Positions 1 through 64,000 of a stretch of DNA of 64,000 nucleotides are shown here, one piece after another. Position 1 is the stretch's first letter, and every line of letters begins with the position of its first letter. The notes beneath the pieces were generated by a model. The model was not told where the DNA came from. It made no database searches and saw only the letters and a list, made by a program, of their open reading frames with translations. The position numbers were made by a program, and so were the translations under genes. Origin of the DNA: a virus; the IMG/VR virus record IMGVR_UViG_3300020448_000002, positions 32,001 to 96,000 of that record. The stretch is one strand, 5' to 3'.

Positions 1-558
1 AAACAAGAAGATAATCTCAATGATTTTATTTTTGAGTCAACAATAACAGATAAGAATGTATGTAATTATCTCATAGATCAATATCATATGATGGAGCATC
101 ATGAAGGTAGAGTGACTAACGATCAGGAAAATTATGTCAATACTAATCTCAAGGTGACAGAGCAAAGTTTTGTTGAACCAGATCATGCATCATACCAGAC
201 AATATATGAGTGTATAGATAAGACAATTAGTGTACTACCATATAGATTAACTATACCTTATGATATAACTTCAACTGAATATTCTATTAGCAGGTATCTA
301 AAAGGTGAAGGACACTTTGGAACTCATGTTGACACAACATCCAAAATGACTTATAATAGGCTTCTTGCCTTTATATTATATCTTAATGATGTTGAAGAGG
401 GTGGTGAGACTGAGTTTATGACTCTTAACAGATTAGTAAAACCAGAAACAGGAAAAGTATTATGCTTTCCTTGTAATTTTATGTTTCCTCATAAAGGCAA
501 TATCCCTTTATCGAATGATAAGTATATTGTCACAGCATTTGTTTATCCAACATGGTAA
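1..558 (+). CDS. 2OG-Fe(II) oxygenase (prolyl-4-hydroxylase-like), 5'-truncated by window edge
   Basis: Frame is open from base 1 (KQEDNLNDF...) into the ORF-track start at 88; HVD...LAFILYLNDVEEGGETEF...FPH...KY motifs. Confidence 0.85.
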   Translation, partial: KQEDNLNDFIFESTITDKNVCNYLIDQYHMMEHHEGRVTNDQENYVNTNLKVTEQSFVEPDHASYQTIYECIDKTISVLPYRLTIPYDITSTEYSISRYLKGEGHFGTHVDTTSKMTYNRLLAFILYLNDVEEGGETEFMTLNRLVKPETGKVLCFPCNFMFPHKGNIPLSNDKYIVTAFVYPTW

Positions 559-1127
559 ATAACGATTACAACCTATATGAAATAGATCCAATTCATTGTG
601 GTATAGATCACGATAAATTGATTCAATATGTAGATATGTCAAAGGCTAAGTTTGAACATCTATTTGATGATAAAACACATGATACTGGTTTTTATTATCT
701 CTACAATTTCTTTAGTATAGCTTCATGTAATAAGGATACATATAACTTATATCTTGCTATTGTAAAATGTATAAGAGATTATTTTGAAGTCCATAATATA
801 TCAAAAGATAGTGTATGGATGCAAATGTGGATGAACATACATGATAAAGATCAAGTGCTTAAATCACATTCACATGACTTTCCTTATCATGGTTATTTCT
901 CATTAACACCTCAAAATACTGACACAGTATTTCAAGATAAAAAAGATGGAAAAGAACTGTATAGAATAAAGAATGCACCATACAATGTTTATATTGGACC
1001 TGGTGAAAGACATCATTATGTTGATGTATTAGAAGACTATACAGATAAGAGAATTACATTTGGATTTGATATTCAAACTGATGATTTAGTTACTGGTAAC
1101 TTTAGTTTTATACCTATAGCATTATGA
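552..1127 (+). CDS. Putative 2OG-Fe(II) oxygenase (HxH type)
   Basis: WMNIH...HSH...HGYF...HYV...RITFGFD pattern; overlaps neighbours. Confidence 0.65.
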   Translation: MVNNDYNLYEIDPIHCGIDHDKLIQYVDMSKAKFEHLFDDKTHDTGFYYLYNFFSIASCNKDTYNLYLAIVKCIRDYFEVHNISKDSVWMQMWMNIHDKDQVLKSHSHDFPYHGYFSLTPQNTDTVFQDKKDGKELYRIKNAPYNVYIGPGERHHYVDVLEDYTDKRITFGFDIQTDDLVTGNFSFIPIAL

Positions 1128-1705
1128 TTAAATTAGATTTATATTTCCCTACACCAGTATGGTGGACTGATACTGATCTTGATAATGAATATTTGAAAGA
1201 TATAGTATATAATAAAAAATTTGAATTTCCAGAAGGAAGAGAAGTTAGCAACTATGGTGGATGGCAGTCAAATGTATTTCCACCGACTCATGTACCACCA
1301 TTATGTGATGTAGCAGTTCAAATAGCAGATCAAGTTAAAGAAGATATGGGATTAAATCCATATACTGAATTTAATGTAGATAATCTATGGTGTAATGTTA
1401 ATAATCAAGGTAACTCAAATCAAATACATATACATCATGGTTCATTCTTATCTGGTGTATATTATGTTCAAGCTAATGAGAATAGTGGTGATCTTATATT
1501 TTACAAAGATTTTAATAAGCAGTATATGAAAACTACTGATACAGAAATAGTAAAACATACACCATTAACAGGGGATGTAGTAAGATATAAACCTAAAACT
1601 GGTAGGATGTTTGTATTTCCTGGTTGGTTACCACACTCAGTAGATAAGTGTATAGATAATACAGATAGAGTATCTATTGCCTTTAACATATTAATTAAAA
1701 AATGA
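1124..1705 (+). CDS. 2OG-Fe(II) oxygenase, TIGR02466-like
   Basis: FPTPVW, WCNVN, HIH...LSGVYY, FPGWLPHSV, RVSIAFN. Confidence 0.85.
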   Translation: MIKLDLYFPTPVWWTDTDLDNEYLKDIVYNKKFEFPEGREVSNYGGWQSNVFPPTHVPPLCDVAVQIADQVKEDMGLNPYTEFNVDNLWCNVNNQGNSNQIHIHHGSFLSGVYYVQANENSGDLIFYKDFNKQYMKTTDTEIVKHTPLTGDVVRYKPKTGRMFVFPGWLPHSVDKCIDNTDRVSIAFNILIKK

Positions 1706-2220
1706 TTCAAACTATTGAAAATATTATTCCAGAGTCACAACAAGATTTCCTTTTAGGTAAGGTAACTGACTTAAGTTTTGACTGGCATTTTATGCCTGAT
1801 GTAACTTATGTTGAAGAAGGAGAAGGAATAAACACACCAGGTTTTGCTAACCTATTAGTCAATGGACAGAAGAGATCAGGTCAGGAAGATTTATTCATGT
1901 CGCCACTTATTGAGTACTTACATAGATCAAATCAAAAGTTAGGTGCATTGCATAGAATGAGATTAGGAATGACTTTGAACAATAGCAATGAAGAACATAA
2001 CAATAAACATATTGATTTTAACTTTCCACATCAAGTAGGATTATATTATATGAATGATAGTGATGGTGATACACTTGTTTGGAATGATGATATTGTCACC
2101 AGAGTATCACCTAAGAAAGGAACATTTTTTGTATTTGATGGAGCATTTCCTCATGCTAGTTCATGCCCTAAAGAATATTCAACAAGAATTGTTTTAACAT
2201 ATAATTTTACGACAAGATGA
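1702..2220 (+). CDS. 2OG-Fe(II) oxygenase
   Basis: HID...LYYMNDSDGDT...PKKG...FDG..PHAS...RIVL. Confidence 0.8.
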   Translation: MIQTIENIIPESQQDFLLGKVTDLSFDWHFMPDVTYVEEGEGINTPGFANLLVNGQKRSGQEDLFMSPLIEYLHRSNQKLGALHRMRLGMTLNNSNEEHNNKHIDFNFPHQVGLYYMNDSDGDTLVWNDDIVTRVSPKKGTFFVFDGAFPHASSCPKEYSTRIVLTYNFTTR

Positions 2221-2819
2221 GACTACCATTAACAGTAGTAGATAACTTTTTTGAGACACCAACACTTGTAAGAGACTTTGCACTACAGCAAGAGTTTTTT
2301 AAAGGTGACAGAGGAAATTGGCCAGGTATTCGCACTAAGTTTATAGAAGACTTAGATGTAGATTTCTTTAATAAATTACATGATAAACTATTAAATCATA
2401 TACCTAGAAATTATAAAGGATTTCAACATTTAGAAGCAACATTTCAATTAATAGATGAGACATATAAAAGAGGATGGGTTCATAATGATGACCCTAAGTG
2501 GAATGTAGCAGGGATTATATATTTAAACAATGATAAACCTAAACAAGATTGTGGAACTACATTTTATGATGATAGAGATACATCAAATGATGGAGATCAC
2601 AGTAAAGAATATTGTGATGATGTAAATGATAATATAGGACAGAATGAAGACGTAAGAGATAAAGTTAATTCAAGATGGGTACCTAGTATGCTTGCAGAAA
2701 ATAGATGGAATCGTTGTGTTATATCTGACTCAACTAGATGGCATAGTGCAGGTAGATTCTTTGGACATAATAAAGAGACATCTCGATTGACTCTAGTATT
2801 CTTTGGGAGGGTAATATGA
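2217..2819 (+). CDS. 2OG-Fe(II) oxygenase-like (DUF6445-like)
   Basis: VVDNFF..P, WPGIRT, WVHND, AGIIYL, NRWNR, WHSA, RLTLVFF. Confidence 0.75.
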   Translation: MRLPLTVVDNFFETPTLVRDFALQQEFFKGDRGNWPGIRTKFIEDLDVDFFNKLHDKLLNHIPRNYKGFQHLEATFQLIDETYKRGWVHNDDPKWNVAGIIYLNNDKPKQDCGTTFYDDRDTSNDGDHSKEYCDDVNDNIGQNEDVRDKVNSRWVPSMLAENRWNRCVISDSTRWHSAGRFFGHNKETSRLTLVFFGRVI

Positions 2820-3400
2820 GTGATATTATAGTTGTAGATGATTTCATATCAAAAGATTATGCAGATCACATAGAACAAATAGTTAATGAAAAAGATTTCC
2901 CACTACATTTTAGAAAAGGAATTGTAACCAACGAGGATGAACATGAAGGTAATGTAGATGGCTTCATTCATATGTTATATGAAGTCCAAAAACCTGTATC
3001 ACCTAGATTTCCGTTAATATATCCTATGGTATTAAGTATTACTGAAGCAACTGGTATTAAATGGAATGTATTAGAAAGATTGAGATTTAATTTCATGTTA
3101 GGTAATAGGACATCTAAACTATTACATCATGCACCTCATACTGATAACTATACACCACACTGGTCAGCAATATATTATGTTCATGATTGTGATGGTGATA
3201 CATTCTTTTTCGATCAAAAACTTACTAAATTTACAGAAGAAGAATCATATCAAATAACATACGATAATAACTGGACAATTAAAAAACGTGTATCACCTAA
3301 GAAAGGGAGACTGGTAATGTTTGATGGTGTAAGATTTCATGCTAGTTCATTCACTAAAACTAAACCATTTAGATGTGTACTTAATATGAATTTCTCATGA
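2816..3400 (+). CDS. 2OG-Fe(II) oxygenase
   Basis: PHTD...IYYVHDCDGDT...PKKGR...FDG..FHAS...RCVLN; paralogous to 1702-2220. Confidence 0.8.
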   Translation: MSDIIVVDDFISKDYADHIEQIVNEKDFPLHFRKGIVTNEDEHEGNVDGFIHMLYEVQKPVSPRFPLIYPMVLSITEATGIKWNVLERLRFNFMLGNRTSKLLHHAPHTDNYTPHWSAIYYVHDCDGDTFFFDQKLTKFTEEESYQITYDNNWTIKKRVSPKKGRLVMFDGVRFHASSFTKTKPFRCVLNMNFS

Positions 3401-3930
3401 TAAACGTAGTTAGACAAGCAATTAGTAAAGATACTTGTGAAGTAATATCTAATAGTATTGAATTCATGAGAGTGATGATGGGCAACCCACCTGACCCTAC
3501 TATCAATAATGCTTTTGGATACTATTCCCCAGTATTCTTAGAAGGCTTAATGTTGTATATGCAACCAGAGATAGAGAAAAAAGTCAGTAAGAAATTACAT
3601 CCAACATACTCTTATGGTAGGATATATGGACATGGATCAGTATTAGAGAAACATACAGATAGACCAAGTGGTGAATATGGTGTCACCTGTTGTTTAGAAA
3701 AACAATGTAATTATCCTATATTTTTTGAAATGGAAGGTGGACACGTCATAGATATAGAATTGGATGTAGGAGATATATGCATTTACAAAGGCATAGACTA
3801 TCCTCATTGGAGAGAACCCTATCAAGGTAATAGACACATTCAAGTATTTCTCATGTATGTTGATAGTAAAGGATTGTACAAGGACTGGAAGTGGGATAAA
3901 AGAGATAGCTTATGCCAACCACCAATCTGA
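3397..3930 (+). CDS. 2OG-Fe(II) oxygenase
   Basis: PTYSYGRIY..G..L.KHTDR, GD..IYKG...HWRE, QVFL. Confidence 0.8.
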   Translation: MINVVRQAISKDTCEVISNSIEFMRVMMGNPPDPTINNAFGYYSPVFLEGLMLYMQPEIEKKVSKKLHPTYSYGRIYGHGSVLEKHTDRPSGEYGVTCCLEKQCNYPIFFEMEGGHVIDIELDVGDICIYKGIDYPHWREPYQGNRHIQVFLMYVDSKGLYKDWKWDKRDSLCQPPI

Positions 3931-3968
3931 CCACAGGGTATGGACAATAAGAAAATATGTGCTAGAAT
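3912..3968 (+). promoter_or_regulatory. Degenerate palindrome/early promoter cassette
   Basis: ATGCCAAC-N6-TCTGACCAC, TGGACA at 3941, TAGAAT at 3963. Confidence 0.4.
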
Positions 3969-3991
3969 AATAGAGTCCATAATATCCGACA

Positions 3992-4261
3992 ATGCCAACA
4001 TTTACACTCACAGCCGTTGACGATGACGGAACGGTGACAACCAAAGAATTTTCATCACCTTTCTTAGCAGAGGTGGTAGAAAAGACTGATGACTTCTTAC
4101 GAGGAGTAGGATTTGTCTATGAAGACCTTAGAGTAATTCATAGTGATGAAGACTACGATACGATAACAAAAGAAGGAATAGTTCGTAGCGAAAGCAAAAA
4201 ACGAAAACCATTCACACCTGATTCATCTGTTTATAAAGATGATATAATCGGTATTGAATAA
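3992..4261 (+). CDS. Hypothetical protein
   Basis: ORF track; follows promoter-like element. Confidence 0.7.
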   Translation: MPTFTLTAVDDDGTVTTKEFSSPFLAEVVEKTDDFLRGVGFVYEDLRVIHSDEDYDTITKEGIVRSESKKRKPFTPDSSVYKDDIIGIE

Positions 4262-4327
4262 TACTGTAATCATGTGTCAGCATGATACTATATAATTTGT
4301 AGTTACTATTTTTTATTAATTTACAAC

Positions 4328-4495
4328 ATGGGTAAAACTTTTAGACAAGGTGGAACTGAAAGAGGGTATAATGTACCTGGTAAATCACTAAGAGACAAAC
4401 GAGCAAAATCAACCAAAAACTATTCCAAAGGGGATTCTTATGACTATGGTAAAAAAACCAAAAAATACGGATACAACGGAGAAGTTGGAAGATGA
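4328..4495 (+). CDS. Small basic protein (MGKTFRQGG...)
   Basis: 55-codon ORF read manually; Lys/Arg/Gly-rich. Confidence 0.6.
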   Translation: MGKTFRQGGTERGYNVPGKSLRDKRAKSTKNYSKGDSYDYGKKTKKYGYNGEVGR

Positions 4496-4574
4496 TGATC
4501 TAGACTACGAAGATATGTACTATGACGATGATTATGGTGCATCCTTTGAAATAGAATACACAACTCAAGACTAA
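4440..4574 (+). CDS. Small acidic hypothetical protein
   Basis: 44-codon ORF read manually; stop overlaps next ATG (TAATG). Confidence 0.45.
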   Translation: MTMVKKPKNTDTTEKLEDDDLDYEDMYYDDDYGASFEIEYTTQD

Positions 4575-4822
4575 TGATCGGAAAAGAAACCCCCGAAATT
4601 AAGTATGATCGAGCATTAACTCTATTTGAAGAGTCAGTATTACAACCTGACTCTAAACTTAGAGGTTGTGCATATAATCAAGGATGTTTTAATGAACTCA
4701 TGGAGATCAGAGAACACGTTTTAGATTATCTTAAAACTTTAAGAGAGGTCACTCGTCACACTAATGCTGATGAGAGTGACGATATTGAAACTGCCAAGTT
4801 ACAAACAATGAAATCAAAGTGA
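4574..4822 (+). CDS. Hypothetical protein
   Basis: ORF track; coupled to neighbours. Confidence 0.7.
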   Translation: MIGKETPEIKYDRALTLFEESVLQPDSKLRGCAYNQGCFNELMEIREHVLDYLKTLREVTRHTNADESDDIETAKLQTMKSK

Positions 4823-5019
4823 TCGGACTTAACTCAGCAATTTTATCAACAGATCAAAAACTCATCGTCAAAGATTCTTTGATGATGTATGTCTGTTCTC
4901 TACAGAAACAATACTTTAGAGACGGAAATTTATCGTCAGTAGAATATCTCAAACGAATGAAAGAGATAGAAACGATTGCTGACCAATTACATTTAAAGGA
5001 ACTTTACAAACATGGATGA
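4819..5019 (+). CDS. Hypothetical protein
   Basis: ORF track; GTGA overlap. Confidence 0.6.
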   Translation: MIGLNSAILSTDQKLIVKDSLMMYVCSLQKQYFRDGNLSSVEYLKRMKEIETIADQLHLKELYKHG

Positions 5020-5197
5020 ACCCACAGATTTATATCAAGACATGGAGAAACTCAATATGTTATATGAAGAATTGATGTGGGACAATGATGATGTTTTAGA
5101 CTTTACACCTGATTATAAACATGATAGAATTATAATCACTAATATCTCTCAAAGGAGTAGGAGAATTAAACATGGTAAAGATCTAGATGCATTATGA
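5012..5197 (+). CDS. Hypothetical protein
   Basis: ORF track. Confidence 0.6.
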   Translation: MDEPTDLYQDMEKLNMLYEELMWDNDDVLDFTPDYKHDRIIITNISQRSRRIKHGKDLDAL

Positions 5198-5367
5198 AAT
5201 ACCATTTGTATGACCAACATGAAATACATCAAGGAACTTTTGAATCAATAGAAAAGTTGAGAAACTTTTTATGTGATCGAAAGTATGCTGAGAATTGTGA
5301 TAAAGACATAGGTTGTACATTTGATTATATTAAACACATTAAATGGTTTTTTGAAATAGAAGAATGA
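5194..5367 (+). CDS. Hypothetical protein (MKYHLYDQHE...)
   Basis: 57-codon ORF read manually; ATGA overlaps at both ends. Confidence 0.6.
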   Translation: MKYHLYDQHEIHQGTFESIEKLRNFLCDRKYAENCDKDIGCTFDYIKHIKWFFEIEE

Positions 5368-5537
5368 TTGAAACACTAATTGCCTCAACTATTATTACTG
5401 TTAGTTGTGCTGACATCAATGCTCTTATTGATAGAGCAAAAACATATCCTGACATAACTGAAGAACATAGAGCAGAAGTCATAGACATCTATCGTGATTT
5501 TGGTAAGAAACAGGGATTAGATTGTGATGCAGAATGA
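5364..5537 (+). CDS. Hypothetical protein (MIETLIAS...)
   Basis: 57-codon ORF read manually; ATGA overlaps at both ends. Confidence 0.6.
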   Translation: MIETLIASTIITVSCADINALIDRAKTYPDITEEHRAEVIDIYRDFGKKQGLDCDAE

Positions 5538-6154
5538 TAAAACACTTTAATCCAAAGTGGTATTTCAAGGACACACTCACAGATATAGATCAGCAACAGA
5601 TAGATAATTGGTTTGCTGACTTATATAAAGATGCAGAAGGATTTGGAATACCAAAAGACTGGCAGAAATTATGTAGAGTAACATCTACAGATAGAAAGAG
5701 TGATGGTAATCCAATATGGGAAGACTATTTAAAATTACTTAAACCTTATCAGGATAAGTTTTTAAGTGAGATAGAAACATATTGGGATGCAGAATTAATA
5801 TGTGATAATGTATGGGTCAACAGATATACACAGGGAGATTTTCAAGAGGTTCATAACCATTGTCATCCCGACTATAATATTGCTATGGTATATTTTCATA
5901 AGTGTAATGGGTCACAGTTTCATTTCTTTGATTCATCATGGACAGAATATAGATCAAGCGGATTAGATTATATTATGAATGTAGTAGGAGAAGAGATAGT
6001 ACAACTAGAGATAGAACAGGGAGATATAATTATGTTCCCAACTAACTATCCTCATTTTGTATCGCCCAATATGAACGAGGAACTAAGGATTACGTTTGCA
6101 GGTAACTTTAAACTACAAAGAAAACATATGACAATACGAGAACTGACCACATAA
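5534..6154 (+). CDS. 2OG-Fe(II) oxygenase, TIGR02466-like
   Basis: WVNRY..GDFQEVHNH, MVYF, FPT..PHFV.PN, RITFAGN. Confidence 0.8.
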   Translation: MIKHFNPKWYFKDTLTDIDQQQIDNWFADLYKDAEGFGIPKDWQKLCRVTSTDRKSDGNPIWEDYLKLLKPYQDKFLSEIETYWDAELICDNVWVNRYTQGDFQEVHNHCHPDYNIAMVYFHKCNGSQFHFFDSSWTEYRSSGLDYIMNVVGEEIVQLEIEQGDIIMFPTNYPHFVSPNMNEELRITFAGNFKLQRKHMTIRELTT

Positions 6155-6183
6155 GTGACATGGTGGTAATAGTGTGGTATACT
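6128..6183 (+). promoter_or_regulatory. Degenerate palindrome/early promoter cassette
   Basis: ATGACAAT-N6-ACTGACCAC then extended -10 TGGTATACT (TATACT 6178-6183). Confidence 0.5.
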
Positions 6184-6205
6184 AGTATCATAACTAAAGA
6201 GATTA

Positions 6206-6649
6206 ATGACTCAAATCGAACTCAACAAAACATACACTTATGAGTGTGATGCTACATTTGGCACACTATCACAAGAGAAAGTTAATAAGTTATTTACTGA
6301 TGGTAGAAGAGCATCTGGATTTCTTGAGATTCAATTAGAAGAGTGGTTTCCTAATCTTACATTTGTAGATGGTAAAGGTTATGACCACGTTGATACAGAT
6401 GGACTCAAGTATGATGCAAAATGTTTTACCAAAGGTGGTTCAAAGTTTTGTTCATCAAAGTATTTGGGTGTAGGTAGATCATTAAATGTTGAAGAGCATG
6501 AAGCACACGCAGAAAATATTATCTACATTTTTACAGATGTGGTAGAATTTCCAAAGGTTCAAGTTAAATTTGTAAAAGGTTCTGACTTAATTCAGACTTA
6601 TAAAAAAGGTTCAATTCCATTCTCACATAGAAATGCTTTATTTGGATGA
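6206..6649 (+). CDS. Putative PD-(D/E)xK restriction-endonuclease-like protein
   Basis: Helix Glu (FLEIQL), then GYDH...KYDAKC (D...DxK); overlaps the methyltransferase start. Confidence 0.5.
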   Translation: MTQIELNKTYTYECDATFGTLSQEKVNKLFTDGRRASGFLEIQLEEWFPNLTFVDGKGYDHVDTDGLKYDAKCFTKGGSKFCSSKYLGVGRSLNVEEHEAHAENIIYIFTDVVEFPKVQVKFVKGSDLIQTYKKGSIPFSHRNALFG

Positions 6650-7418
6650 TTGTATTACAGGGATGCAGAAACTAGATGAGAAATCAGTTGATGCAGTTGT
6701 AACATCCCCACCATACAACTTAAATATTAAATACAGTAAATACAACGATAAGAAACCAGTAGATCAATATCTATCATGGTTAGGAGACGTATTTGCTGAA
6801 TGTAAACGTGTACTTAAAGATGACGGTCATCTATTTGTTAACATGGGATATTCTAATGTTAATCCTACAATAGGTATAGATGTATGTTGTAAGTTAAGAG
6901 AGAATTATATACTACAGAATAATATTGCATGGATTAAAAGTGTTCATACTGATAAGACACATGGACATTTTAAACCTATCAATAGTAAGAGATTCTTATG
7001 CCCAACATGGGAACATCTATTTCATTTTACAAAAGATGGTAAGATAGAGATCGATAGATTATCAGTTGGAGTGAAGTATGAATACTATGAAGCAAACATT
7101 CGTGGTAATAATACTAAGGACAATAAACCTAACCTAAGAGACAAAGGTAACTCATGGTTTATACCATACGAAACTAGACAAAGTAAACTAGAGAAAGGTA
7201 ACCACCCCGCTATTTTTCCAGTTAAACTTGTAGAGGATTGTATTAAACTTACTGGTAAAAGTAGTGGTATTGTTTTAGACCCATTCATGGGAACTGGAAC
7301 TACAGGAGTAGCAGCAGTTAACTTAGGATGGGATTATATTGGATATGATATAGATGAAGACTATGTTAAGTATTCTAAACAAAGATTAGAAGGGGGATTG
7401 AAATCATTATTAAAATGA
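6633..7418 (+). CDS. Beta-class N4-cytosine/N6-adenine DNA methyltransferase
   Basis: VVTSPPY catalytic motif near N-terminus, HPAIFP, VLDPFMGTGTT SAM-binding motif near C-terminus. Confidence 0.92.
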   Translation: MLYLDDCITGMQKLDEKSVDAVVTSPPYNLNIKYSKYNDKKPVDQYLSWLGDVFAECKRVLKDDGHLFVNMGYSNVNPTIGIDVCCKLRENYILQNNIAWIKSVHTDKTHGHFKPINSKRFLCPTWEHLFHFTKDGKIEIDRLSVGVKYEYYEANIRGNNTKDNKPNLRDKGNSWFIPYETRQSKLEKGNHPAIFPVKLVEDCIKLTGKSSGIVLDPFMGTGTTGVAAVNLGWDYIGYDIDEDYVKYSKQRLEGGLKSLLK

Positions 7419-7500
7419 TATATAATAATGAACAAAGTAATTTATGTGAAGACACACCAGTCAAGCAGGATTATAAAACGTATAACAACGAGGTAGAACA

Positions 7501-8604
7501 ATGACACAACAATTAGTTGTGGGAGAGTGGTATGAATTACCAGGAATTCCAGATGTAATTATTTGTTTAATGAAAACAGATAATTTTTTAATGTACCCAG
7601 AGTGGATAACACAAAGAGATACATTAATGAGATCAAAGAAGAAAGCATCCTTAGATCATTTAAGAGTATTATTTCCTACTCATCATATAGTAGCACTAGG
7701 AGAATTAACAGAAGATGATGTATGGGAAGATGGAACAGAATATGAAGCAGGAACAGAGTGGAGACTTGATGCTAATACCAGAGCATATTTGTGGCAGTCA
7801 GGTAAAACAAATGAGTTACCAGAGAATGTATTAGCAGTAAAGTATAGAGAACCAACACTAGTAAAGTTAAGAAGAACTTACTGGACATTCGATAATCCCT
7901 CAGCAGCAGAAATGGCAGCAGAAGTGTTAACAGGATGTCAGAAGTCACTAGGTATGAACTTAAAAACTAAGAAGTTTATTGAAGGACAATATGTTACAGC
8001 ACTATCTTATACTTGCCAGTATCATGACCCCGACAATTATGGTTCAAAAGGATTATGGTCAGAAACTGACGATAAGACTATAACTCAAAGTGAGTATCGT
8101 AGAACTAAAATGCAAAATGCTATAATGCAGTATAAAAATACTATCATAGCACTTGATACATTATTAGATACTACAAAGTATAATAAGCATTACGATCAAA
8201 CATTTATGACCGCATTATTCTTACATCATATCAAGAATAATCATTTCTCTAAAGAGATTGAAATCCTATGTAAACTATTAAGTGGAACTAAGGAAGATAA
8301 GTATGGAGAGACAGAAGGCATAATGATAAAACAAAAAGGAATGTTAGATGCAGTTGGATGGATATACAGAGAATGTATAGGTCAGTCTAATTACATACCT
8401 GATAGAGGTAAGATGGATGGATTTGCTCAGGGAGTACCATTTTTTAGTTACTGGTTAGATGTAGCAAAAGATAAAGGATTAAAGCATCAACAAAAGGTAG
8501 GAGCAAAGCAAGGTTATCAAAAATGGTTTGAGTCATTCTTAAAGAGACCTGACTTTAAAACACTAGAACAACTAGTAGTGGACACTACTAACATTGACTA
8601 CTAG
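7501..8604 (+). CDS. Hypothetical protein with possible ParB/Srx (DGQHR-like) N-terminal domain
   Basis: TQRDT...RLDANTRAY...TFDN resembles the QR...DGxxR...FxxxN pattern; RBS GAGGT. Confidence 0.45.
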   Translation: MTQQLVVGEWYELPGIPDVIICLMKTDNFLMYPEWITQRDTLMRSKKKASLDHLRVLFPTHHIVALGELTEDDVWEDGTEYEAGTEWRLDANTRAYLWQSGKTNELPENVLAVKYREPTLVKLRRTYWTFDNPSAAEMAAEVLTGCQKSLGMNLKTKKFIEGQYVTALSYTCQYHDPDNYGSKGLWSETDDKTITQSEYRRTKMQNAIMQYKNTIIALDTLLDTTKYNKHYDQTFMTALFLHHIKNNHFSKEIEILCKLLSGTKEDKYGETEGIMIKQKGMLDAVGWIYRECIGQSNYIPDRGKMDGFAQGVPFFSYWLDVAKDKGLKHQQKVGAKQGYQKWFESFLKRPDFKTLEQLVVDTTNIDY

Positions 8605-8630
8605 ACATACATACTATTCTATACTATACT
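8580..8630 (+). promoter_or_regulatory. Sigma70-type promoter with degenerate palindrome
   Basis: TAGACA(8602)-N17-TATACT(8625). Confidence 0.5.
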
Positions 8631-8635
8631 AAGTT

Positions 8636-8812
8636 ATGAGAAAATTCTTTAGTCCTAAAGGACAAATCAGACTCATTAAAAAAGCACTCAAATCTGATAC
8701 TTACTATTCTAGTGAAGAGTTGATTAAATTAAAAACATCACTCAGAAAACTAGAAAAGGAAGTAGAGGAAGAGAGACAAACCCAAAATGGAGGATTTGGT
8801 TATGACATTTAA
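8636..8812 (+). CDS. Small hypothetical protein
   Basis: 58-codon ORF read manually (MRKFFSPKGQ...GGFGYDI). Confidence 0.55.
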   Translation: MRKFFSPKGQIRLIKKALKSDTYYSSEELIKLKTSLRKLEKEVEEERQTQNGGFGYDI

Positions 8813-8930
8813 TGTCTATGAAATTATCGAGGACAAGAAAACTAAAGTCCAAGAAGAAGAGGAAGAGTGGGTATCCGAGATCATAGGATCAGAGGATGAT
8901 GAACTCAAAAGATTATTACAGGAGTTTTAA
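8802..8930 (+). CDS. Small acidic hypothetical protein
   Basis: 42-codon ORF, GGAGG upstream, stop abuts next ATG. Confidence 0.5.
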   Translation: MTFNVYEIIEDKKTKVQEEEEEWVSEIIGSEDDELKRLLQEF

Positions 8931-9284
8931 ATGAACAGGTATGAAGTCCTATTACAACGTGATAATGGCATAAACAAAAGAGTTTATGTTGATGACTGTT
9001 ACTATGAAGACGAAGCAAGATTACTTGCAGAGTCACAATATGGATTGCCAGTATTGAAAGTATTATATCAAGGTCAATCTAATAGTGGACAATACCAACA
9101 TGAATTAGAACCACCTTATCCTAACTATAATCAAAACATATTCAGAAGAGGATTGTTTGATTTTCAAGTCATAGGAACACTTGGAGGTTTATTATTATTG
9201 TTTGTTTTTATACAGTATTGGTACTTATTTGTTGGAGCGTGTATATTTGGTATTATATACAGTATCGTAAGAGACGAAAACTAA
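8931..9284 (+). CDS. Hypothetical membrane protein
   Basis: C-terminal hydrophobic segments; RBS CAGGAG. Confidence 0.65.
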   Translation: MNRYEVLLQRDNGINKRVYVDDCYYEDEARLLAESQYGLPVLKVLYQGQSNSGQYQHELEPPYPNYNQNIFRRGLFDFQVIGTLGGLLLLFVFIQYWYLFVGACIFGIIYSIVRDEN

Positions 9285-9423
9285 AATAGGCATAAATTCT
9301 TGTTACTTTTATCGTATATTATACTATCTAATTTCTAAATAATAATGTAGAATCTAGGAGCAACAAGATGCACTAAAACCTCATGTATTATGGGATTAAC
9401 TAAATTTTACTAGGATTATTTGT

Positions 9424-9579
9424 ATGTCAAAACTAAACTTCAATCAGATGGCACAATGGAAAAATGGTATCAATTACAATTCACAAGAGAATAAAATAGA
9501 CGAATACTTTGAGTGCCTGATTGAATGTGATGACAACGATAGAGTATGTAAAACAATATGCACACCTCTATTAGAATAG
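9424..9579 (+). CDS. Small twin-CxxxC protein
   Basis: 51-codon ORF read manually: ...YFECLIECDDNDRVCKTICTPLLE; terminator follows. Confidence 0.65.
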   Translation: MSKLNFNQMAQWKNGINYNSQENKIDEYFECLIECDDNDRVCKTICTPLLE

Positions 9580-9600
9580 ACTACATTACAAATCCTACAG

Positions 9601-9626
9601 AGACGGTTGCAAGACCGTCTTTTTTA
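9601..9626 (+). terminator. Intrinsic terminator overlapping a TTGCAA-N17-TATAAT promoter
   Basis: AGACGGT-tgcaag-ACCGTCT followed by a T-run. Confidence 0.8.
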
Positions 9627-9657
9627 TTGTATAATATTAAATGATATTATATTTAAT

Positions 9658-9741
9658 ATGAATAACATAGGTTTAGAAGTTGTATTCTGGACAGTATTAA
9701 CAATTTATCTCTTAAACAAGTTAGGAGTCTTTAAAAAATGA
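9658..9741 (+). CDS. 27-aa single-pass membrane peptide
   Basis: MNNIGLEVVFWTVLTIYLLNKLGVFKK; ATGA overlap with the methyltransferase. Confidence 0.5.
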   Translation: MNNIGLEVVFWTVLTIYLLNKLGVFKK

Positions 9742-10862
9742 AGGACACTATATTATTTGGAGATTGTAAGGAGACACTAAGTCAATTTGCACCACAGAGT
9801 GCTAGAACTTGTGTTACATCCCCACCTTATTATGGACTTAGGGATTATGGCACAGCAACATGGATAGGGGGAGACCCTAATTGTAACCATAGGAGAGATA
9901 GTAAAGTCAAACCTGAGAATTGTAATACAGGACATAAGAATCACGATGAAATGTATGGAGTAGGGGATGCAATATATAAAACTGTTTGCCCTAAGTGTGG
10001 TGCAATAAGACAAGATAGTCAAATAGGACTAGAAGAAACACCAGAAGAATATATTGAAAGTCTTGTAGATGTATTTCGTAGTGTCAGGGATGTTTTAACT
10101 GATGATGGAACTTTATGGGTTAATTTAGGAGATAGTTATTATAACTATAGACCAGGAAAAGGTCAATCATATCCTAAACAGTCAGTATCTAAAACTAAAC
10201 AAGATTTACCTGATGAATGTAATAAACGTGGTAACAAATTAGATGGATTAAAAGAGAAAGATTTAATTGGAATACCTTGGATGTTTGCGTTTGCTATGCG
10301 TAAAGATGGATGGTATTTAAGACAAGATATTATCTGGCATAAACCTAATCCAATGCCAGAAAGTGTAAAAGATAGATGTACTAAATCACATGAGTATATC
10401 TTTTTATTCAGCAAAAACAGAAAGTATTTTTATGACAACGAATCAATCAAAGAACCAGTCAAGCAAGACTGGGGAACAAGAGACCGCACAAAAGGTAAGT
10501 ATCATAATATTGGTAGTGGCTTACAACCTCATAGTGGTCTTACCAAGTCTTATGAACGGAAAAATAAACGATCTGTTTGGTCTGTTACTGTAAAACCATA
10601 CAAAGAAGCACATTTTGCCACTTATCCACCTGACTTAATTGAACCTTGCATCAAAGCAGGAAGTGAAGAAGGAGATACAATACTTGACCCATTTATGGGT
10701 GCAGGAACTACAGCGGCAGTTGCAAAGTCACTTAAACGTCATTATATTGGATGTGAACTCAATGAAGATTATGGTAACTTAATTCAGAAGAGAATTGATG
10801 ATTATCAACCAATTAAAGAAATGGCACAAAATGCATTGACTGATCTCATGAGTGGAGTATAA
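9738..10862 (+). CDS. Beta-class N4-cytosine/N6-adenine DNA methyltransferase with Cys-rich insert
   Basis: CVTSPPYYGLRDY, WHKPNPMPES, HFATYP, LDPFMGAGTT. Confidence 0.92.
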   Translation: MKDTILFGDCKETLSQFAPQSARTCVTSPPYYGLRDYGTATWIGGDPNCNHRRDSKVKPENCNTGHKNHDEMYGVGDAIYKTVCPKCGAIRQDSQIGLEETPEEYIESLVDVFRSVRDVLTDDGTLWVNLGDSYYNYRPGKGQSYPKQSVSKTKQDLPDECNKRGNKLDGLKEKDLIGIPWMFAFAMRKDGWYLRQDIIWHKPNPMPESVKDRCTKSHEYIFLFSKNRKYFYDNESIKEPVKQDWGTRDRTKGKYHNIGSGLQPHSGLTKSYERKNKRSVWSVTVKPYKEAHFATYPPDLIEPCIKAGSEEGDTILDPFMGAGTTAAVAKSLKRHYIGCELNEDYGNLIQKRIDDYQPIKEMAQNALTDLMSGV

Positions 10863-10865
10863 ATA
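10858..10865 (+). promoter_or_regulatory. T4-type late promoter
   Basis: Exact TATAAATA. Confidence 0.5.
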
Positions 10866-10884
10866 AGTCAACTGTAATAAAAAG

Positions 10885-11010
10885 ATGGAAGTTGTTATTA
10901 CACCTGACCATATCACACTAAGCAACAAAAGACTAGATACATTTACACTAGTCATACTTCCGTTTTTATATCTTGAAGCATTTGTAAAACTGATACTACG
11001 AGTCAAGTGA
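10885..11010 (+). CDS. Small hypothetical protein
   Basis: 41-codon ORF between TATAAATA and a terminator. Confidence 0.4.
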   Translation: MEVVITPDHITLSNKRLDTFTLVILPFLYLEAFVKLILRVK

Positions 11011-11063
11011 CACTCACATAACTGTACATCCCTCTTAACAGAGGGGTTTTTTTATGCTATACT
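11007..11063 (+). promoter_or_regulatory. Palindrome/early promoter cassette with embedded terminator hairpin
   Basis: GTGACACT-N6-ACTGTACA; hairpin CCCTCT-taac-AGAGGG plus T-run; TTAACA-N17-TATACT with TG extension. Confidence 0.65.
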
Positions 11064-11084
11064 ATGTTTATTGATTAAAGTATT

Positions 11085-12332
11085 ATGTTCTTATTGAAAA
11101 AGCATCAAGATTATGCATACATGAAGATGCTAGACAATAAAAAAGGACAAGTGATTGTGCCTACTGGTGGTGGTAAAACATACATCATGATTGCGGATGC
11201 TATTAGAAATAACTATCAGCAGTATCAGAAATCTGATAATATTAATGTTGTGGTAGCACCTCGTATATTATTAGCACAACAGTTATGCAATGATTTTACA
11301 GATCATATTGAAGCATTTGATGATATTATTCATGTTCACTCAGGAGATACGGAGTATTACAGCACAACTTCCGCAGAAGACTTAAAGTTATGGTATTTAA
11401 CATCACAAAACATATCAAATAGAATAATATTTACTACTTATCATTCATTAAACCGCATCGTTGAGAGTGGCATCCCTATTAATACGGTATATTTTGATGA
11501 AGCACATAACTCATGTGGTAAGAAGTTTTTTGAAGCAGTAAAATCAGTATCTAATATATCAAATAGATGCTATTTCTTTACAGCAACACCTAGGCAAGGA
11601 AGAGGTCAGACTATTGAGCGTGGTATGAATAATAGTGATGTTTTTGGTCAAGTGATTGCTAATGTTGATGCTAAAGAGTTAATAGATGCAGGTATTATAT
11701 TACCACCTAAAGTAATACCATATGATACTAACAGGAAAAGAAACAAAGTCAATGCTCATGAAGTTGATGCTAAGAACTTAAAAGATATTCTAGAGGATAC
11801 AGTAGAGGATGATTCAAAAGTATTAGTGGCAGCACCTAGCACAAGAATATTATGGAATATGCTCACTAAAACTGATATACTTGACTGGTTCAAAAAACAG
11901 AACTATGGAGTTATGCATATTACATCTAAGCATGGTGCATACGTTGATGGTAAGAAAGTCCGCAGGGATGTATTCTTTAATACTCTTAATGAGTGGGGTA
12001 AAAGTGCTAAGAAATTTGTTGTGTTTCATTATAGTATATTATCTGAAGGTATCAATGTAGCAGGATTAACTCATACAGTATTATTAAGGAATTTACCTGT
12101 TATTGAAATGGCACAAACAATAGGTAGAGTAATTAGAGTGCATCCTGATGATAGAAAGTCAGTTGAAGATGGTATTATACCAGTAGCACAATTCTCACTA
12201 TATCGCAAGGGATATGGTAGAGTAACAGTTCCCTTAAGTGGTAAGTATGGAGAGAAGATTGCTAAAAGACTTGAGTCAGTAGTTAATCAAATCTTTATAG
12301 AAGGAATACCACCTCTAGCGTGGACATCATAG
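11085..12332 (+). CDS. Superfamily 2 helicase (DEAH; ResIII-like)
   Basis: PTGGGKT, APRILL, DEAH, TATP, LSEGIN, QTIGRVIR. Confidence 0.9.
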   Translation: MFLLKKHQDYAYMKMLDNKKGQVIVPTGGGKTYIMIADAIRNNYQQYQKSDNINVVVAPRILLAQQLCNDFTDHIEAFDDIIHVHSGDTEYYSTTSAEDLKLWYLTSQNISNRIIFTTYHSLNRIVESGIPINTVYFDEAHNSCGKKFFEAVKSVSNISNRCYFFTATPRQGRGQTIERGMNNSDVFGQVIANVDAKELIDAGIILPPKVIPYDTNRKRNKVNAHEVDAKNLKDILEDTVEDDSKVLVAAPSTRILWNMLTKTDILDWFKKQNYGVMHITSKHGAYVDGKKVRRDVFFNTLNEWGKSAKKFVVFHYSILSEGINVAGLTHTVLLRNLPVIEMAQTIGRVIRVHPDDRKSVEDGIIPVAQFSLYRKGYGRVTVPLSGKYGEKIAKRLESVVNQIFIEGIPPLAWTS

Positions 12333-12392
12333 GACAGTTCAACAAAGTGGCACATCGTACTACCATTATGGTATCAAATACAGTATTATAAT
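12332..12392 (+). promoter_or_regulatory. Palindrome/early promoter cassette
   Basis: GGACAGT-N7-AGTGGCAC, 30 nt, TATTATAAT. Confidence 0.7.
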
Positions 12393-12395
12393 AAT

Positions 12396-12638
12396 ATGAA
12401 CAACAAAAGGCACATGATTCACTCAATGCACTTCGGAAGAGTATTCTGGTTAAACCTTGATAATGACCTTATGTCAGCACCTTGGTTAAAAGATGGCACA
12501 GTTTTAGATGGCACATTTGGAACTGAAGATCAATCTGATTATGTAAGTGAGTGGACTGACCTCGAAGGTCTTAATATGGATGCACTTTTAAACATTCACA
12601 AAGATTTGATTATCGCATCACTAGGAGATCAAAAATGA
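12396..12638 (+). CDS. Hypothetical early protein
   Basis: ORF track; true start may be the ATG at 12414. Confidence 0.6.
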   Translation: MNNKRHMIHSMHFGRVFWLNLDNDLMSAPWLKDGTVLDGTFGTEDQSDYVSEWTDLEGLNMDALLNIHKDLIIASLGDQK

Positions 12639-12784
12639 ACCAGTCTTATACTAAAGACATTCAAGTCAATGTCACATTTGATGAAAAATATCAATTTGAC
12701 AAACTTTATGACATTTTGAGAGATATGGATTTTCCACTCACAAATAAACAACATAGTGTATTTGAAAAAATCTTATTAGGATAA
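12635..12784 (+). CDS. Small hypothetical protein
   Basis: 49-codon ORF read manually; AGGAG RBS; coupled at both ends. Confidence 0.55.
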   Translation: MNQSYTKDIQVNVTFDEKYQFDKLYDILRDMDFPLTNKQHSVFEKILLG

Positions 12785-12999
12785 TGAAAACAGCAGTATT
12801 TCAAGTAAGGATTGAAGCAACACCCGATGCAGAAATCAATCCATTTCATTTAGCAGAAGAGATACAGGCATATCTCAATGCTCATGTATGTATGGTCAAT
12901 GAGACTACTGATACATACGAGGATGTTAGAGTAACAGGTTACAAATTTGATTACGATAACTTCACACCTACCCAATTTGATTACGATCAGGAGTTTTAA
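12784..12999 (+). CDS. Hypothetical early protein
   Basis: ORF track; coupled. Confidence 0.65.
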   Translation: MKTAVFQVRIEATPDAEINPFHLAEEIQAYLNAHVCMVNETTDTYEDVRVTGYKFDYDNFTPTQFDYDQEF

Positions 13000-13233
13000 A
13001 TGGAAAAGCACATCAATCTATTTCAAGTAATACCAGAGGATGAGCATTCACATATTTCTAACAAGATATGGGAAGCACTTGATAGAGCAGGAATTGTATG
13101 CTCTCAGGATGCTGAACTATCAATCAAGATATATGATGATGAGATAGTAATTAGAAAAAGTGACCCATTTGGACTTGAGTCAGTTACTGATGATGATTAT
13201 GACTCAGAAGGCGAATTAATCTATGAAGCATAG
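13000..13233 (+). CDS. Hypothetical early protein
   Basis: ORF track; CAGGAG RBS. Confidence 0.65.
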   Translation: MEKHINLFQVIPEDEHSHISNKIWEALDRAGIVCSQDAELSIKIYDDEIVIRKSDPFGLESVTDDDYDSEGELIYEA

Positions 13234-13289
13234 GACAGTACAATATGTGTCACACATTACCACGCATAGGTTACAAAATACCTTATACT
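13233..13289 (+). promoter_or_regulatory. Palindrome/early promoter cassette
   Basis: GGACAGT-N7-GTGTCAC, 30 nt, TATACT. Confidence 0.7.
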
Positions 13290-13311
13290 AAAGACATCAA
13301 GAGAATTTCTA

Positions 13312-13476
13312 ATGAACACTCTAACAACAAAAGAACTAAAAGTCATCAAACTGATGGAAGAAGTAATTGACACTCTTTCAAGGTGCAAAGACTTATCTGA
13401 CCCCGCATTTGATATGTATTATGTCATGCAGGATGCAGTAAACAAAGAAGTTATCTATCCAATGGAGAATTTCTAA
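13312..13476 (+). CDS. Small hypothetical protein
   Basis: 54-codon ORF read manually. Confidence 0.55.
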   Translation: MNTLTTKELKVIKLMEEVIDTLSRCKDLSDPAFDMYYVMQDAVNKEVIYPMENF

Positions 13477-13644
13477 ATGCCAATTATTAAGTTATCAATC
13501 GAAGAGCATCAATCACTCACTAGATTTTTAAGTCATCCTAAAGCAATGAAATACAGGAGTGACTTATACGATACAGATACTTTTGATTCAATGGAAGATA
13601 AAGTATATGATGCAGTAAACAACTTAACAGTAGAGGATTTTTAA
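13477..13644 (+). CDS. Small hypothetical protein
   Basis: 55-codon ORF read manually; abuts neighbours. Confidence 0.55.
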   Translation: MPIIKLSIEEHQSLTRFLSHPKAMKYRSDLYDTDTFDSMEDKVYDAVNNLTVEDF

Positions 13645-13899
13645 ATGAACTTAAATGACAAGTTGAAAAAAGAGAGAACTGGACTAACCGCACAACAGTA
13701 TAGTGACTTGCAGGAGTTATTTGTTGATCGTTATGTTGACAATATGACTACTAAAGACTTAGTAGAATATGTTTATAACGATATGATGCAGTATGTTGAG
13801 AATCAACCAGAAAAGGAATTCTTGGATGACTGTAAGGACTACTGGGATGATGGATTCCAGGAAATTATTGAAGAAATTAAGGAGATCGCACCCGAATGA
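13645..13899 (+). CDS. Hypothetical early protein
   Basis: ORF track; GAGG RBS. Confidence 0.65.
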   Translation: MNLNDKLKKERTGLTAQQYSDLQELFVDRYVDNMTTKDLVEYVYNDMMQYVENQPEKEFLDDCKDYWDDGFQEIIEEIKEIAPE

Positions 13900-14111
13900 A
13901 AACAATTAAAATGAGTGATGAGCAATTTGCACAACTTAAAGAGTATGTTGTTGACAGTTGCGAAGACATTATGGATAGGTCACTAGAGTGGGCAGATTCA
14001 GATCAGAGCAATGATTTTATTGATTTTCATGAAATATTATTTGAGTTTAGATCAATTTTAGAGGAAGCGGATAGATGGACTACTGTTAAATTATGGGAAG
14101 AAGGAGAGTAA
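13896..14111 (+). CDS. Hypothetical early protein
   Basis: ORF track; AGGAG RBS. Confidence 0.65.
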   Translation: MKTIKMSDEQFAQLKEYVVDSCEDIMDRSLEWADSDQSNDFIDFHEILFEFRSILEEADRWTTVKLWEEGE

Positions 14112-14113
14112 AA

Positions 14114-14239
14114 ATGAACTATCAAGAAATTAAAGCAATGAGTTCAAAAGAACTTAAAGATTATCTTAAGCAAGGTTTCGCTGATGTTGAAACTGAAGAT
14201 ATGATTTCATATGAATTATATGAAGTGAGAGGAGAGTAG
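14114..14239 (+). CDS. Small hypothetical protein
   Basis: 41-codon ORF; AGGAG RBS. Confidence 0.5.
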   Translation: MNYQEIKAMSSKELKDYLKQGFADVETEDMISYELYEVRGE

Positions 14240-14243
14240 CATC

Positions 14244-14396
14244 ATGAGACACTTAGTTCCATTTACAGGAGACCAACTTACAATAATTGAAGATGCTCTC
14301 AAATATTCTCGAAAATATGCCGATGCCAAATATTGCTCGGATGTTTATGAAATCTTACAAGAAATTAAAAACAACACTTCAATAGGTAGATCATGA
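14244..14396 (+). CDS. Small hypothetical protein
   Basis: 50-codon ORF; GGAG RBS. Confidence 0.5.
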   Translation: MRHLVPFTGDQLTIIEDALKYSRKYADAKYCSDVYEILQEIKNNTSIGRS

Positions 14397-14566
14397 GTCA
14401 ACACAAAGTCAATTTATCAGATAAAGAAATTACTAGAGTATGTGATCTCTTAGATGAGCAACATGACCTAGATAAGAAATTATCTAACAAGTTAAACAAC
14501 ATATTGATTAAGCATTTAGCATTAATTGATAATAATAGAGCAAAACAACCAATCGGAGAGTGGTAA
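14393..14566 (+). CDS. Small hypothetical protein
   Basis: 57-codon ORF; ATGA overlap. Confidence 0.5.
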   Translation: MSQHKVNLSDKEITRVCDLLDEQHDLDKKLSNKLNNILIKHLALIDNNRAKQPIGEW

Positions 14567-14567
14567 T

Positions 14568-14627
14568 GTACCAGTTAAACAAAGTGGCACAATGGGTATT
14601 GTGTTTCGCAGTAGTCTCGACTATACT
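14568..14627 (+). promoter_or_regulatory. Palindrome/early promoter cassette
   Basis: GTACCAGT-N7-AGTGGCAC, 31 nt, TATACT. Confidence 0.7.
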
Positions 14628-14651
14628 TAATTCATAAGTTACAAATCAAAC

Positions 14652-15065
14652 ATGACTGTTAAATCTCTCAACTTTCAAGCAGGTAGTTCAGCAAAGTCAC
14701 ACTATAAAAAACTTGATACTTATCAGAAATTAGTAGTTAATGCTATTACAACTTATGGTGGTGGTAGTTGGAAAAACAACGTATCAGTCCATCATAAGCA
14801 TGACCAGAGTCAATTCTCAAATATACTAATTGGTTCAGAAGTAGTTGCTAAGGTAGTATATGAGACCGCACATGATGATCTTTCTATAGAGGACTATAGA
14901 GATATTCATATTCATAAGTGTATGTTAGCGAATGTATCCTATATTGCTTTTGGTAAGGATACTGACGATTATAGAGATTCATATCAAGTTGTAAGATATA
15001 GAAATATGTTAGCAAAAATGGGATTCACTATAATAAATGTAGCAAACAAGTGCATCCAGTATTAA
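14652..15065 (+). CDS. Hypothetical early protein
   Basis: ORF track; directly after the cassette. Confidence 0.65.
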   Translation: MTVKSLNFQAGSSAKSHYKKLDTYQKLVVNAITTYGGGSWKNNVSVHHKHDQSQFSNILIGSEVVAKVVYETAHDDLSIEDYRDIHIHKCMLANVSYIAFGKDTDDYRDSYQVVRYRNMLAKMGFTIINVANKCIQY

Positions 15066-15078
15066 GTCAAGTGATCTT

Positions 15079-15151
15079 GTGCCACTTTTATTAGTGGCAC
15101 ATAGTTTTACCATTGCCATTAAAACTGGACTATACTTATTACATAAGCAAC
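15079..15151 (+). promoter_or_regulatory. Palindrome/early promoter cassette
   Basis: Perfect GTGCCACT-N6-AGTGGCAC, 30 nt, TATACTTATTACATAAGCAAC. Confidence 0.8.
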
Positions 15152-15161
15152 TAAAGGACTT

Positions 15162-15308
15162 ATGACTAACGATCAAAGATACAAAGCATTCCTTAGATGG
15201 GATGCAATGATTCAAAGACAACAGGCAAGAAAAGCAGGAAAAACACTTTCTCAAATTCATGCAGATAAGTGGTTCGATTCAAATTTCAAATTCATAGGAG
15301 ACAACTAA
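15162..15308 (+). CDS. Small hypothetical protein
   Basis: 48-codon ORF; AAGGA RBS. Confidence 0.55.
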   Translation: MTNDQRYKAFLRWDAMIQRQQARKAGKTLSQIHADKWFDSNFKFIGDN

Positions 15309-15309
15309 A

Positions 15310-15561
15310 ATGCACAACTTTAAAGAATTTCTTGATTATTGCGAATCATTCTATAACCCTAGTCATCCTGACGTTTTATATCCTATCGATGGATTAACTA
15401 GGCAAGAGTTAGCACTTGCAACTCTAAACTATTTGGACTTATGTGCGACTAGTGAGAACATCACATGGGGAGACGGAGATTCACTAGATCGTGAGAGAGT
15501 CAGAGATTTTGTAATACAGAGGAGAGCAACAGAGCAAACAGCAACAAAATTAGGATTTTAA
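15310..15561 (+). CDS. Hypothetical early protein
   Basis: ORF track; WGDGDSLDRERVRD motif. Confidence 0.7.
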   Translation: MHNFKEFLDYCESFYNPSHPDVLYPIDGLTRQELALATLNYLDLCATSENITWGDGDSLDRERVRDFVIQRRATEQTATKLGF

Positions 15562-15563
15562 AA

Positions 15564-15761
15564 ATGTTCATAGTTACACATATTGATGTTCATGAATCAC
15601 TTGACGAGGACATTCAGTTTAAAATTGATAATGGTCTCGGATTATGGTCATCTAAAGAGCATGAAATTTGGGAAGATGTAGAAAAATACATTCAACCCTA
15701 TACTCTCAAAAATGTAGAGTATGAAAAGAATAAACCACATTATTTGACCTCTTTCATGTAA
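15564..15761 (+). CDS. Hypothetical early protein
   Basis: ORF track. Confidence 0.6.
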   Translation: MFIVTHIDVHESLDEDIQFKIDNGLGLWSSKEHEIWEDVEKYIQPYTLKNVEYEKNKPHYLTSFM

Positions 15762-15776
15762 ATGTCAAGTGGTATT

Positions 15777-15849
15777 GTGACAGTAAAAGTACTGTCACAC
15801 AGTATCACTATTATCCCTTAAAATCAACTATACTTATTACATAAGCAAC
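15777..15849 (+). promoter_or_regulatory. Palindrome/early promoter cassette
   Basis: Perfect GTGACAGT-N6-ACTGTCAC, 30 nt, TATACTTATTACATAAGCAAC. Confidence 0.8.
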
Positions 15850-15858
15850 AAAGGAATT

Positions 15859-16329
15859 ATGACTAATCCAACTATCGAAGCACTAGTCCCAAATTGGACA
15901 GCAGAGTATTGCGAAGCATTAAGACTAAACTATTTTAACTATCACGTTAACCAGTTAAAAGTTAACTCAGAGCGTTTTTCAAAACCTAGTGGAAGTGTAT
16001 TAGGTCATCGTCCAGATTTATCAGAATATGCGAAGTCTCAACTAGCAGAGATCGAAAACGGAACAGCGAAGTTAATGAAATTCAGAGCGATAGAAGGTAA
16101 GAAGTATTACAAAGTAGTTCAGCAAGAATGGGATGAAGATAGACAAGAATACAGAGACAGATCAGTAAATAGTTTTGTTGACAAGAAAACAGGCGAAGTA
16201 TATAAAGCATCAAGTTGGAAAGCACCCGCAAAGGGAGTCCGTTTTGATATGAGAATTATTACTCAAAGGAGATTAATGCATAACCCTAACTATGTTGACT
16301 GGGCAAGTGGTCATCTTTATATACGATAG
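15859..16329 (+). CDS. Conserved phage hypothetical protein
   Basis: GKKYYKV...FVDKKTGEVYKASSWKAPAKGVRF motif, recognised as common in T4-like cyanophages. Confidence 0.75.
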   Translation: MTNPTIEALVPNWTAEYCEALRLNYFNYHVNQLKVNSERFSKPSGSVLGHRPDLSEYAKSQLAEIENGTAKLMKFRAIEGKKYYKVVQQEWDEDRQEYRDRSVNSFVDKKTGEVYKASSWKAPAKGVRFDMRIITQRRLMHNPNYVDWASGHLYIR

Positions 16330-16338
16330 GAGGACAGA

Positions 16339-16494
16339 ATGGTTAAAATTGAAACTAAACATCATATCGTAGAATTTCACACTAAGAAGGATTCCAGGAA
16401 ATTCTTAAAGAAAATCTACAAAAAAGGGATAACTCTCGACTATTATCTTTGGGAGTTCGATCTTACCACAGAATTATACGAAATAGGGGAGTAG
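16339..16494 (+). CDS. Small hypothetical protein
   Basis: 51-codon ORF; AGGAGG RBS. Confidence 0.55.
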   Translation: MVKIETKHHIVEFHTKKDSRKFLKKIYKKGITLDYYLWEFDLTTELYEIGE

Positions 16495-16495
16495 T

Positions 16496-16553
16496 GTGCC
16501 AGTACTTTTAGTGGCACAAAACTCTTTACAAGTATAGCAAAATCGACTATACT
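16496..16553 (+). promoter_or_regulatory. Palindrome/early promoter cassette
   Basis: GTGCCAGT-N6-AGTGGCAC, then TTTACA-N17-TATACT. Confidence 0.8.
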
Positions 16554-16578
16554 TATAATATAAGCAACAGAGAACTAA

Positions 16579-16809
16579 ATGTTATCAACAGCAACTTACA
16601 CCACACCAGTTAACAGAATCAAGCAGAAAGTCCTATTTGACTTTAACCTTGATGCACTTTCAAGCATATGTCACGACTGGGAAGATTTTGTTATCGAAAT
16701 CTCAGAGTGGGGAATCTACAAGTTAGCAGGAGTTGACTTTGATACTTTAACTACTGAAGACATTGCTAGACTAGACCAGTTTATTAAAAATCAAAACGGA
16801 GGAGAATAA
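16579..16809 (+). CDS. Hypothetical early protein
   Basis: ORF track. Confidence 0.65.
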   Translation: MLSTATYTTPVNRIKQKVLFDFNLDALSSICHDWEDFVIEISEWGIYKLAGVDFDTLTTEDIARLDQFIKNQNGGE

Positions 16810-16811
16810 AA

Positions 16812-16994
16812 ATGAGTTGCATTCAAAACGAGACAATCCTAGAAAATCTTTATGATGAAGTATGGGAAGAGTATAGGATTAAAAACAATCTTACTTCAGA
16901 TCAACTTGATGCTATCGATCAAAATTCTGAATTGGGTTATCTACCAGAAATTGCAGATGAAGCACAGAGACGTTTTGAGGACTTAATTCAATGA
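16812..16994 (+). CDS. Hypothetical early protein
   Basis: ORF track; GGAGGAG RBS. Confidence 0.65.
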   Translation: MSCIQNETILENLYDEVWEEYRIKNNLTSDQLDAIDQNSELGYLPEIADEAQRRFEDLIQ

Positions 16995-17125
16995 ATCGAG
17001 ACCTCTATCAAGAGATCGTAAAAGTTTACGAATCTACTGACGAAATCGAATCGACTGTAGCATTTGAATTTGGACTTAAAAACGATCTTTATTATTCACT
17101 TTTTCATTCCTATCAGGAGGACTAA
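16991..17125 (+). CDS. Small hypothetical protein
   Basis: 44-codon ORF; ATGA overlap. Confidence 0.5.
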   Translation: MNRDLYQEIVKVYESTDEIESTVAFEFGLKNDLYYSLFHSYQED

Positions 17126-17130
17126 CCAAA

Positions 17131-17295
17131 ATGACCAGAGCAGAATATGAGTTATTATACTCAGCATTTAAAAGTTATAGACCATTTATGACGGATGCAG
17201 AGGAAGTGATGAGCGAGAAAATTCTTGATGACATTTTCTATCCATCCTTTGATGCACTTAAAAATGTATCTGAACCAGAGTTGCCAGTAGTATGA
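17131..17295 (+). CDS. Small hypothetical protein
   Basis: 54-codon ORF; AGGAGG RBS. Confidence 0.55.
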   Translation: MTRAEYELLYSAFKSYRPFMTDAEEVMSEKILDDIFYPSFDALKNVSEPELPVV

Positions 17296-17507
17296 AAAAC
17301 TACGATAAGAAAAACTCAAAAGAGAGAACATACAAGTGTTTTGAGCAAATCGGTATAGGAGACACCGTACGATATTTTAAGGAATATGGGCAAATCATCC
17401 TACGTCTAGACGAAACTAGGCAAGTTTATCTCACTAACGATAAACACTATATGCTTCCAATTAACTGGAAGAAAACTAAAGTAATTTCACTTATTAATGA
17501 GGATTAA
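17292..17507 (+). CDS. Hypothetical protein
   Basis: ORF track. Confidence 0.55.
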   Translation: MKNYDKKNSKERTYKCFEQIGIGDTVRYFKEYGQIILRLDETRQVYLTNDKHYMLPINWKKTKVISLINED

Positions 17508-17512
17508 CTAAA

Positions 17513-17740
17513 ATGTGTCAACTTGAATTTATGACTGAAGTCTTGAGTGACTATTGCACAGTTGAAAAATTGCCCTTTATGTCAGCATCCGATATTTTGG
17601 TTATGTATCGCAGTATTCTTACAGAATCTCAAAGGGAGTGGTTACGCAATTATATTGAAATTTGGGATGTAATACAAGAGAATGAAAACCAATCTTATGG
17701 AAGTGTGGATGCTCGCCCGATTTTTTTAACCTCTATATAA
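17513..17740 (+). CDS. Hypothetical protein
   Basis: ORF track. Confidence 0.6.
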   Translation: MCQLEFMTEVLSDYCTVEKLPFMSASDILVMYRSILTESQREWLRNYIEIWDVIQENENQSYGSVDARPIFLTSI

Positions 17741-17743
17741 TGT

Positions 17744-17983
17744 ATGTCAACACATTTTCAATTAATACCTTGGACAGAATTATGTCACGCTATTGACTTG
17801 ATACGATATGAAGAGGACAATAAAGCAACTATGACTTATGCACAGTTACAAAAGTTCCTGGAAACCCTAACACCAGAGCAATTAAATAACGAGGTAGTCA
17901 TATATGATAAGGACGTTGAGGACTATTGCAAAGCGGATGCAAATTTAATAATCAAGAATGACAAGATTTATATAGGGATATAA
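17744..17983 (+). CDS. Hypothetical protein
   Basis: ORF track; alternative start at MTYAQL. Confidence 0.55.
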   Translation: MSTHFQLIPWTELCHAIDLIRYEEDNKATMTYAQLQKFLETLTPEQLNNEVVIYDKDVEDYCKADANLIIKNDKIYIGI

Positions 17984-17985
17984 AA

Positions 17986-18225
17986 ATGACTCTCGACCAT
18001 TACAATTTCATGAAAGGGGAATTAATCGAAGTCAATAACGATATAGGGAGAATAAATTTTATATGCGAAGAATACATAACAGTAACAACAAAGCATGAAA
18101 AGAACGATACATATAAAAAAGGATATAAAGAGACTAACGTATTAGTAAGCAAGGCATATTGGAATCAAATTAAATTTATTACTAGAGAGAAACTTATCAG
18201 AGTAACGAATGAACAGAAACAATAA
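17986..18225 (+). CDS. Hypothetical protein
   Basis: ORF track. Confidence 0.6.
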   Translation: MTLDHYNFMKGELIEVNNDIGRINFICEEYITVTTKHEKNDTYKKGYKETNVLVSKAYWNQIKFITREKLIRVTNEQKQ

Positions 18226-18385
18226 ACCAATACTATTGAAAACGTCCGCAGATAAAATACGATACACTTTTACCGTACTCAAGTATATCATAATAGACAT
18301 ATGGGAGTCAATCAGAATAAACAAATATTATCGAAAATCATTAGAGGATGATTCAATATCGAAACCAAAAGAGGATATTAATTAA
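18209..18385 (+). CDS. Small hypothetical protein
   Basis: 58-codon ORF read manually. Confidence 0.35.
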   Translation: MNRNNKPILLKTSADKIRYTFTVLKYIIIDIWESIRINKYYRKSLEDDSISKPKEDIN

Positions 18386-18497
18386 TATTAAAATAAATTA
18401 GGTAGTGTTGTTGTTATCGTTATTAATATGCGATCTTAATACGGTCTTAGCGTGTAAACATACAACAGTCAAGCATCTCTCACAAATCTTAACAAAC

Positions 18498-18526
18498 TTG
18501 ACAGGCACAGAGATTTATGCCATAAT
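18498..18526 (+). promoter_or_regulatory. Sigma70-type promoter
   Basis: TTGACA-N17-CATAAT with TG extension. Confidence 0.65.
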
Positions 18527-18550
18527 GGAGTATATTAGAAGTATGCCCAG

Positions 18551-18733
18551 TTGCCTATGATTTTACCAGGAAAGTTTAAAACACTTGCCGATGGTTATCC
18601 AAATTTAAAAACTACTGAACTAATCGAATATTTTCAATTTCTTTTAGATACGGAACAAGTCACGGAGGAGACTCGGAGACATGTAGATTATTTTTTAATG
18701 GAAGGATTTTTGTACTATGTGCCAGTTGCATAA
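18551..18733 (+). CDS. Hypothetical protein
   Basis: ORF track; likely ATG start at MILPGKF. Confidence 0.6.
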   Translation: MPMILPGKFKTLADGYPNLKTTELIEYFQFLLDTEQVTEETRRHVDYFLMEGFLYYVPVA

Positions 18734-18776
18734 GTGTCCACTATAGGGTGCACAGTAGGTAACTAAGGCTTATAAT
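18719..18776 (+). promoter_or_regulatory. Palindrome/early promoter cassette
   Basis: GTGCCAGT-N6-AGTGTCCAC, 29 nt, TATAAT; ACAAAGGA leader. Confidence 0.7.
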
Positions 18777-18806
18777 AATAGTATACAAACAAAGGAACAT
18801 TTAAAA

Positions 18807-19037
18807 ATGAATCTTACACCAATCGCTGCTAATCAAACTGAAGTAGAGACAAAGAACGCTAGAGTATTTTTCAGTTATAGAACACCAGTTGCTGCTTATA
18901 TCTTTGGAGAGGGATTTGTAAAAACTTCTACTTGGTATTCAACTACAACTAGCAGACATTTAAACAAGTGGATAGGCAGAGACATTGTAGACACAGTTAA
19001 AGAGGTTCCACAGGAGTTACTTGACAACCTAGTATAA
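18807..19037 (+). CDS. Conserved phage hypothetical protein
   Basis: VFFSYRTPVAA...STTTSRHLNKW motif. Confidence 0.7.
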   Translation: MNLTPIAANQTEVETKNARVFFSYRTPVAAYIFGEGFVKTSTWYSTTTSRHLNKWIGRDIVDTVKEVPQELLDNLV

Positions 19038-19049
19038 GTATACTATAAT
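19021..19049 (+). promoter_or_regulatory. Perfect consensus sigma70 promoter
   Basis: TTGACA(19021)-N17-TATAAT(19044). Confidence 0.75.
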
Positions 19050-19052
19050 ACA

Positions 19053-19076
19053 GGGGACAGTTAAGTCCCTTTTTTA
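19053..19076 (+). terminator. Intrinsic terminator
   Basis: GGGAC-agttaa-GTCCC followed by a T-run. Confidence 0.7.
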
Positions 19077-19212
19077 TTGCCGACAGTTAGCCGTTCTGTC
19101 GGTTATATTAATTCGGCCACTACCCTAACCTACAAAGGTTCCCCAAAGCGTGTGTGATATATAATTCAAAATAAAAAAATCCCCCATATAAAAAATTTCC
19201 CCAGAGGTAAAA

Positions 19213-19422
19213 ATGACAAGACAGGATGATCGTGTATGGTGTATTGAACAGTTGATAAGGAAAGAGGGGTTTTTAGATCCTAGAATGTATGAATGTGCAC
19301 AACAATGTGCTATATCTGGTAGACCTGAGAGTAAGGAATCTCTATATACATCATGGGAGGATTGGAAGAATATGCATCCTCAAGATTTTCCCCTTAACAA
19401 TAGTCAGAGAAATAAACTATGA
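19213..19422 (+). CDS. Hypothetical protein
   Basis: ORF track; GAGGT RBS. Confidence 0.65.
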   Translation: MTRQDDRVWCIEQLIRKEGFLDPRMYECAQQCAISGRPESKESLYTSWEDWKNMHPQDFPLNNSQRNKL

Positions 19423-19580
19423 GTAAAAGATTCACTACACGGTTAGAAGAAGATGACTATGGAGACCTCATCTTAACAATACCGTACGAAGTATGTGAAG
19501 AACTTGGTTGGACAACAGAGTGTGATTTATCATATGATATAACAGAGGATAGTTTTACATTGAAAAAATTAGAAGACTAA
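19419..19580 (+). CDS. AbrB/MazE-like swapped-hairpin DNA-binding protein
   Basis: 53-codon ORF read manually: GDLILTIPYEVCEELGW...LSY...FTLKK. Confidence 0.55.
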   Translation: MSKRFTTRLEEDDYGDLILTIPYEVCEELGWTTECDLSYDITEDSFTLKKLED

Positions 19581-19608
19581 ATAGCCGTGAGGCATTTCTG
19601 AACTTACT

Positions 19609-19863
19609 ATGAGTTTTATTAAAGAACAGGTAAAAAGATTTTTTACTACAGGGAAGTGGGCACTCAAATTGATCTTCCTTGTAGTACTTGTTGAATTGGG
19701 TATAGTTGTTGGTGCTATTGCGACTCAAGAGTTAGATGAGAATGATAGCAATAACATCAAACACATCTTGTCTCTAGTTGCTACAAAGTCCTTTGCTTTA
19801 TATGCAGCAGAGAAAGGTAATGGTAATGATCGGTATGCTAAACTTAAAGAATCTGAAGCTTAA
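19609..19863 (+). CDS. Hypothetical membrane protein
   Basis: Hydrophobic segment LKLIFLVVLVELGIVVGAIA; CTAAATA upstream. Confidence 0.6.
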   Translation: MSFIKEQVKRFFTTGKWALKLIFLVVLVELGIVVGAIATQELDENDSNNIKHILSLVATKSFALYAAEKGNGNDRYAKLKESEA

Positions 19864-19948
19864 GAGACTCTTACAGAGGTCTTTTCCGAATAAAAAGATA
19901 GTGATTACAGATAATAAGGATGGTTCACAGACCATTTCTATTACTTAA
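19820..19948 (+). CDS. Small hypothetical protein
   Basis: 42-codon ORF filling the gap before 19967. Confidence 0.35.
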   Translation: MVMIGMLNLKNLKLKRLLQRSFPNKKIVITDNKDGSQTISIT

Positions 19949-19966
19949 ATTCCCGCGATCCACATT

Positions 19967-20575
19967 ATGCCGAGAATATTTGAATTATTTCCTACTCCTG
20001 TGTTTGAATCGGGGATTACTCCCTGTGAGGAGTGGGTGCGTTTCGCTTCCGATGTTCCATATGACCGTTATCCACGCGACCCGAACTCGATTTCGATTGA
20101 TAAGAACGTATTAGATAGTATTCCTGTACTAAAAGAAGAGATTACAAACGCTTGTAAGGTGTATGCATACGAGTATTTGGGAGTAATGGAGCACAATGAT
20201 GTTTATATTAGTCGTTCATGGTGTGTAAAACATGTGAAAGGGGACTGGGCGGGACTTCATGCTCATATAAACTCAATATGGAGTGGAATATATTACCTTA
20301 AGTGTGATGATCATAGTGGAAATGTAGTATTTGAGAAGAGTTGGGGACATAATACATGCTTTACTAGTACAATGCAACCTGATCATATGATTAATCATCT
20401 AAATCAGGACGCTTTTTCGTTTACTCCTGTAGATGGTAGTCTGTTAATCTTCCCTTCTCATCTTCAACATAAGGTATTAGAGAGTAATTCTGTAAAAGAT
20501 CGTTATTGTATTGCGTTTGATGTTTACATAAAAGGAGAAATAGGGTATACTAATGGTAATGGTATTACTCTATGA
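19967..20575 (+). CDS. 2OG-Fe(II) oxygenase, TIGR02466-like
   Basis: LFPTPVF, SW, HAH.NS.WSGIYY, IFPSHLQHKV, RYCIAFD. Confidence 0.85.
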   Translation: MPRIFELFPTPVFESGITPCEEWVRFASDVPYDRYPRDPNSISIDKNVLDSIPVLKEEITNACKVYAYEYLGVMEHNDVYISRSWCVKHVKGDWAGLHAHINSIWSGIYYLKCDDHSGNVVFEKSWGHNTCFTSTMQPDHMINHLNQDAFSFTPVDGSLLIFPSHLQHKVLESNSVKDRYCIAFDVYIKGEIGYTNGNGITL

Positions 20576-20787
20576 TTAGGGAATGTGGTAAATGTGGTGC
20601 TCGTTGGTTAGATGGGCAACTATATTGGGCAGATGGCAAGATGGCATGTCCTCATGATCTTGCAGGTCTCGTCTGTAATCTCACTGATCTAGTCGAAGAG
20701 GGTAATTGTATTAACCCCTGCAAAGGATCCACAAGTGGTATGACATGGAGACATCGTGAGATACTCCTAGATTACTACGATATATAA
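20572..20787 (+). CDS. Small Cys-rich protein
   Basis: CGKCGARWLDGQLYW...DLAGLVCN...CINPC. Confidence 0.65.
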   Translation: MIRECGKCGARWLDGQLYWADGKMACPHDLAGLVCNLTDLVEEGNCINPCKGSTSGMTWRHREILLDYYDI

Positions 20788-20798
20788 AAATAAACACT

Positions 20799-21014
20799 AT
20801 GGTTAACCTTAGAGATAAAATTCTCGCTTCTCAAATTAGTTACTATCAAGGATTAATTTGTAAACACCAACAAAATGTTGAGATCTATCTCAATCAACCT
20901 GTAGGTATTGGTGAGCATCCTGATGTAATGGGTGCAATAGACCAAGAAATTGCGGCTATCGCTCAAAATCATGAAAAGATTGACATTATCAATCACTATT
21001 TCTTAAATGCCTAA
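20799..21014 (+). CDS. Conserved phage hypothetical protein
   Basis: NVEIYLNQPVGIGEHPDVM motif. Confidence 0.7.
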   Translation: MVNLRDKILASQISYYQGLICKHQQNVEIYLNQPVGIGEHPDVMGAIDQEIAAIAQNHEKIDIINHYFLNA

Positions 21015-21273
21015 GTACGAACTAGAAGGAGCATACGACGAACACTGGAGAGAACAATGGAAGTTCAACCAGACTGTTGGTGGTGCTTTGGAAGAGATCG
21101 CAAATAGACTTACAGAACTAGAAAAAACAGTCTCAGAACTGCCTACAAGTGACAAAACCTACTATAAAGCATACGGTTATAAGGATTATGACACCTTATA
21201 TGGCACTCTAGACACTATTTTTAAGCGTTTAGACGATTTAGAAGGCAAAAAACGCACTTTTGGTAAACTTTAA
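21007..21273 (+). CDS. Hypothetical coiled-coil protein
   Basis: ORF track. Confidence 0.6.
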   Translation: MPKYELEGAYDEHWREQWKFNQTVGGALEEIANRLTELEKTVSELPTSDKTYYKAYGYKDYDTLYGTLDTIFKRLDDLEGKKRTFGKL

Positions 21274-21283
21274 CCCTATTTTT

Positions 21284-21388
21284 ATGAAAAAACCTAAAAA
21301 AACACGTCAAGGTAACGGATTATGCACAAAAATTGCTGCTACATCACGAAATAAAGCAAAAAAACGTTATCGTGGTCAAGGTAAGTGA
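21284..21388 (+). CDS. Small highly basic protein (…KKRYRGQGK)
   Basis: 34-codon ORF read manually; GTGA overlap with the next gene. Confidence 0.6.
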   Translation: MKKPKKTRQGNGLCTKIAATSRNKAKKRYRGQGK

Positions 21389-21579
21389 GTGACGCAATAA
21401 ATGAGGCTTGGAGTGAATCTAGGATCAACAAACCAAAAAAATATCCGATGCCATTATGGTTAACGGATGAAGAATTTGATAAAATGGTGGAATCTTTATG
21501 GATCAGAAGAAATTCAGATGATCTATGCAAAAAATTATGGACAAGAATGAGTGCAATAAAAGGTTGTTTGCCTGACTAA
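21385..21579 (+). CDS. Hypothetical protein
   Basis: ORF track. Confidence 0.55.
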   Translation: MSDAINEAWSESRINKPKKYPMPLWLTDEEFDKMVESLWIRRNSDDLCKKLWTRMSAIKGCLPD

Positions 21580-21603
21580 ATATAATTAGTTAGATTATGG
21601 ATC

Positions 21604-21942
21604 GTGACTTATCAGGCATTACCTCAAGGATTGTACATTAAAGACTCTCCTGTAGCAGGGCAAGGCATATTTACTAGTAAATTCCTTGAAGTTGGCACAG
21701 AATTAGGTATGTCTCACATAGTTATCGCAGATGAGATCATTAGAACTCCTCTTGGAGGGTTTATTAACCATAATGATTTTCCAAACTGTGAAAAATTATG
21801 TCCAAGGGTGGAAAAAATGTATAATTTGACCAAAACCCATTATAAGTCAATAAAGAAATATTATGTAAAGGTTATTAAACCTATTGGTGAAGGTGAAGAA
21901 TTATTTTTGAATTACACTTTCTATAAGGTAAATGGCAATTAA
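21604..21942 (+). CDS. SET-domain protein (putative lysine methyltransferase)
   Basis: SPVAGQGIF (GxG), GGFINH...PNC, IxxGEELFLNY. Confidence 0.8.
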   Translation: MTYQALPQGLYIKDSPVAGQGIFTSKFLEVGTELGMSHIVIADEIIRTPLGGFINHNDFPNCEKLCPRVEKMYNLTKTHYKSIKKYYVKVIKPIGEGEELFLNYTFYKVNGN

Positions 21943-22351
21943 AGAGGTAAGAGGTAATAAAGATAACCTTTCACGTGGTTTTAAAGACGTTGGTATGAGT
22001 TTTTTACTCAATGTCTTTACAAAAGATGCTGCGGTGGTGAAGAATGAGAATGCCATTAAACAATCTATCAAGAATTTAGTACTAACACAAAAGGGGGAAA
22101 AGTTGTTTCAACCTGAGCTAGGGTCTGGTGTATATGAATTACTCTTTGAACCTATGGATCCGTTTACAGCAGATTCTATTAGGGATGAGATAATAAATAC
22201 TCTTGGACAGTATGAACCTCGAATTAGTATTCTAGAGGTAGATGTGGAACCTAATGAAGACACTAACACGTTTGATGTTACGGTTGAATATAGAATTGTA
22301 GGACAACCTATAGTGGAAACAGTCAACTTCATCTTGCAGAGACCCGAATAA
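21932..22351 (+). CDS. gp25: Baseplate wedge subunit gp25
   Basis: AIKQSIKNLVLT..GEKLFQP.LGS...LLFE...YEPRI; directly upstream of gp6. Confidence 0.9.
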   Translation: MAIKEVRGNKDNLSRGFKDVGMSFLLNVFTKDAAVVKNENAIKQSIKNLVLTQKGEKLFQPELGSGVYELLFEPMDPFTADSIRDEIINTLGQYEPRISILEVDVEPNEDTNTFDVTVEYRIVGQPIVETVNFILQRPE

Positions 22352-24378
22352 TGCAACCAAATAATTTAACAGCATTAGATTTTGGTGATATTAAGGCATC
22401 AATCAAATCATATCTAAGAACTAGGACAGAGTTTACCGATTATGACTTTGAAGGTGCTGCTTTATCATATCTAATAGACACATTAGCATATAATACCTAT
22501 TATACTGCCTTCAACGCTAATATGGCGATGAATGAGGCATTCTTACCATCCGCTACAGTAAGAGATAACGTTGTTAATATAGCAAAACTACTAAACTATG
22601 TTCCGACCTCTATAGTTGCTTCTAGGGCAACTGTATCGTTGGTAGTTCAATGTCAGCAAACAAGTGATGTATATCCAAGTACAGTAACCTTGAAAAAGGG
22701 TGCAATACTACAGGGTGGTTCCTTTATGTGGAACATTCTAGCAGATACTACAGTTTCTGTCGATCCAACAACAGGAATTGCAAACTTTAACAGTTTAGTT
22801 GTCAAACAGGGAACAATTCTTAACTTCTCATACGTAGTTAATACATTTGCTTCTCAAATTTACAAGATTCCTTCAGAAAATTGCGATATATCAACTTTAT
22901 CAGTTAATGTAAAAGCAACCGAGACATCCACAACCTCTGATTTATACACTAGAGTTGATACTATCAGTAATCTTACCGCTACATCACGTATTTACTTCAT
23001 CTCAGAAGGTGAGGACATGCGTTATGAGTTGAAATTTGGAGATGATAGTATTGGTAGAGCATTAAGTGATGGTGAGGTTGTAACACTAGAGTATCTTGTT
23101 ACTGACGGTGAACCTGCTAATGATGTCAATATATTCAACTTCATTGGTAGACTATCAGATAGTGCAGGTAGATCATATACTTCACAAGCGGTAACTATGA
23201 CTTTGAATGAGAAGTCAGGTTATGGAGAGAGTGCTGAGTCTATAGAATCTATTAAATATAATGCTCCTAGGTATTATTCCTCACAGTATAGAGCAGTAAC
23301 TGCTCAAGATTACGCAATCATCACTAAAAAAGTGTATGATAACGCACATTCCGTAGTTGCGTATGGTGGAGATTCACTAAATCCTCCAATTTACGGTAAA
23401 GTTTACATTGCTATTAAGACAAAGACAGGATCTTTGCTTAATGATCAAACTAAAAAGAGTATTGCTGCGGATTTACGCGGTTATGCGATGGCATCTATCG
23501 ACCCTGTGGTCATTGATCCAGAAAATGTATACATCTATCCTAAAGTTTTTGTACAATATGACACGGGATGCGGAAGTGATACATCAACTATTAAGACAAA
23601 TGTATCATCTGCAATAGAAGATTGGGCAACACAGACAGAAATAAACAACTTTAACTCAACATTTAGATCATCTGCATTTGAAAAGGCAATTACACTAGCA
23701 GACAAGTGTGTTAGTGACGTTTCACTTCAAACTACAGTATTACGATATATTCTACCTACTACCAATCAAACTAATACTTATAGCATCTCTACTGGATCCG
23801 CACTCTATAATAGTGCTCCTTCTAAAGACGGTAGTGATGGAACTAATCCAAAAGAACCAATTCTCCTATCAGGATCATTTAGAACATCAGATAGACCAGG
23901 TGTTGATCAACAGTTTGAAGATGATGGATACGGAAACTTGAGAACTTACTACAATACAGGAACAAGAAAGATCTATACTAATAATGCTGCAGGAACTTGT
24001 AACTATGATACTGGTGAAATTGCTTTTGGACCTGTTGCAATTATCGGTGCGGGTGCAAACTTCTCAACAACTGGTGTAAATATTACTAATACTTCTACAG
24101 GAGCAGGGTCTGTAACTGATTCAACATTACTTCCTGTAGATTTACAAATTCCCGTTCAATTTATTCCAGCGAACTCAAATAGCATTCCTGCCTCAACTCC
24201 TGGTACAATTATTAATATTGTGTTACCAGAAATCACAGTTGCACCTGTAGGAACCGCACCACCTCCCACTATACCACTAAATAGTTTGACACCGACTATT
24301 TTTGACCAGACACCATCAACTGTGGCAATCACAACAAGTCTGGGCAGCACAACTAACTTAAATACTACCTCTTATTAG
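22351..24378 (+). CDS. gp6: Baseplate wedge subunit gp6
   Basis: LDF..IK, FTDYDFEG, LAYNTYY..FNANM..NE.FL.SA..R, FGD, RAVTAQDY. Confidence 0.92.
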   Translation: MQPNNLTALDFGDIKASIKSYLRTRTEFTDYDFEGAALSYLIDTLAYNTYYTAFNANMAMNEAFLPSATVRDNVVNIAKLLNYVPTSIVASRATVSLVVQCQQTSDVYPSTVTLKKGAILQGGSFMWNILADTTVSVDPTTGIANFNSLVVKQGTILNFSYVVNTFASQIYKIPSENCDISTLSVNVKATETSTTSDLYTRVDTISNLTATSRIYFISEGEDMRYELKFGDDSIGRALSDGEVVTLEYLVTDGEPANDVNIFNFIGRLSDSAGRSYTSQAVTMTLNEKSGYGESAESIESIKYNAPRYYSSQYRAVTAQDYAIITKKVYDNAHSVVAYGGDSLNPPIYGKVYIAIKTKTGSLLNDQTKKSIAADLRGYAMASIDPVVIDPENVYIYPKVFVQYDTGCGSDTSTIKTNVSSAIEDWATQTEINNFNSTFRSSAFEKAITLADKCVSDVSLQTTVLRYILPTTNQTNTYSISTGSALYNSAPSKDGSDGTNPKEPILLSGSFRTSDRPGVDQQFEDDGYGNLRTYYNTGTRKIYTNNAAGTCNYDTGEIAFGPVAIIGAGANFSTTGVNITNTSTGAGSVTDSTLLPVDLQIPVQFIPANSNSIPASTPGTIINIVLPEITVAPVGTAPPPTIPLNSLTPTIFDQTPSTVAITTSLGSTTNLNTTSY

Positions 24379-24383
24379 AGTAG

Positions 24384-27300
24384 ATGACGAATATTAACAA
24401 GGTATCACAAGCGGTTGTCTCACAGACACCAGATTTCGTAGAGTCAGATTATCCACTCTTCAACCGTTTCCTTGAGTACTATTATGCATCTCAGGAGAAA
24501 ACGGGTTTAGGACAGAATATATTAAACAATTTTCTAGGATATCTTGACATTGATAAACTAGATATTAGTATTTTAGATGGTGCAACAAAGGTTAGAGAAG
24601 CAATAACTGCAACTAGTGATAGAATTGTTGTAGAGAGTGTAGATAGTTTTCTAGAGAAGAATGGAACAATATTAGTTGATGGTGAAGTAATATTCTATGA
24701 AAGCACAACATCCTCACCAAACATTGCACTAACACCTGGTGTTAACTACGATCAGGTAAAATTAAAGTGGGATGAACTAGCAAGTCCTTTAACAAGTTTT
24801 GACGGAACTACATCAAGGTTCCCATTAACCTCTCAATCTAATCCCGTAGGTCCTCCATCTGCACAACATTTGATTGTAAGGGTATATGGTGATTGGTTAC
24901 TTCCTAATGTTGATTATACTATTGATGGTGATCATATTGTATTCACTAATCCTCCAAGAGCAAGAGTTGTTGCTGATGATGCATCATATACTTACATTAC
25001 ATACCTAAACGGTTTTGTTGAGAACCAAATCGTTGCTATGGATAATATCTCTGGTGCGTTTGGTGAAAATAAGAGACAATTTACTATTACGCGGAATGGA
25101 GTAAGATATGAACCTACTGTAGATGAATATTGTCTTGCGATATATGATAATAAGTTAATGATACCTAAAGTTGACTTCTTTATTGATGGTGATCAGTTTA
25201 TTTTCAATACTGCTCCATTAAACGGAAGAATACTTTCTTTCTATGTTATTGAAGCACCTATCCCTTCATTTGGTAAAGATGCTGTTGGATTTGCTCAAGT
25301 TGATGATGCAGGTACACTTACTGGTATTACTGTTAATAATACAGGTTCTCAATATAGATTCCAGTATCCTCCGCAAGTATCTGTTAACTCTGATACTGGA
25401 TCGGGTGCATCTGCAACTGCTCTTGTAAATGGTGTTAAAACTCTTTCTCTACTAAACGGTGGTTTTGGTTATAGTGAAACTAATCCTCCAGTAGTTCAAG
25501 TTGAATCTCCAACTTTAGATGGTTCTCAACAAGCAACTTTAAAAGCAACAGTTACTAATGGTGCTGTTTCTTCTCTTGAAATAGTCAATTCTGGGTCAGG
25601 ATATACATTTACACCTAGAATCACTTTCCGACAGCCAGGAGGTTGTACACTGGGCACTGGGCAGATATTAAATGGATCTATTAGTGCAGTTCCTCCTATT
25701 ACTTACGGTGGATTTGGATATACAACTGCTCCTGTAGTTTATGTTGATGAACCTACAGGTGAATCACCAATTAGAGCAAATATTCAAGCAACTGTTCTAA
25801 ATGGGGAAGTTACTGCTCTTACAATCTTAAATGCAGGACAAGGATATACTTCTACACCTAGAATTGCGATTATTGATCCAGTTGGTGCACAAGTTTTAGA
25901 AACTGTTATTGATACTGACGGAAGAGTAACTTCTATTGAACTTTTAGATGGTGGTAATGGATATGAAGACGTTCCCTCAGTTTATATTGTTGATAATAGA
26001 TTAGATGATAGAGGAACATTTATTGGTGGAACTGGTGCTACAGCATCAGCATCGATCTTTAATGGTAGAATTACTGATATTAACGTTACTGAGTTTGGAA
26101 GTGGGTACAGTCAAACTACTCCTCCTACTGTTGTTATTCAAGCACCTCCTTCAGCAGATGCATCTGCAAGTATTGGTGTAAATGAGGTTACTGGATTTAA
26201 TATTAATCAAAACGGATCAGGATATACAAAAGCACAGTTTATTGGATGTGCTAGAGCTGCAAGTGCTATTACTTCTTATACAGAAAGTGGTAATGCTGTA
26301 TTTACTGAAACAACTAGTGCAGTAGCTCATTCACTTGACTCTCCTGTTAAGTGTTTAGATGCATTATTTGTTAAAAGGCTACTTGATAAGTATACTCAAC
26401 AATATCTACCTGATGTTCCTTCATTAGATTATAATACAATCGATGTAAGAACTGCTATCAAGACTATTAAAGACTTTTACAGTTGTAAAGGAACTTCTTA
26501 CAGTATTGCATATCTTTTTAAACTTCTTTATGGTGAGCAAGTCAATATATCATATCCTAAAGATCAAATCATTAAACCATCTGCTGCAACATGGTCTATT
26601 GATACAATTCTTCGTGCAACTATAGTAAGTGGTGATCCTGCTAATATTAGAGACGGTCTTTTAACTCAAGATGCTGATATCGCTGATGAAAACATAAGAG
26701 CAGCAAGTGCACTTGTAGAAAACTTTATTTCAATTAAAACATCACAAACAGAAATATATGAATTAATTCTTTCAGAAGAAACCATTGATGGAACATTTAT
26801 AGTCCCTTATAAGACAAAACTAGCAGAACCTCTTAATCAAACAGAAGGTATTATAACTGTTGACTCTACAATCGGTTGGCCAGAAAGAAACGGTGAATTT
26901 TTGATTGGTAGTTCATCTGATACTGCAGAACTCATTCAATATAAGGAAAAATCACTAAACCAGTTCATTGAGTGTACTAGATCAGTCAATAACGTAGTTG
27001 AGGACTGGGATTCTGCTACTGAAGTAAAATCTAACTTTAAAGTATACGTTAATAAGGGAACTGCTCAAGAAGTAATAATGAATGTTGTTGGTATCGTTGA
27101 TGCTCAACAAACTACTCTTACTGACACTGGTTCTTATTACTTACCTGGCGATAAATTAGCAATTTCTAAATTAGGTGGAACAGATACTAGTTCTGAACTA
27201 ATTACTTGGTTGTATAACGTTAAAAAGTTAATTGCAATCACTGGAATTACATTTGGTGGTATCAATGATCAAGCTGCTACTGTAACTTGTGCAAACCCTC

Positions 27301-30300
27301 ATGGTCTACTAGTTGGAGATCAGGTTACCATCTATGGTGCTAACCCAATCATCTATAATGGAACTTTCTTAGTTACATCAAGAGATTCTACCACTGTATT
27401 CCAATATCAACTACCTCAACCAGGTGGAGTTATACCACAAGGTAATATTCTTGTTTCTATTGACCTTAATAAGGGTAAATCATCAAGTGAACAAATTTTA
27501 ACTGCTATTGGTTCGTACACCACTAACGTTCAGAACACATTTTTCAACGACAATTACGTTTACGTTGCTTCTACAGGTATTCCAAACTATGACATAGGTC
27601 CGTTTCCTGGTTCTGCACTATTGCCTGGTAACCAAAGAAAATTAAACAGATTCCCAAGAGTTGCTCAAACTATATCTACAAAGAACTTAATTAATCCAGG
27701 TCCTGTTGGAACTTGGGTTAATGGTGTTTCTATATGGTCATATAAGTCATCTCTATTCAAAACATTTGGTGCTGTAACTGGTATTACAATTACTAACACT
27801 GGTAAAGACTATGATGCTGCGTCACCTCCTAATATTACTATTGCAGGTGGTGGAGGATCTGGTGCAACAGGTTCTGTTGTTGTTAACGGTTCTCTTAGTG
27901 AAGTAGAAGTTCTTACTGGAGGATCTGGTTATACATCCTCACCATTGGTCTCTATAGTCGGTGGTAACGGGTCTGGAGCTGCTGCTACTGCCATTATAAC
28001 CAAAGGTGTTGTTTCACGTATTCTAATCAATTCTGGAGGAACTGGATATACTTCACAACCATCAATTACTATTGTTGGAGGTGGTGGAACTGGTGCAACT
28101 GCAACAGCAAACGTCAGAGGTCCTATTCAATCTATTTCAGTTGATCAAGGTGGTGCATCATATACCTCTAAACCAACAGTAACACTAAGTTCTGGATCAG
28201 GTGCTGTTGCTCAAGCAATTGTACAGAATGGTCGTATTATATCAATCGCTATCATTTCTGCAGGGTCAGGTTATACAACTGCTCCTATAATAAGCATTCA
28301 AGGTGATGGATTTGGTGCTGTTGCTAGAGCAGGTATTGATGTTGATGGTGAAAACGCAGGAAGAGTTACAAGTGTTCAGATTCTTAATAGAGGTATTGGA
28401 TATATTCAAGGAACCACATTAATTAATCTAACTTCAGTTGGTCAAGATGCATTATTTACAGCAAATGTATTCCAGTGGACTTATAACTTACAAGCAACTA
28501 GTGTATTAGATACTGCTAAAGGTGGAGTATTTGAAGGATTTAATAATCAGTACGGTGGTGAATATGCTCACTTATCAAACCCACAAAGACTAAGATATGT
28601 TCTTGGTGATAACTTACAAGAACCAACAGTAGGAACTATAGTTGAACAAGCAGAACAGTTAAATCACTCACCTATTGTTGGTTGGGCATTTGATGGAAAC
28701 CCAATTTACGGTCCTTATGGTTATGCTGATCCTACAGATCAAGCATCTGCTATCAATAGATTAAACAGTTCTTATAAACTTAAAACTGAACTTGTATATG
28801 ATGTAGTTACAAATCCTTATCCTAGCAGAACTGCAGGTCCTTTACTAACTGAAGAGGCAGCAGGTAACTTTGTAGAAGATTATGAGTATGTGTTTGGTTT
28901 AGGTGATCTTGATCAGTATAATGGTCGTTTCTGTAAAACACCTGAGTTTCCTGCAGGTAGATATTGTTACTTCGTTACTATTGACACTACAGAGCAAGGT
29001 AATGCAGTATTTCCTTATGTTTTAGGTCCTAGTTTCAACTCTGTTGTTGATACTTGGAACTTAACTGACGGTGCAACACAACAGAATATTCCTACTGGTG
29101 TTGTTAGATATCGTGATCCATATGAGAACGTTGATATTGACGTTGAGAGGGCACCAAATGCCTCTACAAACGCTCTAACTACCGAAGACGGTGAATTGCT
29201 CCTATTTGAAGTAGAAGACGAGAATAGAGACGCTGTGATCTCTCAGGATGAGATAGATGATCCTGATCAAATCTTTGAAGAAGCACCTCTACAGTTATTT
29301 GATTATTTCCCTAAAGTTAAGTTTGACTCTAAGGTTGATATTGAAGTTGAGACAATTACTAAGTTTGAAGATGCTTCTGTAACTGGATTTACAGTAGAAA
29401 ATCCTGGTACATCATATCAGGTTAATGATAGACTAGTATTTGATAACACAGATACTGATGGTACTGGTGTTTCTGCTCGTGTTTCTCATATTAAAGGAGA
29501 AGCAGTTTCAACATATGGGTATGAAAGTATTGGTGGTATCAACTATGGTGTTCTAAAAACTACAACTCCACATAACTTATCTGTTGGTGATCAGGTTGTT
29601 GTAGACTATACACCTATAATGAACAACACTAATAAGACTTTTGTTGTTAAACAAATAAAAGGTGTTGAAGAGATTGTTATTGATCAGCAAGGTTCTGGAT
29701 ATAATAGTGAATTACCTCCTACAATCATTCTTGATGGTGATGGAACTGGTGCAGCATTAGAAGCAGTTGTAACAACTGTAGGATCTATTGCTTCAGTTAC
29801 TATTACTAACTCTGGTCAAAATTATACTACAAACCCAAGAGTTATACTATCACACCCTCAAATCTACAAAAAAGCAGATTACTATATTTCTAAGATTGCA
29901 AATGAGGATTATGTTAAGGTTAATGATGTATTTGTAAATGATGCTAAAGAAATATTCATTTGTGGTAAAACAAAAGATTCTTTTGGATATACTATTGGAT
30001 TCTTAGCAAAACTATCTGCTACTGGTGTAAAGGACTGGGAGAAGACACTTAAGAGTACTGATGGACAACAAGAAGTAGAATTTGAAAGAATATTGATTGA
30101 TGGACAAGATATTTACGTTGCAGGTCACAATAAACCAAATGCAAGTATCTTAGAAGCATATAACCCTGATGTTATTCTTTGTAAGTATACACAGGCAGAA
30201 AATGGATTAAGTGCTACTTTACAGTATCAGAAAGCATATGCAGGTATATCTGGTTCTACTCGTTCTGATAATATTAGTGCTATTGCAAAATACTCTGACA

Positions 30301-33300
30301 CTAGATTTGTTTTAGGTGGTTTTACTAATACTAACTCTGGTAATCCATTTGATGCTTATATTGCTGTTGTAGACACACTTGGTAACTTTGCTGTTAAGAG
30401 AAAGATTACTTCTGTAAATGTTTCTGAAAAAGTTACAGATTTACTTGTAAATGGAACTGACATATACTATACACTAGAAATTGCTACAAGTCCTAATGCA
30501 ACAAGCGTTGACACAGGTATTGGTAAAGCAACTGTAGGTACTAGTGCAATTACTCTTGTTTGGACTAAGCAATTAACTAATACACTGTATTCATTCATGG
30601 ATACAAGTCTTACTGTTGATGAGTTTAGTGAACTATACCTTACTGCTACAACAAGACTTAAAGCAGATAATACAACTAAAGATGGTTTCTGGATTGGTAA
30701 ACTTAATACAGAAGGTGTATTCCTTTGGAATTATCGTTATGCAGTAACTGGTGGATACACTGTTAATGTTGCTAAGAGAACTCATATTGATATATTTGGC
30801 GATCTTAACATTGCTCTTAACAAATATCAAAATACAGATGGTGAATTAACTGTTGATGTAATTAAAGTTGGTTATAACGGTATTATTAAATCACAGACAA
30901 ATAATAAATTTAATCTTAATAATGTTGAAGGTGTAACTGCACATACTTTATTCCCTGATAGTTCTGGTGATGTTCATGTATATGGTCAGACTTCTTGGAA
31001 TAGAAATGAACTTCTAATACCATTTACAAGTGGTGCAACTACAGATGTTACAGGACACTATACAGCAACGTTTGTAGGAGATGGAAACTCACTTCAATAT
31101 GACACTTCTAATGGATATGCAAAATTACTAGGAAAAGACTCTACTACTCCTAGTACTTGGGTAAATTCAGTTATACAAGTTAATGGATCAGATTTAACAA
31201 CTAAAATGACTGGCGACTGGACTATTGAGTTCATGTTGTTTAAAGATGCTGCTAATAACAATAATACACACTCTCAAACACAACAAACCCTAATAGCAAT
31301 AGGTGATGCAACCTTATCTACTGGTGGTCTATGGTTGTATTATGATATTGCATCTGGAGAGATGCAGTTAGTTGTTACTGCAAATGGAACTGCACTTAAC
31401 TCTGCATCAGGTTCACTACAATCTACAGTTACAACAATGTTTGCCGATAATACTTGGCAATTTGTTGCACTTACTAAATCTGCAGGTCAATTTACAGCAT
31501 ATGTTAATGGTATACAAGTTCTTCAAGGAACTATTGATAATACTGCATTCCAGAATCAAAATCTATACATTGGTAATATTCCTGGTAAGAGTGGAACATT
31601 AAATCAATTCCGTTCTAATGAACAAGGTCAATATCATGTAGATAATCTTCGTGTTAGAAACAGAGCTGTTACTCCTACAGTTCCTAATGATGTTACTAAC
31701 TATCCTATTGCAGGTGAGTTTAGTGAAGGATTCACATGGACTGATACATCATGGTTCTCTACTTACACTAACAAATATGATTATATTGATTATGTTGGTT
31801 GGGGTTTAAAAGTTGATAAAAACTCTGATGCTGCAAGACTTGGAACTCAAACTGTTCAAACTAACACACAAGTTGGATTTGTTAGAACTGCTATTGCAAT
31901 ACAAACAGGTTCAGAATTAACTGTTAATAATACTGGATTTGGATTAGCAGAAGCAGGATTCCAAAACTTAGACTTTGATGATGCTGATACAACAATGACT
32001 CAAGATTCTGATTCATTAACTTATGTTCAAGATGTTTGGAGTTCTAGAACTGCTACTGTTCCTTCACCAGGTTCTCAAAAACTAAGAGTTACTGCAGTTG
32101 TTAAAGACAGATACTACTTTAAGGTTACACCTACAATCAAGATTGATAATATTCAAGAACTTACTCTAAATCAGCAGTTTAGATTTACTACAGGAACAAA
32201 ATTAGTATTAAGAAGTTCATCAGGATCATTCATTAATAGTGGATACATTATTAGACAAAATTCTGTAGGTAATAAAATATATCTTGCTGTTAATAATAAT
32301 GCTTGGTCAAATGATCTTAATACTGGTGAATTAAGTACAGAACAGTTTAATGAGCAAAGCACTTATGGAATTGTAGGTCCTATACCCGCAGATATTAATG
32401 AACTTATATTTACATTCCCATTATTAAACAATACTACACCTGGTACATTTGATATTGATTTAAACAATTTCAATCACCCAGAAGGAGGTTCAAATAATCT
32501 TGATGAATTAACTAACTTTAAACCTTATACTGATGATGATTACTCTATAAGAATTGATGAAGTATCTGGTGGTTCACCTTATATTGTTGGATCTGTTGTT
32601 AATATTAACTCTGGTGATATTAGTTTCAATGCTGCATATACAACTGCACAAATTATTAATTTAACTGGTGTTCTTAAGATTACTTTAGTAGCAACACTTA
32701 AGAAGATTATACAAGTAACTGGTGTTGCTAATAGTGATGAAGTTTATATTGTTACTGGAAATAGTCATTACCTTACTGAAGGTGAAATGGTTAATATTGA
32801 TGGTAACCCATCACAAACTGTTGATAGTGTAGTTTATGATGAATATGATGGTGCTTTCCCAGTTCATACTGTTGTAAGTCCTGTTGAATTTACATATAAG
32901 TTACCTTCTGCTGCAATAACTGCACCAGCTACAAGTTCTGGAAGTGTTAATATCTACGTTAAGTCACCTGTTCTTAAAATGTATTATGGACATCAATATC
33001 TCTTTGATGTTAGTCATTCTTCTATGGCAGGTGGTAACTTATCATTCTCTAAAGATAATCTCTACAAACTAGAATACTCATTTAACTCTATTGAAAGAGT
33101 AGGTACACCTGGTATTACTGGTCAAGGTGTTGCAAATCCTACTGTTAAATTAAAAGTTGATTCTGATATTGTTACTAATATTTCTTATTACTTTGACCCA
33201 TCTAGAACAGGTGATGATTCTCCTGTTATTAAAGCTAGTTACTTAGACGTTGTTAATTCACCTTACGTAGGTAATTTTACAATTAGTTCTACATCTGGTG

Positions 33301-36300
33301 CAACTATTACTCGTGGTGCAGATACATTCAAATTCCCACTTGCTAATGAACCAGAAGGTATTGCTGATGTTATTAATACATCTTACAGCACTAGTTCATT
33401 AAAAGCAGTTGGTTCTATAAGTGATATTCGTATTGTTAATGGAGGTGGTTTCTATACTAGACTGCCAGTTGTTACAACTATCCAGTCATCTAGACAAATC
33501 GAGAGAGTTCAAATTGATTCACCAGGTACTGAATATGCTGTAGGTGTTTATAATAGTGTTCCTATTGCAGGTGATGGAGAAGGTGGATTTGTTTCGATTA
33601 CTGTTGCTGATGGAACTGATGATGAAGGAGTAACTATTCCTGGTCAGATACAGTCTGTTGTTGTTACATCACCAGGTAAAGGATATACTACTGCAAGTAT
33701 AGATGTTGAATCAATATCAGGTATTCTTGGAGCAGGTTTAACAGGTTCTGGTGTTGATTTGAATGTTGTTATTCCTCCTGCAGGAACAGGTGCTTCTATC
33801 TTTACTAAAGGAACTAAAGTTGGTAAAATTAAGAAATTACAGAACAACAACTTTGGATATGATTATCCTCATGATTATACTTTACGTCCTGAGATTTCAT
33901 TCCCGATTAACGCACAGTTAACATCTACAAGTATTCTAGACAGTATTACAGTTACAGATCCAGGTTCTGGATATTCACAAGCACCAACCGTTGTTATTAC
34001 TGGTGGTGGTGGAGCAAATGCAACTGCTGAAGCATCAATTAAGAATGGTCGTTTAGATGATATTATTGTTAAAGATCCAGGCTCAGGTTACTCTTCTGCT
34101 CCTACTGTTGCATTAAGATCATCCTTTAACTATGTTGTTAACCTTGACTTAGGATTACTACAATTTGCTTTCCCACATGGTATTGTAAATGGTTCTGAGG
34201 TTACCTTAACAGTTACTGATACTGGTGATGGTGCTGAGTTCCCATTAGCAGCAGGTGCTATTGGTCGTTTGAACTCTACTAACACATATTATGCTATTGC
34301 AGGTACTGCTAATTCTCTAGAAGAAAACCAGTTAAAGATTGCTATTACTGCTGCTAACGCTGCATTAGGAGATTCAATATCATTTGTTAACGCAGGAACA
34401 GGTCGTCAAACAATATTAACTGAATCATTTGGTGGTGCTGCTACTGCAAACGTTATTACTTCTACATTCTTAGAAGGTGAACTTGTTTATCAAGGTGATA
34501 GTTTAGACGCTGCAACTGCTAGTGGATATGTTTCTACTAACCAAGGTTGGCAGGTAGGACCTAGAATTATTAAGATTGTTGATTACACTGGAAACTTTAA
34601 TGCTAACGAAAGAATAACAGGTGTTATTTCTAAATCTTCTGGTGTTATAAGTGATCTTAAGATTGCTCGTGGTGTTCTTGAAATTGGTTCTATTACTAAA
34701 ACAACTGGTCAATTTATTGATGACATCGGTAAACCATCTGAAATTATTCAGAAGATTCAAGATAGTTACTATTATCAAGATTTCTCATATGCTGTTAAGT
34801 CTGCTGTTTCTATTGGTGAATGGAAAGAGATATTACTTAAGAACGTTCACCCTGCATCATTTAAAGTATTTGGTGAATTAAATCTATCCGATTATGGTCA
34901 AATTCCTAATAAGGAAACTGATTTCCAGATAACAAAAGCTGTTGAATTAGCAAGAGAAGCAATTGTACCTAACATTCAGAGTTTCTCTCTAGTTGAACCA
35001 GTATATTCACAGTTTAATAACTCAGAAGTATTATTCAGACAGAAGAGATTAACATCTTCTGAGAACATTTTGACTTCTGTTGTTCAGCGTATTGATGATA
35101 TATCAAATGAATTTGATGGAGTTAAAACACAATTCCAATTAAAAGTTAATGGTGAGAACGTAGTTGCTAATGCTAACCAGTTAATGATCATCTTAAATGG
35201 TGTTGCTCAAACTCCTGAGACATCATTTAATATTCAAGGTGATTCTATTGTATTCAGTCAACCACCACAACCACCTGCAAGTATTAAGTATGTAAACGTT
35301 ACTATCGAACAGATTACTATATCCGTTCTTGAATTTACTAATATTAGTGGAATATTCCCAATCAAGGGAAATACAATGACTGGACAGACTTCTGGAACTA
35401 GATTTACTGTTACAACTGTTGTTGGTCAAACTGTTCAAGGATTCTTTGTAGAAGGAACTGCATTCCTTGCAGATGAATTAGTAAGTAATAGTGCTACTGG
35501 ATTTATTGCAAACTATGCATCAGTATCAACTCTTTCAAATCTTGGATTATTTGTATTTGGAGAGCAGGTTTCAAACCTTACTGGAGAGACTGCTAAAGTT
35601 GAAGCAATTAACTTAGCAGGTGGTTCTGAAGCTCCACTTGGTCAATTACGTTATGGTATAGGTCCTTCAACTGCATCAGTTGAAGTTGTAGCAGCAAAAA
35701 CAGTTTCTACTGATCCTGATACAGCTCCTGTTGCAGGAACATTTACTGTAAGTGGTAATTATCAGATTGGTTCTGAAATTGTAACTGTAACTAATATTAC
35801 TACTAACAATGACTCAGTTACATTAGAAATAACTAGAGGTCAATTAGGTACTACAGCAGCAACACAGGCAGAAGATGGTCCTGTATATGCAACCACAGTT
35901 CTTGTTAATGACAAATTAACTTTAAGTAAAACTACTGGAACATATCAGTCTACACCTGGTTTATTTGATCTTGCTCTTAATGATGTTATTATCGGTGCTC
36001 AGTCTGGTGTAGTTGCAAGATTGACTGCTACATCAACATATCAAGATCCTACAACTAATGAGTTTATTGGTCAGGTTAATATTTCAGAAGGATCTTCATT
36101 CTTTGGATTACTATTCAACAGAGTTACATCAATTACATATCCAAATATTGTTCTAGATGATATTTCATTATCAACAATTAGTGTTGTTGACTATACAGAC
36201 TACGTAACAGATATTGATTCTCAATTCCCTGCTAACGAATTTATAAGTCAAATTGTAATTCCTTACGATAATGCTTCTGGCAAGTTATCTGTAGGAGAGA

Positions 36301-39300
36301 AAATTAGAAATTATAAACTTGATTATGGTAATAATGTTGGAACATTTAATAGTGGTGAATCTGGTAAGTCTAGAAAACTATCATTTAAAGATAAGGTAGG
36401 AACTGGTCTATTTTCTACAGGTGATACAATAAGAACTAGAGATACTAAAGCAGAAGTAATTGGATTTAATTTCTCAGGTAATACAATATATCTTGGTAAG
36501 ATTGGTAGATCACTAAGAGGTGGTGCTGACTATCATCAATTTAACTTCTCTGGTAGTGCTCAATTAGATACTTCAATTAAGAAATTTGGAGATTCATCAT
36601 TACAACTTGATTTAGCAACAAGTGATTATATTCAAATTCCTGCATCATCTGAATTTACTCGTGGTACAGGTGATTATACTATTGAATTCTGGGTTCGTTT
36701 AGATGCAGTATCATTAGCAGATACTAAGACTCTACTTGATATGAGAACAAGTGCTACTGAAGTTGCACTTAGAATTTACTTACAAGCAGCACAAGTTCGT
36801 GTTAATGTTAATGGTTCAGATATAGCAACTTCTGGTGGAAATGCTCTAAACAATAATGTTTGGTATCATCTTGTAATTCAAAGAACTGGAACTACTCTTA
36901 AGATTATATCTAATGGAGTTGAGATTGGAACTGGAACAGATAGTAGTAACTATACATTGGATAGACCAATCAGAATAGGTGCAGATTTATCTGGTCTTAA
37001 TCCTATAACTGCTCATATTGATGAGTTTAGATATTCTACAGTTTCACGTTACGATACATTACCATTTACTTCTCCTAATGGTATTTTCCAAGGAGATACT
37101 GATACTAAAGTATTATGTCACTTTGATGGTGCTGATGGTGCAACTAAGACTGAAGATTGGTCTGGTGGTGAATCATTTACTAAGGGTGAATATGTTAATA
37201 ATGATTCTATATTAACAACATATAGTTCAAATCCAACTGCTGCTCCTGTAGGATTTAATACTAAGAGTCACAGATATATTAACGCTGCAGATTTATTGTT
37301 AATGAACAAGGAATACCTTGCTCAAGAAACAGTTTATATTATGAAAGAAGTATTCCCTGCACATAGTGTTAAGGGTAGTGAAGTTGATTGTGAAGATGAT
37401 GTAAGAGATGTTGTTGATGCTATTGTAGAAGATTTACGTAATGGTAGTAATCATCATATGTGGAAAGCAGCTTCATACTATGTTAATAGAGAAGTCAATC
37501 CAATTCAAATTGTAAACGTAGAAGATGATGTCTCTATGACAGTCTATGTTTATGAAATATTAGATAAACTTGCTAAGTATATTGTTAATAATGTTCCTTG
37601 GAGTACTCAAGGTGATCATGGTGTAACACAAAAATTTGACACTTCTATTACATTTGATGGTTATACAACTCAAACATTAACTAAGTTTACACCAACAGCA
37701 ATCGACTATCATCCATCAATGGGTGACATGGAAATAACAGCTGCAAGTCATGGACTCGCGGCCCCTAGAACTATAACAGCAACAGACTCAGGATACACTG
37801 CTACCACTGGTGTTTTGACGATTCAATCTGTTGGGCACAGTCTAGAAACTGGGGACAGAATTAAGTTTGAACCTAATTCTATTACCATGACTTGTACTTG
37901 TGATGGTAATACAGTATCACAGAGTTATCCTAGAGATGATGATCCTGCAAACCAAGGCTGGTTGGAGGTATCAAAGATTGATAATGACAACTTTAGTGTA
38001 AATGTTGGAACATCTCCAACAGTCAACTTTACTGCAACTGCAGCAGATTATGATAGTAATACTGGTTTCTTAACTATGGACATTGGTGACAATGACCTAA
38101 GACCAGGCAGTAAGTATACTGTTTCTAACGCTGCATATAATCCTACTAGTGGTGTAATGACAGTAAGTATTGGTAACGATCAATATAATGTTATTGATGC
38201 TGATTACAGTCCTCTAAGTGGAGATTTAGAAATCTTTGTTATGTCACATAATCTAAAAACAGGACAGAAAGTTAAGATTGCTAATGATGGTCTTACATTC
38301 AGATGTTCTCAAGATGATTATGCTACTGATCACCCATATCCAAGAGCAACTGACCCTGCACGTAATACAGCATTAGAAGTTATTCATGTAACTGATACAT
38401 CATTCACTGTAAACGTTGGTAAGTCTCCTATAGTTACTTACGATGTTTCTAATGCAACATTCAATCCTAATACAGGTGATATGGAGTTGACTATTGGAAA
38501 TCATAGTTTGGCTTCAGGTACTTCTATTAGAATAGCAACTCAAAGTATTGGATTTACATGCACATATGGTGCAGGTGTTCACTACTATCCAAGACCTCTA
38601 ATTGATGAGCACGTTCCAACTAATGTAGCATACAATCCAACAACAGGTGTAGTAACATTTACTGTTACTCAAGGACATGGAATTAAGAATGGTGATAAAG
38701 TTAAGATTCCTGATTATACACTTACATTCACATGTGACAAAGATAATAATGCAACTGAACACAGATATCCTAGACCTTATGATCCTATTAGTGATAAATG
38801 GATTCCAGTAAGTAATGTTCAAACAACATCATTCGATGTTCAAGTATTAGATAATGCTCCTTCAACAAATACATCTACTCATACCTTTGTAAGTTTTACA
38901 GGTGTAATTCAACAGAAACGTGATAAATCATTTGAACAATCTGTTGCAATTACTGGTACAACTGGAACAACTATTACTCTTAATGTTGGTATTTCAAGTA
39001 ATACAACAACTCATACATATTCAACTTCTAAAGCAGGTGCTGTAATTACTGGTGGTAATTATAAGCATAAGTTTAGATCTGCAGTTGATAATGCTATAAC
39101 AGTAGAGCATGGATTATATGTTGGTGATAGAGTCATGTTTGATAGAGACTCACTAACATTTACATGTCTTGAAGATAGTAATGCTACTGAGCACACATAT
39201 CCAAGAATTACAGATCCTTATTATAATAAGTGGTTACCTATTTCTAATGTAACTCATACAACATTCGATGTTCAAGTATTGAGTTCTACCCCTTCTACTA

Positions 39301-42300
39301 ACCAAACTGCTCATACATTTGTTCGTGCTAAAGTTAATGGTTTAACAAGATCTGGTGAAACACTAAAACTTGCTAAAGATGCATTATCATTTACATGCTC
39401 ACAAGATAATGATGCTACTGTTCATTCTTATCCTAGAGTTGATGATTCTGTTTATAATACTGCTATTCCAATTTGGAGTAATGGTAGCACTAAGATGACT
39501 GCTCAAAGTGCAACTTATAATACTGCAGAAGGATTATTAATTATTACTATACTGAATCATGGTTTAACAGTTGGAACTGAAATTAGATTAGAAAATAATT
39601 CTCTTGTCTTTACATGTGCTAAAGATGGCAATAAAACAGAGCATTCATATCCAAGACCTAAAGATCCATATGCTGCTAGATGGTTAAGAATTAAAGCGGT
39701 TACTGATCATACATTCACAGTGTTTATTGGTGAAGCAAGTTCTACAGGTCAATTTGCTCATACATTTGTAAGAGCAGTTAAAGATGGTATTATCAAACGT
39801 GATAACACTGTTACTGTTAACGTTGGTGCTACTCCAACTAAGGCGTATACTCCATCTGCTGCAACTTATAATGCTAGTACTGGTGCTTTAGAATTAAATA
39901 TTGGATCACATAGTTATCCTGCTCCAACACAACATACACCAACTGATGTTGCTTACAATCCTGTTAGTGGTGTAATGACTCTGACTATTGCAGGTCATAA
40001 CTTCTCTAATGGTGAAAAAATTAAGATTGCTGATAATGGTATTAAATTAAGTTGTCCTTATGGTGGTGCAACTGGAACTGCTGCACAGAAAGATTATCCA
40101 CGTTCTACTGACCCAGTTAGCAATAAATGGATTCCAATATTCAACGTAACTACAGATACTTTTGATGTTCAAGTTTTAGATTCAACTCCTTCAACTAACG
40201 TTGATACTCATACATTTGTAAGTGCAGTTACTAACTGTGTTAGCAAGGCAAATTACACTGTTAAACTTGCTCCTGATTCATTACTAATGACATGTGATAT
40301 GGATAGTGGTGCTACTAAACATGTATATCCAAGATCTAATGTTGCTACTCATACTCCATCTACAGGTACAAGTTACAACCCAGTAACAGGTGCTCTTACA
40401 GTTTCAATTCCTACTGAATCATTTACTGCTAGTGCTGCAAATTATAATGTTACAACAGGTGCTTGTGTATTAACAATATCTCAGAATGCAGGATCATATA
40501 ATGTTACTGGTGCAACTTATTCACCTTCTGTTGGAACTTTAGTTCTTACACTTGGATCACATAATTTAACAACTAATGACAGAATTAAAATTACTCCAGA
40601 ATCACTTAGATTTACTTGTGATTATAATAATGATAATAATACAACTGTTCATCCTTATCCTCGTGCTGCAGGTGCATACAACTCAACAAATTCAAAAGCA
40701 GATTACGCTTATGATACATGGTTAGACATTAGTGCAGTTACAGGAACAACAATTACTGTAAACGTTAACGGTGGTCAAGGTGCTATTACTGATATTAGTA
40801 ACCATACATTTGTTGGTGCACTTGATGGTGCAGTTCAAGTTGGTCATGGTATCGTACCTGGCAATAAGGTTAAACTTGCTCCTAACTCACTAACATTTAC
40901 TTGCACATTAGATGGTAACTCTGCACAGAAATCTTATCCTAGAGCAACAGGTGCTAATACAACAAGTGGTGCTGACTATGCTTATGATAAGTGGCTCAGA
41001 GTTATGGATGTTGGAGATAATACAATAACTGTTAACTTGAATGGTGGTCAAGGTGCCATCTCAGATACATCAGCACATACATTTGTTTCTGCTACTGCTA
41101 ATGGTATTACCCTTGGACACGGTATGGTTGCTGGTACACCTATTAAGATCAAAGATGGTGGCGTAATATTCAGATGTGCTCATGATAATAATGCTACTTT
41201 ACATCCTTATCCTAGATCAACTGACCCTGCAAGTGATAAGTGGTTGTTTATTAAGAATGTAAGTGATACTCAATTTGAAGTTGATATTTTACAAGGAACA
41301 ACTCCTACAAATACTACAACACATACCTATGCAGGTTCTATTGATAATTGTATTGTTCAAGGAGATCCACTTGTTGCTCAAGCAATTCCGATTGATGCAG
41401 TTACAGGTAATACTATTACTATCAATGCTTTAGATGGATATACACCTTCATTTACACCAAACCATACTTTAGATTCTGTAGCAACATCTCAGTTTACACC
41501 AACTAATGCAGTTTACAATGGAACTACAGGTCTAATGACCATAACAGTTCAAACTGCTAACTTCCAACCTTCTACTGTTGCTTATAATGCGATAACTGGT
41601 GAGATGCAAATGACTATTGGAACTCATAGTTTGGCAGTTGGAGAAGAAATATTAATTGCTCCTAATTCACTAACATTTACTTGTGATTTTAATGGAGATG
41701 GAAATACTACAAATAAAACATATCCTAGAGCAACAGGTGCTGCAACTCCTAGCGGTGCAGACTTTGCTTACAATAATCAATTAGTAATTACAGACACCAC
41801 AGCAACAACTATTACTGTAAACGTAAATGGTGGTGGAGGAGCAATTACTGATACAACCAACCATGTATTTGTATCGGCATTAGCAGATGCAGTCAGTGTT
41901 TCACATGGAATCAAGAACGGTGAAAAAATTAAGATTGCTGATAATGGTATTACATTTACTTGTACTCATGATAGTAATGCTACAAACCATCCATATCCAA
42001 GAGTAACTGATCCTGCTAGTGGTAGATGGTTAGATGTTCATAACGTCACTAATACTACTTTCGATGTTCAAGTATTAGATGAAATTCCTTCTACAAATAC
42101 TACAACTCATACATTTGTTTCTGCTACAACTAATGCGATTACAAGAGCAATAATTTCAACTGGTGGTAACTATAAGCATAAGTTTATATCTGGTCTTACA
42201 AACGGTGTTAGAACTGGTGGTGACTATACTCATACATTTGTTTCTGCTACTTCTAACGGTATACATGTTGCAGGTGATTCAGTTTACATTGATACTAATT

Positions 42301-45300
42301 CACTAAGATTTACTTGTTCTCAAGATGATCATTTAACACAACATGATTATCCACGTCCTACTGATCCTGCAGCTAAGCATGTAATGGAAGTTAAGGCTAA
42401 AGATGATAATAGATTTGTAATTAACGTTGGTAAATCTCCACAAGACAAACGTTATGATCACTTATTTGTTAGTGGCGATGCTAATTCTATCACTAAGTCT
42501 AAGTATGTAATTACAAATTGTTCTGACGTTTACACAACTACAAACAACTTAATTGATATTCTTAGAGATACAATAACTCAAGCTGCTTTACCATCTCCTG
42601 TAGATCATCTTGCAACTATTACTGATCTTCTTCCAGTAGATGAATTTGTTGGTGGAACAATTCATTCATATCTTGAAGTACCATTCAAAATTACATATGA
42701 AGATGATGCATCAGAAATGGTATACACAGATAGAATTGATGTATTCAGTCGTTACAGATTCCGTGATGCTGCTAATTTAATTCGTCAAAATACAGGTGCT
42801 ATTGTAGATAAAGCATCTTATGATATGTTAATTCGCTACCCTGCTCTTTATCAGGATATGCCTAGAAACCAAGGTGGTACATCTACAGATGGAATCGAGC
42901 GTTGTAAGACTGACCTTACACAGGTTTGTGGTGGAGTTGCTAATGATATAGAAAATGGTGGTAATAAGAATGTTGTTACTGCTGCAGGATTCTACCTTGG
43001 TCAAAATAATGAAATTCAACATATTAGATTACAGTTACCACAATCAATATATGTTCATAACCGTTTAGTATACTACTTAAAGCAAGCAATAGATGGAAGT
43101 TTAACAACTGATAATACAGAAAATCTTATTGTTGGAGATTGGGGTATTACAAATGATGATAGTGTAACAACTTATGATGTATATGATGCATCTTATGACG
43201 CAGCAAGTGGTGATTTAGTGATGACTCTTGCATCAAATACTGGAACATTTAGTGTTAGTGGTGCAGTCTATAATCCAACATCAGGTGATTTAGTTCTTAC
43301 AATCGGAACTCATACTTTAACAACTAATGATAAGGTTGGAATTGCTGAGGAATCATTAGTATTCACTTGTGATTACAATGGTAATGGTAATCAAACTCAG
43401 AAGAGATATCCTAGATCATTTGGTGCTGGTACAACAAATGGTGCTGATTATGCATACAATCAATTCCTTGATATTACAGCAGTAAATCAATCTGGTGGAA
43501 CAATCACTGTTAACGTTAATGGTGGTCAAGGTGCTATTACAGATACCACAACTCATAACTTTGTTGTTACTCCATCTGCTACAAATGCAGTTACTGTTGG
43601 ACACGGATTTACTGCAGGAGATAGTTTACAGATTGCTAATGAGGGATTAACATTTACATGTTCAATGGACGGTAATGTTGCTAATAAAACATATCCTCGT
43701 GCAACTGATCCTGCATATGGTAAGTCACTTACAATTACAAATGCTACTGCTACAACAGTAACTGTTAATGTAGGAGCTTCTCCAGAAGTTAAGTATACTC
43801 CAACATTCGCAACATATACTGCTACAACTGGTGTATTAGTTCTTACTATTAGTAACCATAATTTAGAAGTTGGTCAACCAATTAAGATTAATCAAGGTGC
43901 ATTGAAGTTTACTTGTGCAATGGATGGAAATGAATCTATCAAATCTTATCCAAGAACTAGTGATCCATTCTACAACCAACCTATTGATATTACTGCAACT
44001 ACAGCAGATACTATTCAGTTAAACGTTGGGCAGAGTCCATTAGTTTTACACAACGTTTCTAATGCTACTTACGATCCTACTACAGGTGTAATGGTATTGA
44101 CAATAGGAGCTCATACTTTGACTGCAGGTACTAGCATTAAACTTGCTACTGAATCATTAGTCTTTACTTGCACATTAGATGGTAATACAATTCAGAAATC
44201 ATATCCTCGTGCTACTACTGCTAATACAGGAAGTGGTGCTGATTATGCATACGATACTGCAATCAATATTGATTCTGCAGATACAGCAGCAGGAACTATT
44301 ACTATCAACGTAAATGGTGGACAAGGTGCTATATCTGATACATCAGCACATACATTTGTTTCTGCTAATGCAGGTGCTGTAAGATCAGGTGGTGATTATG
44401 TTCATACATTCCATTCTGCAGAGACTGAATGTGTAATCTCAGGTGGTGAATATACTCACGTATGGGCAGGTGGTACTGCTACCGATGTAGTTAGTGTTAT
44501 CGGTGATTGTGCAGATGTTAAGAGTAATATCGAATCATTAATTAATACAGTTAATGATATTATTGCACCTACAGGTCTAGATTATGATACTGCAGGTAAT
44601 AGACTTTACTTTAACAGAGAACTTATTGCTTCAGATGTAACTTCTAGAATGTTAACTGAGTTTACATATCAAGCAGGTCCTACAACATACTTTGCATTCC
44701 AATTTGGTGGAACTAATATAACAGCAGCAGAATTCCAAGCAGATGTTGAGGTAGTTATTCAGAATCTAATATCTGATTTACAGACTGGTGGTAATAATAG
44801 TTCTATCAGGGCACTTGAAGAAACATATCTCAATGCAGATGGAACACTTCATAGAATTGAAGATATGCTTTTACCAACCGTTTATGGTATGGAAGTTCTT
44901 AAGGAAGCAGGTAGAGAAGCAATTAGAAATAACATATACAATGCATCAGAAAATATTCCTTTCGGTGGATATGTAACAAACGCTGCTCAAACACCTTTCA
45001 GAGATGATTTAGAGACTGTAGATATTGATCAAGTAATTGGAGATTGGAATAATCTTCTTGATCATGTAATTGAATTCTTCTCACCTGGCAAAAAAGAGGC
45101 TAGGAATGGTATGAAGAATATTCTTTATAATGTAAACTATTATAAGAATGAATTAAACAACCTTGTTAATACTCAGTTTGGTAATGGTGCTTGGGTTTAT
45201 AATGATTTTGTTGATGAGTTAGTTGGAAATATAGTTCAAGACTCTGTTACAACTCCTATAGATCATAAGACTACAGCAAGAAGACTAACTCTTACAGGTG

Positions 45301-48300
45301 TAAGTGGAGAATTTATAGTTGATCAAGTTATAACTGCTAATGGTGGTGGATACGCTAAGATTCTTGAATGGGATAGTAAAGATAGACATTTATATATCGG
45401 ACCTTTCCTTAGCGGTACAATTTCTGCAGGTGAAACTATTACTGGTAGCACTGCAGGTGCTGCGACTATTGCAACTGGAGGAGTTGGTATTCCATTTGAT
45501 TGGTATACACGACCATCAAACGTTGAAATTCTTAGAAATGCAAGATTAATTAGTTCTACTGTTCAAGATCAATTAATAGGTCAAAACGTTGGTTACAATT
45601 ATCCAGAAGATTTATCTAGTGGTAATACACTTACTGAAGTAACTATATCTACTGATAGTGCTGTTGCACCTGATAACGCAGTTACTGCTGATAAGATTGT
45701 TGCTTCAACTACTGTTGGTGAACATTTGTTGTTCAGAAATTATAGTTTAAGTGCATTTGAAACATTTGACGGTGGCACAGTTAGATTTGACTCATCAACA
45801 GAAACATTTGATACTGGACAAATAGGAACTACTGAATCACAGCAATTTACTTACTCTGTATTCTTAAAAGCAGGTGAGTATAGTAAAGTTCGTTTCGAGA
45901 TGGCTCTTGATAGAGATACTACTCAAAGACAGCAATTATTCTATGATATTGATTTAACAAATGGAACTACAGGTAGTATCTTCCAACCTCAAGGTGGTCT
46001 TACAGTAGATGCAACTGGAGTGATTCCTTATGGTGGAGGATGGTATAGAGCATACGGAACAATTACATGTTCATTTGGTTTCTCTCAACTTCGTCAACAA
46101 ATTCAAATTAAGAATGCTACTGGTCAAACTAGTTTTGCAGGTAATGCATCTGATGGTGTCTTTGCATGGGGTCTAAAACTTACTAAAGGAACTATTGATC
46201 CTTATGCTGCTACAAGTGGAGATGTATTCTACGCTGATACTGAATACAATATTAAGACATATACAATCGATAGATTAGAAGAATGGATGTATGATGCATT
46301 GAAAGATCAACTTGTTAATCCTTCTCCTAGTGCAGCGTTTACACCTTTCTTCAGCGATAGTGCATCTACTTATTATCATCCAGATTCAATTCAAAGATTA
46401 GTAAGATATAGTTTAGAAATTGTTCGTAATCAATTATTAAATAGCACTTACTATACTGATATTATTGTTCAGAATGGAATAACTGTTCCAACTAAAGATT
46501 ATGGAACATTCGACCTTCCAGTTGCTCTTGCAGGTGGTCTTGATGGTGCTGATTACTTATATGGTTTAGAAAGTGGATCATATGCTGAATTAGAGAAAGT
46601 TACTATAAACGAAGGTGAAGTTGTTCAAGTATATCAAAGATTCCGTATTGATAGTAATATTGTTGATGGTCCTTACTTCATGAATGAAGTTGTTCAAAAA
46701 CAAGGAGACTCAACTGTTACAGGTGTTGTATATGGATTCTATGAAGATGATAACTTTAAGTATCTTGATGTTGCAGTTACTGGTGGAACATTCGCAGTAT
46801 TAGATTATGTTGTTGGTGCAACTAATACAACAACTGCACAAATTAATGCTATTGAAGATAGAATACAAATCACTGATCTTGAAGGAGAATTTACTGATAA
46901 CATTCCATTCAAGGGATATGATACAGGTGAAACTGCAATCCCAACTGGATTCTTAAAAGCACAAGCTGCTGTTACTGACAATAGTGGTGGTAAATTAACT
47001 GTTGATACTGAAACTCTAATAGGTACATTTGAAACATCTGCTGTAATATATCCTGAGCAATCAAAATTATTCTTAGATGTTTCTAGGTATGAAGGATTAG
47101 ATGTATTGATTGGTTATAGAATTTCTTCTGCAGGGCATACAAGAATTGGTATTACAATTCAAAATAACAAGAACGTATTTACAGTTGGTAATAAACTCAA
47201 TAAGATTACTAACGGTGTTATTGATCCTAATAACTATGGTTATATTACTGAAGTTGATATTGATAATAATATTATTTACTACATCTTAGCAGCAGGATCT
47301 ATTACTAATGGTGATCAAGTTGGTGACTTTGGACCTGCACCTGATCCACTCAATCCATTAGGACACGCAGTAATTAATACTAAGTTAGATGTTGCAGGAG
47401 CTGCTAGTGCAGTAATTCAAGACATCAAAGATGTTGGTGTTAACAAACGATTCTATCTAACAAATGTAACAGGAACATTCAGTGGTAGAGATGGAATCTT
47501 TGGTAAGGATAATTATAAAGCATCAGTTATAACTAAGACTGATCTTAGAGGACGTGTTGAACGTGCATTCAGAGGATTTGATGGAACACAAACTAACTTT
47601 AAGTTAACCATCTCAAACGGAACCAAGTACTTCCCAGATCCTGCAGGACATATGTTGATCTTCATCAATGGTGTTCTACAACCACCAGGTTCAGCAAATG
47701 CTTATACAGCATTCTCAGATAACATCCAGTTTACTGAAGCACCTGATCTTGGAGCATCATTCACAGGATTCTATGTTGGTAAACTAAGACAATTAGATGA
47801 TATATCATTTGAGTTTGATTCATTACGTCAGTCATTCAACTTGAAACGTGACGATGTGTTCTACTCATTGACGCTGACTGATGGTGTTCAATCTTCTACA
47901 ATCTTACCAGAAAATAATATTATTGTTTCACTGAATGGTGTTATACAGGAACCAGGCGTTGGTTTTGAACTAGTTGGTTCTAGAATAATCTTCTCTGAAA
48001 TTCCTCGTGTAGGATCAACATTCGTTGCATTCTCATACGTTGGTTCTGAAGCAGACGTTGATGCTGCAGAAGTTGTACCACCAATAGAAGTGGGTGACTT
48101 CATTGACATCCAAGGTGAGACCGAAGATAGACAGGTTGCTGTTATCGAATCTTCTAACTCCTTGATTACATTTGATTATCTTGGATCTGTATTTGGACAG
48201 AATGCTTCAGCATCTGCTACTCTCACATCTGGAACTATTGATAGAGTTCAAGTAACATCTGGTGGATCTGGTTATACAACTAGACCAAATGTAAGAGTTG

Positions 48301-48485
48301 ACTCCATATCTGGATTCGATGGAAACATTCGTGCACTAGTTGGTGTTGCAGGTGTTGAAATTAGTAATGTTGGTTCTGGATATCAAAATCCTATAATCAA
48401 TGTTGAGACTTCAGTCCCAGATGACTGGACTGCTCCAGACTTAAGTCTATACGGAGAAGAGGGAGTTGACCCCGAAACCCCATAA
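24384..48485 (+). CDS. gp7: Giant (8033 aa) gp7-like baseplate wedge initiator/virion structural protein
   Basis: N-terminal P.FV..DYP.F..FL.YYY, KGT..S..YLFKLLYG, QDSYYYQDFSY...VHPA.FK.FG; lies between gp6 and gp8; carries YHYH-like, propeller-like and LamG-like domains and repeats. Confidence 0.75.
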   Translation: MTNINKVSQAVVSQTPDFVESDYPLFNRFLEYYYASQEKTGLGQNILNNFLGYLDIDKLDISILDGATKVREAITATSDRIVVESVDSFLEKNGTILVDGEVIFYESTTSSPNIALTPGVNYDQVKLKWDELASPLTSFDGTTSRFPLTSQSNPVGPPSAQHLIVRVYGDWLLPNVDYTIDGDHIVFTNPPRARVVADDASYTYITYLNGFVENQIVAMDNISGAFGENKRQFTITRNGVRYEPTVDEYCLAIYDNKLMIPKVDFFIDGDQFIFNTAPLNGRILSFYVIEAPIPSFGKDAVGFAQVDDAGTLTGITVNNTGSQYRFQYPPQVSVNSDTGSGASATALVNGVKTLSLLNGGFGYSETNPPVVQVESPTLDGSQQATLKATVTNGAVSSLEIVNSGSGYTFTPRITFRQPGGCTLGTGQILNGSISAVPPITYGGFGYTTAPVVYVDEPTGESPIRANIQATVLNGEVTALTILNAGQGYTSTPRIAIIDPVGAQVLETVIDTDGRVTSIELLDGGNGYEDVPSVYIVDNRLDDRGTFIGGTGATASASIFNGRITDINVTEFGSGYSQTTPPTVVIQAPPSADASASIGVNEVTGFNINQNGSGYTKAQFIGCARAASAITSYTESGNAVFTETTSAVAHSLDSPVKCLDALFVKRLLDKYTQQYLPDVPSLDYNTIDVRTAIKTIKDFYSCKGTSYSIAYLFKLLYGEQVNISYPKDQIIKPSAATWSIDTILRATIVSGDPANIRDGLLTQDADIADENIRAASALVENFISIKTSQTEIYELILSEETIDGTFIVPYKTKLAEPLNQTEGIITVDSTIGWPERNGEFLIGSSSDTAELIQYKEKSLNQFIECTRSVNNVVEDWDSATEVKSNFKVYVNKGTAQEVIMNVVGIVDAQQTTLTDTGSYYLPGDKLAISKLGGTDTSSELITWLYNVKKLIAITGITFGGINDQAATVTCANPHGLLVGDQVTIYGANPIIYNGTFLVTSRDSTTVFQYQLPQPGGVIPQGNILVSIDLNKGKSSSEQILTAIGSYTTNVQNTFFNDNYVYVASTGIPNYDIGPFPGSALLPGNQRKLNRFPRVAQTISTKNLINPGPVGTWVNGVSIWSYKSSLFKTFGAVTGITITNTGKDYDAASPPNITIAGGGGSGATGSVVVNGSLSEVEVLTGGSGYTSSPLVSIVGGNGSGAAATAIITKGVVSRILINSGGTGYTSQPSITIVGGGGTGATATANVRGPIQSISVDQGGASYTSKPTVTLSSGSGAVAQAIVQNGRIISIAIISAGSGYTTAPIISIQGDGFGAVARAGIDVDGENAGRVTSVQILNRGIGYIQGTTLINLTSVGQDALFTANVFQWTYNLQATSVLDTAKGGVFEGFNNQYGGEYAHLSNPQRLRYVLGDNLQEPTVGTIVEQAEQLNHSPIVGWAFDGNPIYGPYGYADPTDQASAINRLNSSYKLKTELVYDVVTNPYPSRTAGPLLTEEAAGNFVEDYEYVFGLGDLDQYNGRFCKTPEFPAGRYCYFVTIDTTEQGNAVFPYVLGPSFNSVVDTWNLTDGATQQNIPTGVVRYRDPYENVDIDVERAPNASTNALTTEDGELLLFEVEDENRDAVISQDEIDDPDQIFEEAPLQLFDYFPKVKFDSKVDIEVETITKFEDASVTGFTVENPGTSYQVNDRLVFDNTDTDGTGVSARVSHIKGEAVSTYGYESIGGINYGVLKTTTPHNLSVGDQVVVDYTPIMNNTNKTFVVKQIKGVEEIVIDQQGSGYNSELPPTIILDGDGTGAALEAVVTTVGSIASVTITNSGQNYTTNPRVILSHPQIYKKADYYISKIANEDYVKVNDVFVNDAKEIFICGKTKDSFGYTIGFLAKLSATGVKDWEKTLKSTDGQQEVEFERILIDGQDIYVAGHNKPNASILEAYNPDVILCKYTQAENGLSATLQYQKAYAGISGSTRSDNISAIAKYSDTRFVLGGFTNTNSGNPFDAYIAVVDTLGNFAVKRKITSVNVSEKVTDLLVNGTDIYYTLEIATSPNATSVDTGIGKATVGTSAITLVWTKQLTNTLYSFMDTSLTVDEFSELYLTATTRLKADNTTKDGFWIGKLNTEGVFLWNYRYAVTGGYTVNVAKRTHIDIFGDLNIALNKYQNTDGELTVDVIKVGYNGIIKSQTNNKFNLNNVEGVTAHTLFPDSSGDVHVYGQTSWNRNELLIPFTSGATTDVTGHYTATFVGDGNSLQYDTSNGYAKLLGKDSTTPSTWVNSVIQVNGSDLTTKMTGDWTIEFMLFKDAANNNNTHSQTQQTLIAIGDATLSTGGLWLYYDIASGEMQLVVTANGTALNSASGSLQSTVTTMFADNTWQFVALTKSAGQFTAYVNGIQVLQGTIDNTAFQNQNLYIGNIPGKSGTLNQFRSNEQGQYHVDNLRVRNRAVTPTVPNDVTNYPIAGEFSEGFTWTDTSWFSTYTNKYDYIDYVGWGLKVDKNSDAARLGTQTVQTNTQVGFVRTAIAIQTGSELTVNNTGFGLAEAGFQNLDFDDADTTMTQDSDSLTYVQDVWSSRTATVPSPGSQKLRVTAVVKDRYYFKVTPTIKIDNIQELTLNQQFRFTTGTKLVLRSSSGSFINSGYIIRQNSVGNKIYLAVNNNAWSNDLNTGELSTEQFNEQSTYGIVGPIPADINELIFTFPLLNNTTPGTFDIDLNNFNHPEGGSNNLDELTNFKPYTDDDYSIRIDEVSGGSPYIVGSVVNINSGDISFNAAYTTAQIINLTGVLKITLVATLKKIIQVTGVANSDEVYIVTGNSHYLTEGEMVNIDGNPSQTVDSVVYDEYDGAFPVHTVVSPVEFTYKLPSAAITAPATSSGSVNIYVKSPVLKMYYGHQYLFDVSHSSMAGGNLSFSKDNLYKLEYSFNSIERVGTPGITGQGVANPTVKLKVDSDIVTNISYYFDPSRTGDDSPVIKASYLDVVNSPYVGNFTISSTSGATITRGADTFKFPLANEPEGIADVINTSYSTSSLKAVGSISDIRIVNGGGFYTRLPVVTTIQSSRQIERVQIDSPGTEYAVGVYNSVPIAGDGEGGFVSITVADGTDDEGVTIPGQIQSVVVTSPGKGYTTASIDVESISGILGAGLTGSGVDLNVVIPPAGTGASIFTKGTKVGKIKKLQNNNFGYDYPHDYTLRPEISFPINAQLTSTSILDSITVTDPGSGYSQAPTVVITGGGGANATAEASIKNGRLDDIIVKDPGSGYSSAPTVALRSSFNYVVNLDLGLLQFAFPHGIVNGSEVTLTVTDTGDGAEFPLAAGAIGRLNSTNTYYAIAGTANSLEENQLKIAITAANAALGDSISFVNAGTGRQTILTESFGGAATANVITSTFLEGELVYQGDSLDAATASGYVSTNQGWQVGPRIIKIVDYTGNFNANERITGVISKSSGVISDLKIARGVLEIGSITKTTGQFIDDIGKPSEIIQKIQDSYYYQDFSYAVKSAVSIGEWKEILLKNVHPASFKVFGELNLSDYGQIPNKETDFQITKAVELAREAIVPNIQSFSLVEPVYSQFNNSEVLFRQKRLTSSENILTSVVQRIDDISNEFDGVKTQFQLKVNGENVVANANQLMIILNGVAQTPETSFNIQGDSIVFSQPPQPPASIKYVNVTIEQITISVLEFTNISGIFPIKGNTMTGQTSGTRFTVTTVVGQTVQGFFVEGTAFLADELVSNSATGFIANYASVSTLSNLGLFVFGEQVSNLTGETAKVEAINLAGGSEAPLGQLRYGIGPSTASVEVVAAKTVSTDPDTAPVAGTFTVSGNYQIGSEIVTVTNITTNNDSVTLEITRGQLGTTAATQAEDGPVYATTVLVNDKLTLSKTTGTYQSTPGLFDLALNDVIIGAQSGVVARLTATSTYQDPTTNEFIGQVNISEGSSFFGLLFNRVTSITYPNIVLDDISLSTISVVDYTDYVTDIDSQFPANEFISQIVIPYDNASGKLSVGEKIRNYKLDYGNNVGTFNSGESGKSRKLSFKDKVGTGLFSTGDTIRTRDTKAEVIGFNFSGNTIYLGKIGRSLRGGADYHQFNFSGSAQLDTSIKKFGDSSLQLDLATSDYIQIPASSEFTRGTGDYTIEFWVRLDAVSLADTKTLLDMRTSATEVALRIYLQAAQVRVNVNGSDIATSGGNALNNNVWYHLVIQRTGTTLKIISNGVEIGTGTDSSNYTLDRPIRIGADLSGLNPITAHIDEFRYSTVSRYDTLPFTSPNGIFQGDTDTKVLCHFDGADGATKTEDWSGGESFTKGEYVNNDSILTTYSSNPTAAPVGFNTKSHRYINAADLLLMNKEYLAQETVYIMKEVFPAHSVKGSEVDCEDDVRDVVDAIVEDLRNGSNHHMWKAASYYVNREVNPIQIVNVEDDVSMTVYVYEILDKLAKYIVNNVPWSTQGDHGVTQKFDTSITFDGYTTQTLTKFTPTAIDYHPSMGDMEITAASHGLAAPRTITATDSGYTATTGVLTIQSVGHSLETGDRIKFEPNSITMTCTCDGNTVSQSYPRDDDPANQGWLEVSKIDNDNFSVNVGTSPTVNFTATAADYDSNTGFLTMDIGDNDLRPGSKYTVSNAAYNPTSGVMTVSIGNDQYNVIDADYSPLSGDLEIFVMSHNLKTGQKVKIANDGLTFRCSQDDYATDHPYPRATDPARNTALEVIHVTDTSFTVNVGKSPIVTYDVSNATFNPNTGDMELTIGNHSLASGTSIRIATQSIGFTCTYGAGVHYYPRPLIDEHVPTNVAYNPTTGVVTFTVTQGHGIKNGDKVKIPDYTLTFTCDKDNNATEHRYPRPYDPISDKWIPVSNVQTTSFDVQVLDNAPSTNTSTHTFVSFTGVIQQKRDKSFEQSVAITGTTGTTITLNVGISSNTTTHTYSTSKAGAVITGGNYKHKFRSAVDNAITVEHGLYVGDRVMFDRDSLTFTCLEDSNATEHTYPRITDPYYNKWLPISNVTHTTFDVQVLSSTPSTNQTAHTFVRAKVNGLTRSGETLKLAKDALSFTCSQDNDATVHSYPRVDDSVYNTAIPIWSNGSTKMTAQSATYNTAEGLLIITILNHGLTVGTEIRLENNSLVFTCAKDGNKTEHSYPRPKDPYAARWLRIKAVTDHTFTVFIGEASSTGQFAHTFVRAVKDGIIKRDNTVTVNVGATPTKAYTPSAATYNASTGALELNIGSHSYPAPTQHTPTDVAYNPVSGVMTLTIAGHNFSNGEKIKIADNGIKLSCPYGGATGTAAQKDYPRSTDPVSNKWIPIFNVTTDTFDVQVLDSTPSTNVDTHTFVSAVTNCVSKANYTVKLAPDSLLMTCDMDSGATKHVYPRSNVATHTPSTGTSYNPVTGALTVSIPTESFTASAANYNVTTGACVLTISQNAGSYNVTGATYSPSVGTLVLTLGSHNLTTNDRIKITPESLRFTCDYNNDNNTTVHPYPRAAGAYNSTNSKADYAYDTWLDISAVTGTTITVNVNGGQGAITDISNHTFVGALDGAVQVGHGIVPGNKVKLAPNSLTFTCTLDGNSAQKSYPRATGANTTSGADYAYDKWLRVMDVGDNTITVNLNGGQGAISDTSAHTFVSATANGITLGHGMVAGTPIKIKDGGVIFRCAHDNNATLHPYPRSTDPASDKWLFIKNVSDTQFEVDILQGTTPTNTTTHTYAGSIDNCIVQGDPLVAQAIPIDAVTGNTITINALDGYTPSFTPNHTLDSVATSQFTPTNAVYNGTTGLMTITVQTANFQPSTVAYNAITGEMQMTIGTHSLAVGEEILIAPNSLTFTCDFNGDGNTTNKTYPRATGAATPSGADFAYNNQLVITDTTATTITVNVNGGGGAITDTTNHVFVSALADAVSVSHGIKNGEKIKIADNGITFTCTHDSNATNHPYPRVTDPASGRWLDVHNVTNTTFDVQVLDEIPSTNTTTHTFVSATTNAITRAIISTGGNYKHKFISGLTNGVRTGGDYTHTFVSATSNGIHVAGDSVYIDTNSLRFTCSQDDHLTQHDYPRPTDPAAKHVMEVKAKDDNRFVINVGKSPQDKRYDHLFVSGDANSITKSKYVITNCSDVYTTTNNLIDILRDTITQAALPSPVDHLATITDLLPVDEFVGGTIHSYLEVPFKITYEDDASEMVYTDRIDVFSRYRFRDAANLIRQNTGAIVDKASYDMLIRYPALYQDMPRNQGGTSTDGIERCKTDLTQVCGGVANDIENGGNKNVVTAAGFYLGQNNEIQHIRLQLPQSIYVHNRLVYYLKQAIDGSLTTDNTENLIVGDWGITNDDSVTTYDVYDASYDAASGDLVMTLASNTGTFSVSGAVYNPTSGDLVLTIGTHTLTTNDKVGIAEESLVFTCDYNGNGNQTQKRYPRSFGAGTTNGADYAYNQFLDITAVNQSGGTITVNVNGGQGAITDTTTHNFVVTPSATNAVTVGHGFTAGDSLQIANEGLTFTCSMDGNVANKTYPRATDPAYGKSLTITNATATTVTVNVGASPEVKYTPTFATYTATTGVLVLTISNHNLEVGQPIKINQGALKFTCAMDGNESIKSYPRTSDPFYNQPIDITATTADTIQLNVGQSPLVLHNVSNATYDPTTGVMVLTIGAHTLTAGTSIKLATESLVFTCTLDGNTIQKSYPRATTANTGSGADYAYDTAINIDSADTAAGTITINVNGGQGAISDTSAHTFVSANAGAVRSGGDYVHTFHSAETECVISGGEYTHVWAGGTATDVVSVIGDCADVKSNIESLINTVNDIIAPTGLDYDTAGNRLYFNRELIASDVTSRMLTEFTYQAGPTTYFAFQFGGTNITAAEFQADVEVVIQNLISDLQTGGNNSSIRALEETYLNADGTLHRIEDMLLPTVYGMEVLKEAGREAIRNNIYNASENIPFGGYVTNAAQTPFRDDLETVDIDQVIGDWNNLLDHVIEFFSPGKKEARNGMKNILYNVNYYKNELNNLVNTQFGNGAWVYNDFVDELVGNIVQDSVTTPIDHKTTARRLTLTGVSGEFIVDQVITANGGGYAKILEWDSKDRHLYIGPFLSGTISAGETITGSTAGAATIATGGVGIPFDWYTRPSNVEILRNARLISSTVQDQLIGQNVGYNYPEDLSSGNTLTEVTISTDSAVAPDNAVTADKIVASTTVGEHLLFRNYSLSAFETFDGGTVRFDSSTETFDTGQIGTTESQQFTYSVFLKAGEYSKVRFEMALDRDTTQRQQLFYDIDLTNGTTGSIFQPQGGLTVDATGVIPYGGGWYRAYGTITCSFGFSQLRQQIQIKNATGQTSFAGNASDGVFAWGLKLTKGTIDPYAATSGDVFYADTEYNIKTYTIDRLEEWMYDALKDQLVNPSPSAAFTPFFSDSASTYYHPDSIQRLVRYSLEIVRNQLLNSTYYTDIIVQNGITVPTKDYGTFDLPVALAGGLDGADYLYGLESGSYAELEKVTINEGEVVQVYQRFRIDSNIVDGPYFMNEVVQKQGDSTVTGVVYGFYEDDNFKYLDVAVTGGTFAVLDYVVGATNTTTAQINAIEDRIQITDLEGEFTDNIPFKGYDTGETAIPTGFLKAQAAVTDNSGGKLTVDTETLIGTFETSAVIYPEQSKLFLDVSRYEGLDVLIGYRISSAGHTRIGITIQNNKNVFTVGNKLNKITNGVIDPNNYGYITEVDIDNNIIYYILAAGSITNGDQVGDFGPAPDPLNPLGHAVINTKLDVAGAASAVIQDIKDVGVNKRFYLTNVTGTFSGRDGIFGKDNYKASVITKTDLRGRVERAFRGFDGTQTNFKLTISNGTKYFPDPAGHMLIFINGVLQPPGSANAYTAFSDNIQFTEAPDLGASFTGFYVGKLRQLDDISFEFDSLRQSFNLKRDDVFYSLTLTDGVQSSTILPENNIIVSLNGVIQEPGVGFELVGSRIIFSEIPRVGSTFVAFSYVGSEADVDAAEVVPPIEVGDFIDIQGETEDRQVAVIESSNSLITFDYLGSVFGQNASASATLTSGTIDRVQVTSGGSGYTTRPNVRVDSISGFDGNIRALVGVAGVEISNVGSGYQNPIINVETSVPDDWTAPDLSLYGEEGVDPETP
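37683..42497 (+). repeat. 15 nested copies of a ~100-aa YxxxxG...FTC...YPR..DP...HTFV domain
   Basis: 15 C...YPR cores with matching opening and closing segments in the translation. Confidence 0.85.
43167..44498 (+). repeat. 4 further nested copies of the same domain
   Basis: 4 FTC...YPR cores; stacked closing strands HTFVS/HTFHS/HVWAG. Confidence 0.85.
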
Positions 48486-48488
48486 ATA
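48481..48488 (+). promoter_or_regulatory. T4-type late promoter
   Basis: CATAAATA 22 nt before the ATG at 48511. Confidence 0.65.
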
Positions 48489-48510
48489 ACTACACAGAAA
48501 ATAGAGAGGA

Positions 48511-49737
48511 ATGGCTAAACAAACGATAGGTCTTGGATCTGCTGCTAACGATAATACAGGTGACACTCTTCGAGCAGGTGGTGATAAGGTAAACGACAAT
48601 TTTAGTGAGATCTATACTGCTCTTGGAAACGGAAGTAACCTGACAGTAACTCTTGCAAACCCTGCTGTTAATCAGGTGTTGCGTTATAATGGTTCAACTT
48701 TTATTCCTTCTGACTATACACAGTTAACTTCTGCTCTTGACGTAAATAGTAATTCTATAATTTCTTCTTCAAACGGTAATATCTCTCTTGCTCCTAATGG
48801 AACTGGTAATGTAACTATATCTCACGGAAGTATTACTAATACATTTAATGGCACAGATGGAACTATAGATCTTCCAACAACAATAAAATATAAAAACGAA
48901 TATACTTCTCTTGGTGCATCTCCTTTACCTGCAACATATCCTGGTTATTTCTTTACTGTAGATGGTGATGATAATCCATATGTAAACATCAATATAACTG
49001 CAGGTGGTGTTGGTGATGCTAGAGCAAAAGTATTAACAGAGTATTCTTCTCTTGGTTTAGTTGGAGACGTAGATGTAGTATCAAGTGCTCCTACTAATGG
49101 ACAAGTATTAAAATGGAATACTTCAAGTAGTAAGTGGTTACCTGCTGATGATATAGCGGGTGCAGGATCACAAAACTTATGGGAATCTATTGTTGCTGAT
49201 ACAGGAACAACTACTGCTGATTCTGATACTGATTCTTTAACAATATCAGGTGGAACAGATATTGCAACTGCTATTACTGGTGATACAGTAACGATTAATT
49301 ATACTGGAACTCCTGTAACAACATTTGCTGCTTTAACTGATACTGACTTATCAGGAATAGTTAAAGGTGATTCAATTTATTGGAATAATACTGACTGGGT
49401 TGTATCTAGAAGTCCAGTTATTTGGTGGAACTTAAACTCTAGTGGTGCATCTGATTACACCTTCTCTGGTCCTGGTTTTACTGGTGCTGTAAATGACCCA
49501 ACTCTTTATGTTTATAGAGGGTTTACTTACATCTTTGATAACTCTGTTCAAGGTGGTGCTCACCCATTCAGAATTCAAAGTACACAGGGTTTAACTGGAA
49601 CTCCATATGTGGCAGGTCAGTCAGGTAGTGGATCTAATATTCTTTATTGGACAGTTCCGTTAGATGCTCCTGCAACTCTTTATTATCAATGTACACTTCA
49701 TTCTGCTATGAATGGAACAATCAACGTAGCGGTATAA
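48511..49737 (+). CDS. Baseplate/fibre protein with gp9/gp10-like N-terminus and cupredoxin-like C-terminus
   Basis: MAKQ.I..G..AND.TGD.LR.GG.K.N.NF.EIY; C-terminal HPF...YYQCTLHSAM.G.I. Confidence 0.75.
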   Translation: MAKQTIGLGSAANDNTGDTLRAGGDKVNDNFSEIYTALGNGSNLTVTLANPAVNQVLRYNGSTFIPSDYTQLTSALDVNSNSIISSSNGNISLAPNGTGNVTISHGSITNTFNGTDGTIDLPTTIKYKNEYTSLGASPLPATYPGYFFTVDGDDNPYVNINITAGGVGDARAKVLTEYSSLGLVGDVDVVSSAPTNGQVLKWNTSSSKWLPADDIAGAGSQNLWESIVADTGTTTADSDTDSLTISGGTDIATAITGDTVTINYTGTPVTTFAALTDTDLSGIVKGDSIYWNNTDWVVSRSPVIWWNLNSSGASDYTFSGPGFTGAVNDPTLYVYRGFTYIFDNSVQGGAHPFRIQSTQGLTGTPYVAGQSGSGSNILYWTVPLDAPATLYYQCTLHSAMNGTINVAV

Positions 49738-49742
49738 TATAA

Positions 49743-52700
49743 ATGGCAAGAACGGTTCCTGGTTCTGGTGCTGTCATTGAACCAATTTTCGATGAGATTT
49801 TTGGTGTTCGTGCGGTAGAAGTCACAGATGGTGGAAGTGGATACTCTCAAGCAGATCCACCTCGTTTGACAATATCTGGTTGTGGAACCCCAGACGAAGA
49901 AGCGTTATTATATCCTATTATTGATTCTGACTCAGGAAAAATTATACACGTTAGAGTTCTGAGTAGAGGTAGAGGATATGATCCATTAAGATTACAGATC
50001 ATTCCAGAACAAGAAACTCCTAATGTTGTAACGTCATTTGATGTAAAAAGAATATTTCAATCACATCCTAATAGTCCTACTACAGCAACATTTACAGATG
50101 ATAGACTCAGAATAGTATCAGATAATCATCCTAAACCTTCTCAACATATTTTAGCAGAAAGAGAACCTGGTGGTTCTTCAGTAGTTGTAGATAGATCTTT
50201 TGATCAAACATTTATCTATAGAGGCGGTAAAGATGTACCTCATCCCGATGCTGCTAATAGACAATATCAAGGTGATAAAGCCATGGGTATCATGGCAAAT
50301 GGTGTTTTACTTCATACACCTGAGTGGGGACAAGATGGTAATCCACCACCAGGATTTGCTATTGATGCTGTAAAGTATCCTTATATTAAAAACAATAATG
50401 CATATGATGCAGTAATAGATAATCAGGTTTACTATTATCAAACAAATAAACTTAGAAACGAATGGAATTTAGATAACGGAGTATTTGATTGGGGTAGAAT
50501 AAGACAGTTTGTTTGGCAAGTTAAAACTGAGCATGATAATATTTTAATAGAATTAGGTAATTTAGATCAGACTATAGGTTCTGTTGAAGTAGGTAGAATT
50601 GTTGACTGTATTTCATCTACTGCAAAGGGTGAAGTAGCAAAAATTGTTAAAGATAATTTAGGTAATCCAACAAAAATATATTTAAGAACTCTTACTGGTG
50701 TTCCTTTCCAAGAGAATGATGTTTGTTTAGGTGCTAACGGATTTCAATTTAAAGTTCAAGGTATTCCAACAACATTCCCTAATGGTATATTCTATATTGA
50801 GTTTGGAGAAGAAGCACATGAGTTTGGTGCATTTACACCAGGTGTATTTTATTTTGCTCCAGAAGGAATTAAAGTTCAAAGAAATTATTTGATTATTTGG
50901 GATCAAAGTGATTCATCAAATAATACAGGTGGAATGCAACATCCAATGCAGTTTAGCACGACTGCTGATGGAACTTTGAATGGTGGAACTCTTTATTATA
51001 ATAGTACTGGTGTTACACAAGCACCTGCGGCTGATTATGAAAATGAATATCAAGCATTATTCTTAATGAATGCTGATGAAAATAGTAAAATTTATTATCA
51101 TTGTAAGTTCCATCGTTATATGTCTGGGTATCAGGGTGATGAAGGTTATATGGAACTTGCGTCAGATGTAGATCCTGACCCAATGGTCAATACATATTAT
51201 TTTAAAAATTATTATCAATCAGATGCTAATGATCCAAATACTATTGATTATAGTAGACATGTAGATGGTCATTCTAAAATTTTAGGTATGTCCTTTGATG
51301 GATATCCTATCTACGGTCCTTGGGGTTATAATTCTAGTGGTGCAGTTGCTAGAGAAGTATCAGGATATAGATTAAAAACTACTGCTGAGTTACCAGGTAA
51401 TCGTCCTCAAGTTAATACAGTTTCTAATGTAACATACACAGTAACTGTATCTAATAATTTATTTAATTTTGATGGTAGTAGACCTGCATTTTTAACATTA
51501 GAAAGAGGTAAGACATATATCTTTAATCAAGATGATGCTTCAAATGATAGTCTATTCTTATTTGTTGGAACATCTGAGGATGGATGGCATGTAGGTTCAC
51601 CTCCTGTTATTGGAGATACATCATATCTTCTAGCAGGTGATCATGTTAAGTATTATATTGATGGTGCTGAGACTACTTACAATACTTACATTTCTGCTTT
51701 CAATACAGCATCACAAAGAGAAGTTAGATTTCATGTTCCTGTAAATGCTCCTATAGCATTATACCTCTTTGCATATTCACAATCAGGTGTAGGAATAAGA
51801 TGTGTTGTTGAGGGATATGTACTTGGAGATTTGACTGATGATTATATTCATGATTCAACTGTTGGAAGTCTTGATGCTTATAATGGTAAGTTCGGTCCTA
51901 CTCCAGAGTATCCTAATGGAACTTATGCATATTATATGACTGAGGATAGTTCTTCAGTTCCCACTTATCCTTATGCTATAGGAGATGCATTCTATGGAAC
52001 TCCATTGTTTGAAGGTGATACAGTTCCTGCACAAGTAGAAATTTTCCCTGCAGGTGCTCAGGGTGATGTTGTTTTAAACGCTAGTGGTCAAATAGCATAT
52101 GTTAAAATGACCCAGTTTGGTGATAATTACTTTGGTCCTGCACAAGCAAAGATTTTAGGTGGTCAAGGAACAGGTGCGTTAGCAAGTCCAATTGTACAAA
52201 CAGTTACTGGTTTATCATTACTATCAACAGGTAGAGAGTATGCTACTCCTCCAACACTTATATTTGAAGGTGGAGGTGGTGGTGTAGGTGCTGAGGGTGC
52301 TGCTGAGATTGATACCTTTGGTAAAGTTACTGCAATTAATATTGTTGATGAAGGTGAATTCTATCAAGAACCTCCTTATATTTTAATTACAGGTGGTGGT
52401 GGAATTGGTGCTAAAGCAGTTGCTAGAATTGATCAAGGTGTCATAGTTGGTATTGATATTACAGATTCTGGTTCTGGTTATATTAATCCACCAAATATTG
52501 TATTTACTAAACTTGTTAACTTAAAACGTAAGACAAGAGCAAGACAGTCTTACAACTCTTCTGCAATTTATTTAACAGGTCTTGTAAAAGATTTAGCAGC
52601 ATCAGACACAGAAATATTCACTGACACAACTACAGGTTTTCCTGGTTCTGGATCTCTTATTGTTAATACTGAAACCATTACATACACTGGTAAATCAACT

Positions 52701-53912
52701 GGTAAGTTCTTCGGTCTAACAAGAGGTGTAAACTTTAACTATGACCAGAGAATTATATTAGATGCAACTCAGAATAATCAGCAAGACGTATCCACATATA
52801 ATTTTAATGTTGGTGATAGAGTAATTCGTAGAATAGATAATGCAAATAATAAAATTGCAAAGGTATATGACTGGAATCCAAATAGTAGAGAACTTCTAGT
52901 AACATTTGAAGTTGATGAATTAGCGTTCATCGATGGTGGTATTCCATCTACTTTAGATGCTATTGTGCAGTTTGATGGAGGTGTTGCTGCTAGTGCATCC
53001 AATGCTTTCAATCCTCATCAAATTACCTTTGAAGCAAACTCAACTATTATTACTTTGACTGATCCTATAGGATCAATCTTAGATACTAAGTTTGTTGATA
53101 CTGCAGAAAACGCAGGAGCTGGTGATGGAATTCCAGACTTGTTTAATACAGGTACTGATTATGAGAGTCAGATATCACTTGATGGTGGTATTTACAATTC
53201 ATTATATGGTATTGAAGAGACTCAAGGTGGAACTAACACAACTCTATTTGCAGTTGCCGATCAAATAAAAGATGGTTCTATTCCGTTCAAATATGCAACT
53301 GTAGAAGTTGCAGGAACATTGACTGATGGTGTAGATCACGTTGCAAAATTAAATGTATATGTAGATCTAAATCAAGGTAACGGTCAGAACTATGTTGTTA
53401 ATGATCTTGTTACAGGTGATATATCAGGTGTAAGAGGAACTGTTCTTGGATGGGATCCTAATACTGGATTACTAGAAGTTGGTAACGTAGTTCCTTATAA
53501 TACTGGTAATATCAATATAGGTATTGCAGGTTACTTCTATGAGTTCTCTGCTAGAGAAACAGTTATTGATTTCATTGTTCAGAATCCAGGTACTAACTAT
53601 ACTGCACCTCCTTCGGTAACAGTAGAGAACATTGGTGATATACAAGCAACAGCAAGTGTTAACATGACTGCTGCAGGTGACCAAGTTGCTTCACTAACAA
53701 TCACAAACGGTGGTTATGGTATAGCTCAGAACATTGATGAAAGTTTTGTAACACATCCGACAGTTACATTTACTAATAATGCTAGTGATAGCACAGGATC
53801 TGGTGCGGTTGTTCAAGCCGTTCTTGGTGGTGAACGTATTGCAGGTAACACTGGTGCGAGTTATAGGATCAAGAGAATTGAATATCAAGCACAACTTCAG
53901 TCTAAGGAGTAG
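49743..53912 (+). CDS. Virion structural protein with YHYH-like domain, cupredoxin-like inserts and GSGY repeats
   Basis: GIMANGV, HSKILGMSFDGYPIYGPWG, LDAYNG...PEYPNGTYAYY; HPM...YYHCKFHRYM. Confidence 0.7.
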   Translation: MARTVPGSGAVIEPIFDEIFGVRAVEVTDGGSGYSQADPPRLTISGCGTPDEEALLYPIIDSDSGKIIHVRVLSRGRGYDPLRLQIIPEQETPNVVTSFDVKRIFQSHPNSPTTATFTDDRLRIVSDNHPKPSQHILAEREPGGSSVVVDRSFDQTFIYRGGKDVPHPDAANRQYQGDKAMGIMANGVLLHTPEWGQDGNPPPGFAIDAVKYPYIKNNNAYDAVIDNQVYYYQTNKLRNEWNLDNGVFDWGRIRQFVWQVKTEHDNILIELGNLDQTIGSVEVGRIVDCISSTAKGEVAKIVKDNLGNPTKIYLRTLTGVPFQENDVCLGANGFQFKVQGIPTTFPNGIFYIEFGEEAHEFGAFTPGVFYFAPEGIKVQRNYLIIWDQSDSSNNTGGMQHPMQFSTTADGTLNGGTLYYNSTGVTQAPAADYENEYQALFLMNADENSKIYYHCKFHRYMSGYQGDEGYMELASDVDPDPMVNTYYFKNYYQSDANDPNTIDYSRHVDGHSKILGMSFDGYPIYGPWGYNSSGAVAREVSGYRLKTTAELPGNRPQVNTVSNVTYTVTVSNNLFNFDGSRPAFLTLERGKTYIFNQDDASNDSLFLFVGTSEDGWHVGSPPVIGDTSYLLAGDHVKYYIDGAETTYNTYISAFNTASQREVRFHVPVNAPIALYLFAYSQSGVGIRCVVEGYVLGDLTDDYIHDSTVGSLDAYNGKFGPTPEYPNGTYAYYMTEDSSSVPTYPYAIGDAFYGTPLFEGDTVPAQVEIFPAGAQGDVVLNASGQIAYVKMTQFGDNYFGPAQAKILGGQGTGALASPIVQTVTGLSLLSTGREYATPPTLIFEGGGGGVGAEGAAEIDTFGKVTAINIVDEGEFYQEPPYILITGGGGIGAKAVARIDQGVIVGIDITDSGSGYINPPNIVFTKLVNLKRKTRARQSYNSSAIYLTGLVKDLAASDTEIFTDTTTGFPGSGSLIVNTETITYTGKSTGKFFGLTRGVNFNYDQRIILDATQNNQQDVSTYNFNVGDRVIRRIDNANNKIAKVYDWNPNSRELLVTFEVDELAFIDGGIPSTLDAIVQFDGGVAASASNAFNPHQITFEANSTIITLTDPIGSILDTKFVDTAENAGAGDGIPDLFNTGTDYESQISLDGGIYNSLYGIEETQGGTNTTLFAVADQIKDGSIPFKYATVEVAGTLTDGVDHVAKLNVYVDLNQGNGQNYVVNDLVTGDISGVRGTVLGWDPNTGLLEVGNVVPYNTGNINIGIAGYFYEFSARETVIDFIVQNPGTNYTAPPSVTVENIGDIQATASVNMTAAGDQVASLTITNGGYGIAQNIDESFVTHPTVTFTNNASDSTGSGAVVQAVLGGERIAGNTGASYRIKRIEYQAQLQSKE

Positions 53913-53922
53913 TCGGAAAGCA

Positions 53923-53930
53923 CATAAATA
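53923..53930 (+). promoter_or_regulatory. T4-type late promoter
   Basis: CATAAATA upstream of gp8. Confidence 0.65.
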
Positions 53931-53955
53931 AACAGGAGGACACTAGTCTTAGGAA

Positions 53956-55488
53956 ATGGCAGCTCTATTAACGGATCAATTTAGAATTTTTTCAGCACAA
54001 AAATTTATTAAGGCTCTTGAAGGTCCCGTTGCGACTCAAAGTGATGATGCAGCAGGTGCTACAAGAGATAGGTTATATCTTTTCATAGGTAGACCACAAA
54101 GTTGGGATAATGAAAACTCACCCCCACAAGCGGTGGATTCATTTGCCGAATTTTCTGGTTCATATGATGATATGGTTTCAATGAAGCGTGTGCTGGCTTC
54201 TGATACTGTCCAAGTTGTGCGTAGAATTGACTGGGTTTCCCCAGAACAAACTACTGGTGGATTAGGTTTTACCTATGACATGTATCGTCACGACTATTCT
54301 CCAAGTAAAACTGCTGCTTCTGGTGCTACTAAACTATATGATTCTGATTTTTACGTTGTAAACTCGCAGTATCAAGTATATAAGTGCATCTATAATGGTA
54401 CATCTCCTTCAGACCCTAACGGAAAACCTTCGACTGTTGAACCGACTGGAACGTCTACTTCTATTATCACTACTGGTGATTCTTATCGTTGGAAGTATAT
54501 GTATACTATTCCAGTTGCGTCAGTGCTTAAGTTCTTCTCCAATGACTACATGCCTGTCTTTACCAACGACGCGGTAAAAACAAACGCTGTTGCAGGAGAG
54601 ATTGATACTGTTGTTATTAACGCAGCAGGATCAGGTTATAACAACGGAACCTATGACAACGTTGCTATTAATGGAGATGGAACTGGTGGTCGTGTTTCTA
54701 TTGTTGTAGATGGTGGTAAGATTATATCTGCTACTGTTACTTCTGGAGGAACAGGATATACCTTTGGTAAAATATCTGTTGATAACGTTACTGGTATTGG
54801 AACAGGTACTGGTGCACAAGTTGATGTTATCGTTCCACCACCAGGTGGTCACGGTGCTGACTCTGTTGTAGAACTTGGTGCTTTCAGAGTTATGATCAAC
54901 GCTAAACTCTCATATGATGAGGGTGCAGGTGACTTCCCAGTTGATAACGACTATCGTCGTATTGGTCTTATTACCAATCCTTTAAAATATGGAACTGAGG
55001 AATTAATTTCAGACTTGACTGTATCTGCTACTAAGGCAGTTATATTCTCACCTACATTCCAAGGTAACTACGTTCCTGATGAAATTATTACACAAACAAG
55101 AGTTGTTGGTGGAACCAACGTTACTGCTCGTGCTCGTGTTGTTTCTTGGAACCCAATAACAAAACTATTAAAGTACTATCAGAATGCTGTAGATGGTATC
55201 TTCCCAGAAGTTACAGGAACACAGAATGAATTTGATGGTTCAAACGTGATTAATGGTGCTACATCTGGTGCTGCAGGGCAACCCGATGTTAACTTCCCCG
55301 CCATACCAAACTCTTCTTCTAGAACAATCAACAATACTGAGTATGACTTAGGTATGAAGTTTAACAATGGTTATGCTAAACCCGAAGTTTCCTCAAGTAG
55401 CGGTGACGTAGTTTACATAGATAATAGAAGATCAATCAGTCGTGCTAACGACCAAGTAGAAGACATCAAAATCGTAATCGAGTTCTAA
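53956..55488 (+). CDS. gp8: Baseplate wedge subunit gp8
   Basis: LYLFIGRPQSW...PP, RRIDW, YDMYRHD, VYKCIYNG, WKYMYTI, QVEDIKIVIEF. Confidence 0.9.
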   Translation: MAALLTDQFRIFSAQKFIKALEGPVATQSDDAAGATRDRLYLFIGRPQSWDNENSPPQAVDSFAEFSGSYDDMVSMKRVLASDTVQVVRRIDWVSPEQTTGGLGFTYDMYRHDYSPSKTAASGATKLYDSDFYVVNSQYQVYKCIYNGTSPSDPNGKPSTVEPTGTSTSIITTGDSYRWKYMYTIPVASVLKFFSNDYMPVFTNDAVKTNAVAGEIDTVVINAAGSGYNNGTYDNVAINGDGTGGRVSIVVDGGKIISATVTSGGTGYTFGKISVDNVTGIGTGTGAQVDVIVPPPGGHGADSVVELGAFRVMINAKLSYDEGAGDFPVDNDYRRIGLITNPLKYGTEELISDLTVSATKAVIFSPTFQGNYVPDEIITQTRVVGGTNVTARARVVSWNPITKLLKYYQNAVDGIFPEVTGTQNEFDGSNVINGATSGAAGQPDVNFPAIPNSSSRTINNTEYDLGMKFNNGYAKPEVSSSSGDVVYIDNRRSISRANDQVEDIKIVIEF

Positions 55489-58400
55489 TGGCACAAAATA
55501 CTAATCTAAACGTAACACCGTATTACGACGACTTTGATAAAGCGAAGAACTTTTATCGAGTGCTGTTTAGACCTGGTTTTCCAATACAGGCAAGAGAATT
55601 AACACAGTCTCAATCAATTCTTCAAAATCAAATTGAGAATATGGGAACCCATCTATTCAAAGATGGTTCAATGGTTATACCTGGTCAAATAGGTTATGAT
55701 CTAAACGTTAATGCTATTATGATCCAAGAATCATTCTTGGGTGCAGATGTAGAAAGTTATAGAAGTCAGATTACAGGAAAGATAATTACAGGTTTAACAT
55801 CAGGTGTTAAAGCTAAAGTTCTTTATAGTATTTCATCAACTGAATCAGATAAAGGATATATTACACTTTATATTAAATACATTGAATCAGGTGGAGCAGA
55901 TAATAATCAAGATACATTTACTAATAATGAACAGTTAATAACTGATACTGAAATAACTTTTGGAACAACTCTTATTGAAGTTGGATCACCATTTGCACAG
56001 TTACTACCTACAGAAGCAACACAAGTTGGATCTGTAGCATATGTGCAGGAAGGTGTTTACTTTATTAGAGGTTTCTTTGTAGACGTTCCTTATCAATACA
56101 TTCTCCTTGATCAATATGGAAGCAACCCCAAATACAGGATCGGACTCGAAATTCTTGAATCGATCATTACCCCCGAAGATGACTTATCACTCAATGATAA
56201 CGCTGCAGGAACATCTAATTATGCTGCTCCTGGTTCTCACAGGTTCAGAATAACAACTAACCTTATTAAGAAATTACTTACAGACGAGGCAGATAAAGAC
56301 TTTATTGAATTATTACGTATCAATGGTAATAAGATTGAAAAACTAATTGATCGTAGTGCATATGATGAGTTAGAAAAAACAATGGCAACCAGAACTTATG
56401 AAGAGTCTGGTGACTATGTTGTTAGTGATTTCCAAATCACTATGAGAGATGGACTAAATGATGGATTTAATAATGGTGTTTATGAGGTAGGAGATACCAC
56501 TGCTCAAGGTAATAGTGCTGCAGAAAGCATGTATGCTGTTGAGTTTGGTCCTGGTACTGCATATGTTAGAGGTTATAGACTTAAAACATTATCTCCAACT
56601 TATGTTGATATCGCAAAACCAAGAGATACAGATGCTTCTCAAAACACAATTATACCTTTTACATTAGGAAACTATTCTAAAGTAAGTAATATAAACGGAT
56701 TTTTAAATACAGCTGGTTCTACTATTTCTCAAGCATATCAAACAGTAGAATTGCGTGATAGATTTACAGCAACACCAGGTGATGCTGTTGGTAATGTAAT
56801 TGGATATGCACGTGTAGCATCTCTTGAATTTTTACAAGATCCAGATAATAGTTTTGGAAATGCAGATGACAAGTATAATATGCATCTGTTTGATGTTCAA
56901 ATGTTTACAGTATTACATTTAGCATCTGCACAAACTATTAGTACTGGTGCTGCTGACCAAAGAGGATCTCTTGTTGTTGGAAACTCTTCTGGTGCAAGAG
57001 GTTATTTAATTGATAATGTTTCTGCTGCTACTCACTTAAGCATTTATCAAGTTGAAGGAACTTTCCAGAAAGGTGAGATGGTAACATTAGATGGTTTAAA
57101 TTTAGATACTATTACTAATGTTCATACTTACAAATATTCTGATAGTAGACAAGTCTGTGCTAAAGATGAAAATACATCAGCAGTAGAATTTACAGCAGAT
57201 ATTGTATTAGAAGATTTAAAATTTATTCAAGGTGCTACATTTACATATGATGCTACAGGTAGTGCAGAAAAAATTACTGGTTTAAATTCAAACTTTGCTG
57301 CTGACTTAAGACCTGGCGATAGAATATATTTCTCTGAAACAAAATATGTTGATGTAGATTTTGTTGATCCTACAAACTTAGCATCATCTAATAATTCAAC
57401 AATCTTTACTTACTCTACTCAAATAGTTAATGTAACACCTCCTGGTGGTTCTGCTTCTCCTACTGGAGGAACTTACAATACATTATTACGTTACAGAGCA
57501 AAACTTTGGGAAACAGAAAAGGCAACTCTTCTTAAAGCAATGCCTAAGACATATGTCAAGACTATTTCTGACGAGTCTATGGTTGTTAGAAGAACTTTTG
57601 ACGCTCAAACTGTTGCTGCAAACGCTATATCAATTACTCTTCCTGAGAACGAGCAGTTCCAAGCAATTACAAATACTGCATATTCATTTACTGTTATGGG
57701 TAGTACATCAGCTGCATATCCTGCAGGTGCACAGATACCCATCGATACTGTAAACACTGGTGCTATTGGTTATACAACATTTACATCTGCTGATAGAACT
57801 ACAATTCAGATAACAAACTTAGATGTAACAGGTGACTCAGGTGCAATTACATCTGTTAAAGTTACAGCATCTGTTTCTAAGAACGTTACAACTAAGAAGA
57901 CAAAATCACCTACTAACATGTTTGTGTTAAAGGTGAATCAAACAGTTCAGAATTTAGATAAACAAAACTATCAACTTACATATTCTGGTGTATATGGAAC
58001 TAGAATTGAAGACGTAGATTTATCATTAGGTATAACTGACGTATTTAATATACATGCTGTATATGAATCAATGGATGATGCTGATCCAGTAATACCTTCT
58101 ATAACTTTAGTTGAACCAACATTCTTTGAAACTAAGAGTATTGTTACAGGTAAAACATCTGGTGCAAGAGCAAGAGTTGTTGACTTTAACTCAAGTACTT
58201 TAAAACTGTCAATCGTTTATTTGAGTGGTAAATTTATATCAGGTGAAACAGTTGATGGATTTAATAGTAGTAATATTGCTATTCAAGGTATTATTAATGA
58301 CTCTGTAGGATCTATTGTTGAAGGATCTAAAGTTATTACAGATCGTTATGACTTAGAAACTGGTCAAACTGGATTTATATATGGTATATCAAAATTAGTA

Positions 58401-61400
58401 AGAAAGAAAGGTGTTGCTAGACCAATTAGAAAAGTAAAAATTGTTTTAGATTACTATTCTCATGCTGCTACTGGAGATTACTTTGCAGGTCAATCATATT
58501 TGGATACTGCATATGCTGATGTTCCTTATTATCAAGAGAAATTCTTACCTGATTTCTTAGACTTTAGACCAGGTGTTAGAAACTTATTTACAGGAACTGG
58601 ATCAGTTGCTTCTCCTGCATATGTAAATGCTGCTACATTAGACTTTAAACATAGAACATTCCCAACTGCAGGAAGTCCATCTGCAACTTTATTTGATATT
58701 CCTAAAGTTGCTAGTGACTTTAGATGTGATTTTGATTGGTATCTTCCTAGAGTTGATAAAGTATTCTTACTACCTACTGGAGAATTCCAAGTTGTTAAAG
58801 GTAAGTCAGAACAAAGACCTTCTCCCCCAGATGATCTACAAGATGGTATGCTACTAGCAACATTGCTACATGCACCATATGGTTTTGATCCTTCTAGTGA
58901 TGTCGTTATTCAGAAATCTGATAACAGACGTTATACTATGCGTGACATTGGTAAGTTAGAAAAACGTATTGACCAAGTTGAATATTATACATCACTTAAC
59001 ATGTTAGAAAGTGATACATTCAACGTTGAAATTACTGATGCATCTGGTAAGAGTCGTCTGAAGAATGGATTTATGGTTGATGATTTTACAGATCATTCTA
59101 AATCTAGTACAACAAATCCAGACTATGCTGCTGCATTAAGTTATTCTGATGGAACTTGTCAGTCTTCACACTATACTACTAATACATCATTATTAATTAA
59201 TGAATCACTGTCTACAAATTATCAAAAGACAGGTCCTTTAATTACACTACCATATGAAGAGATTGCATTAATTACACAGTCATATGCATCTCGTGTTGAG
59301 AACGTTAACCCATTCAACGTATTTGCTTACATTGGACGTATTGATCTTATACCTGCTTCAGATGACTGGGTAGATACTAATCGTCTTCCTGTCAACGTTA
59401 TTGATGTTGAGGGTGACTTTGAAGCAACTAGCAGATCTATGAATGTAGATCAATCTGGTTTTGCTCCTATCCAATGGGGTTCATGGAATACTACATGGTC
59501 TGGAGAATCTACTGGTGCATGGAGTAGATGGAAAGAACATACATTTGCTAACTTTGTTAGTGGTAGAGGTCGTCGTGTTATGGGATCAAGAACCATTACT
59601 TCTACAACTAATCAAACTAGAAGAGGTATTAGAAGTAGAGTAGTTCCCAGAATTGATCGTCAATCTATGGGTGATAGAACTGTATCTTCAACTTCTATTC
59701 CTTGGATACGTTCTAGAAATATTGACGTAACTGTTGCTAGAATGAAACCAAGAACAACTTTCTATTCATTCTTTGACGGAACTAAAGTTGGCGATTATAT
59801 GGTGCCAAAAGTTCTTGAAGTTATTAAAGATCCTTCTACAGATAGTAGAACTAACTCAACACCATTTGTTATTGGTGAAACAGTTAGAGGTCTAACAAGT
59901 GGTGCTAGATTTAGAGTTTCTGCTCCAAATAATTTCTTTACATGGAATCCATATGATGATACTGATATGCCTTCATCATATTCTTCAACTACTAACTTTA
60001 TCAACGTTGATACTGAATCACTTGCTGCTCAGGCAGTTGGACAATACTTCGGTAATATACAAGTAGGTGAAGTTTTGGTTGGTGATTCTGGTGCAAGAGC
60101 AGTTGTTCGTGATCGTAGATTAATGACTGATAGATTAGGACAGTGGAAAGGTTCATTCTTTATACCACCTCCTCAAGTCAATACAAATCCACGTTGGGCA
60201 ACTGGTAGTAGACTACTAAGATTAACAACTAATGCAGATGATTCCAGAACATTTGGAACAGTTGCATCTGCTGCACAAACAGAATATGCAGCAACAGGTA
60301 CATTGAATACTTTACAGGAAAACGTATTATCAATTAGAAATGCTGATATCGTTCAAGATACTGTAACTCAAGATAGAACTGTTCAAACAACTAGAACTGA
60401 AACACGTCAGGTTGGTTGGTGGGATCCACTTGCACAATCATTCTTGGTTGATGAAACTGGTGGTGTGTTTATTACTTCTGTTGATGTTTACTTCAATGCT
60501 AAAGATAGTAATATTCCGATCTCTATGCAGATCAGAACAATGTCAAATGGTTATCCAACAACAAGTATTCTTCCATTCTCTGATGTTACTGTAACTCCAG
60601 ATACTATTCAGACATCTGAAACTGGTGCTATTGCAACTAAGTTTACATTCCAAGCACCTGTTTATATTCCTCAGTCTATTGAACATTGTTTTGTTCTATT
60701 CTCAGACTCTAATGAATATCAGGTTTGGATCTCTAGAATGGGTGAGTTAGATATTACTGGAGACAGAACTATATCTGAACAACCATATGCAGGTGTTCTA
60801 TTCAAATCACAGAACGCTACTACATGGACTGCAGACCAGTACGAAGATCTTAAGTTCGTTGTTTATAAAGCGGTATTTGATACTAGTGTTGCTTCTCAAT
60901 TAACATTAAATAATGCTCCTTTAGACATAGGTAACGGTGGTAAGATTGTATTAAGAACTGATCCAGTTCAAACATACCAACCAGAGTTACAACTAGTGAT
61001 GAATGCAGTAAATTCTACTCTACCTTATACAGTTGGTGCTCGTGTTTATCAGAAGACGACTCTTGCTCAAGGAACAATTAAAACAATTACAGATAGTAAT
61101 GCAGGAGTTCTGTTAACTATTAATGACATATCAGGAACATGGCAGTCAGGTTCATCAACTGGTGGAACAATTATTAACAGATTAGTATCTTCTAAGACTC
61201 TTGCTACTATGGCAGTAACAAGTGCATCAGGTGACTTTACTGTTGGTGAAACAATAACTGGTAACAGTGCTTCTGCTCCAACTGCAGAGGTTGTAAGTTG
61301 GACAGATGGTGGCGGTGGTGCAGGAACATTAACACTTAAATATGTTTCAACAACATTTACAGCTTCTACTGAACAAATTACTGGTGGAACTTCTACTAAG

Positions 61401-62717
61401 ACTGCAACTGTTGGTTCTATAACTTACTCTGGAGATAACGTTTCATCTTCAACTGTTCAAGATGCATTCCCAAGTAGCACTCCAACTTATACTACTTCTC
61501 AAAGAAGAGTAACTATTCAACATTCACATCATGGTATGCATGATACAGATAATAATGTTGTTATTGAAGGTGTTACATCTGAAGTATCACCAACATACTT
61601 GACATCATCTATATCAGATTCTGATACAACCATACAGGTTAATGATGCAACAGCATTCCATACCATTATTAATGGTGCTAATGTTGGTACATTAAATCTT
61701 GGTTATATTAAGATAGAAGATGAGATTATGTCTTATACTGGAATTAGTGGAACTGGTAAAACCATTACTATTAATGAAAGAGGACTAGCTGGAACTTCAG
61801 CAGTAAGTCATGCTGATGAGACAAATGTAGAGTGTTACAACTTAGATGGTATTCCTCTAATTGAAATTAATAAGACTCATACTAATATACAGAGTCCTAC
61901 TTTAGACACTTATGATCTTGCTACTTCTTCTATTGCTAGACTAGGTATTAGATCTGGTGCTACAAATGTTATTGCATCTCAGAACATACAGTATGAGATT
62001 CTTTCACCACAAATCCAGAGAATGACTCTTCCTAAGACTTTAATCACAGCAAGAGTTAATACTATTACTGGAACATCAATCAATGATGGTCAGTCATTAC
62101 CACAAAACTCATTCAGTAATACTGGAGAGTTCTATGATGTAAACCTAGGAGAAGATAATTACTTTGTTTCTCCACAGTTAATATGCTCTGCTCAAAATGA
62201 GTCTGCAGAATTAAGTGGTGCTAAGTCATTTAGAATGGATCTAACATTATTCAGTGAAAATAATAATGTAACTCCTGTTGTTGATACTGACAGAATGTCT
62301 ATTACTACAATCAGTCATAGAATCAACTCTCCTTCAGATCCTAATACTGCTCTGTTACCAGTTGGTGACGGACATAACGGAGTTTATATTACTAAGGTTG
62401 CTGACTTAAGTAATCCATCATCTTCTATTAAATTAATGTTTGCGGGTTATCGCCCATCTAACACTGAAATTAAACCTCTATATAGAGTACTACCTTCGGG
62501 ATCTACTGATTCTATAGAGACTCTAGGATGGGAATTCTTCCCTACTAGTGATGCTAAGATTCCTCAAACTTCTGAAACGTTACAATACTACGATTATGAG
62601 TATGAGGTTACAGGTTTAGATTTCTCACAATATCAAGTTAAACTTGTGTTTGTATCTCCAAACCAAGCATACTCACCAATCGTTAAAGATCTACGAGCTA
62701 TCGCTCTTGCTGTATAA
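55488..62717 (+). CDS. Large virion structural protein (DUF4815/VrlC-like)
   Basis: NLNV.PYYDDF...YRVLFRPG..QARELTQ.QS.LQNQ, RTYEESGDY, RYTMRDIG.LEKRI..EYYTSL, DPLAQSF. Confidence 0.8.
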   Translation: MAQNTNLNVTPYYDDFDKAKNFYRVLFRPGFPIQARELTQSQSILQNQIENMGTHLFKDGSMVIPGQIGYDLNVNAIMIQESFLGADVESYRSQITGKIITGLTSGVKAKVLYSISSTESDKGYITLYIKYIESGGADNNQDTFTNNEQLITDTEITFGTTLIEVGSPFAQLLPTEATQVGSVAYVQEGVYFIRGFFVDVPYQYILLDQYGSNPKYRIGLEILESIITPEDDLSLNDNAAGTSNYAAPGSHRFRITTNLIKKLLTDEADKDFIELLRINGNKIEKLIDRSAYDELEKTMATRTYEESGDYVVSDFQITMRDGLNDGFNNGVYEVGDTTAQGNSAAESMYAVEFGPGTAYVRGYRLKTLSPTYVDIAKPRDTDASQNTIIPFTLGNYSKVSNINGFLNTAGSTISQAYQTVELRDRFTATPGDAVGNVIGYARVASLEFLQDPDNSFGNADDKYNMHLFDVQMFTVLHLASAQTISTGAADQRGSLVVGNSSGARGYLIDNVSAATHLSIYQVEGTFQKGEMVTLDGLNLDTITNVHTYKYSDSRQVCAKDENTSAVEFTADIVLEDLKFIQGATFTYDATGSAEKITGLNSNFAADLRPGDRIYFSETKYVDVDFVDPTNLASSNNSTIFTYSTQIVNVTPPGGSASPTGGTYNTLLRYRAKLWETEKATLLKAMPKTYVKTISDESMVVRRTFDAQTVAANAISITLPENEQFQAITNTAYSFTVMGSTSAAYPAGAQIPIDTVNTGAIGYTTFTSADRTTIQITNLDVTGDSGAITSVKVTASVSKNVTTKKTKSPTNMFVLKVNQTVQNLDKQNYQLTYSGVYGTRIEDVDLSLGITDVFNIHAVYESMDDADPVIPSITLVEPTFFETKSIVTGKTSGARARVVDFNSSTLKLSIVYLSGKFISGETVDGFNSSNIAIQGIINDSVGSIVEGSKVITDRYDLETGQTGFIYGISKLVRKKGVARPIRKVKIVLDYYSHAATGDYFAGQSYLDTAYADVPYYQEKFLPDFLDFRPGVRNLFTGTGSVASPAYVNAATLDFKHRTFPTAGSPSATLFDIPKVASDFRCDFDWYLPRVDKVFLLPTGEFQVVKGKSEQRPSPPDDLQDGMLLATLLHAPYGFDPSSDVVIQKSDNRRYTMRDIGKLEKRIDQVEYYTSLNMLESDTFNVEITDASGKSRLKNGFMVDDFTDHSKSSTTNPDYAAALSYSDGTCQSSHYTTNTSLLINESLSTNYQKTGPLITLPYEEIALITQSYASRVENVNPFNVFAYIGRIDLIPASDDWVDTNRLPVNVIDVEGDFEATSRSMNVDQSGFAPIQWGSWNTTWSGESTGAWSRWKEHTFANFVSGRGRRVMGSRTITSTTNQTRRGIRSRVVPRIDRQSMGDRTVSSTSIPWIRSRNIDVTVARMKPRTTFYSFFDGTKVGDYMVPKVLEVIKDPSTDSRTNSTPFVIGETVRGLTSGARFRVSAPNNFFTWNPYDDTDMPSSYSSTTNFINVDTESLAAQAVGQYFGNIQVGEVLVGDSGARAVVRDRRLMTDRLGQWKGSFFIPPPQVNTNPRWATGSRLLRLTTNADDSRTFGTVASAAQTEYAATGTLNTLQENVLSIRNADIVQDTVTQDRTVQTTRTETRQVGWWDPLAQSFLVDETGGVFITSVDVYFNAKDSNIPISMQIRTMSNGYPTTSILPFSDVTVTPDTIQTSETGAIATKFTFQAPVYIPQSIEHCFVLFSDSNEYQVWISRMGELDITGDRTISEQPYAGVLFKSQNATTWTADQYEDLKFVVYKAVFDTSVASQLTLNNAPLDIGNGGKIVLRTDPVQTYQPELQLVMNAVNSTLPYTVGARVYQKTTLAQGTIKTITDSNAGVLLTINDISGTWQSGSSTGGTIINRLVSSKTLATMAVTSASGDFTVGETITGNSASAPTAEVVSWTDGGGGAGTLTLKYVSTTFTASTEQITGGTSTKTATVGSITYSGDNVSSSTVQDAFPSSTPTYTTSQRRVTIQHSHHGMHDTDNNVVIEGVTSEVSPTYLTSSISDSDTTIQVNDATAFHTIINGANVGTLNLGYIKIEDEIMSYTGISGTGKTITINERGLAGTSAVSHADETNVECYNLDGIPLIEINKTHTNIQSPTLDTYDLATSSIARLGIRSGATNVIASQNIQYEILSPQIQRMTLPKTLITARVNTITGTSINDGQSLPQNSFSNTGEFYDVNLGEDNYFVSPQLICSAQNESAELSGAKSFRMDLTLFSENNNVTPVVDTDRMSITTISHRINSPSDPNTALLPVGDGHNGVYITKVADLSNPSSSIKLMFAGYRPSNTEIKPLYRVLPSGSTDSIETLGWEFFPTSDAKIPQTSETLQYYDYEYEVTGLDFSQYQVKLVFVSPNQAYSPIVKDLRAIALAV

Positions 62718-62938
62718 TGAAAGTTCCAATTAAAGACATTGAAAATTGGTATAAAGATGATGTAACAGGAGCAGTCTCGTGTTCTGATCGTGCTAAGTAT
62801 GAACAATACATGGCTGCATATAGAGCAGATCTGAAGGAAAAAGAAGATTTTAAGGCTTTACAAAATGATGTTTATAGCCTAAAATCAGATATGAGTGAGA
62901 TAAAATCTCTCTTGTTAACGTTAGCAAAAAATTCATGA
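62717..62938 (+). CDS. Small coiled-coil protein
   Basis: ORF track; LKSDMSEIKSLL; coupled. Confidence 0.7.
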   Translation: MKVPIKDIENWYKDDVTGAVSCSDRAKYEQYMAAYRADLKEKEDFKALQNDVYSLKSDMSEIKSLLLTLAKNS

Positions 62939-63177
62939 CAATGGAAAAGATCGGTCAAGATCAAATGCTCTCCCAATTTAAAGAGAGATATAGTGGGTTG
63001 ATCAAAGAAAACCAGGAATTAGCTGGTAAAATTAAACAAAATGAAGTTCAAGCATTGAAACTTCAAGGTGCTATAGAAGCATTGGAGTATTATTCTCCAC
63101 CAGGTGACGACGCAGAATCCCCTCCAGAAATTGCAGAGGATGATGTAACTTCCGAGTCTCCTGAGTTAACTGAATAA
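62935..63177 (+). CDS. Small coiled-coil protein
   Basis: ORF track; KLQGAIEALE. Confidence 0.7.
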   Translation: MTMEKIGQDQMLSQFKERYSGLIKENQELAGKIKQNEVQALKLQGAIEALEYYSPPGDDAESPPEIAEDDVTSESPELTE

Positions 63178-63185
63178 ATCATTTT

Positions 63186-63212
63186 AAAGGGGGACAGGAG
63201 TTCCCCTTTTTT
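63186..63212 (+). terminator. Intrinsic terminator
   Basis: AAAGGGGGAC-agga-GTTCCCCTTTTTT. Confidence 0.75.
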
Positions 63213-63217
63213 AGTGA

Positions 63218-63225
63218 CATAAATA
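63218..63225 (+). promoter_or_regulatory. T4-type late promoter
   Basis: CATAAATA immediately after the terminator. Confidence 0.65.
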
Positions 63226-63264
63226 ACTTGGAAGCATGTTCTCATAGAGTTGTCCTAAAATAAA

Positions 63265-64000
63265 ATGGCAAATAGATTACAATTAAGAAGGGGTGGTGCA
63301 CAGGAATGGGCAAACTCAAACCCTACTCTTGCTCAAGGTGAATTGGGTATTGAGTTAGATACTGGTCGATTTAAGATTGGTGATGGAGTATCAGCATGGA
63401 ATACTTTGCGATACGAAAGACCCGTTGAATCTATATCTAATACTGCAAACACTCTTGTACAAAGGGATGCCGACGGTAACTTTGCTGCAGGTGTTATAAC
63501 TGCAACTCTAATTGGTAACGCTTCTACTGCTGCTAGACTTTCTTCAACTCGACAAATAACTTTATCTGATGACCTGAGTGCCACAGGAACATTTGATGGA
63601 TCACAAAACTTAAACCTTGCTGCAGAACTTTCTTTAGTTGCAACTCTTCCACATTACGATGGAACAGCTTCTTCATCTGGAACTTATAACAAAGTAACTG
63701 TAGACGCAAAAGGTAGAATTACCGCAGCGATAGACTATACTACAAGTAATAATGGAACGCTTGCTGATTACGGTCTAGACGGGACTACAGAGGGTGCTTC
63801 TGCTCAACCTTATGATTTAGACCTAGTTGCTATTGCAGGTCTAACAACCACTGGTATGATCGCTAGAACTTCTGGTGGTGCTATGGCAACCAGAACGATT
63901 ACTGGTACTGCAGGAAAAATACAAATTAATAATGGTGCAGGTGTTAATGGTAATCCTACTATTAATCTTATAACAACTACTGTAACTCCAGGTGATTATA
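63265..64000 (+). CDS. Tail fibre protein, N-terminal part (runs off window)
   Basis: Read manually: MANRLQLRRG...W...NPTLAQGELG.E.DTGRFKIGDG..W..L.Y (Mtd-N-like), LVQRDADGNF, VTVDAKGRI. Confidence 0.8.
   Translation, partial: MANRLQLRRGGAQEWANSNPTLAQGELGIELDTGRFKIGDGVSAWNTLRYERPVESISNTANTLVQRDADGNFAAGVITATLIGNASTAARLSSTRQITLSDDLSATGTFDGSQNLNLAAELSLVATLPHYDGTASSSGTYNKVTVDAKGRITAAIDYTTSNNGTLADYGLDGTTEGASAQPYDLDLVAIAGLTTTGMIARTSGGAMATRTITGTAGKIQINNGAGVNGNPTINLITTTVTPGDY

Follow-up and report, generated by a model that had tools for sequence, protein, structure and literature searches.

Near-complete loss of the asymmetric word YGCTGGD/HCCAGCR from several T4-like cyanophage lineages and its probable origin in host defence

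Results and Discussion

Several lineages of T4-like cyanophages have been purged of one asymmetric word, 5′-YGCTGGD-3′ (5′-HCCAGCR-3′ on the opposite strand), by selection which acts on the DNA, proceeds through synonymous codon changes and is patchily distributed among related phages. We infer that this purge is probably an escape from a host defence directed at an asymmetric site.

Depletion of GCTGG/CCAGC and the avoided word

The window, a 64,000-nt stretch of the 126,269-bp contig of a T4-like cyanophage (IMG/VR record IMGVR_UViG_3300020448_000002), contains eight copies of GCTGG (at 37957, 41130, 43425, 53118, 54192, 56712, 61788 and 63022), exactly as tallied by eye in the original prediction, and two of CCAGC (at 24166, previously given as 24165, and 32925). 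GCAGG and CCTGC occur 101 and 33 times in the window (about 90-100 and more than 20 in the earlier tally), and the claimed abundance of the control pentamers ACTGG (139), TCTGG (70) and CCTGG (28), and of GCT before other codons (GCTGA: 52; GCTGT: 32; GCTGC: 66), was reproduced. The Ala codon of Ala-Gly pairs is GCA in 88 cases, GCG in 4 and GCT in 6, while the Pro codon of Pro-Ala pairs is CCT in 33, CCC in 5 and CCA in 2.

Expected counts were derived from two nulls of 200 shuffles each, one preserving amino acids and codon usage and a stricter one which also preserves the codon-junction dinucleotide. In the window, GCTGG falls well below both (8 vs 41.5 and 35.5 expected; shuffle minima: 29 and 24), as does CCAGC (2 vs 19.1 and 15.0 expected; shuffle minima: 9 and 8). 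Across the whole contig the pooled pair lies outside the null (z of -12 to -14), with 25 copies against 126.8 (z -11.9) or, under the stricter null, 115.5 (z -14.4) expected, and no other of the 499 pentamer pairs is as depleted under the latter. Both strands are affected, with 18 copies of GCTGG (80-85 expected) and seven of CCAGC (36-42 expected) on the contig top strand, each alone falling under all 200 shuffles. The phage furthermore avoids AGCT, GTAC, CCGG, GCGC, CAATTG and CCTGAA.

The predicted avoidance of GCTGG/CCAGC thus holds, but analysis of the flanks shows that the bare pentamer is not the avoided unit, which is corrected to YGCTGGD/HCCAGCR. Pooled over six lineage representatives, 18 copies of this word remain against 535 expected, roughly 3% of expectation, such that about 97% have been removed, about equally on both strands; P-SSM4 has none in 178 kb, where 91 are expected. 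With C at the last position the effect is relaxed, YGCTGGC being only halved in the six lineages (21 vs 42 expected), and the frequencies of AGCTGG and GGCTGG are already explained by avoidance of AGCT and GGCT alone. In P-HM2, AGCTGG is found 55 times (50 expected) and TGCTGG five times (90 expected). Specificity of this sharpness is such as a DNA-binding protein would give. The word is asymmetric: CCAGCR carries an adenine at position 3, while the YGCTGG strand has none.

In the window three full sites survive (30.2 expected; minimum of 18 in 200 shuffles), listed here with the remaining copies of the pentamer:

24165..24171, - strand: full site CGCTGGA (TCCAGCG on the + strand)
41129..41135, + strand: full site TGCTGGT in a giant 8033-aa ORF, codons GGT GCT GGT ACA (Gly-Ala-Gly-Thr), retained in a relative (G004)
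43424..43430, + strand: full site TGCTGGT in the giant ORF, in the same Gly-Ala-Gly-Thr context as at 41129
54191..54197, + strand: TGCTGGC, of the YGCTGGC class that is only about halved, probably weak if a site at all
37957..37961, + strand: GGCTGG, with a purine before the pentamer, outside the refined word
53118..53122, also 56712, 61788 and 63022, + strand: AGCTGG, outside the refined word
32925: CCAGCT, outside the refined word

Distribution among phages and hosts

Comparison with related cyanophages shows the purge to be lineage-specific, polyphyletic and patchy. Of 53 related IMG/VR loci that are at least 12 kb long, 18 are depleted, and these fall into at least three separate clades in a quick gp6 tree, each beside non-depleted sisters. 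Cultured avoiders are P-SSM3, P-SSM4, P-RSM3, P-TIM40, P-HM1, P-HM2, P-RSM1 and S-TIM4, the last sharing 99.7% identity with P-RSM4 across the 22-kb locus compared. The purge was not found in P-SSM2 and P-SSM7, which were isolated on NATL1A and hold 331 and 204 copies of TGCTGG/CCAGCA, respectively, nor in six Synechococcus-type phages (five isolates and an S-SM1-like record). Among T4-like isolates, eight of ten from Prochlorococcus are depleted vs one of seven from Synechococcus (Fisher p 0.015, uncorrected for phylogeny). Individual phages also have private avoided words, many of which are restriction-type palindromes. A patchy, polyphyletic distribution together with lineage-private words is as predicted for escape from motif-specific defences.

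Prochlorococcus host DNA matched in G+C content shows no depletion, its GCTGG observed/expected ratio being near 1. A Chi-like recombination hotspot would be enriched in the host with a strand orientation and would benefit a phage rather than harm it; this reading was rejected on the basis of the host ratio and of the purging of both strands. The word is also not depleted in any of six T7-like Prochlorococcus podoviruses (0.7-0.9 TGCTGG per kb), three of which were isolated on MED4 or NATL2A, also hosts of avoiding myoviruses. As such, the laboratory hosts may lack the responsible agent, or the podoviruses may escape by another route; T7-type Ocr proteins inhibit BREX, and inhibition of this type could be the reason that podoviruses can do without avoidance.

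Host defence as the probable agent

The original prediction had proposed escape from a host defence. This is supported in part, by selection on the DNA of both strands and a patchy distribution; the bare pentamer does not stand as the target. Under this reading selection would have eliminated YGCTGGD/HCCAGCR from the phages one site at a time, on both strands. The likeliest agent would be a sequence-specific defence attacking unmodified DNA that contains the word, perhaps a BREX-like system or a restriction-modification system with an asymmetric site (type IIS-like, IIG or III), in the natural Prochlorococcus populations met by these broad-host-range phages. Avoidance of YGCTGGD would then be used alongside that of other words and two phage-borne methylases.

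The type of system we likewise infer. CCAGCR has the form of a type III target, being short and asymmetric, with its internal adenine confined to one strand. A type III Mod model matches 19 of 401 sampled Cyanobiaceae genomes, and mod and res are both present, as complete operons, at all four Cyanobiaceae loci inspected (G+C content: 55-61%). Two inspected Prochlorococcus-sized genomes encode the methylase without a res neighbour, and three further genomes of similar size also contain a member of this methylase family. The orientation-biased purging expected for type III was not observed, the survivors being distributed sense to antisense as 29:9 vs 1410:413 in non-avoiders (p 0.85), which argues against the classical type III escape route. 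An orthodox type IIS system would recognise an asymmetric word, treat each single site as a target and retain its specificity over long times; the loss of about 97% of sites, in both orientations alike, would be compatible with such single-site targeting. We know of no characterised enzyme that recognises YGCTGGD/HCCAGCR, and BseYI (CCCAGC) covers only part of the word. A literature search for YGCTGG/CCAGCR and its TGCTGG/CCAGCA forms retrieved only primers and unrelated motifs.

Phage genes and regulatory DNA-binding proteins

A cause within the phage was considered through the following genes:

6206..7418, + strand: type II restriction-modification-like pair identified with PADLOC, a 147-aa nuclease-like ORF (REase_II; e-value: 1.3e-11) and a 261-aa N6/N4 methylase (MTase_II; e-value: 9.6e-80)
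9738..10862, + strand: second N6/N4 DNA methylase of the window, 374 aa
12635..12784, + strand: 49-aa early ORF, phrog_14174
Contig 118925-119332, outside the window: 133-135-aa protein, phrog_6464, avoider-specific
Avoider-specific 55-aa protein, phrog_2626
Avoider-specific 49-aa psbN-like protein

The restriction-modification-like pair was rejected as the cause, since 12 of 18 loci with homologues are non-avoiding, and its lack in the avoider S-TIM4 is further evidence against a causal role. The second methylase was likewise rejected, as it is shared by avoiders and G007, a non-avoider. The phrog_14174 ORF is found in four of five complete and five of five partial avoiders and in none of nine non-avoiders, an association only, which is confounded with host type.

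It is nevertheless conceivable, if rather unlikely, that a phage-encoded nuclease or DNA-processing protein acts at YGCTGGD, for example in degrading host DNA, and that the phage is spared by lacking the word. Only T4-like myoviruses show the trait, even where podoviruses share their hosts, the last three small genes listed are found in five of five complete avoiders and none of six complete non-avoiders, and host DNA carries about 0.5-1 YGCTGGD sites per kb as substrate. However, in the comparison of avoiders with non-avoiders, avoidance does not follow the presence of any phage nuclease or methylase gene, the nuclease-like gene of the window included, so that the phage's own nuclease, also put forward in the original prediction, is unsupported as the agent. 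The avoider-associated genes match no nuclease, methylase or DNA-binding family, the phrog_6464 protein is modelled as a helical hairpin at low confidence (pLDDT: 57.7), and the association of these genes with avoidance is confounded by host genus. A more specific version, which we hold to be less probable still, would have YGCTGGD serve as a mark of self and non-self in a subset of T4-like cyanophages that presumably lack the modified cytosines of T4: a nuclease or targeting factor, for which the avoider-specific small genes, such as that of the phrog_6464 protein, would be candidates, would destroy host DNA, and the phage would be safe only through having erased the word from its own genome.

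Avoidance of spurious binding sites for a regulatory DNA-binding protein of phage or host, be it a transcription or sigma factor or one recognising a replication or packaging signal, is improbable. Regulatory words are avoided here, TAAATA/TATTTA, which we take to resemble the T4 late promoter, being moderately depleted on the contig (110 vs 178-201 expected). That ratio of 0.6 stands against a purge to about 3% on nearly equal terms on both strands; furthermore, survivors lie almost entirely within genes (one of 39 is intergenic), and no conserved functional copies were seen.

Synonymous removal at the level of DNA

Site counts were compared over the six strand/frame classes between avoiders (654 kb) and non-avoiders (711 kb). 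All six are depleted (0 v 22, 4 v 37, 22 v 609, 9 v 143, 0 v 45 and 0 v 44), which places the effect in the DNA rather than in an Ala-Gly codon-pair preference and, together with the host ratio near 1, bears out the predicted selection on the DNA of both strands. Sixty-one sites of a non-avoiding sister contig were followed through 14 orthologue pairs: one was kept, 31 were lost synonymously, 26 were lost with an amino acid change and three were unaligned. TGCTGG became TGCAGG in 18 of the 31 synonymous losses, while in two only the preceding Y was altered, to A.

A translational preference at Ala-Gly and Pro-Ala codon pairs, or a mutational or repair bias, is largely refuted as the source of the depletion and would be very surprising. 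About 89% of expected sites do sit in two codon-pair contexts (nnY GCT GGn and CCA GCR), yet depletion extends to the four minor frames. The effect varies with the base preceding the Ala codon and the base following the Gly doublet, T is retained before GG in Thr, Ser, Pro, Val and Gly codons, and sister phages and hosts of the same composition lack the effect. Substitutions relative to the sister orthologues are chiefly T-to-A transversions, which is not a deamination pattern. That enrichment of GCAGG/CCTGC is primary, as their excess on the contig (282 vs 188-192 expected) might suggest, is refuted by depletion in frames whose substitutes differ from GCAGG, by P-HM2, which is low in both YGCTGG (6 vs 104 expected) and GCAGGT/ACCTGC (16 vs 122 expected), and by the two losses through the preceding Y; the excess is the compensating side of the loss of GCTGG/CCAGC, not its cause.

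Implications and comparison with known systems

Restriction-site avoidance is already known in phages, and the purge of this particular word is a new case. Removal of about 97% of sites requires strong and long-lasting selection per site, and most Prochlorococcus-isolated T4-like phages have undergone it although few defences have been described in their hosts; restriction-modification is reported as uncommon in these cyanobacteria, with few active defences in marine Prochlorococcus and Synechococcus (PMC6708340). HCCAGCR is the exact word to seek in methylomes, REBASE and restriction assays, and P-SSM4, with no full sites, against P-SSM2 and P-SSM7 offers a natural contrast for host range. 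Avoidance may also help to sort uncultured cyanophage contigs into ecological groups.

The purge resembles the restriction-site avoidance of lytic dsDNA phages in that a non-temperate phage has lost nearly all copies of a short word on both strands through synonymous codons, in that the loss varies among related phages and in that other restriction-type words are avoided as well. In the survey of Rusinov et al. (2018), orthodox type II systems are the only ones for which site avoidance is common; it is rare for type III, and none was found for types I and IIG (PMC6286503). Unlike the mostly type II sites of that survey, the present word is asymmetric, degenerate, seven positions long and without a known cognate enzyme, and as such is a clear instance of strong asymmetric-site avoidance, which is rare by the survey's account.

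A one-strand-modifying system with a matching core is reported in ModD1 of Neisseria meningitidis, a type III methyltransferase modifying 5′-CC(m6A)GC-3′ (PMC4417156), this CCAGC being the core of HCCAGCR. ModD1 is likened here by its recognition word and differs as a phase-variable regulator of another phylum, while the phage word needs the flanks H before and R after. Adaptation to an asymmetric-site system through site content is also described for T7, which escapes EcoP15I by holding all 36 of its CAGCAG sites in one orientation (PMC12707154). T7 thus keeps one orientation, whereas the cyanophages purge both equally. In the known BREX words, which are six bases long, the modified adenine is the fifth base, where CCAGCR has C. 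In its asymmetric sites, one-strand modification and independence from inverted site pairs, as reported for type 1 (PMC12707154), BREX provides a further system for comparison.

Depletion of GCTGG/CCAGC against codon-shuffled nulls

The window spans bases 32001-96000 of a 126,269-bp T4-like cyanophage contig which is estimated by CheckV to be 71% complete, has a G+C content of 35.7% and is ~95% coding, with 124 of the 128 called ORFs located on the plus strand. The closest GenBank DNA matches to the window are to the Prochlorococcus T4-like phages P-SSM3, P-SSM4 and P-RSM3, with ~74-75% identity across part of a baseplate gene, while uncultured relatives in IMG/VR are closer, sharing 92-96% protein identity in the same gene.

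The original prediction held that GCTGG and its reverse complement CCAGC are avoided on both strands through synonymous codon choice, and its counts were all correct on recount, with one coordinate off by one. Two nulls were used: synonymous codons were permuted inside each gene (null 1) or, more strictly, permuted while each codon's two leading letters and the base after the codon were also fixed, hence retaining the junction dinucleotide (null 2). The contig contains 25 copies of the pair, against 126.8 (z -11.9) under null 1 and 115.5 (z -14.4) under null 2, and the pair ranks first in depletion among 499 pentamer pairs under the stricter null. Both strands are depleted, the contig counts of 18 and 7 lying below the lowest of 200 shuffles (63-67 and 26-30, respectively); in the window, the strands hold 8 and 2 copies against 35.5-41.5 and 15.0-19.1 expected under the codon nulls. 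On the contig, GCT makes up 15 of the 214 Ala codons preceding a GG codon, while T is kept at 48-81% of A+T in Thr, Ser, Pro, Val and Gly codons in that position. A Markov model suggested heavy depletion of the word CAGTG (8 vs 54.6), but the codon null showed it to be only mild (32 vs 45-47), and the word was set aside.

The avoided word and its flanks

Inspection of the flanks for a longer motif revealed that the depletion depends on the neighboring bases. TGCTGG/CCAGCA occurs 4 times on the contig where 62 copies are expected, and AGCTGG/CCAGCT 14 times against 37.5, the same ratio as for bare AGCT (117 vs 322). Where Ala-Gly is preceded by T, GCT is used in 3 of 110 GCT-plus-GCA cases, compared to 242/382 where other G-starting codons follow; after A, the corresponding fractions are 9/71 and 32/144. 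Independent lineages repeat this flank dependence: TGCTGG and CGCTGG are scarce in both P-HM2 (5 vs 90 and 1 vs 14 expected) and P-SSM4 (3 vs 82 and 0 vs 13), but AGCTGG is retained in P-HM2 (55 vs 50). Across six lineage representatives (the record G000, S-TIM4, P-RSM1, P-HM2, P-SSM4 and P-TIM40; 1,031 kb), YGCTGGD occurs 18 times against 535 expected and YGCTGGC 21 times against 42. The avoided word is best described as 5'-YGCTGGD-3', equivalent to 5'-HCCAGCR-3'. YGCTGG density is 0.038 per kb in these six genomes, which are depleted of the word (avoiders), and 1.33 per kb in nine without the depletion (non-avoiders).

The base following YGCTGGD in the 18 survivors is A in nine, C in eight, G in one and T in none (expected: 164, 65, 175 and 131); that is, A/C in 17 and G/T in one, where 229 and 306 are expected. 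This skew suggests a further, weaker preference: the recognition sequence may be one base longer, or survivors with A/C at this position may be weaker targets. Two of the three full sites surviving in the window lie within a giant ORF of 8033 aa and share a Gly-Ala-Gly-Thr context (GGT GCT GGT ACA):

Window 41129-41135: surviving full site, giant ORF
Window 43424-43430: surviving full site, giant ORF

The relative G004 likewise has six survivors at 65.7-75.9 kb of its own contig, mostly in the same context, and sites may be re-seeded through recombination among repeated domains.

Selection at the DNA level

When the word is separated by strand and reading frame, all six contexts are lower in avoiders, in agreement with the original prediction that selection acts on DNA rather than on translation.

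Table. Counts by strand and frame context in 654 kb of avoider and 711 kb of non-avoider sequence
YGC TGG: avoiders 0; non-avoiders 22
nYG CTG G: avoiders 4; non-avoiders 37
nnY GCT GG: avoiders 22; non-avoiders 609
CCA GCR: avoiders 9; non-avoiders 143
nCC AGC R: avoiders 0; non-avoiders 45
nnC CAG CR: avoiders 0; non-avoiders 44

Fourteen orthologous pairs (14,052 codons) were compared between the contig and a non-avoiding sister contig. Of the 61 sites in the sister, one is kept, 31 are lost with identical amino acids, 26 are lost with an amino-acid change and three are unaligned; the synonymous losses include 18 changes of TGCTGG to TGCAGG and two to AGCTGG. In Prochlorococcus chromosomal loci of 32-42% G+C, observed/expected is ~1 for GCTGG, and also near 1 for AGCT, GTAC, CAATTG and CCTGAA.

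Distribution among cyanophages

In 18 of the 53 related IMG/VR loci with a length of 12 kb or more, GCTGG falls below about one third of its Markov expectation, the others being near expectation or intermediate. A quick maximum-likelihood tree was built from the baseplate fragment with 64 rows (63 of 80 loci plus G000), excluding those with fewer than 600 aligned residues and loci shorter than 8 kb. Avoiders fall in at least three separate groups, each with non-avoiding sisters; one of these sisters, locus L011, is 84% identical to the window and carries 41 GCTGG against 35 GCAGG.

Table. TGCTGG+CCAGCA counts per whole record of T4-like phages, with isolation host
Avoiders, NATL2A: P-SSM4 3; P-SSM3 4; P-RSM3 3; P-TIM40 8
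Avoiders, MED4: P-HM1 6; P-HM2 5
Avoider, MIT9303: P-RSM1 8
Avoider, WH8102: S-TIM4 3 (99.7% identity to MIT9303 phage P-RSM4 across the compared 22-kb locus)
Avoider: metaG-MbCM1 10
Non-avoiders, NATL1A: P-SSM2 331; P-SSM7 204
Other non-avoiders: S-SSM5 166; S-SM2 182; S-ShM2 170; Syn33 223; Syn9 210; S-SM1-like record 207

Eight of the ten Prochlorococcus-isolated T4-like phages are avoiders, compared to one of the seven isolated on Synechococcus (Fisher p 0.015, ignoring relatedness). A tie to host strain MIT9303, suggested by P-RSM1 and P-RSM4, was dropped since the MED4 phages P-HM1 and P-HM2 and the four NATL2A phages also avoid the word. Depletion does not extend to the T7-like Prochlorococcus podovirus P-SSP7 (YGCTGGD 36 vs 31 expected), nor to the podoviruses NATL2A-133, P-SSP10, 9515-10a, P-GSP1 and P-SSP3, each with 35-42 TGCTGG in ~46 kb.

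Eight loci initially taken for partial avoiders (L013, L014, L023, L026, L036, L039, L049 and L050) form a clade which avoids a different word, ending in CTGGA: GCTGGT is retained (159 vs 142), while GCTGGA/TCCAGC (20 vs 72), CCTGGA/TCCAGG (23 vs 67) and GGTCCA/TGGACC (7 vs 47) are scarce.

Other avoided words

Several further words are depleted on the contig to a comparable degree, including AGCT (117 vs 322-417), GTAC (199 vs 330-456), CCGG (0 vs 19-47), GCGC (0 vs 12), CAATTG (3 vs 53-56) and CCTGAA/TTCAGG (3 vs 62-98; no CCTGAA and one TTCAGG in the window). CCTGAA is a second asymmetric purged word, and its spread among relatives is unlike that of YGCTGGD. Private words are observed in P-HM2 (ACCTGC/GCAGGT 16 vs 122; GGTCCA 1 vs 39; ATCGAT 0 vs 31), P-SSM4 (GTAAC/GTTAC 78 vs 307; ACTAGT 1 vs 35) and P-TIM40 (GAAC/GTTC 104 vs 586; CACGTA 0 vs 38). 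GAAC/GTTC is also reduced in Syn9 (258 vs 631), and GTAC is lacking from the S-SM1-like record (0 vs 290).

Each of the 20 T4-like cyanophage records run through the codon-shuffle null avoids both AGCT and GTAC. In P-SSP7, which shares its host MED4 with P-HM1 and P-HM2, both lie outside the ten most depleted 4-mers. ACCTGC is scarce in this podovirus (2 vs 17), as it is in P-HM2.

Candidate causes carried by phage and host

Two loci on the contig were considered in the search for a phage-borne cause:

Window 6206-7418: predicted restriction-modification-like pair, comprising a 147-aa ORF and a 261-aa N6/N4 methylase
Contig 118925-119332 (outside the window; L247): phrog_6464 family gene, 135 aa

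The 147-aa ORF is recognized by a PADLOC model for type II restriction enzymes (E 1.3e-11) and overlaps the methylase (MTase_II, E 9.6e-80) by 17 nt. The original prediction had offered the phage's own nuclease as an alternative, and this pair was rejected as the cause: homologues of the ORF occur in 18 IMG/VR loci, comprising six avoiders and 12 non-avoiders, the pair is conserved in the non-avoiders G007, G008 and G009 (62-79% identity), and it is absent from the avoider S-TIM4.

Gene content was compared between five complete avoiders and six complete non-avoiders, together with partial contigs, and no protective methylase confined to the non-avoiders was found. The only perfectly split genes are small and of unassigned function, namely phrog_6464 (133-135 aa; 5/5 avoiders, 0/6 non-avoiders), phrog_2626 (55 aa) and a psbN-like 49-aa protein. 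The opposite split is shown by phrog_1784 (241 aa), present in 0/5 avoiders and 5/6 non-avoiders. None of the split genes in the complete and partial genomes is nuclease-like or methylase-like, and host genus is a confounder of this split. The phrog_6464 protein has 385 metagenome relatives, and its fold, predicted from 31 aligned sequences, is of low confidence (pLDDT 57.7, pTM 0.32).

On the host side, a type III Mod model matches 19 of 401 sampled host-family genomes, with full mod-res operons at all four loci inspected (REase_III E 1e-167 or better; G+C 55-61%). A related type III-like methylase of 700-766 aa is found in 21/401 genomes at E 1e-30 and occurs sporadically in Prochlorococcus-sized genomes, with only ~5 full-length copies in small genomes and no res neighbor at the two such loci inspected. 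A type III Mod modifying CC(m6A)GC has been described in Neisseria (PMC4417156); no tie could be made between the host operons or methylases and the avoided word.

Origin of the avoidance

The sharp flank dependence and the loss of almost every single site from either strand, together with the mosaic distribution and the co-occurring restriction-type avoided words, are best explained by escape from a motif-specific defence, which we regard as reasonably probable. The main evidence against it is the podovirus result, which also raises the odds that the cause lies inside the T4-like phages themselves, an explanation we nevertheless consider unlikely. Escape from a motif-specific defence may be reconciled with this result in two ways. 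Podoviruses, with their narrow host range, may never meet the strains carrying the system, a contrast made in an account of specialist and generalist cyanophages (PMC6708340); alternatively, podoviruses may encode a general inhibitor.

In the limited literature searched, we found no report of YGCTGGD avoidance or methylation in cyanobacteria or cyanophages, and neither the word with its flanks nor its almost universal purging from the majority of myoviruses isolated on Prochlorococcus was found there. Site avoidance itself is an already known phenomenon, and a mosaic of avoided words such as this one is what restriction avoidance usually looks like. The equal purging of both orientations fits a type IIS-like or BREX-like system, in which each single site counts, better than a classical type III system.

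What the first reader, a model, noticed from the sequence alone, without database searches (positions are those of the whole stretch)
37683..42497. Recursively nested, branched tree of 15 homologous domains inside the giant baseplate protein
Seen in the translation: one ~100-aa unit (opening hairpin xxYxxxxGxxxxxI, then H.L..G..I.I....L.FTC..D....H.YPR..DP...W.....T.T..VNVG, closing strand HTFV.A...I) occurs 15 times but not in tandem. Copies are inserted into loops of other copies, and the pieces balance like parentheses: D1[D2[D3[D4[D5[D6[D7]]]][D8][D9[D10][D11[D12[D13]]][D14[D15]]]]]]. Only D7, D8, D10, D13 and D15 are contiguous. Three openings in a row (GTSYNPVTG / ANYNVTTG / ATYSPSVG, from 40338) are resolved last-in-first-out by 41360. 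Closing segments stack at 42147-42269 (AIIST / GGNYKHKFISG / GGDYTHTFVSA). Insertions reuse a few positions: after the first hairpin, after H.L.., after YPR, after VNVG.SP. D3 and D9 each carry three inserts, so they are branch points; depth reaches 7. Inference: a single polypeptide folds into a dendritic, multivalent antenna on the baseplate, grown by repeated domain-into-domain insertion, which suggests an unusual diversification mechanism. I do not know of a description of this architecture.
Basis: partly seen in the sequence, partly recalled or inferred. Interest (0 to 1): 0.92.

Follow-up and report, generated by a model that had tools for sequence, protein, structure and literature searches.

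The report
Nested tree of beta-barrel domains
A giant baseplate protein of a marine cyanophage carries 19 copies of one small beta-barrel domain plugged into each other's loops up to seven levels deep, which appears to be the deepest and most branched same-domain nesting described so far.

Summary
The 8033-aa gp7-like ORF (24384-48485) contains 15 copies of a ~100-aa unit at 37686-42494, and 4 more at 43173-44489. HMM fragments parse as perfectly balanced brackets: 19 domains, 0 errors, depth 7, and 0 of 100,000 fragment shuffles parse. After child spans are cut out, all 12 split domains realign as single full-length units.

Four independent lines support true nested folding:
- Covariation learnt only on contiguous copies picks the nested partner far above chance.
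- AlphaFold2 models of D14[D15] and D5[D6[D7]] score pLDDT 94 and 90.
- In the second model, split D6 aligns to the same single-domain barrels as contiguous D7.
- The two pieces of D1, ~1500 residues apart, dock with ipSAE 0.61 against 0.01 for controls, at the covarying positions.

One correction: D9 closes at NHTLDSV, so D14[D15] hangs from D3.

The unit is an E1-FCCH / endosialidase-barrel-like fold, which is known as an outward-facing phage tail decoration.

Nesting is family-wide in cyanophage gp7, with 20 topologies among 35 clean parses. It is stable among close relatives, so it is old accretion, not active diversification.

There is a precedent: recursive HABAS insertions in cyanobacterial RNA polymerase Si3 (8-10 domains, six levels). 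Function is untested.

The parts
24384..48485 (+). 8033-aa gp7-like giant baseplate/virion protein (single ORF)
   Evidence: ORF listing and translation. Pfam Baseplate_wedge PF23786 at aa 683-729 (39.2 bits, cut-off 27), YHYH at aa 1388-1536, LamG at aa 2297-2431 and 4079-4217. About 70% nucleotide match to P-SSM4 gp7 (PSSM4_080, 7312 aa).
37686..42494 (+). Tree 1: D1[D2[D3[D4[D5[D6[D7]]]][D8][D9[D10][D11[D12[D13]]]][D14[D15]]]]], 15 domains, depth 7
   Evidence: Stack parse, rejoin test, coordinates.
37686..37772 (+). D1 N piece (hairpin plus H.L..); its C piece is 42270-42494
   Evidence: The two pieces dock with ipSAE 0.61 against a best control of 0.01. Rejoined, they give 98.6 bits over profile positions 1-101.
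42270..42494 (+). D1 C piece (rest of B, C, closing strand)
37773..42269 (+). D2 span. Own pieces 37773-38027 and 42210-42269 (closing GGDYTHTF).
38028..42209 (+). D3 span, the main branch point with four inserted subtrees (D4, D8, D9, D14). Own pieces 38028-38114, 39345-39494, 39795-39845, 41484-41492, 42144-42209.
   Evidence: Rejoined: 121 aa, 69.2 bits, profile positions 1-100.
38115..39344 (+). D4 span, D4[D5[D6[D7]]]. Own pieces 38115-38183 and 39102-39344.
38184..39101 (+). D5 span, D5[D6[D7]]. D5 own 38184-38438 and 39048-39101; D6 own 38439-38609 and 38901-39047; D7 38610-38900.
   Evidence: AlphaFold2 gives pLDDT 90.1 and pTM 0.67. Split D6 aligns to single-domain barrels.
39495..39794 (+). 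D8, contiguous, inserted mid-C of D3
39846..41483 (+). D9 span, D9[D10][D11[D12[D13]]]. D9 own pieces 39846-39932, 40245-40352, 41358-41483 (closes with NHTLDSV).
40353..41357 (+). D11[D12[D13]]: three hairpins in a row, then three cores closed last-in-first-out. D12 span 40422-41111; D13 40497-40841.
41493..42143 (+). D14[D15]. D14 own pieces 41493-41561 and 41901-42143; D15 41562-41900.
   Evidence: AlphaFold2 gives pLDDT 94.3 and pTM 0.83, with the outer hairpin at pLDDT 96.
43173..44489 (+).
37269..37652 (+). Flanking module before tree 1; homologous to 42753-43169 before tree 2
   Evidence: Pairwise BLASTP gives 25% identity over 144 columns, E 3e-10.
42507..42590 (+). Segment right after tree 1 (..C.DV...); similar to 44496-44579 after tree 2
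   Evidence: Pairwise BLASTP gives 36% identity over 28 aa, E 4e-4.

Best explanation
What it is. The stretch encodes a branched, recursively nested cluster of 15 copies of one ~100-residue, eight-stranded beta-barrel domain. With a second tree the protein holds 19 copies. They sit inside the giant gp7-like baseplate protein of a T4-like Prochlorococcus cyanophage.

How it works. Each unit starts with a beta-hairpin and ends with a closing strand that lie next to each other, so its two chain ends are close together. A whole unit can therefore be plugged into a surface loop of another unit without breaking it. About five loops accept inserts: after the hairpin or H.L..G, after FTC, after YPR, mid-C, and after VNVG.SP. 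Repeating this gives a tree in which only the leaves are contiguous. Outer domains can complete only when their late segments appear, so closure is last-in-first-out. D1 closes after about 1500 residues.

Context. Both trees sit at the same position of a repeated flanking module, so they are side branches that leave the main chain continuous.

Fold and likely function. The unit is a distant relative or look-alike of the E1-FCCH and endosialidase beta-barrels. Those barrels are known as outward-facing decorations of phage tails.

Shown by computation: nesting at the sequence level, its family-wide occurrence, and predicted nested folding.

Inferred:
- The trees arose by old domain-into-loop insertions.
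- They form a compact multi-barrel appendage at the baseplate periphery that most likely mediates weak multivalent contact with the host surface (about 50% for this function).
- A conserved His/Cys/Asp/His set may hold a structural metal.

The confidence given here is for the nested architecture and fold, not for the function.
For: Sequence:
- There are 19 hairpins, 19 YPR cores and 19 closings.
- The balanced parse has 0 errors, and 0 of 100,000 shuffles parse.
- All 19 rejoined domains are full length.
- The unit occurs in no other ORF of the window: 27 hits, all in this ORF, out of 34 ORFs of at least 100 aa.

Pairing, using couplings learnt on 1013 distinct contiguous copies only:
- The nested hairpin ranks first among all hairpins of its protein in 84 of 198 split domains (chance 17.6). 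It beats the inserted child's hairpin in 247 of 309 comparisons.
- The closing strand ranks first in 89 of 339 (chance 32.2) and beats the child's in 279 of 434.
- For halves split after YPR, the own half ranks first in 54 of 117 (chance 11.4) and beats the child's in 168 of 189.

Structure:
- D14[D15]: pLDDT 94.3 and pTM 0.83. The outer domain had only 16 alignment rows, and all 61 single-domain rows were placed on the inner copy.
- D5[D6[D7]]: pLDDT 90.1, pTM 0.67, no segment below 50.
- Both models show the same order of eight strands per domain.
- In 10 of 50 VIA rows the aligned range is 82-85..277-290, which matches the bounds of split D6. These rows have 61-79 aligned residues, rmsd 2.5-3.6 and Z 4.8-5.6, against single barrels of about 85-100 residues. 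These are the same families that match contiguous D7.
- The D1 pieces dock with ipSAE 0.61 against a best control of 0.01. That mark was reached by 58 of 80 solved complexes and 2 of 110 mismatched pairs. The runs agree in at least 95% of contacts and the partner's pLDDT is 80. My own alignments were used, so the calibration counts hold only roughly.
- The D1 contacts fall on columns 14-18 with 72-77 and 1-3 with 98-101, which are the top covarying pairs.

Family:
- 264 proteins reach E<=1e-3 among 621 candidates, and 485 representative clusters match.
- There are 35 clean parses of at least 4 domains among 329 proteins, with 20 topologies. P-SSM4 gp7 parses as [[[[][]]]].

Fold:
- UBA1 FCCH: Z 7.3-7.9. 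phi92 endosialidase barrel: Z 7.0-7.4, rmsd 2.1-2.6.
- PF16190 matches 5 of 66 copies and reaches its cut-off in relative P0013 (30.4 against 29.5 bits) inside a unit.
- The nearest named Atlas cluster is a viral E1_FCCH cluster, score 0.91.
- FCCH domains face outward on siphophage tail tubes (PMC13576161, passages read).
Against: - No coordinates could be inspected. Nested packing in the two AlphaFold2 models is inferred from pLDDT, strand order and VIA ranges, and a VIA range gives only the first and last aligned residue.
- Only one- and two-level nests were folded. Depths 4-7 and the branch points D3 and D9 are extrapolated.
- The complex test used pieces in trans, with my own alignments.
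- The split domains in the covariation counts include orthologues, so they are not independent. Subfamily ancestry as well as physical contact could give the signal.
- Of 329 related proteins, only 35 parse cleanly. Summed over all of them there are 559 errors and 838 unclosed openings. Many are truncated metagenomic genes or beyond the HMM's reach, but hidden exceptions cannot be excluded.
- All fold matches are below Z 8, which the tool notes can mean only a common arrangement.
- Nothing tests binding, metal content or position in the virion.
Confidence: 0.82

Rival explanations
1. Nested in sequence but partly strand-swapped in space. As reported for some recursively inserted HABAS domains of RNA polymerase Si3, parents and children would exchange strands, so the units are interdigitated rather than separate barrels.
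For: [quoted passage not shown] The own closing strand beats the child's in only 279 of 434 comparisons (64%), the weakest of the three covariation tests. Short extra strands appear in the linkers of the model (83-86, 140-143, 242-245, 287-290).
Against: The hairpin and half-domain tests favour the own partner in 80% and 89% of comparisons. Split D6 superposes on ordinary single barrels. The D1 pieces dock at the positions that covary in uninterrupted copies.
Confidence: 0.12
2. Not nested. The hairpins and the short closing segments are independent mini-repeats forming their own sheet or stalk, or they pair with sequence neighbours, and the B-C cores are separate incomplete domains. On this view the bracket balance is a by-product of tandem duplications of sub-segments.
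For: A A BCD BCD could in principle arise from two separate tandem duplications. Some relatives have plain tandem arrays (P0134 and P0138 parse as ).
Against: Counts match exactly, 19/19/19, and the order is balanced, with 0 of 100,000 shuffles parsing. All rejoined units are full length. Covariation prefers the nested partner over the neighbour's. The isolated outer hairpin is modelled at pLDDT 96, whereas a free hairpin would be expected to score low. The D1 pieces dock specifically.
Confidence: 0.05
3. Assembly or annotation artefact: a mis-assembled repeat region or a fused ORF.
For: Repeats can mislead assemblers, and the gene is 24 kb long.
Against: The identical 19-domain tree is found in 8 independent relatives (7 viral contigs L003, L005-L009, L011 and protein P0002) at 85-97% identity. 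The copies are only 24-62% identical to each other, which is too diverged to collapse. Isolate genomes P-SSM4 and P-RSM3 carry 7312-aa homologues.
Confidence: 0.01

Closest known systems
Si3 insertion of the cyanobacterial RNA polymerase beta' subunit (RpoC2): recursively inserted HABAS / hybrid-motif domains
   Same: One small beta domain family is inserted into copies of itself over several levels, giving discontinuous hosts. PMC13114784 describes eight domains in a six-level recursive architecture in Prochlorococcus marinus RpoC2, and 8-10 domains in six cluster representatives. PMC11515920 describes nine HABAS domains inserted into other HABAS domains (passages read).
   Different: The domain is different: FCCH / endosialidase-barrel-like, and no RNA polymerase chain appears among the 50 listed VIA rows, which does not exclude one. 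The context is different: a phage virion protein. There are more units (15+4), greater depth (7) and true branching (up to 4 subtrees in one host). Five insertion sites are used, and many topologies occur across the family.
E1 FCCH-like beta-barrels on siphophage tail tube proteins (PF08813 class) and UBA1 FCCH (PF16190)
   Same: The fold is a small closed antiparallel barrel with Z 7.3-7.9, rmsd 2.5-3.0 and 76-79 aligned residues. There are weak Pfam hits. In phage tails the domain faces outward as a decoration (PMC13576161).
   Different: Those barrels occur as single copies fused at an end. Here the unit has an extra N-terminal hairpin, its own invariant motifs (Y, G, H, FTC, YPR, D, HTF), and is nested. 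The window's own copies do not reach the Pfam cut-off.
Beta-barrel domain of phage endosialidases (PF12195; phi92 endosialidase 4hiz)
   Same: Z 7.0-7.4, rmsd 2.1-2.6 and 78-85 aligned residues. Two of 66 copies hit PF12195, best E 0.0022. From my recollection, not from a call, this barrel is itself an insert in the sialidase propeller and binds sialic acid.
   Different: It is a single insert in an unrelated host domain. No sugar-binding residues were compared here.
T4 gp7 baseplate wedge protein and the giant gp7 fusions of P-SSM2 (orf113) and P-SSM4 (orf080)
   Same: There is an N-terminal Baseplate_wedge match. The gene order is gp6-like, giant gene, gp9-like, large gene, gp8-like, with matching sizes. 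Sullivan et al. 2005 (PMC1079782, passage read) noted these >15-kb genes fused to gp7 homologues and read them as baseplate-attached tail-fibre subunits.
   Different: That paper does not mention the repeat or its nesting in the passage I read. T4 gp7 itself is about 1000 aa (recalled) and lacks this unit.

Membership tests
T4-type gp7 baseplate wedge protein (Pfam PF23786 Baseplate_wedge) | Pfam match above the gathering score | tested here: met
   39.2 bits against a cut-off of 27, at aa 683-729, covering profile positions 175-221 of 284 only.
T4-type gp7 baseplate wedge protein (Pfam PF23786 Baseplate_wedge) | Position in the baseplate gene cluster (gp6 - gp7 - gp9 - ... - gp8) | tested here: met
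   Window ORFs of 675, 8033, 408, 1389 and 510 aa in a row mirror P-SSM4 gp6, gp7, gp9, a wedge subunit and gp8. This rests on order and size only; the neighbours were not searched.
E1_FCCH (PF16190) | Sequence match reaching the Pfam gathering score | tested here: not met
   In the first 101-aa copy (D7) there is no PF16190 hit at E<=1. Five of 66 aligned copies hit at E<=1, best 0.00095. Relative P0013 reaches 30.4 against 29.5 bits by summed weak stretches, the best of them inside a unit.
E1_FCCH (PF16190) | Six-stranded closed antiparallel barrel that superposes on solved FCCH domains | tested here: inconclusive
   Z 7.9/7.9/6.2 and 7.4/7.3/6.1 for 9mc4_A, 4p22_B and 2v31. The tool notes that Z under 8 may mean only a common arrangement.
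Endosialidase beta-barrel (PF12195) | Sequence or fold match | tested here: inconclusive
   Two of 66 copies hit, best E 0.0022, below threshold. For 4hiz_A, Z is 7.4 and 7.0.
Recursive same-family domain insertion (architecture type of RNAP Si3) | Host and insert belong to one domain family | tested here: met
   All 19 rejoined or contiguous units match one 102-position profile at 69-140 bits.
Recursive same-family domain insertion (architecture type of RNAP Si3) | Inserts are themselves hosts over several levels | tested here: met
   The parse depth is 7, with D7 and D13 at level 7.
Recursive same-family domain insertion (architecture type of RNAP Si3) | Interrupted hosts still fold as one domain | tested here: met
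   This rests on prediction only and on covariation. There is no experimental structure.
HABAS / sandwich-barrel hybrid motif (the Si3 domain itself) | Fold or sequence match to HABAS domains | tested here: inconclusive
   No RNA polymerase chain appears among the 50 rows shown, and none in the PDB sequence search. Absence from a list does not exclude a relation.

The most novel reading that the evidence does not exclude
The nested trees are metal-stapled, obligatorily last-in-first-out folding units, and their topology is the evolvable part of the cyanophage's host-recognition apparatus.

Each barrel would bind a metal through the near-invariant His22/Cys41/Asp57/His90 set. That would lock the late-arriving closing strand onto the core. 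It would also make the virion carry on the order of a hundred metal sites (19 per chain times the gp7 copy number).

The lineage-specific tree shapes (20 topologies in 35 clean parses) would set the spatial pattern of weak glycan-binding barrels, and thereby host range.
Probability: 0.12. Interest if true: 0.88.

Novelty: new variant of a known kind. Interest (0 to 1): 0.74.

Why it matters
A 2026 survey of 2.7 million classified domains singled out the six-level, eight-domain Si3 of cyanobacterial RNA polymerase as its showcase of recursive insertion (PMC13114784). Such surveys rest on ECOD; I believe, from recall and not from a call, that the underlying predicted-structure sets leave out giant viral proteins.

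This protein goes further in several ways:
- One tree has 15 units, seven levels and real branching.
- A second tree lies beside it.
- Hundreds of relatives carry different tree shapes.

This makes two questions directly testable on a natural series of variants:
- How does a chain fold when a domain's halves are up to 1500 residues apart?
- Which loops of a small barrel tolerate whole-domain inserts?

For phage biology, it assigns a concrete architecture to about 2000 residues of the largest, unexplained virion gene of abundant ocean cyanophages. It also points to an outward-facing, FCCH-like decoration role.

For annotation, it shows why domain finders see only fragments here: Pfam returns nothing for the unit.

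Tried and rejected
Searches that led nowhere:
- Pfam on both halves of the protein gave no family for the unit.
- Pfam on the tree flanks gave nothing at E<=1.
- Foldseek against the PDB gave no match at E<=0.001.
- BFVD returned only uncharacterised cyanophage relatives.

PDB sequence search. It gave one hit, iota-carbonic anhydrase 7c5x, E 0.00023. I rejected it because it is the sum of three weak partial stretches (i-E 4.9 to 360) over 43 profile positions, in a protein that I recall has a different fold.

First alignment for the second fold. Alignment A5 (the four-level D4 sub-tree) was dropped before folding. MAFFT put the distant rows' first hairpin on A4 instead of A5, and one row was mostly out of register. 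I folded the three-level D5 sub-tree instead (A6, checked). In A6 one of the 74 rows (L139:9406-10335) still had its N part in insert columns.

Deeper alignments from BLAST-colinear hits. For the D4 and D9 sub-trees these hits turned out to have other topologies, so depth 4 and beyond was not folded.

Recent self-duplication as the growth mechanism. This is not supported: parent-child identity is 36% against an all-pairs mean of 37.6%.

Phycobilisome-like Pfam hits in relatives. I checked these as a possible identity for the flanking module. In P0013 the hit lies about 575 aa upstream of its tree, and the window's flanks do not hit.

Literature. Searches found no description of this nesting in cyanophage gp7. 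The library holds open-access papers and bioRxiv only. Supplements were closed, so Table S8 and File S1 of PMC3037559, which may show whether the gp7 orthologue was detected in virions, were not seen.

Limits of the parser:
- Of 329 related proteins with fragments, 294 did not parse cleanly or had fewer than 4 domains.
- I did not separate truncated genes from true exceptions.
- Rows dropped before counts: domains whose joined length fell outside 85-135 aa, and domains in unclosed or erroneous sub-trees; identical sequences were counted once.

Full report
**Where it lies.** The finding sits in one ORF, 24384-48485 on the + strand, of 8033 aa.
- The N-terminal part matches Pfam Baseplate_wedge (aa 683-729, 39.2 bits against a cut-off of 27).
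- Further along are a YHYH domain and two LamG-like domains.
- The DNA of the stretch matches only T4-like Prochlorococcus phages, at about 70% identity over a quarter of its length. There it falls in the 7312-aa gene annotated gp7 / virion structural protein.
- The neighbouring ORF sizes mirror P-SSM4 gp6, gp9, a wedge subunit and gp8.
- Sullivan et al. 2005 (PMC1079782, passage read) already noted that P-SSM2 orf113 and P-SSM4 orf080 are genes of more than 15 kb fused to gp7 homologues. They took them for baseplate-bound fibre subunits.

**Checking the observation.** The stretch is residues 4434-6038.
- YPR occurs 15 times there and 4 more times at aa 6342-6607.
- I built a 114-position HMM from the seven uninterrupted copies. 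Its local hits are fragments with complementary profile coordinates, for example 2-32 at aa 4435-4465 and 27-113 at aa 5963-6037.
- A hairpin-only HMM finds exactly 19 hairpins and none elsewhere in the protein.
- The five GG.Y.H.[FW] closings equal the five insertions after VNVG.SP.
- A stack parser that looks only at profile coordinates closes 19 domains with 0 errors and depth 7. None of 100,000 shuffles of the 34 fragments parses.

The tree is D1[D2[D3[D4[D5[D6[D7]]]][D8][D9[D10][D11[D12[D13]]]][D14[D15]]]]], plus a second tree D16[D17][D18[D19]] at 43173-44489.

Cutting out the child spans and rejoining the remainder gives one full-length hit for every domain. Hits cover profile positions 1-4 to 94-102 of 102, score 69-140 bits, and have joined lengths of 97-121 aa. 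The 15 domains tile aa 4435-6037 with nothing left over.

There is one correction. D9 closes at aa 5659-5700 with NHTLDSV, keeping the His that is 96-99% conserved. D14[D15] is therefore a child of D3, and AIIST is a linker.

**Do the pieces really belong together?** Homology alone cannot tell nested pairing from crossed pairing, so I used four further tests.

(i) Covariation.
- From 329 related proteins I collected 1997 parsed domains.
- I learnt column couplings on the 1013 distinct contiguous copies only.
- I then asked, for each split domain, which piece in the same protein fits best.
- The nested hairpin ranks first in 84 of 198 cases (chance 17.6) and beats the inserted child's hairpin in 247 of 309.
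- The closing strand ranks first in 89 of 339 (chance 32.2) and beats the child's in 279 of 434.
- For halves split after YPR, the own half ranks first in 54 of 117 (chance 11.4) and beats the child's in 168 of 189.
- The cases include orthologues, so they are not independent, and shared ancestry of the pieces could contribute. Either way the pieces are one unit.

(ii) AlphaFold2 on D14[D15].
- The model has pLDDT 94.3 and pTM 0.83, with the outer hairpin at pLDDT 96.
- The alignment did not impose nesting: all 61 single-domain rows were placed by MAFFT on the inner copy, and only 16 colinear rows covered the outer one.

(iii) AlphaFold2 on D5[D6[D7]].
- This sub-tree uses two other insertion sites. 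The model has pLDDT 90.1 and pTM 0.67, with no segment below 50.
However, in the VIA search 10 of 50 rows align single barrels of about 85-100 residues to model range 82-85..277-290, which is exactly the bounds of split D6.
- Those rows have 61-79 aligned residues, rmsd 2.5-3.6 and Z 4.8-5.6. A further 37 rows align the same kinds of barrels to contiguous D7 at 139-249.
- A range gives only the first and last aligned residue, so this is an inference.

(iv) The two pieces of D1 as separate chains.
- The pieces are aa 4431-4464 and 5962-6041, about 1500 residues apart.
- They dock with ipSAE 0.61 against a best control of 0.01. That mark was reached by 58 of 80 solved complexes and 2 of 110 mismatched pairs. 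The runs agree in at least 95% of contacts and the partner's pLDDT is 80. My own alignments were used, so the counts hold only roughly.
- The model supports binding; it does not show it.
- The closest contacts map to profile columns 14-18 with 72-77 and 1-3 with 98-101. These are the top covarying pairs of test (i).
- No similar complex is known to me from the fold searches, so a pass from memory is unlikely.

**What the unit is.** Both models give eight strands per domain: a hairpin, two strands, a short helix, one strand, two strands and a closing strand.
- Foldseek finds nothing in the PDB at E<=0.001.
- VIA gives Z 7.3-7.9 for the FCCH domain of ubiquitin E1 and Z 7.0-7.4 (rmsd 2.1-2.6) for the beta-barrel of phi92 endosialidase. 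It gives Z 5-7.5 for phage tail and tube proteins and for FAD-reductase or EF-Tu type barrels. All are under the level at which the tool warns of common arrangements.
- Three weak sequence leads point the same way. PF16190 E1_FCCH hits 5 of 66 copies, and PF12195 hits 2 of 66. PF16190 reaches its cut-off in relative P0013, inside a unit. The nearest named Atlas cluster is a viral E1_FCCH cluster at score 0.91.
- FCCH barrels face outward on siphophage tail tubes (PMC13576161, passages read).
- PHROGs place the unit in 'tail fiber protein' and 'virion structural protein' families.
- I therefore call the unit FCCH / endosialidase-barrel-like, not a member of either family.
- His22, Cys41, Pro53, Asp57 and His90 are 90-100% conserved in 1717 distinct domains. 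A single invariant Cys with two His and an Asp suggests a metal site, which is untested.

**Family and evolution.**
- The unit occurs in 485 representative clusters and in 264 giant proteins among 621 candidates.
- With a broader 102-position HMM, 35 of 329 proteins parse without error and hold at least 4 domains, giving 20 different topologies.
- Examples are P-SSM4 gp7, [[[[][][[][]][[][]]]]], and some plain tandem arrays. The other 294 contain errors, open brackets or few domains; many are truncated.
- Insertions cluster at profile positions about 20-31, 41-45, 52-57, 67-76 and 79-84.
- The window's tree is identical in 8 relatives of 85-97% identity.
- Copies are 24-62% identical to each other. 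Parent-child identity (36%) is not raised over the mean (37.6%), and no nearest paralogue is a parent or child.
- The trees are therefore old and change slowly. I see no sign of a fast diversification mechanism.

**Context.**
- The 144 residues before each tree are homologous (25% identity, E 3e-10), and the 28 residues after each tree are similar (36% identity, E 4e-4).
- This agrees with an earlier first-reader note. Both trees are inserts at one position of a repeated module, so the chain leaves the module, builds a tree and returns.

**Comparison with what is known.**
- Recursive insertion of one domain family into itself is documented for the Si3 region of cyanobacterial RNA polymerase. 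One description gives nine HABAS domains, some of them strand-swapped (PMC11515920). Another gives eight domains in a six-level architecture, presented as the extreme case in a survey of 2.7 million domains (PMC13114784). I read passages of both.
- The present case is the same kind of architecture in another fold and another setting.
- It has more units, one more level, real branching, and a family-wide spread of topologies.
- My six literature searches found no description of it for cyanophage gp7.

**Verdict.** Nested folding is well supported by prediction and covariation, at about 0.85-0.9. The function as a peripheral, multivalent surface-contact appendage is inferred, at about 0.5. I rate the novelty as a new variant of a known kind.

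Noticed in passing
43173-44489: A second, smaller nested tree, D16[D17][D18[D19]], with two stacked GG.Y.H.F/W closings at its end. It belongs to the same domain family as the tree in the finding.
   Followed up: yes
37269-37652 and 42753-43169; 42507-42590 and 44496-44579: The segments just before and just after the two trees are homologous to each other (25% identity over 144 columns, E 3e-10; 36% over 28 aa, E 4e-4). Both trees therefore sit at the same position of a repeated module. Pfam finds nothing in these flanks.
   Followed up: partly
all 19 units, e.g. 38610-38900: His22, Cys41, Asp57 and His90 (profile columns) are 90-100% conserved in 1717 distinct domains. There is exactly one Cys per unit. 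This may be a metal site.
   Followed up: partly
24384-36383: The N-terminal 4000 aa hold a partial Baseplate_wedge match (aa 683-729), a YHYH domain (aa 1388-1536) and a LamG-like domain (aa 2297-2431). A second LamG-like domain lies at aa 4079-4217, shortly before tree 1. There are also runs of G-rich short repeats (..GSGYT..P.V.I..), seen by eye in the translation.
   Followed up: no
relatives P0008, P0013, P0028 and others; P0013 aa 970-1022: Several giant gp7-like relatives carry a Pfam Phycobilisome (PF00502) match. In P0013 it scores 27.9 bits against a cut-off of 22.2 and lies between the LamG domain and the trees. The window's protein shows no such hit.
   Followed up: partly
relatives P0134, P0138, P0188, P0226: Some proteins carry the same unit as plain tandem arrays of 6-9 copies without any nesting. 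These are a natural control for what nesting adds.
   Followed up: no
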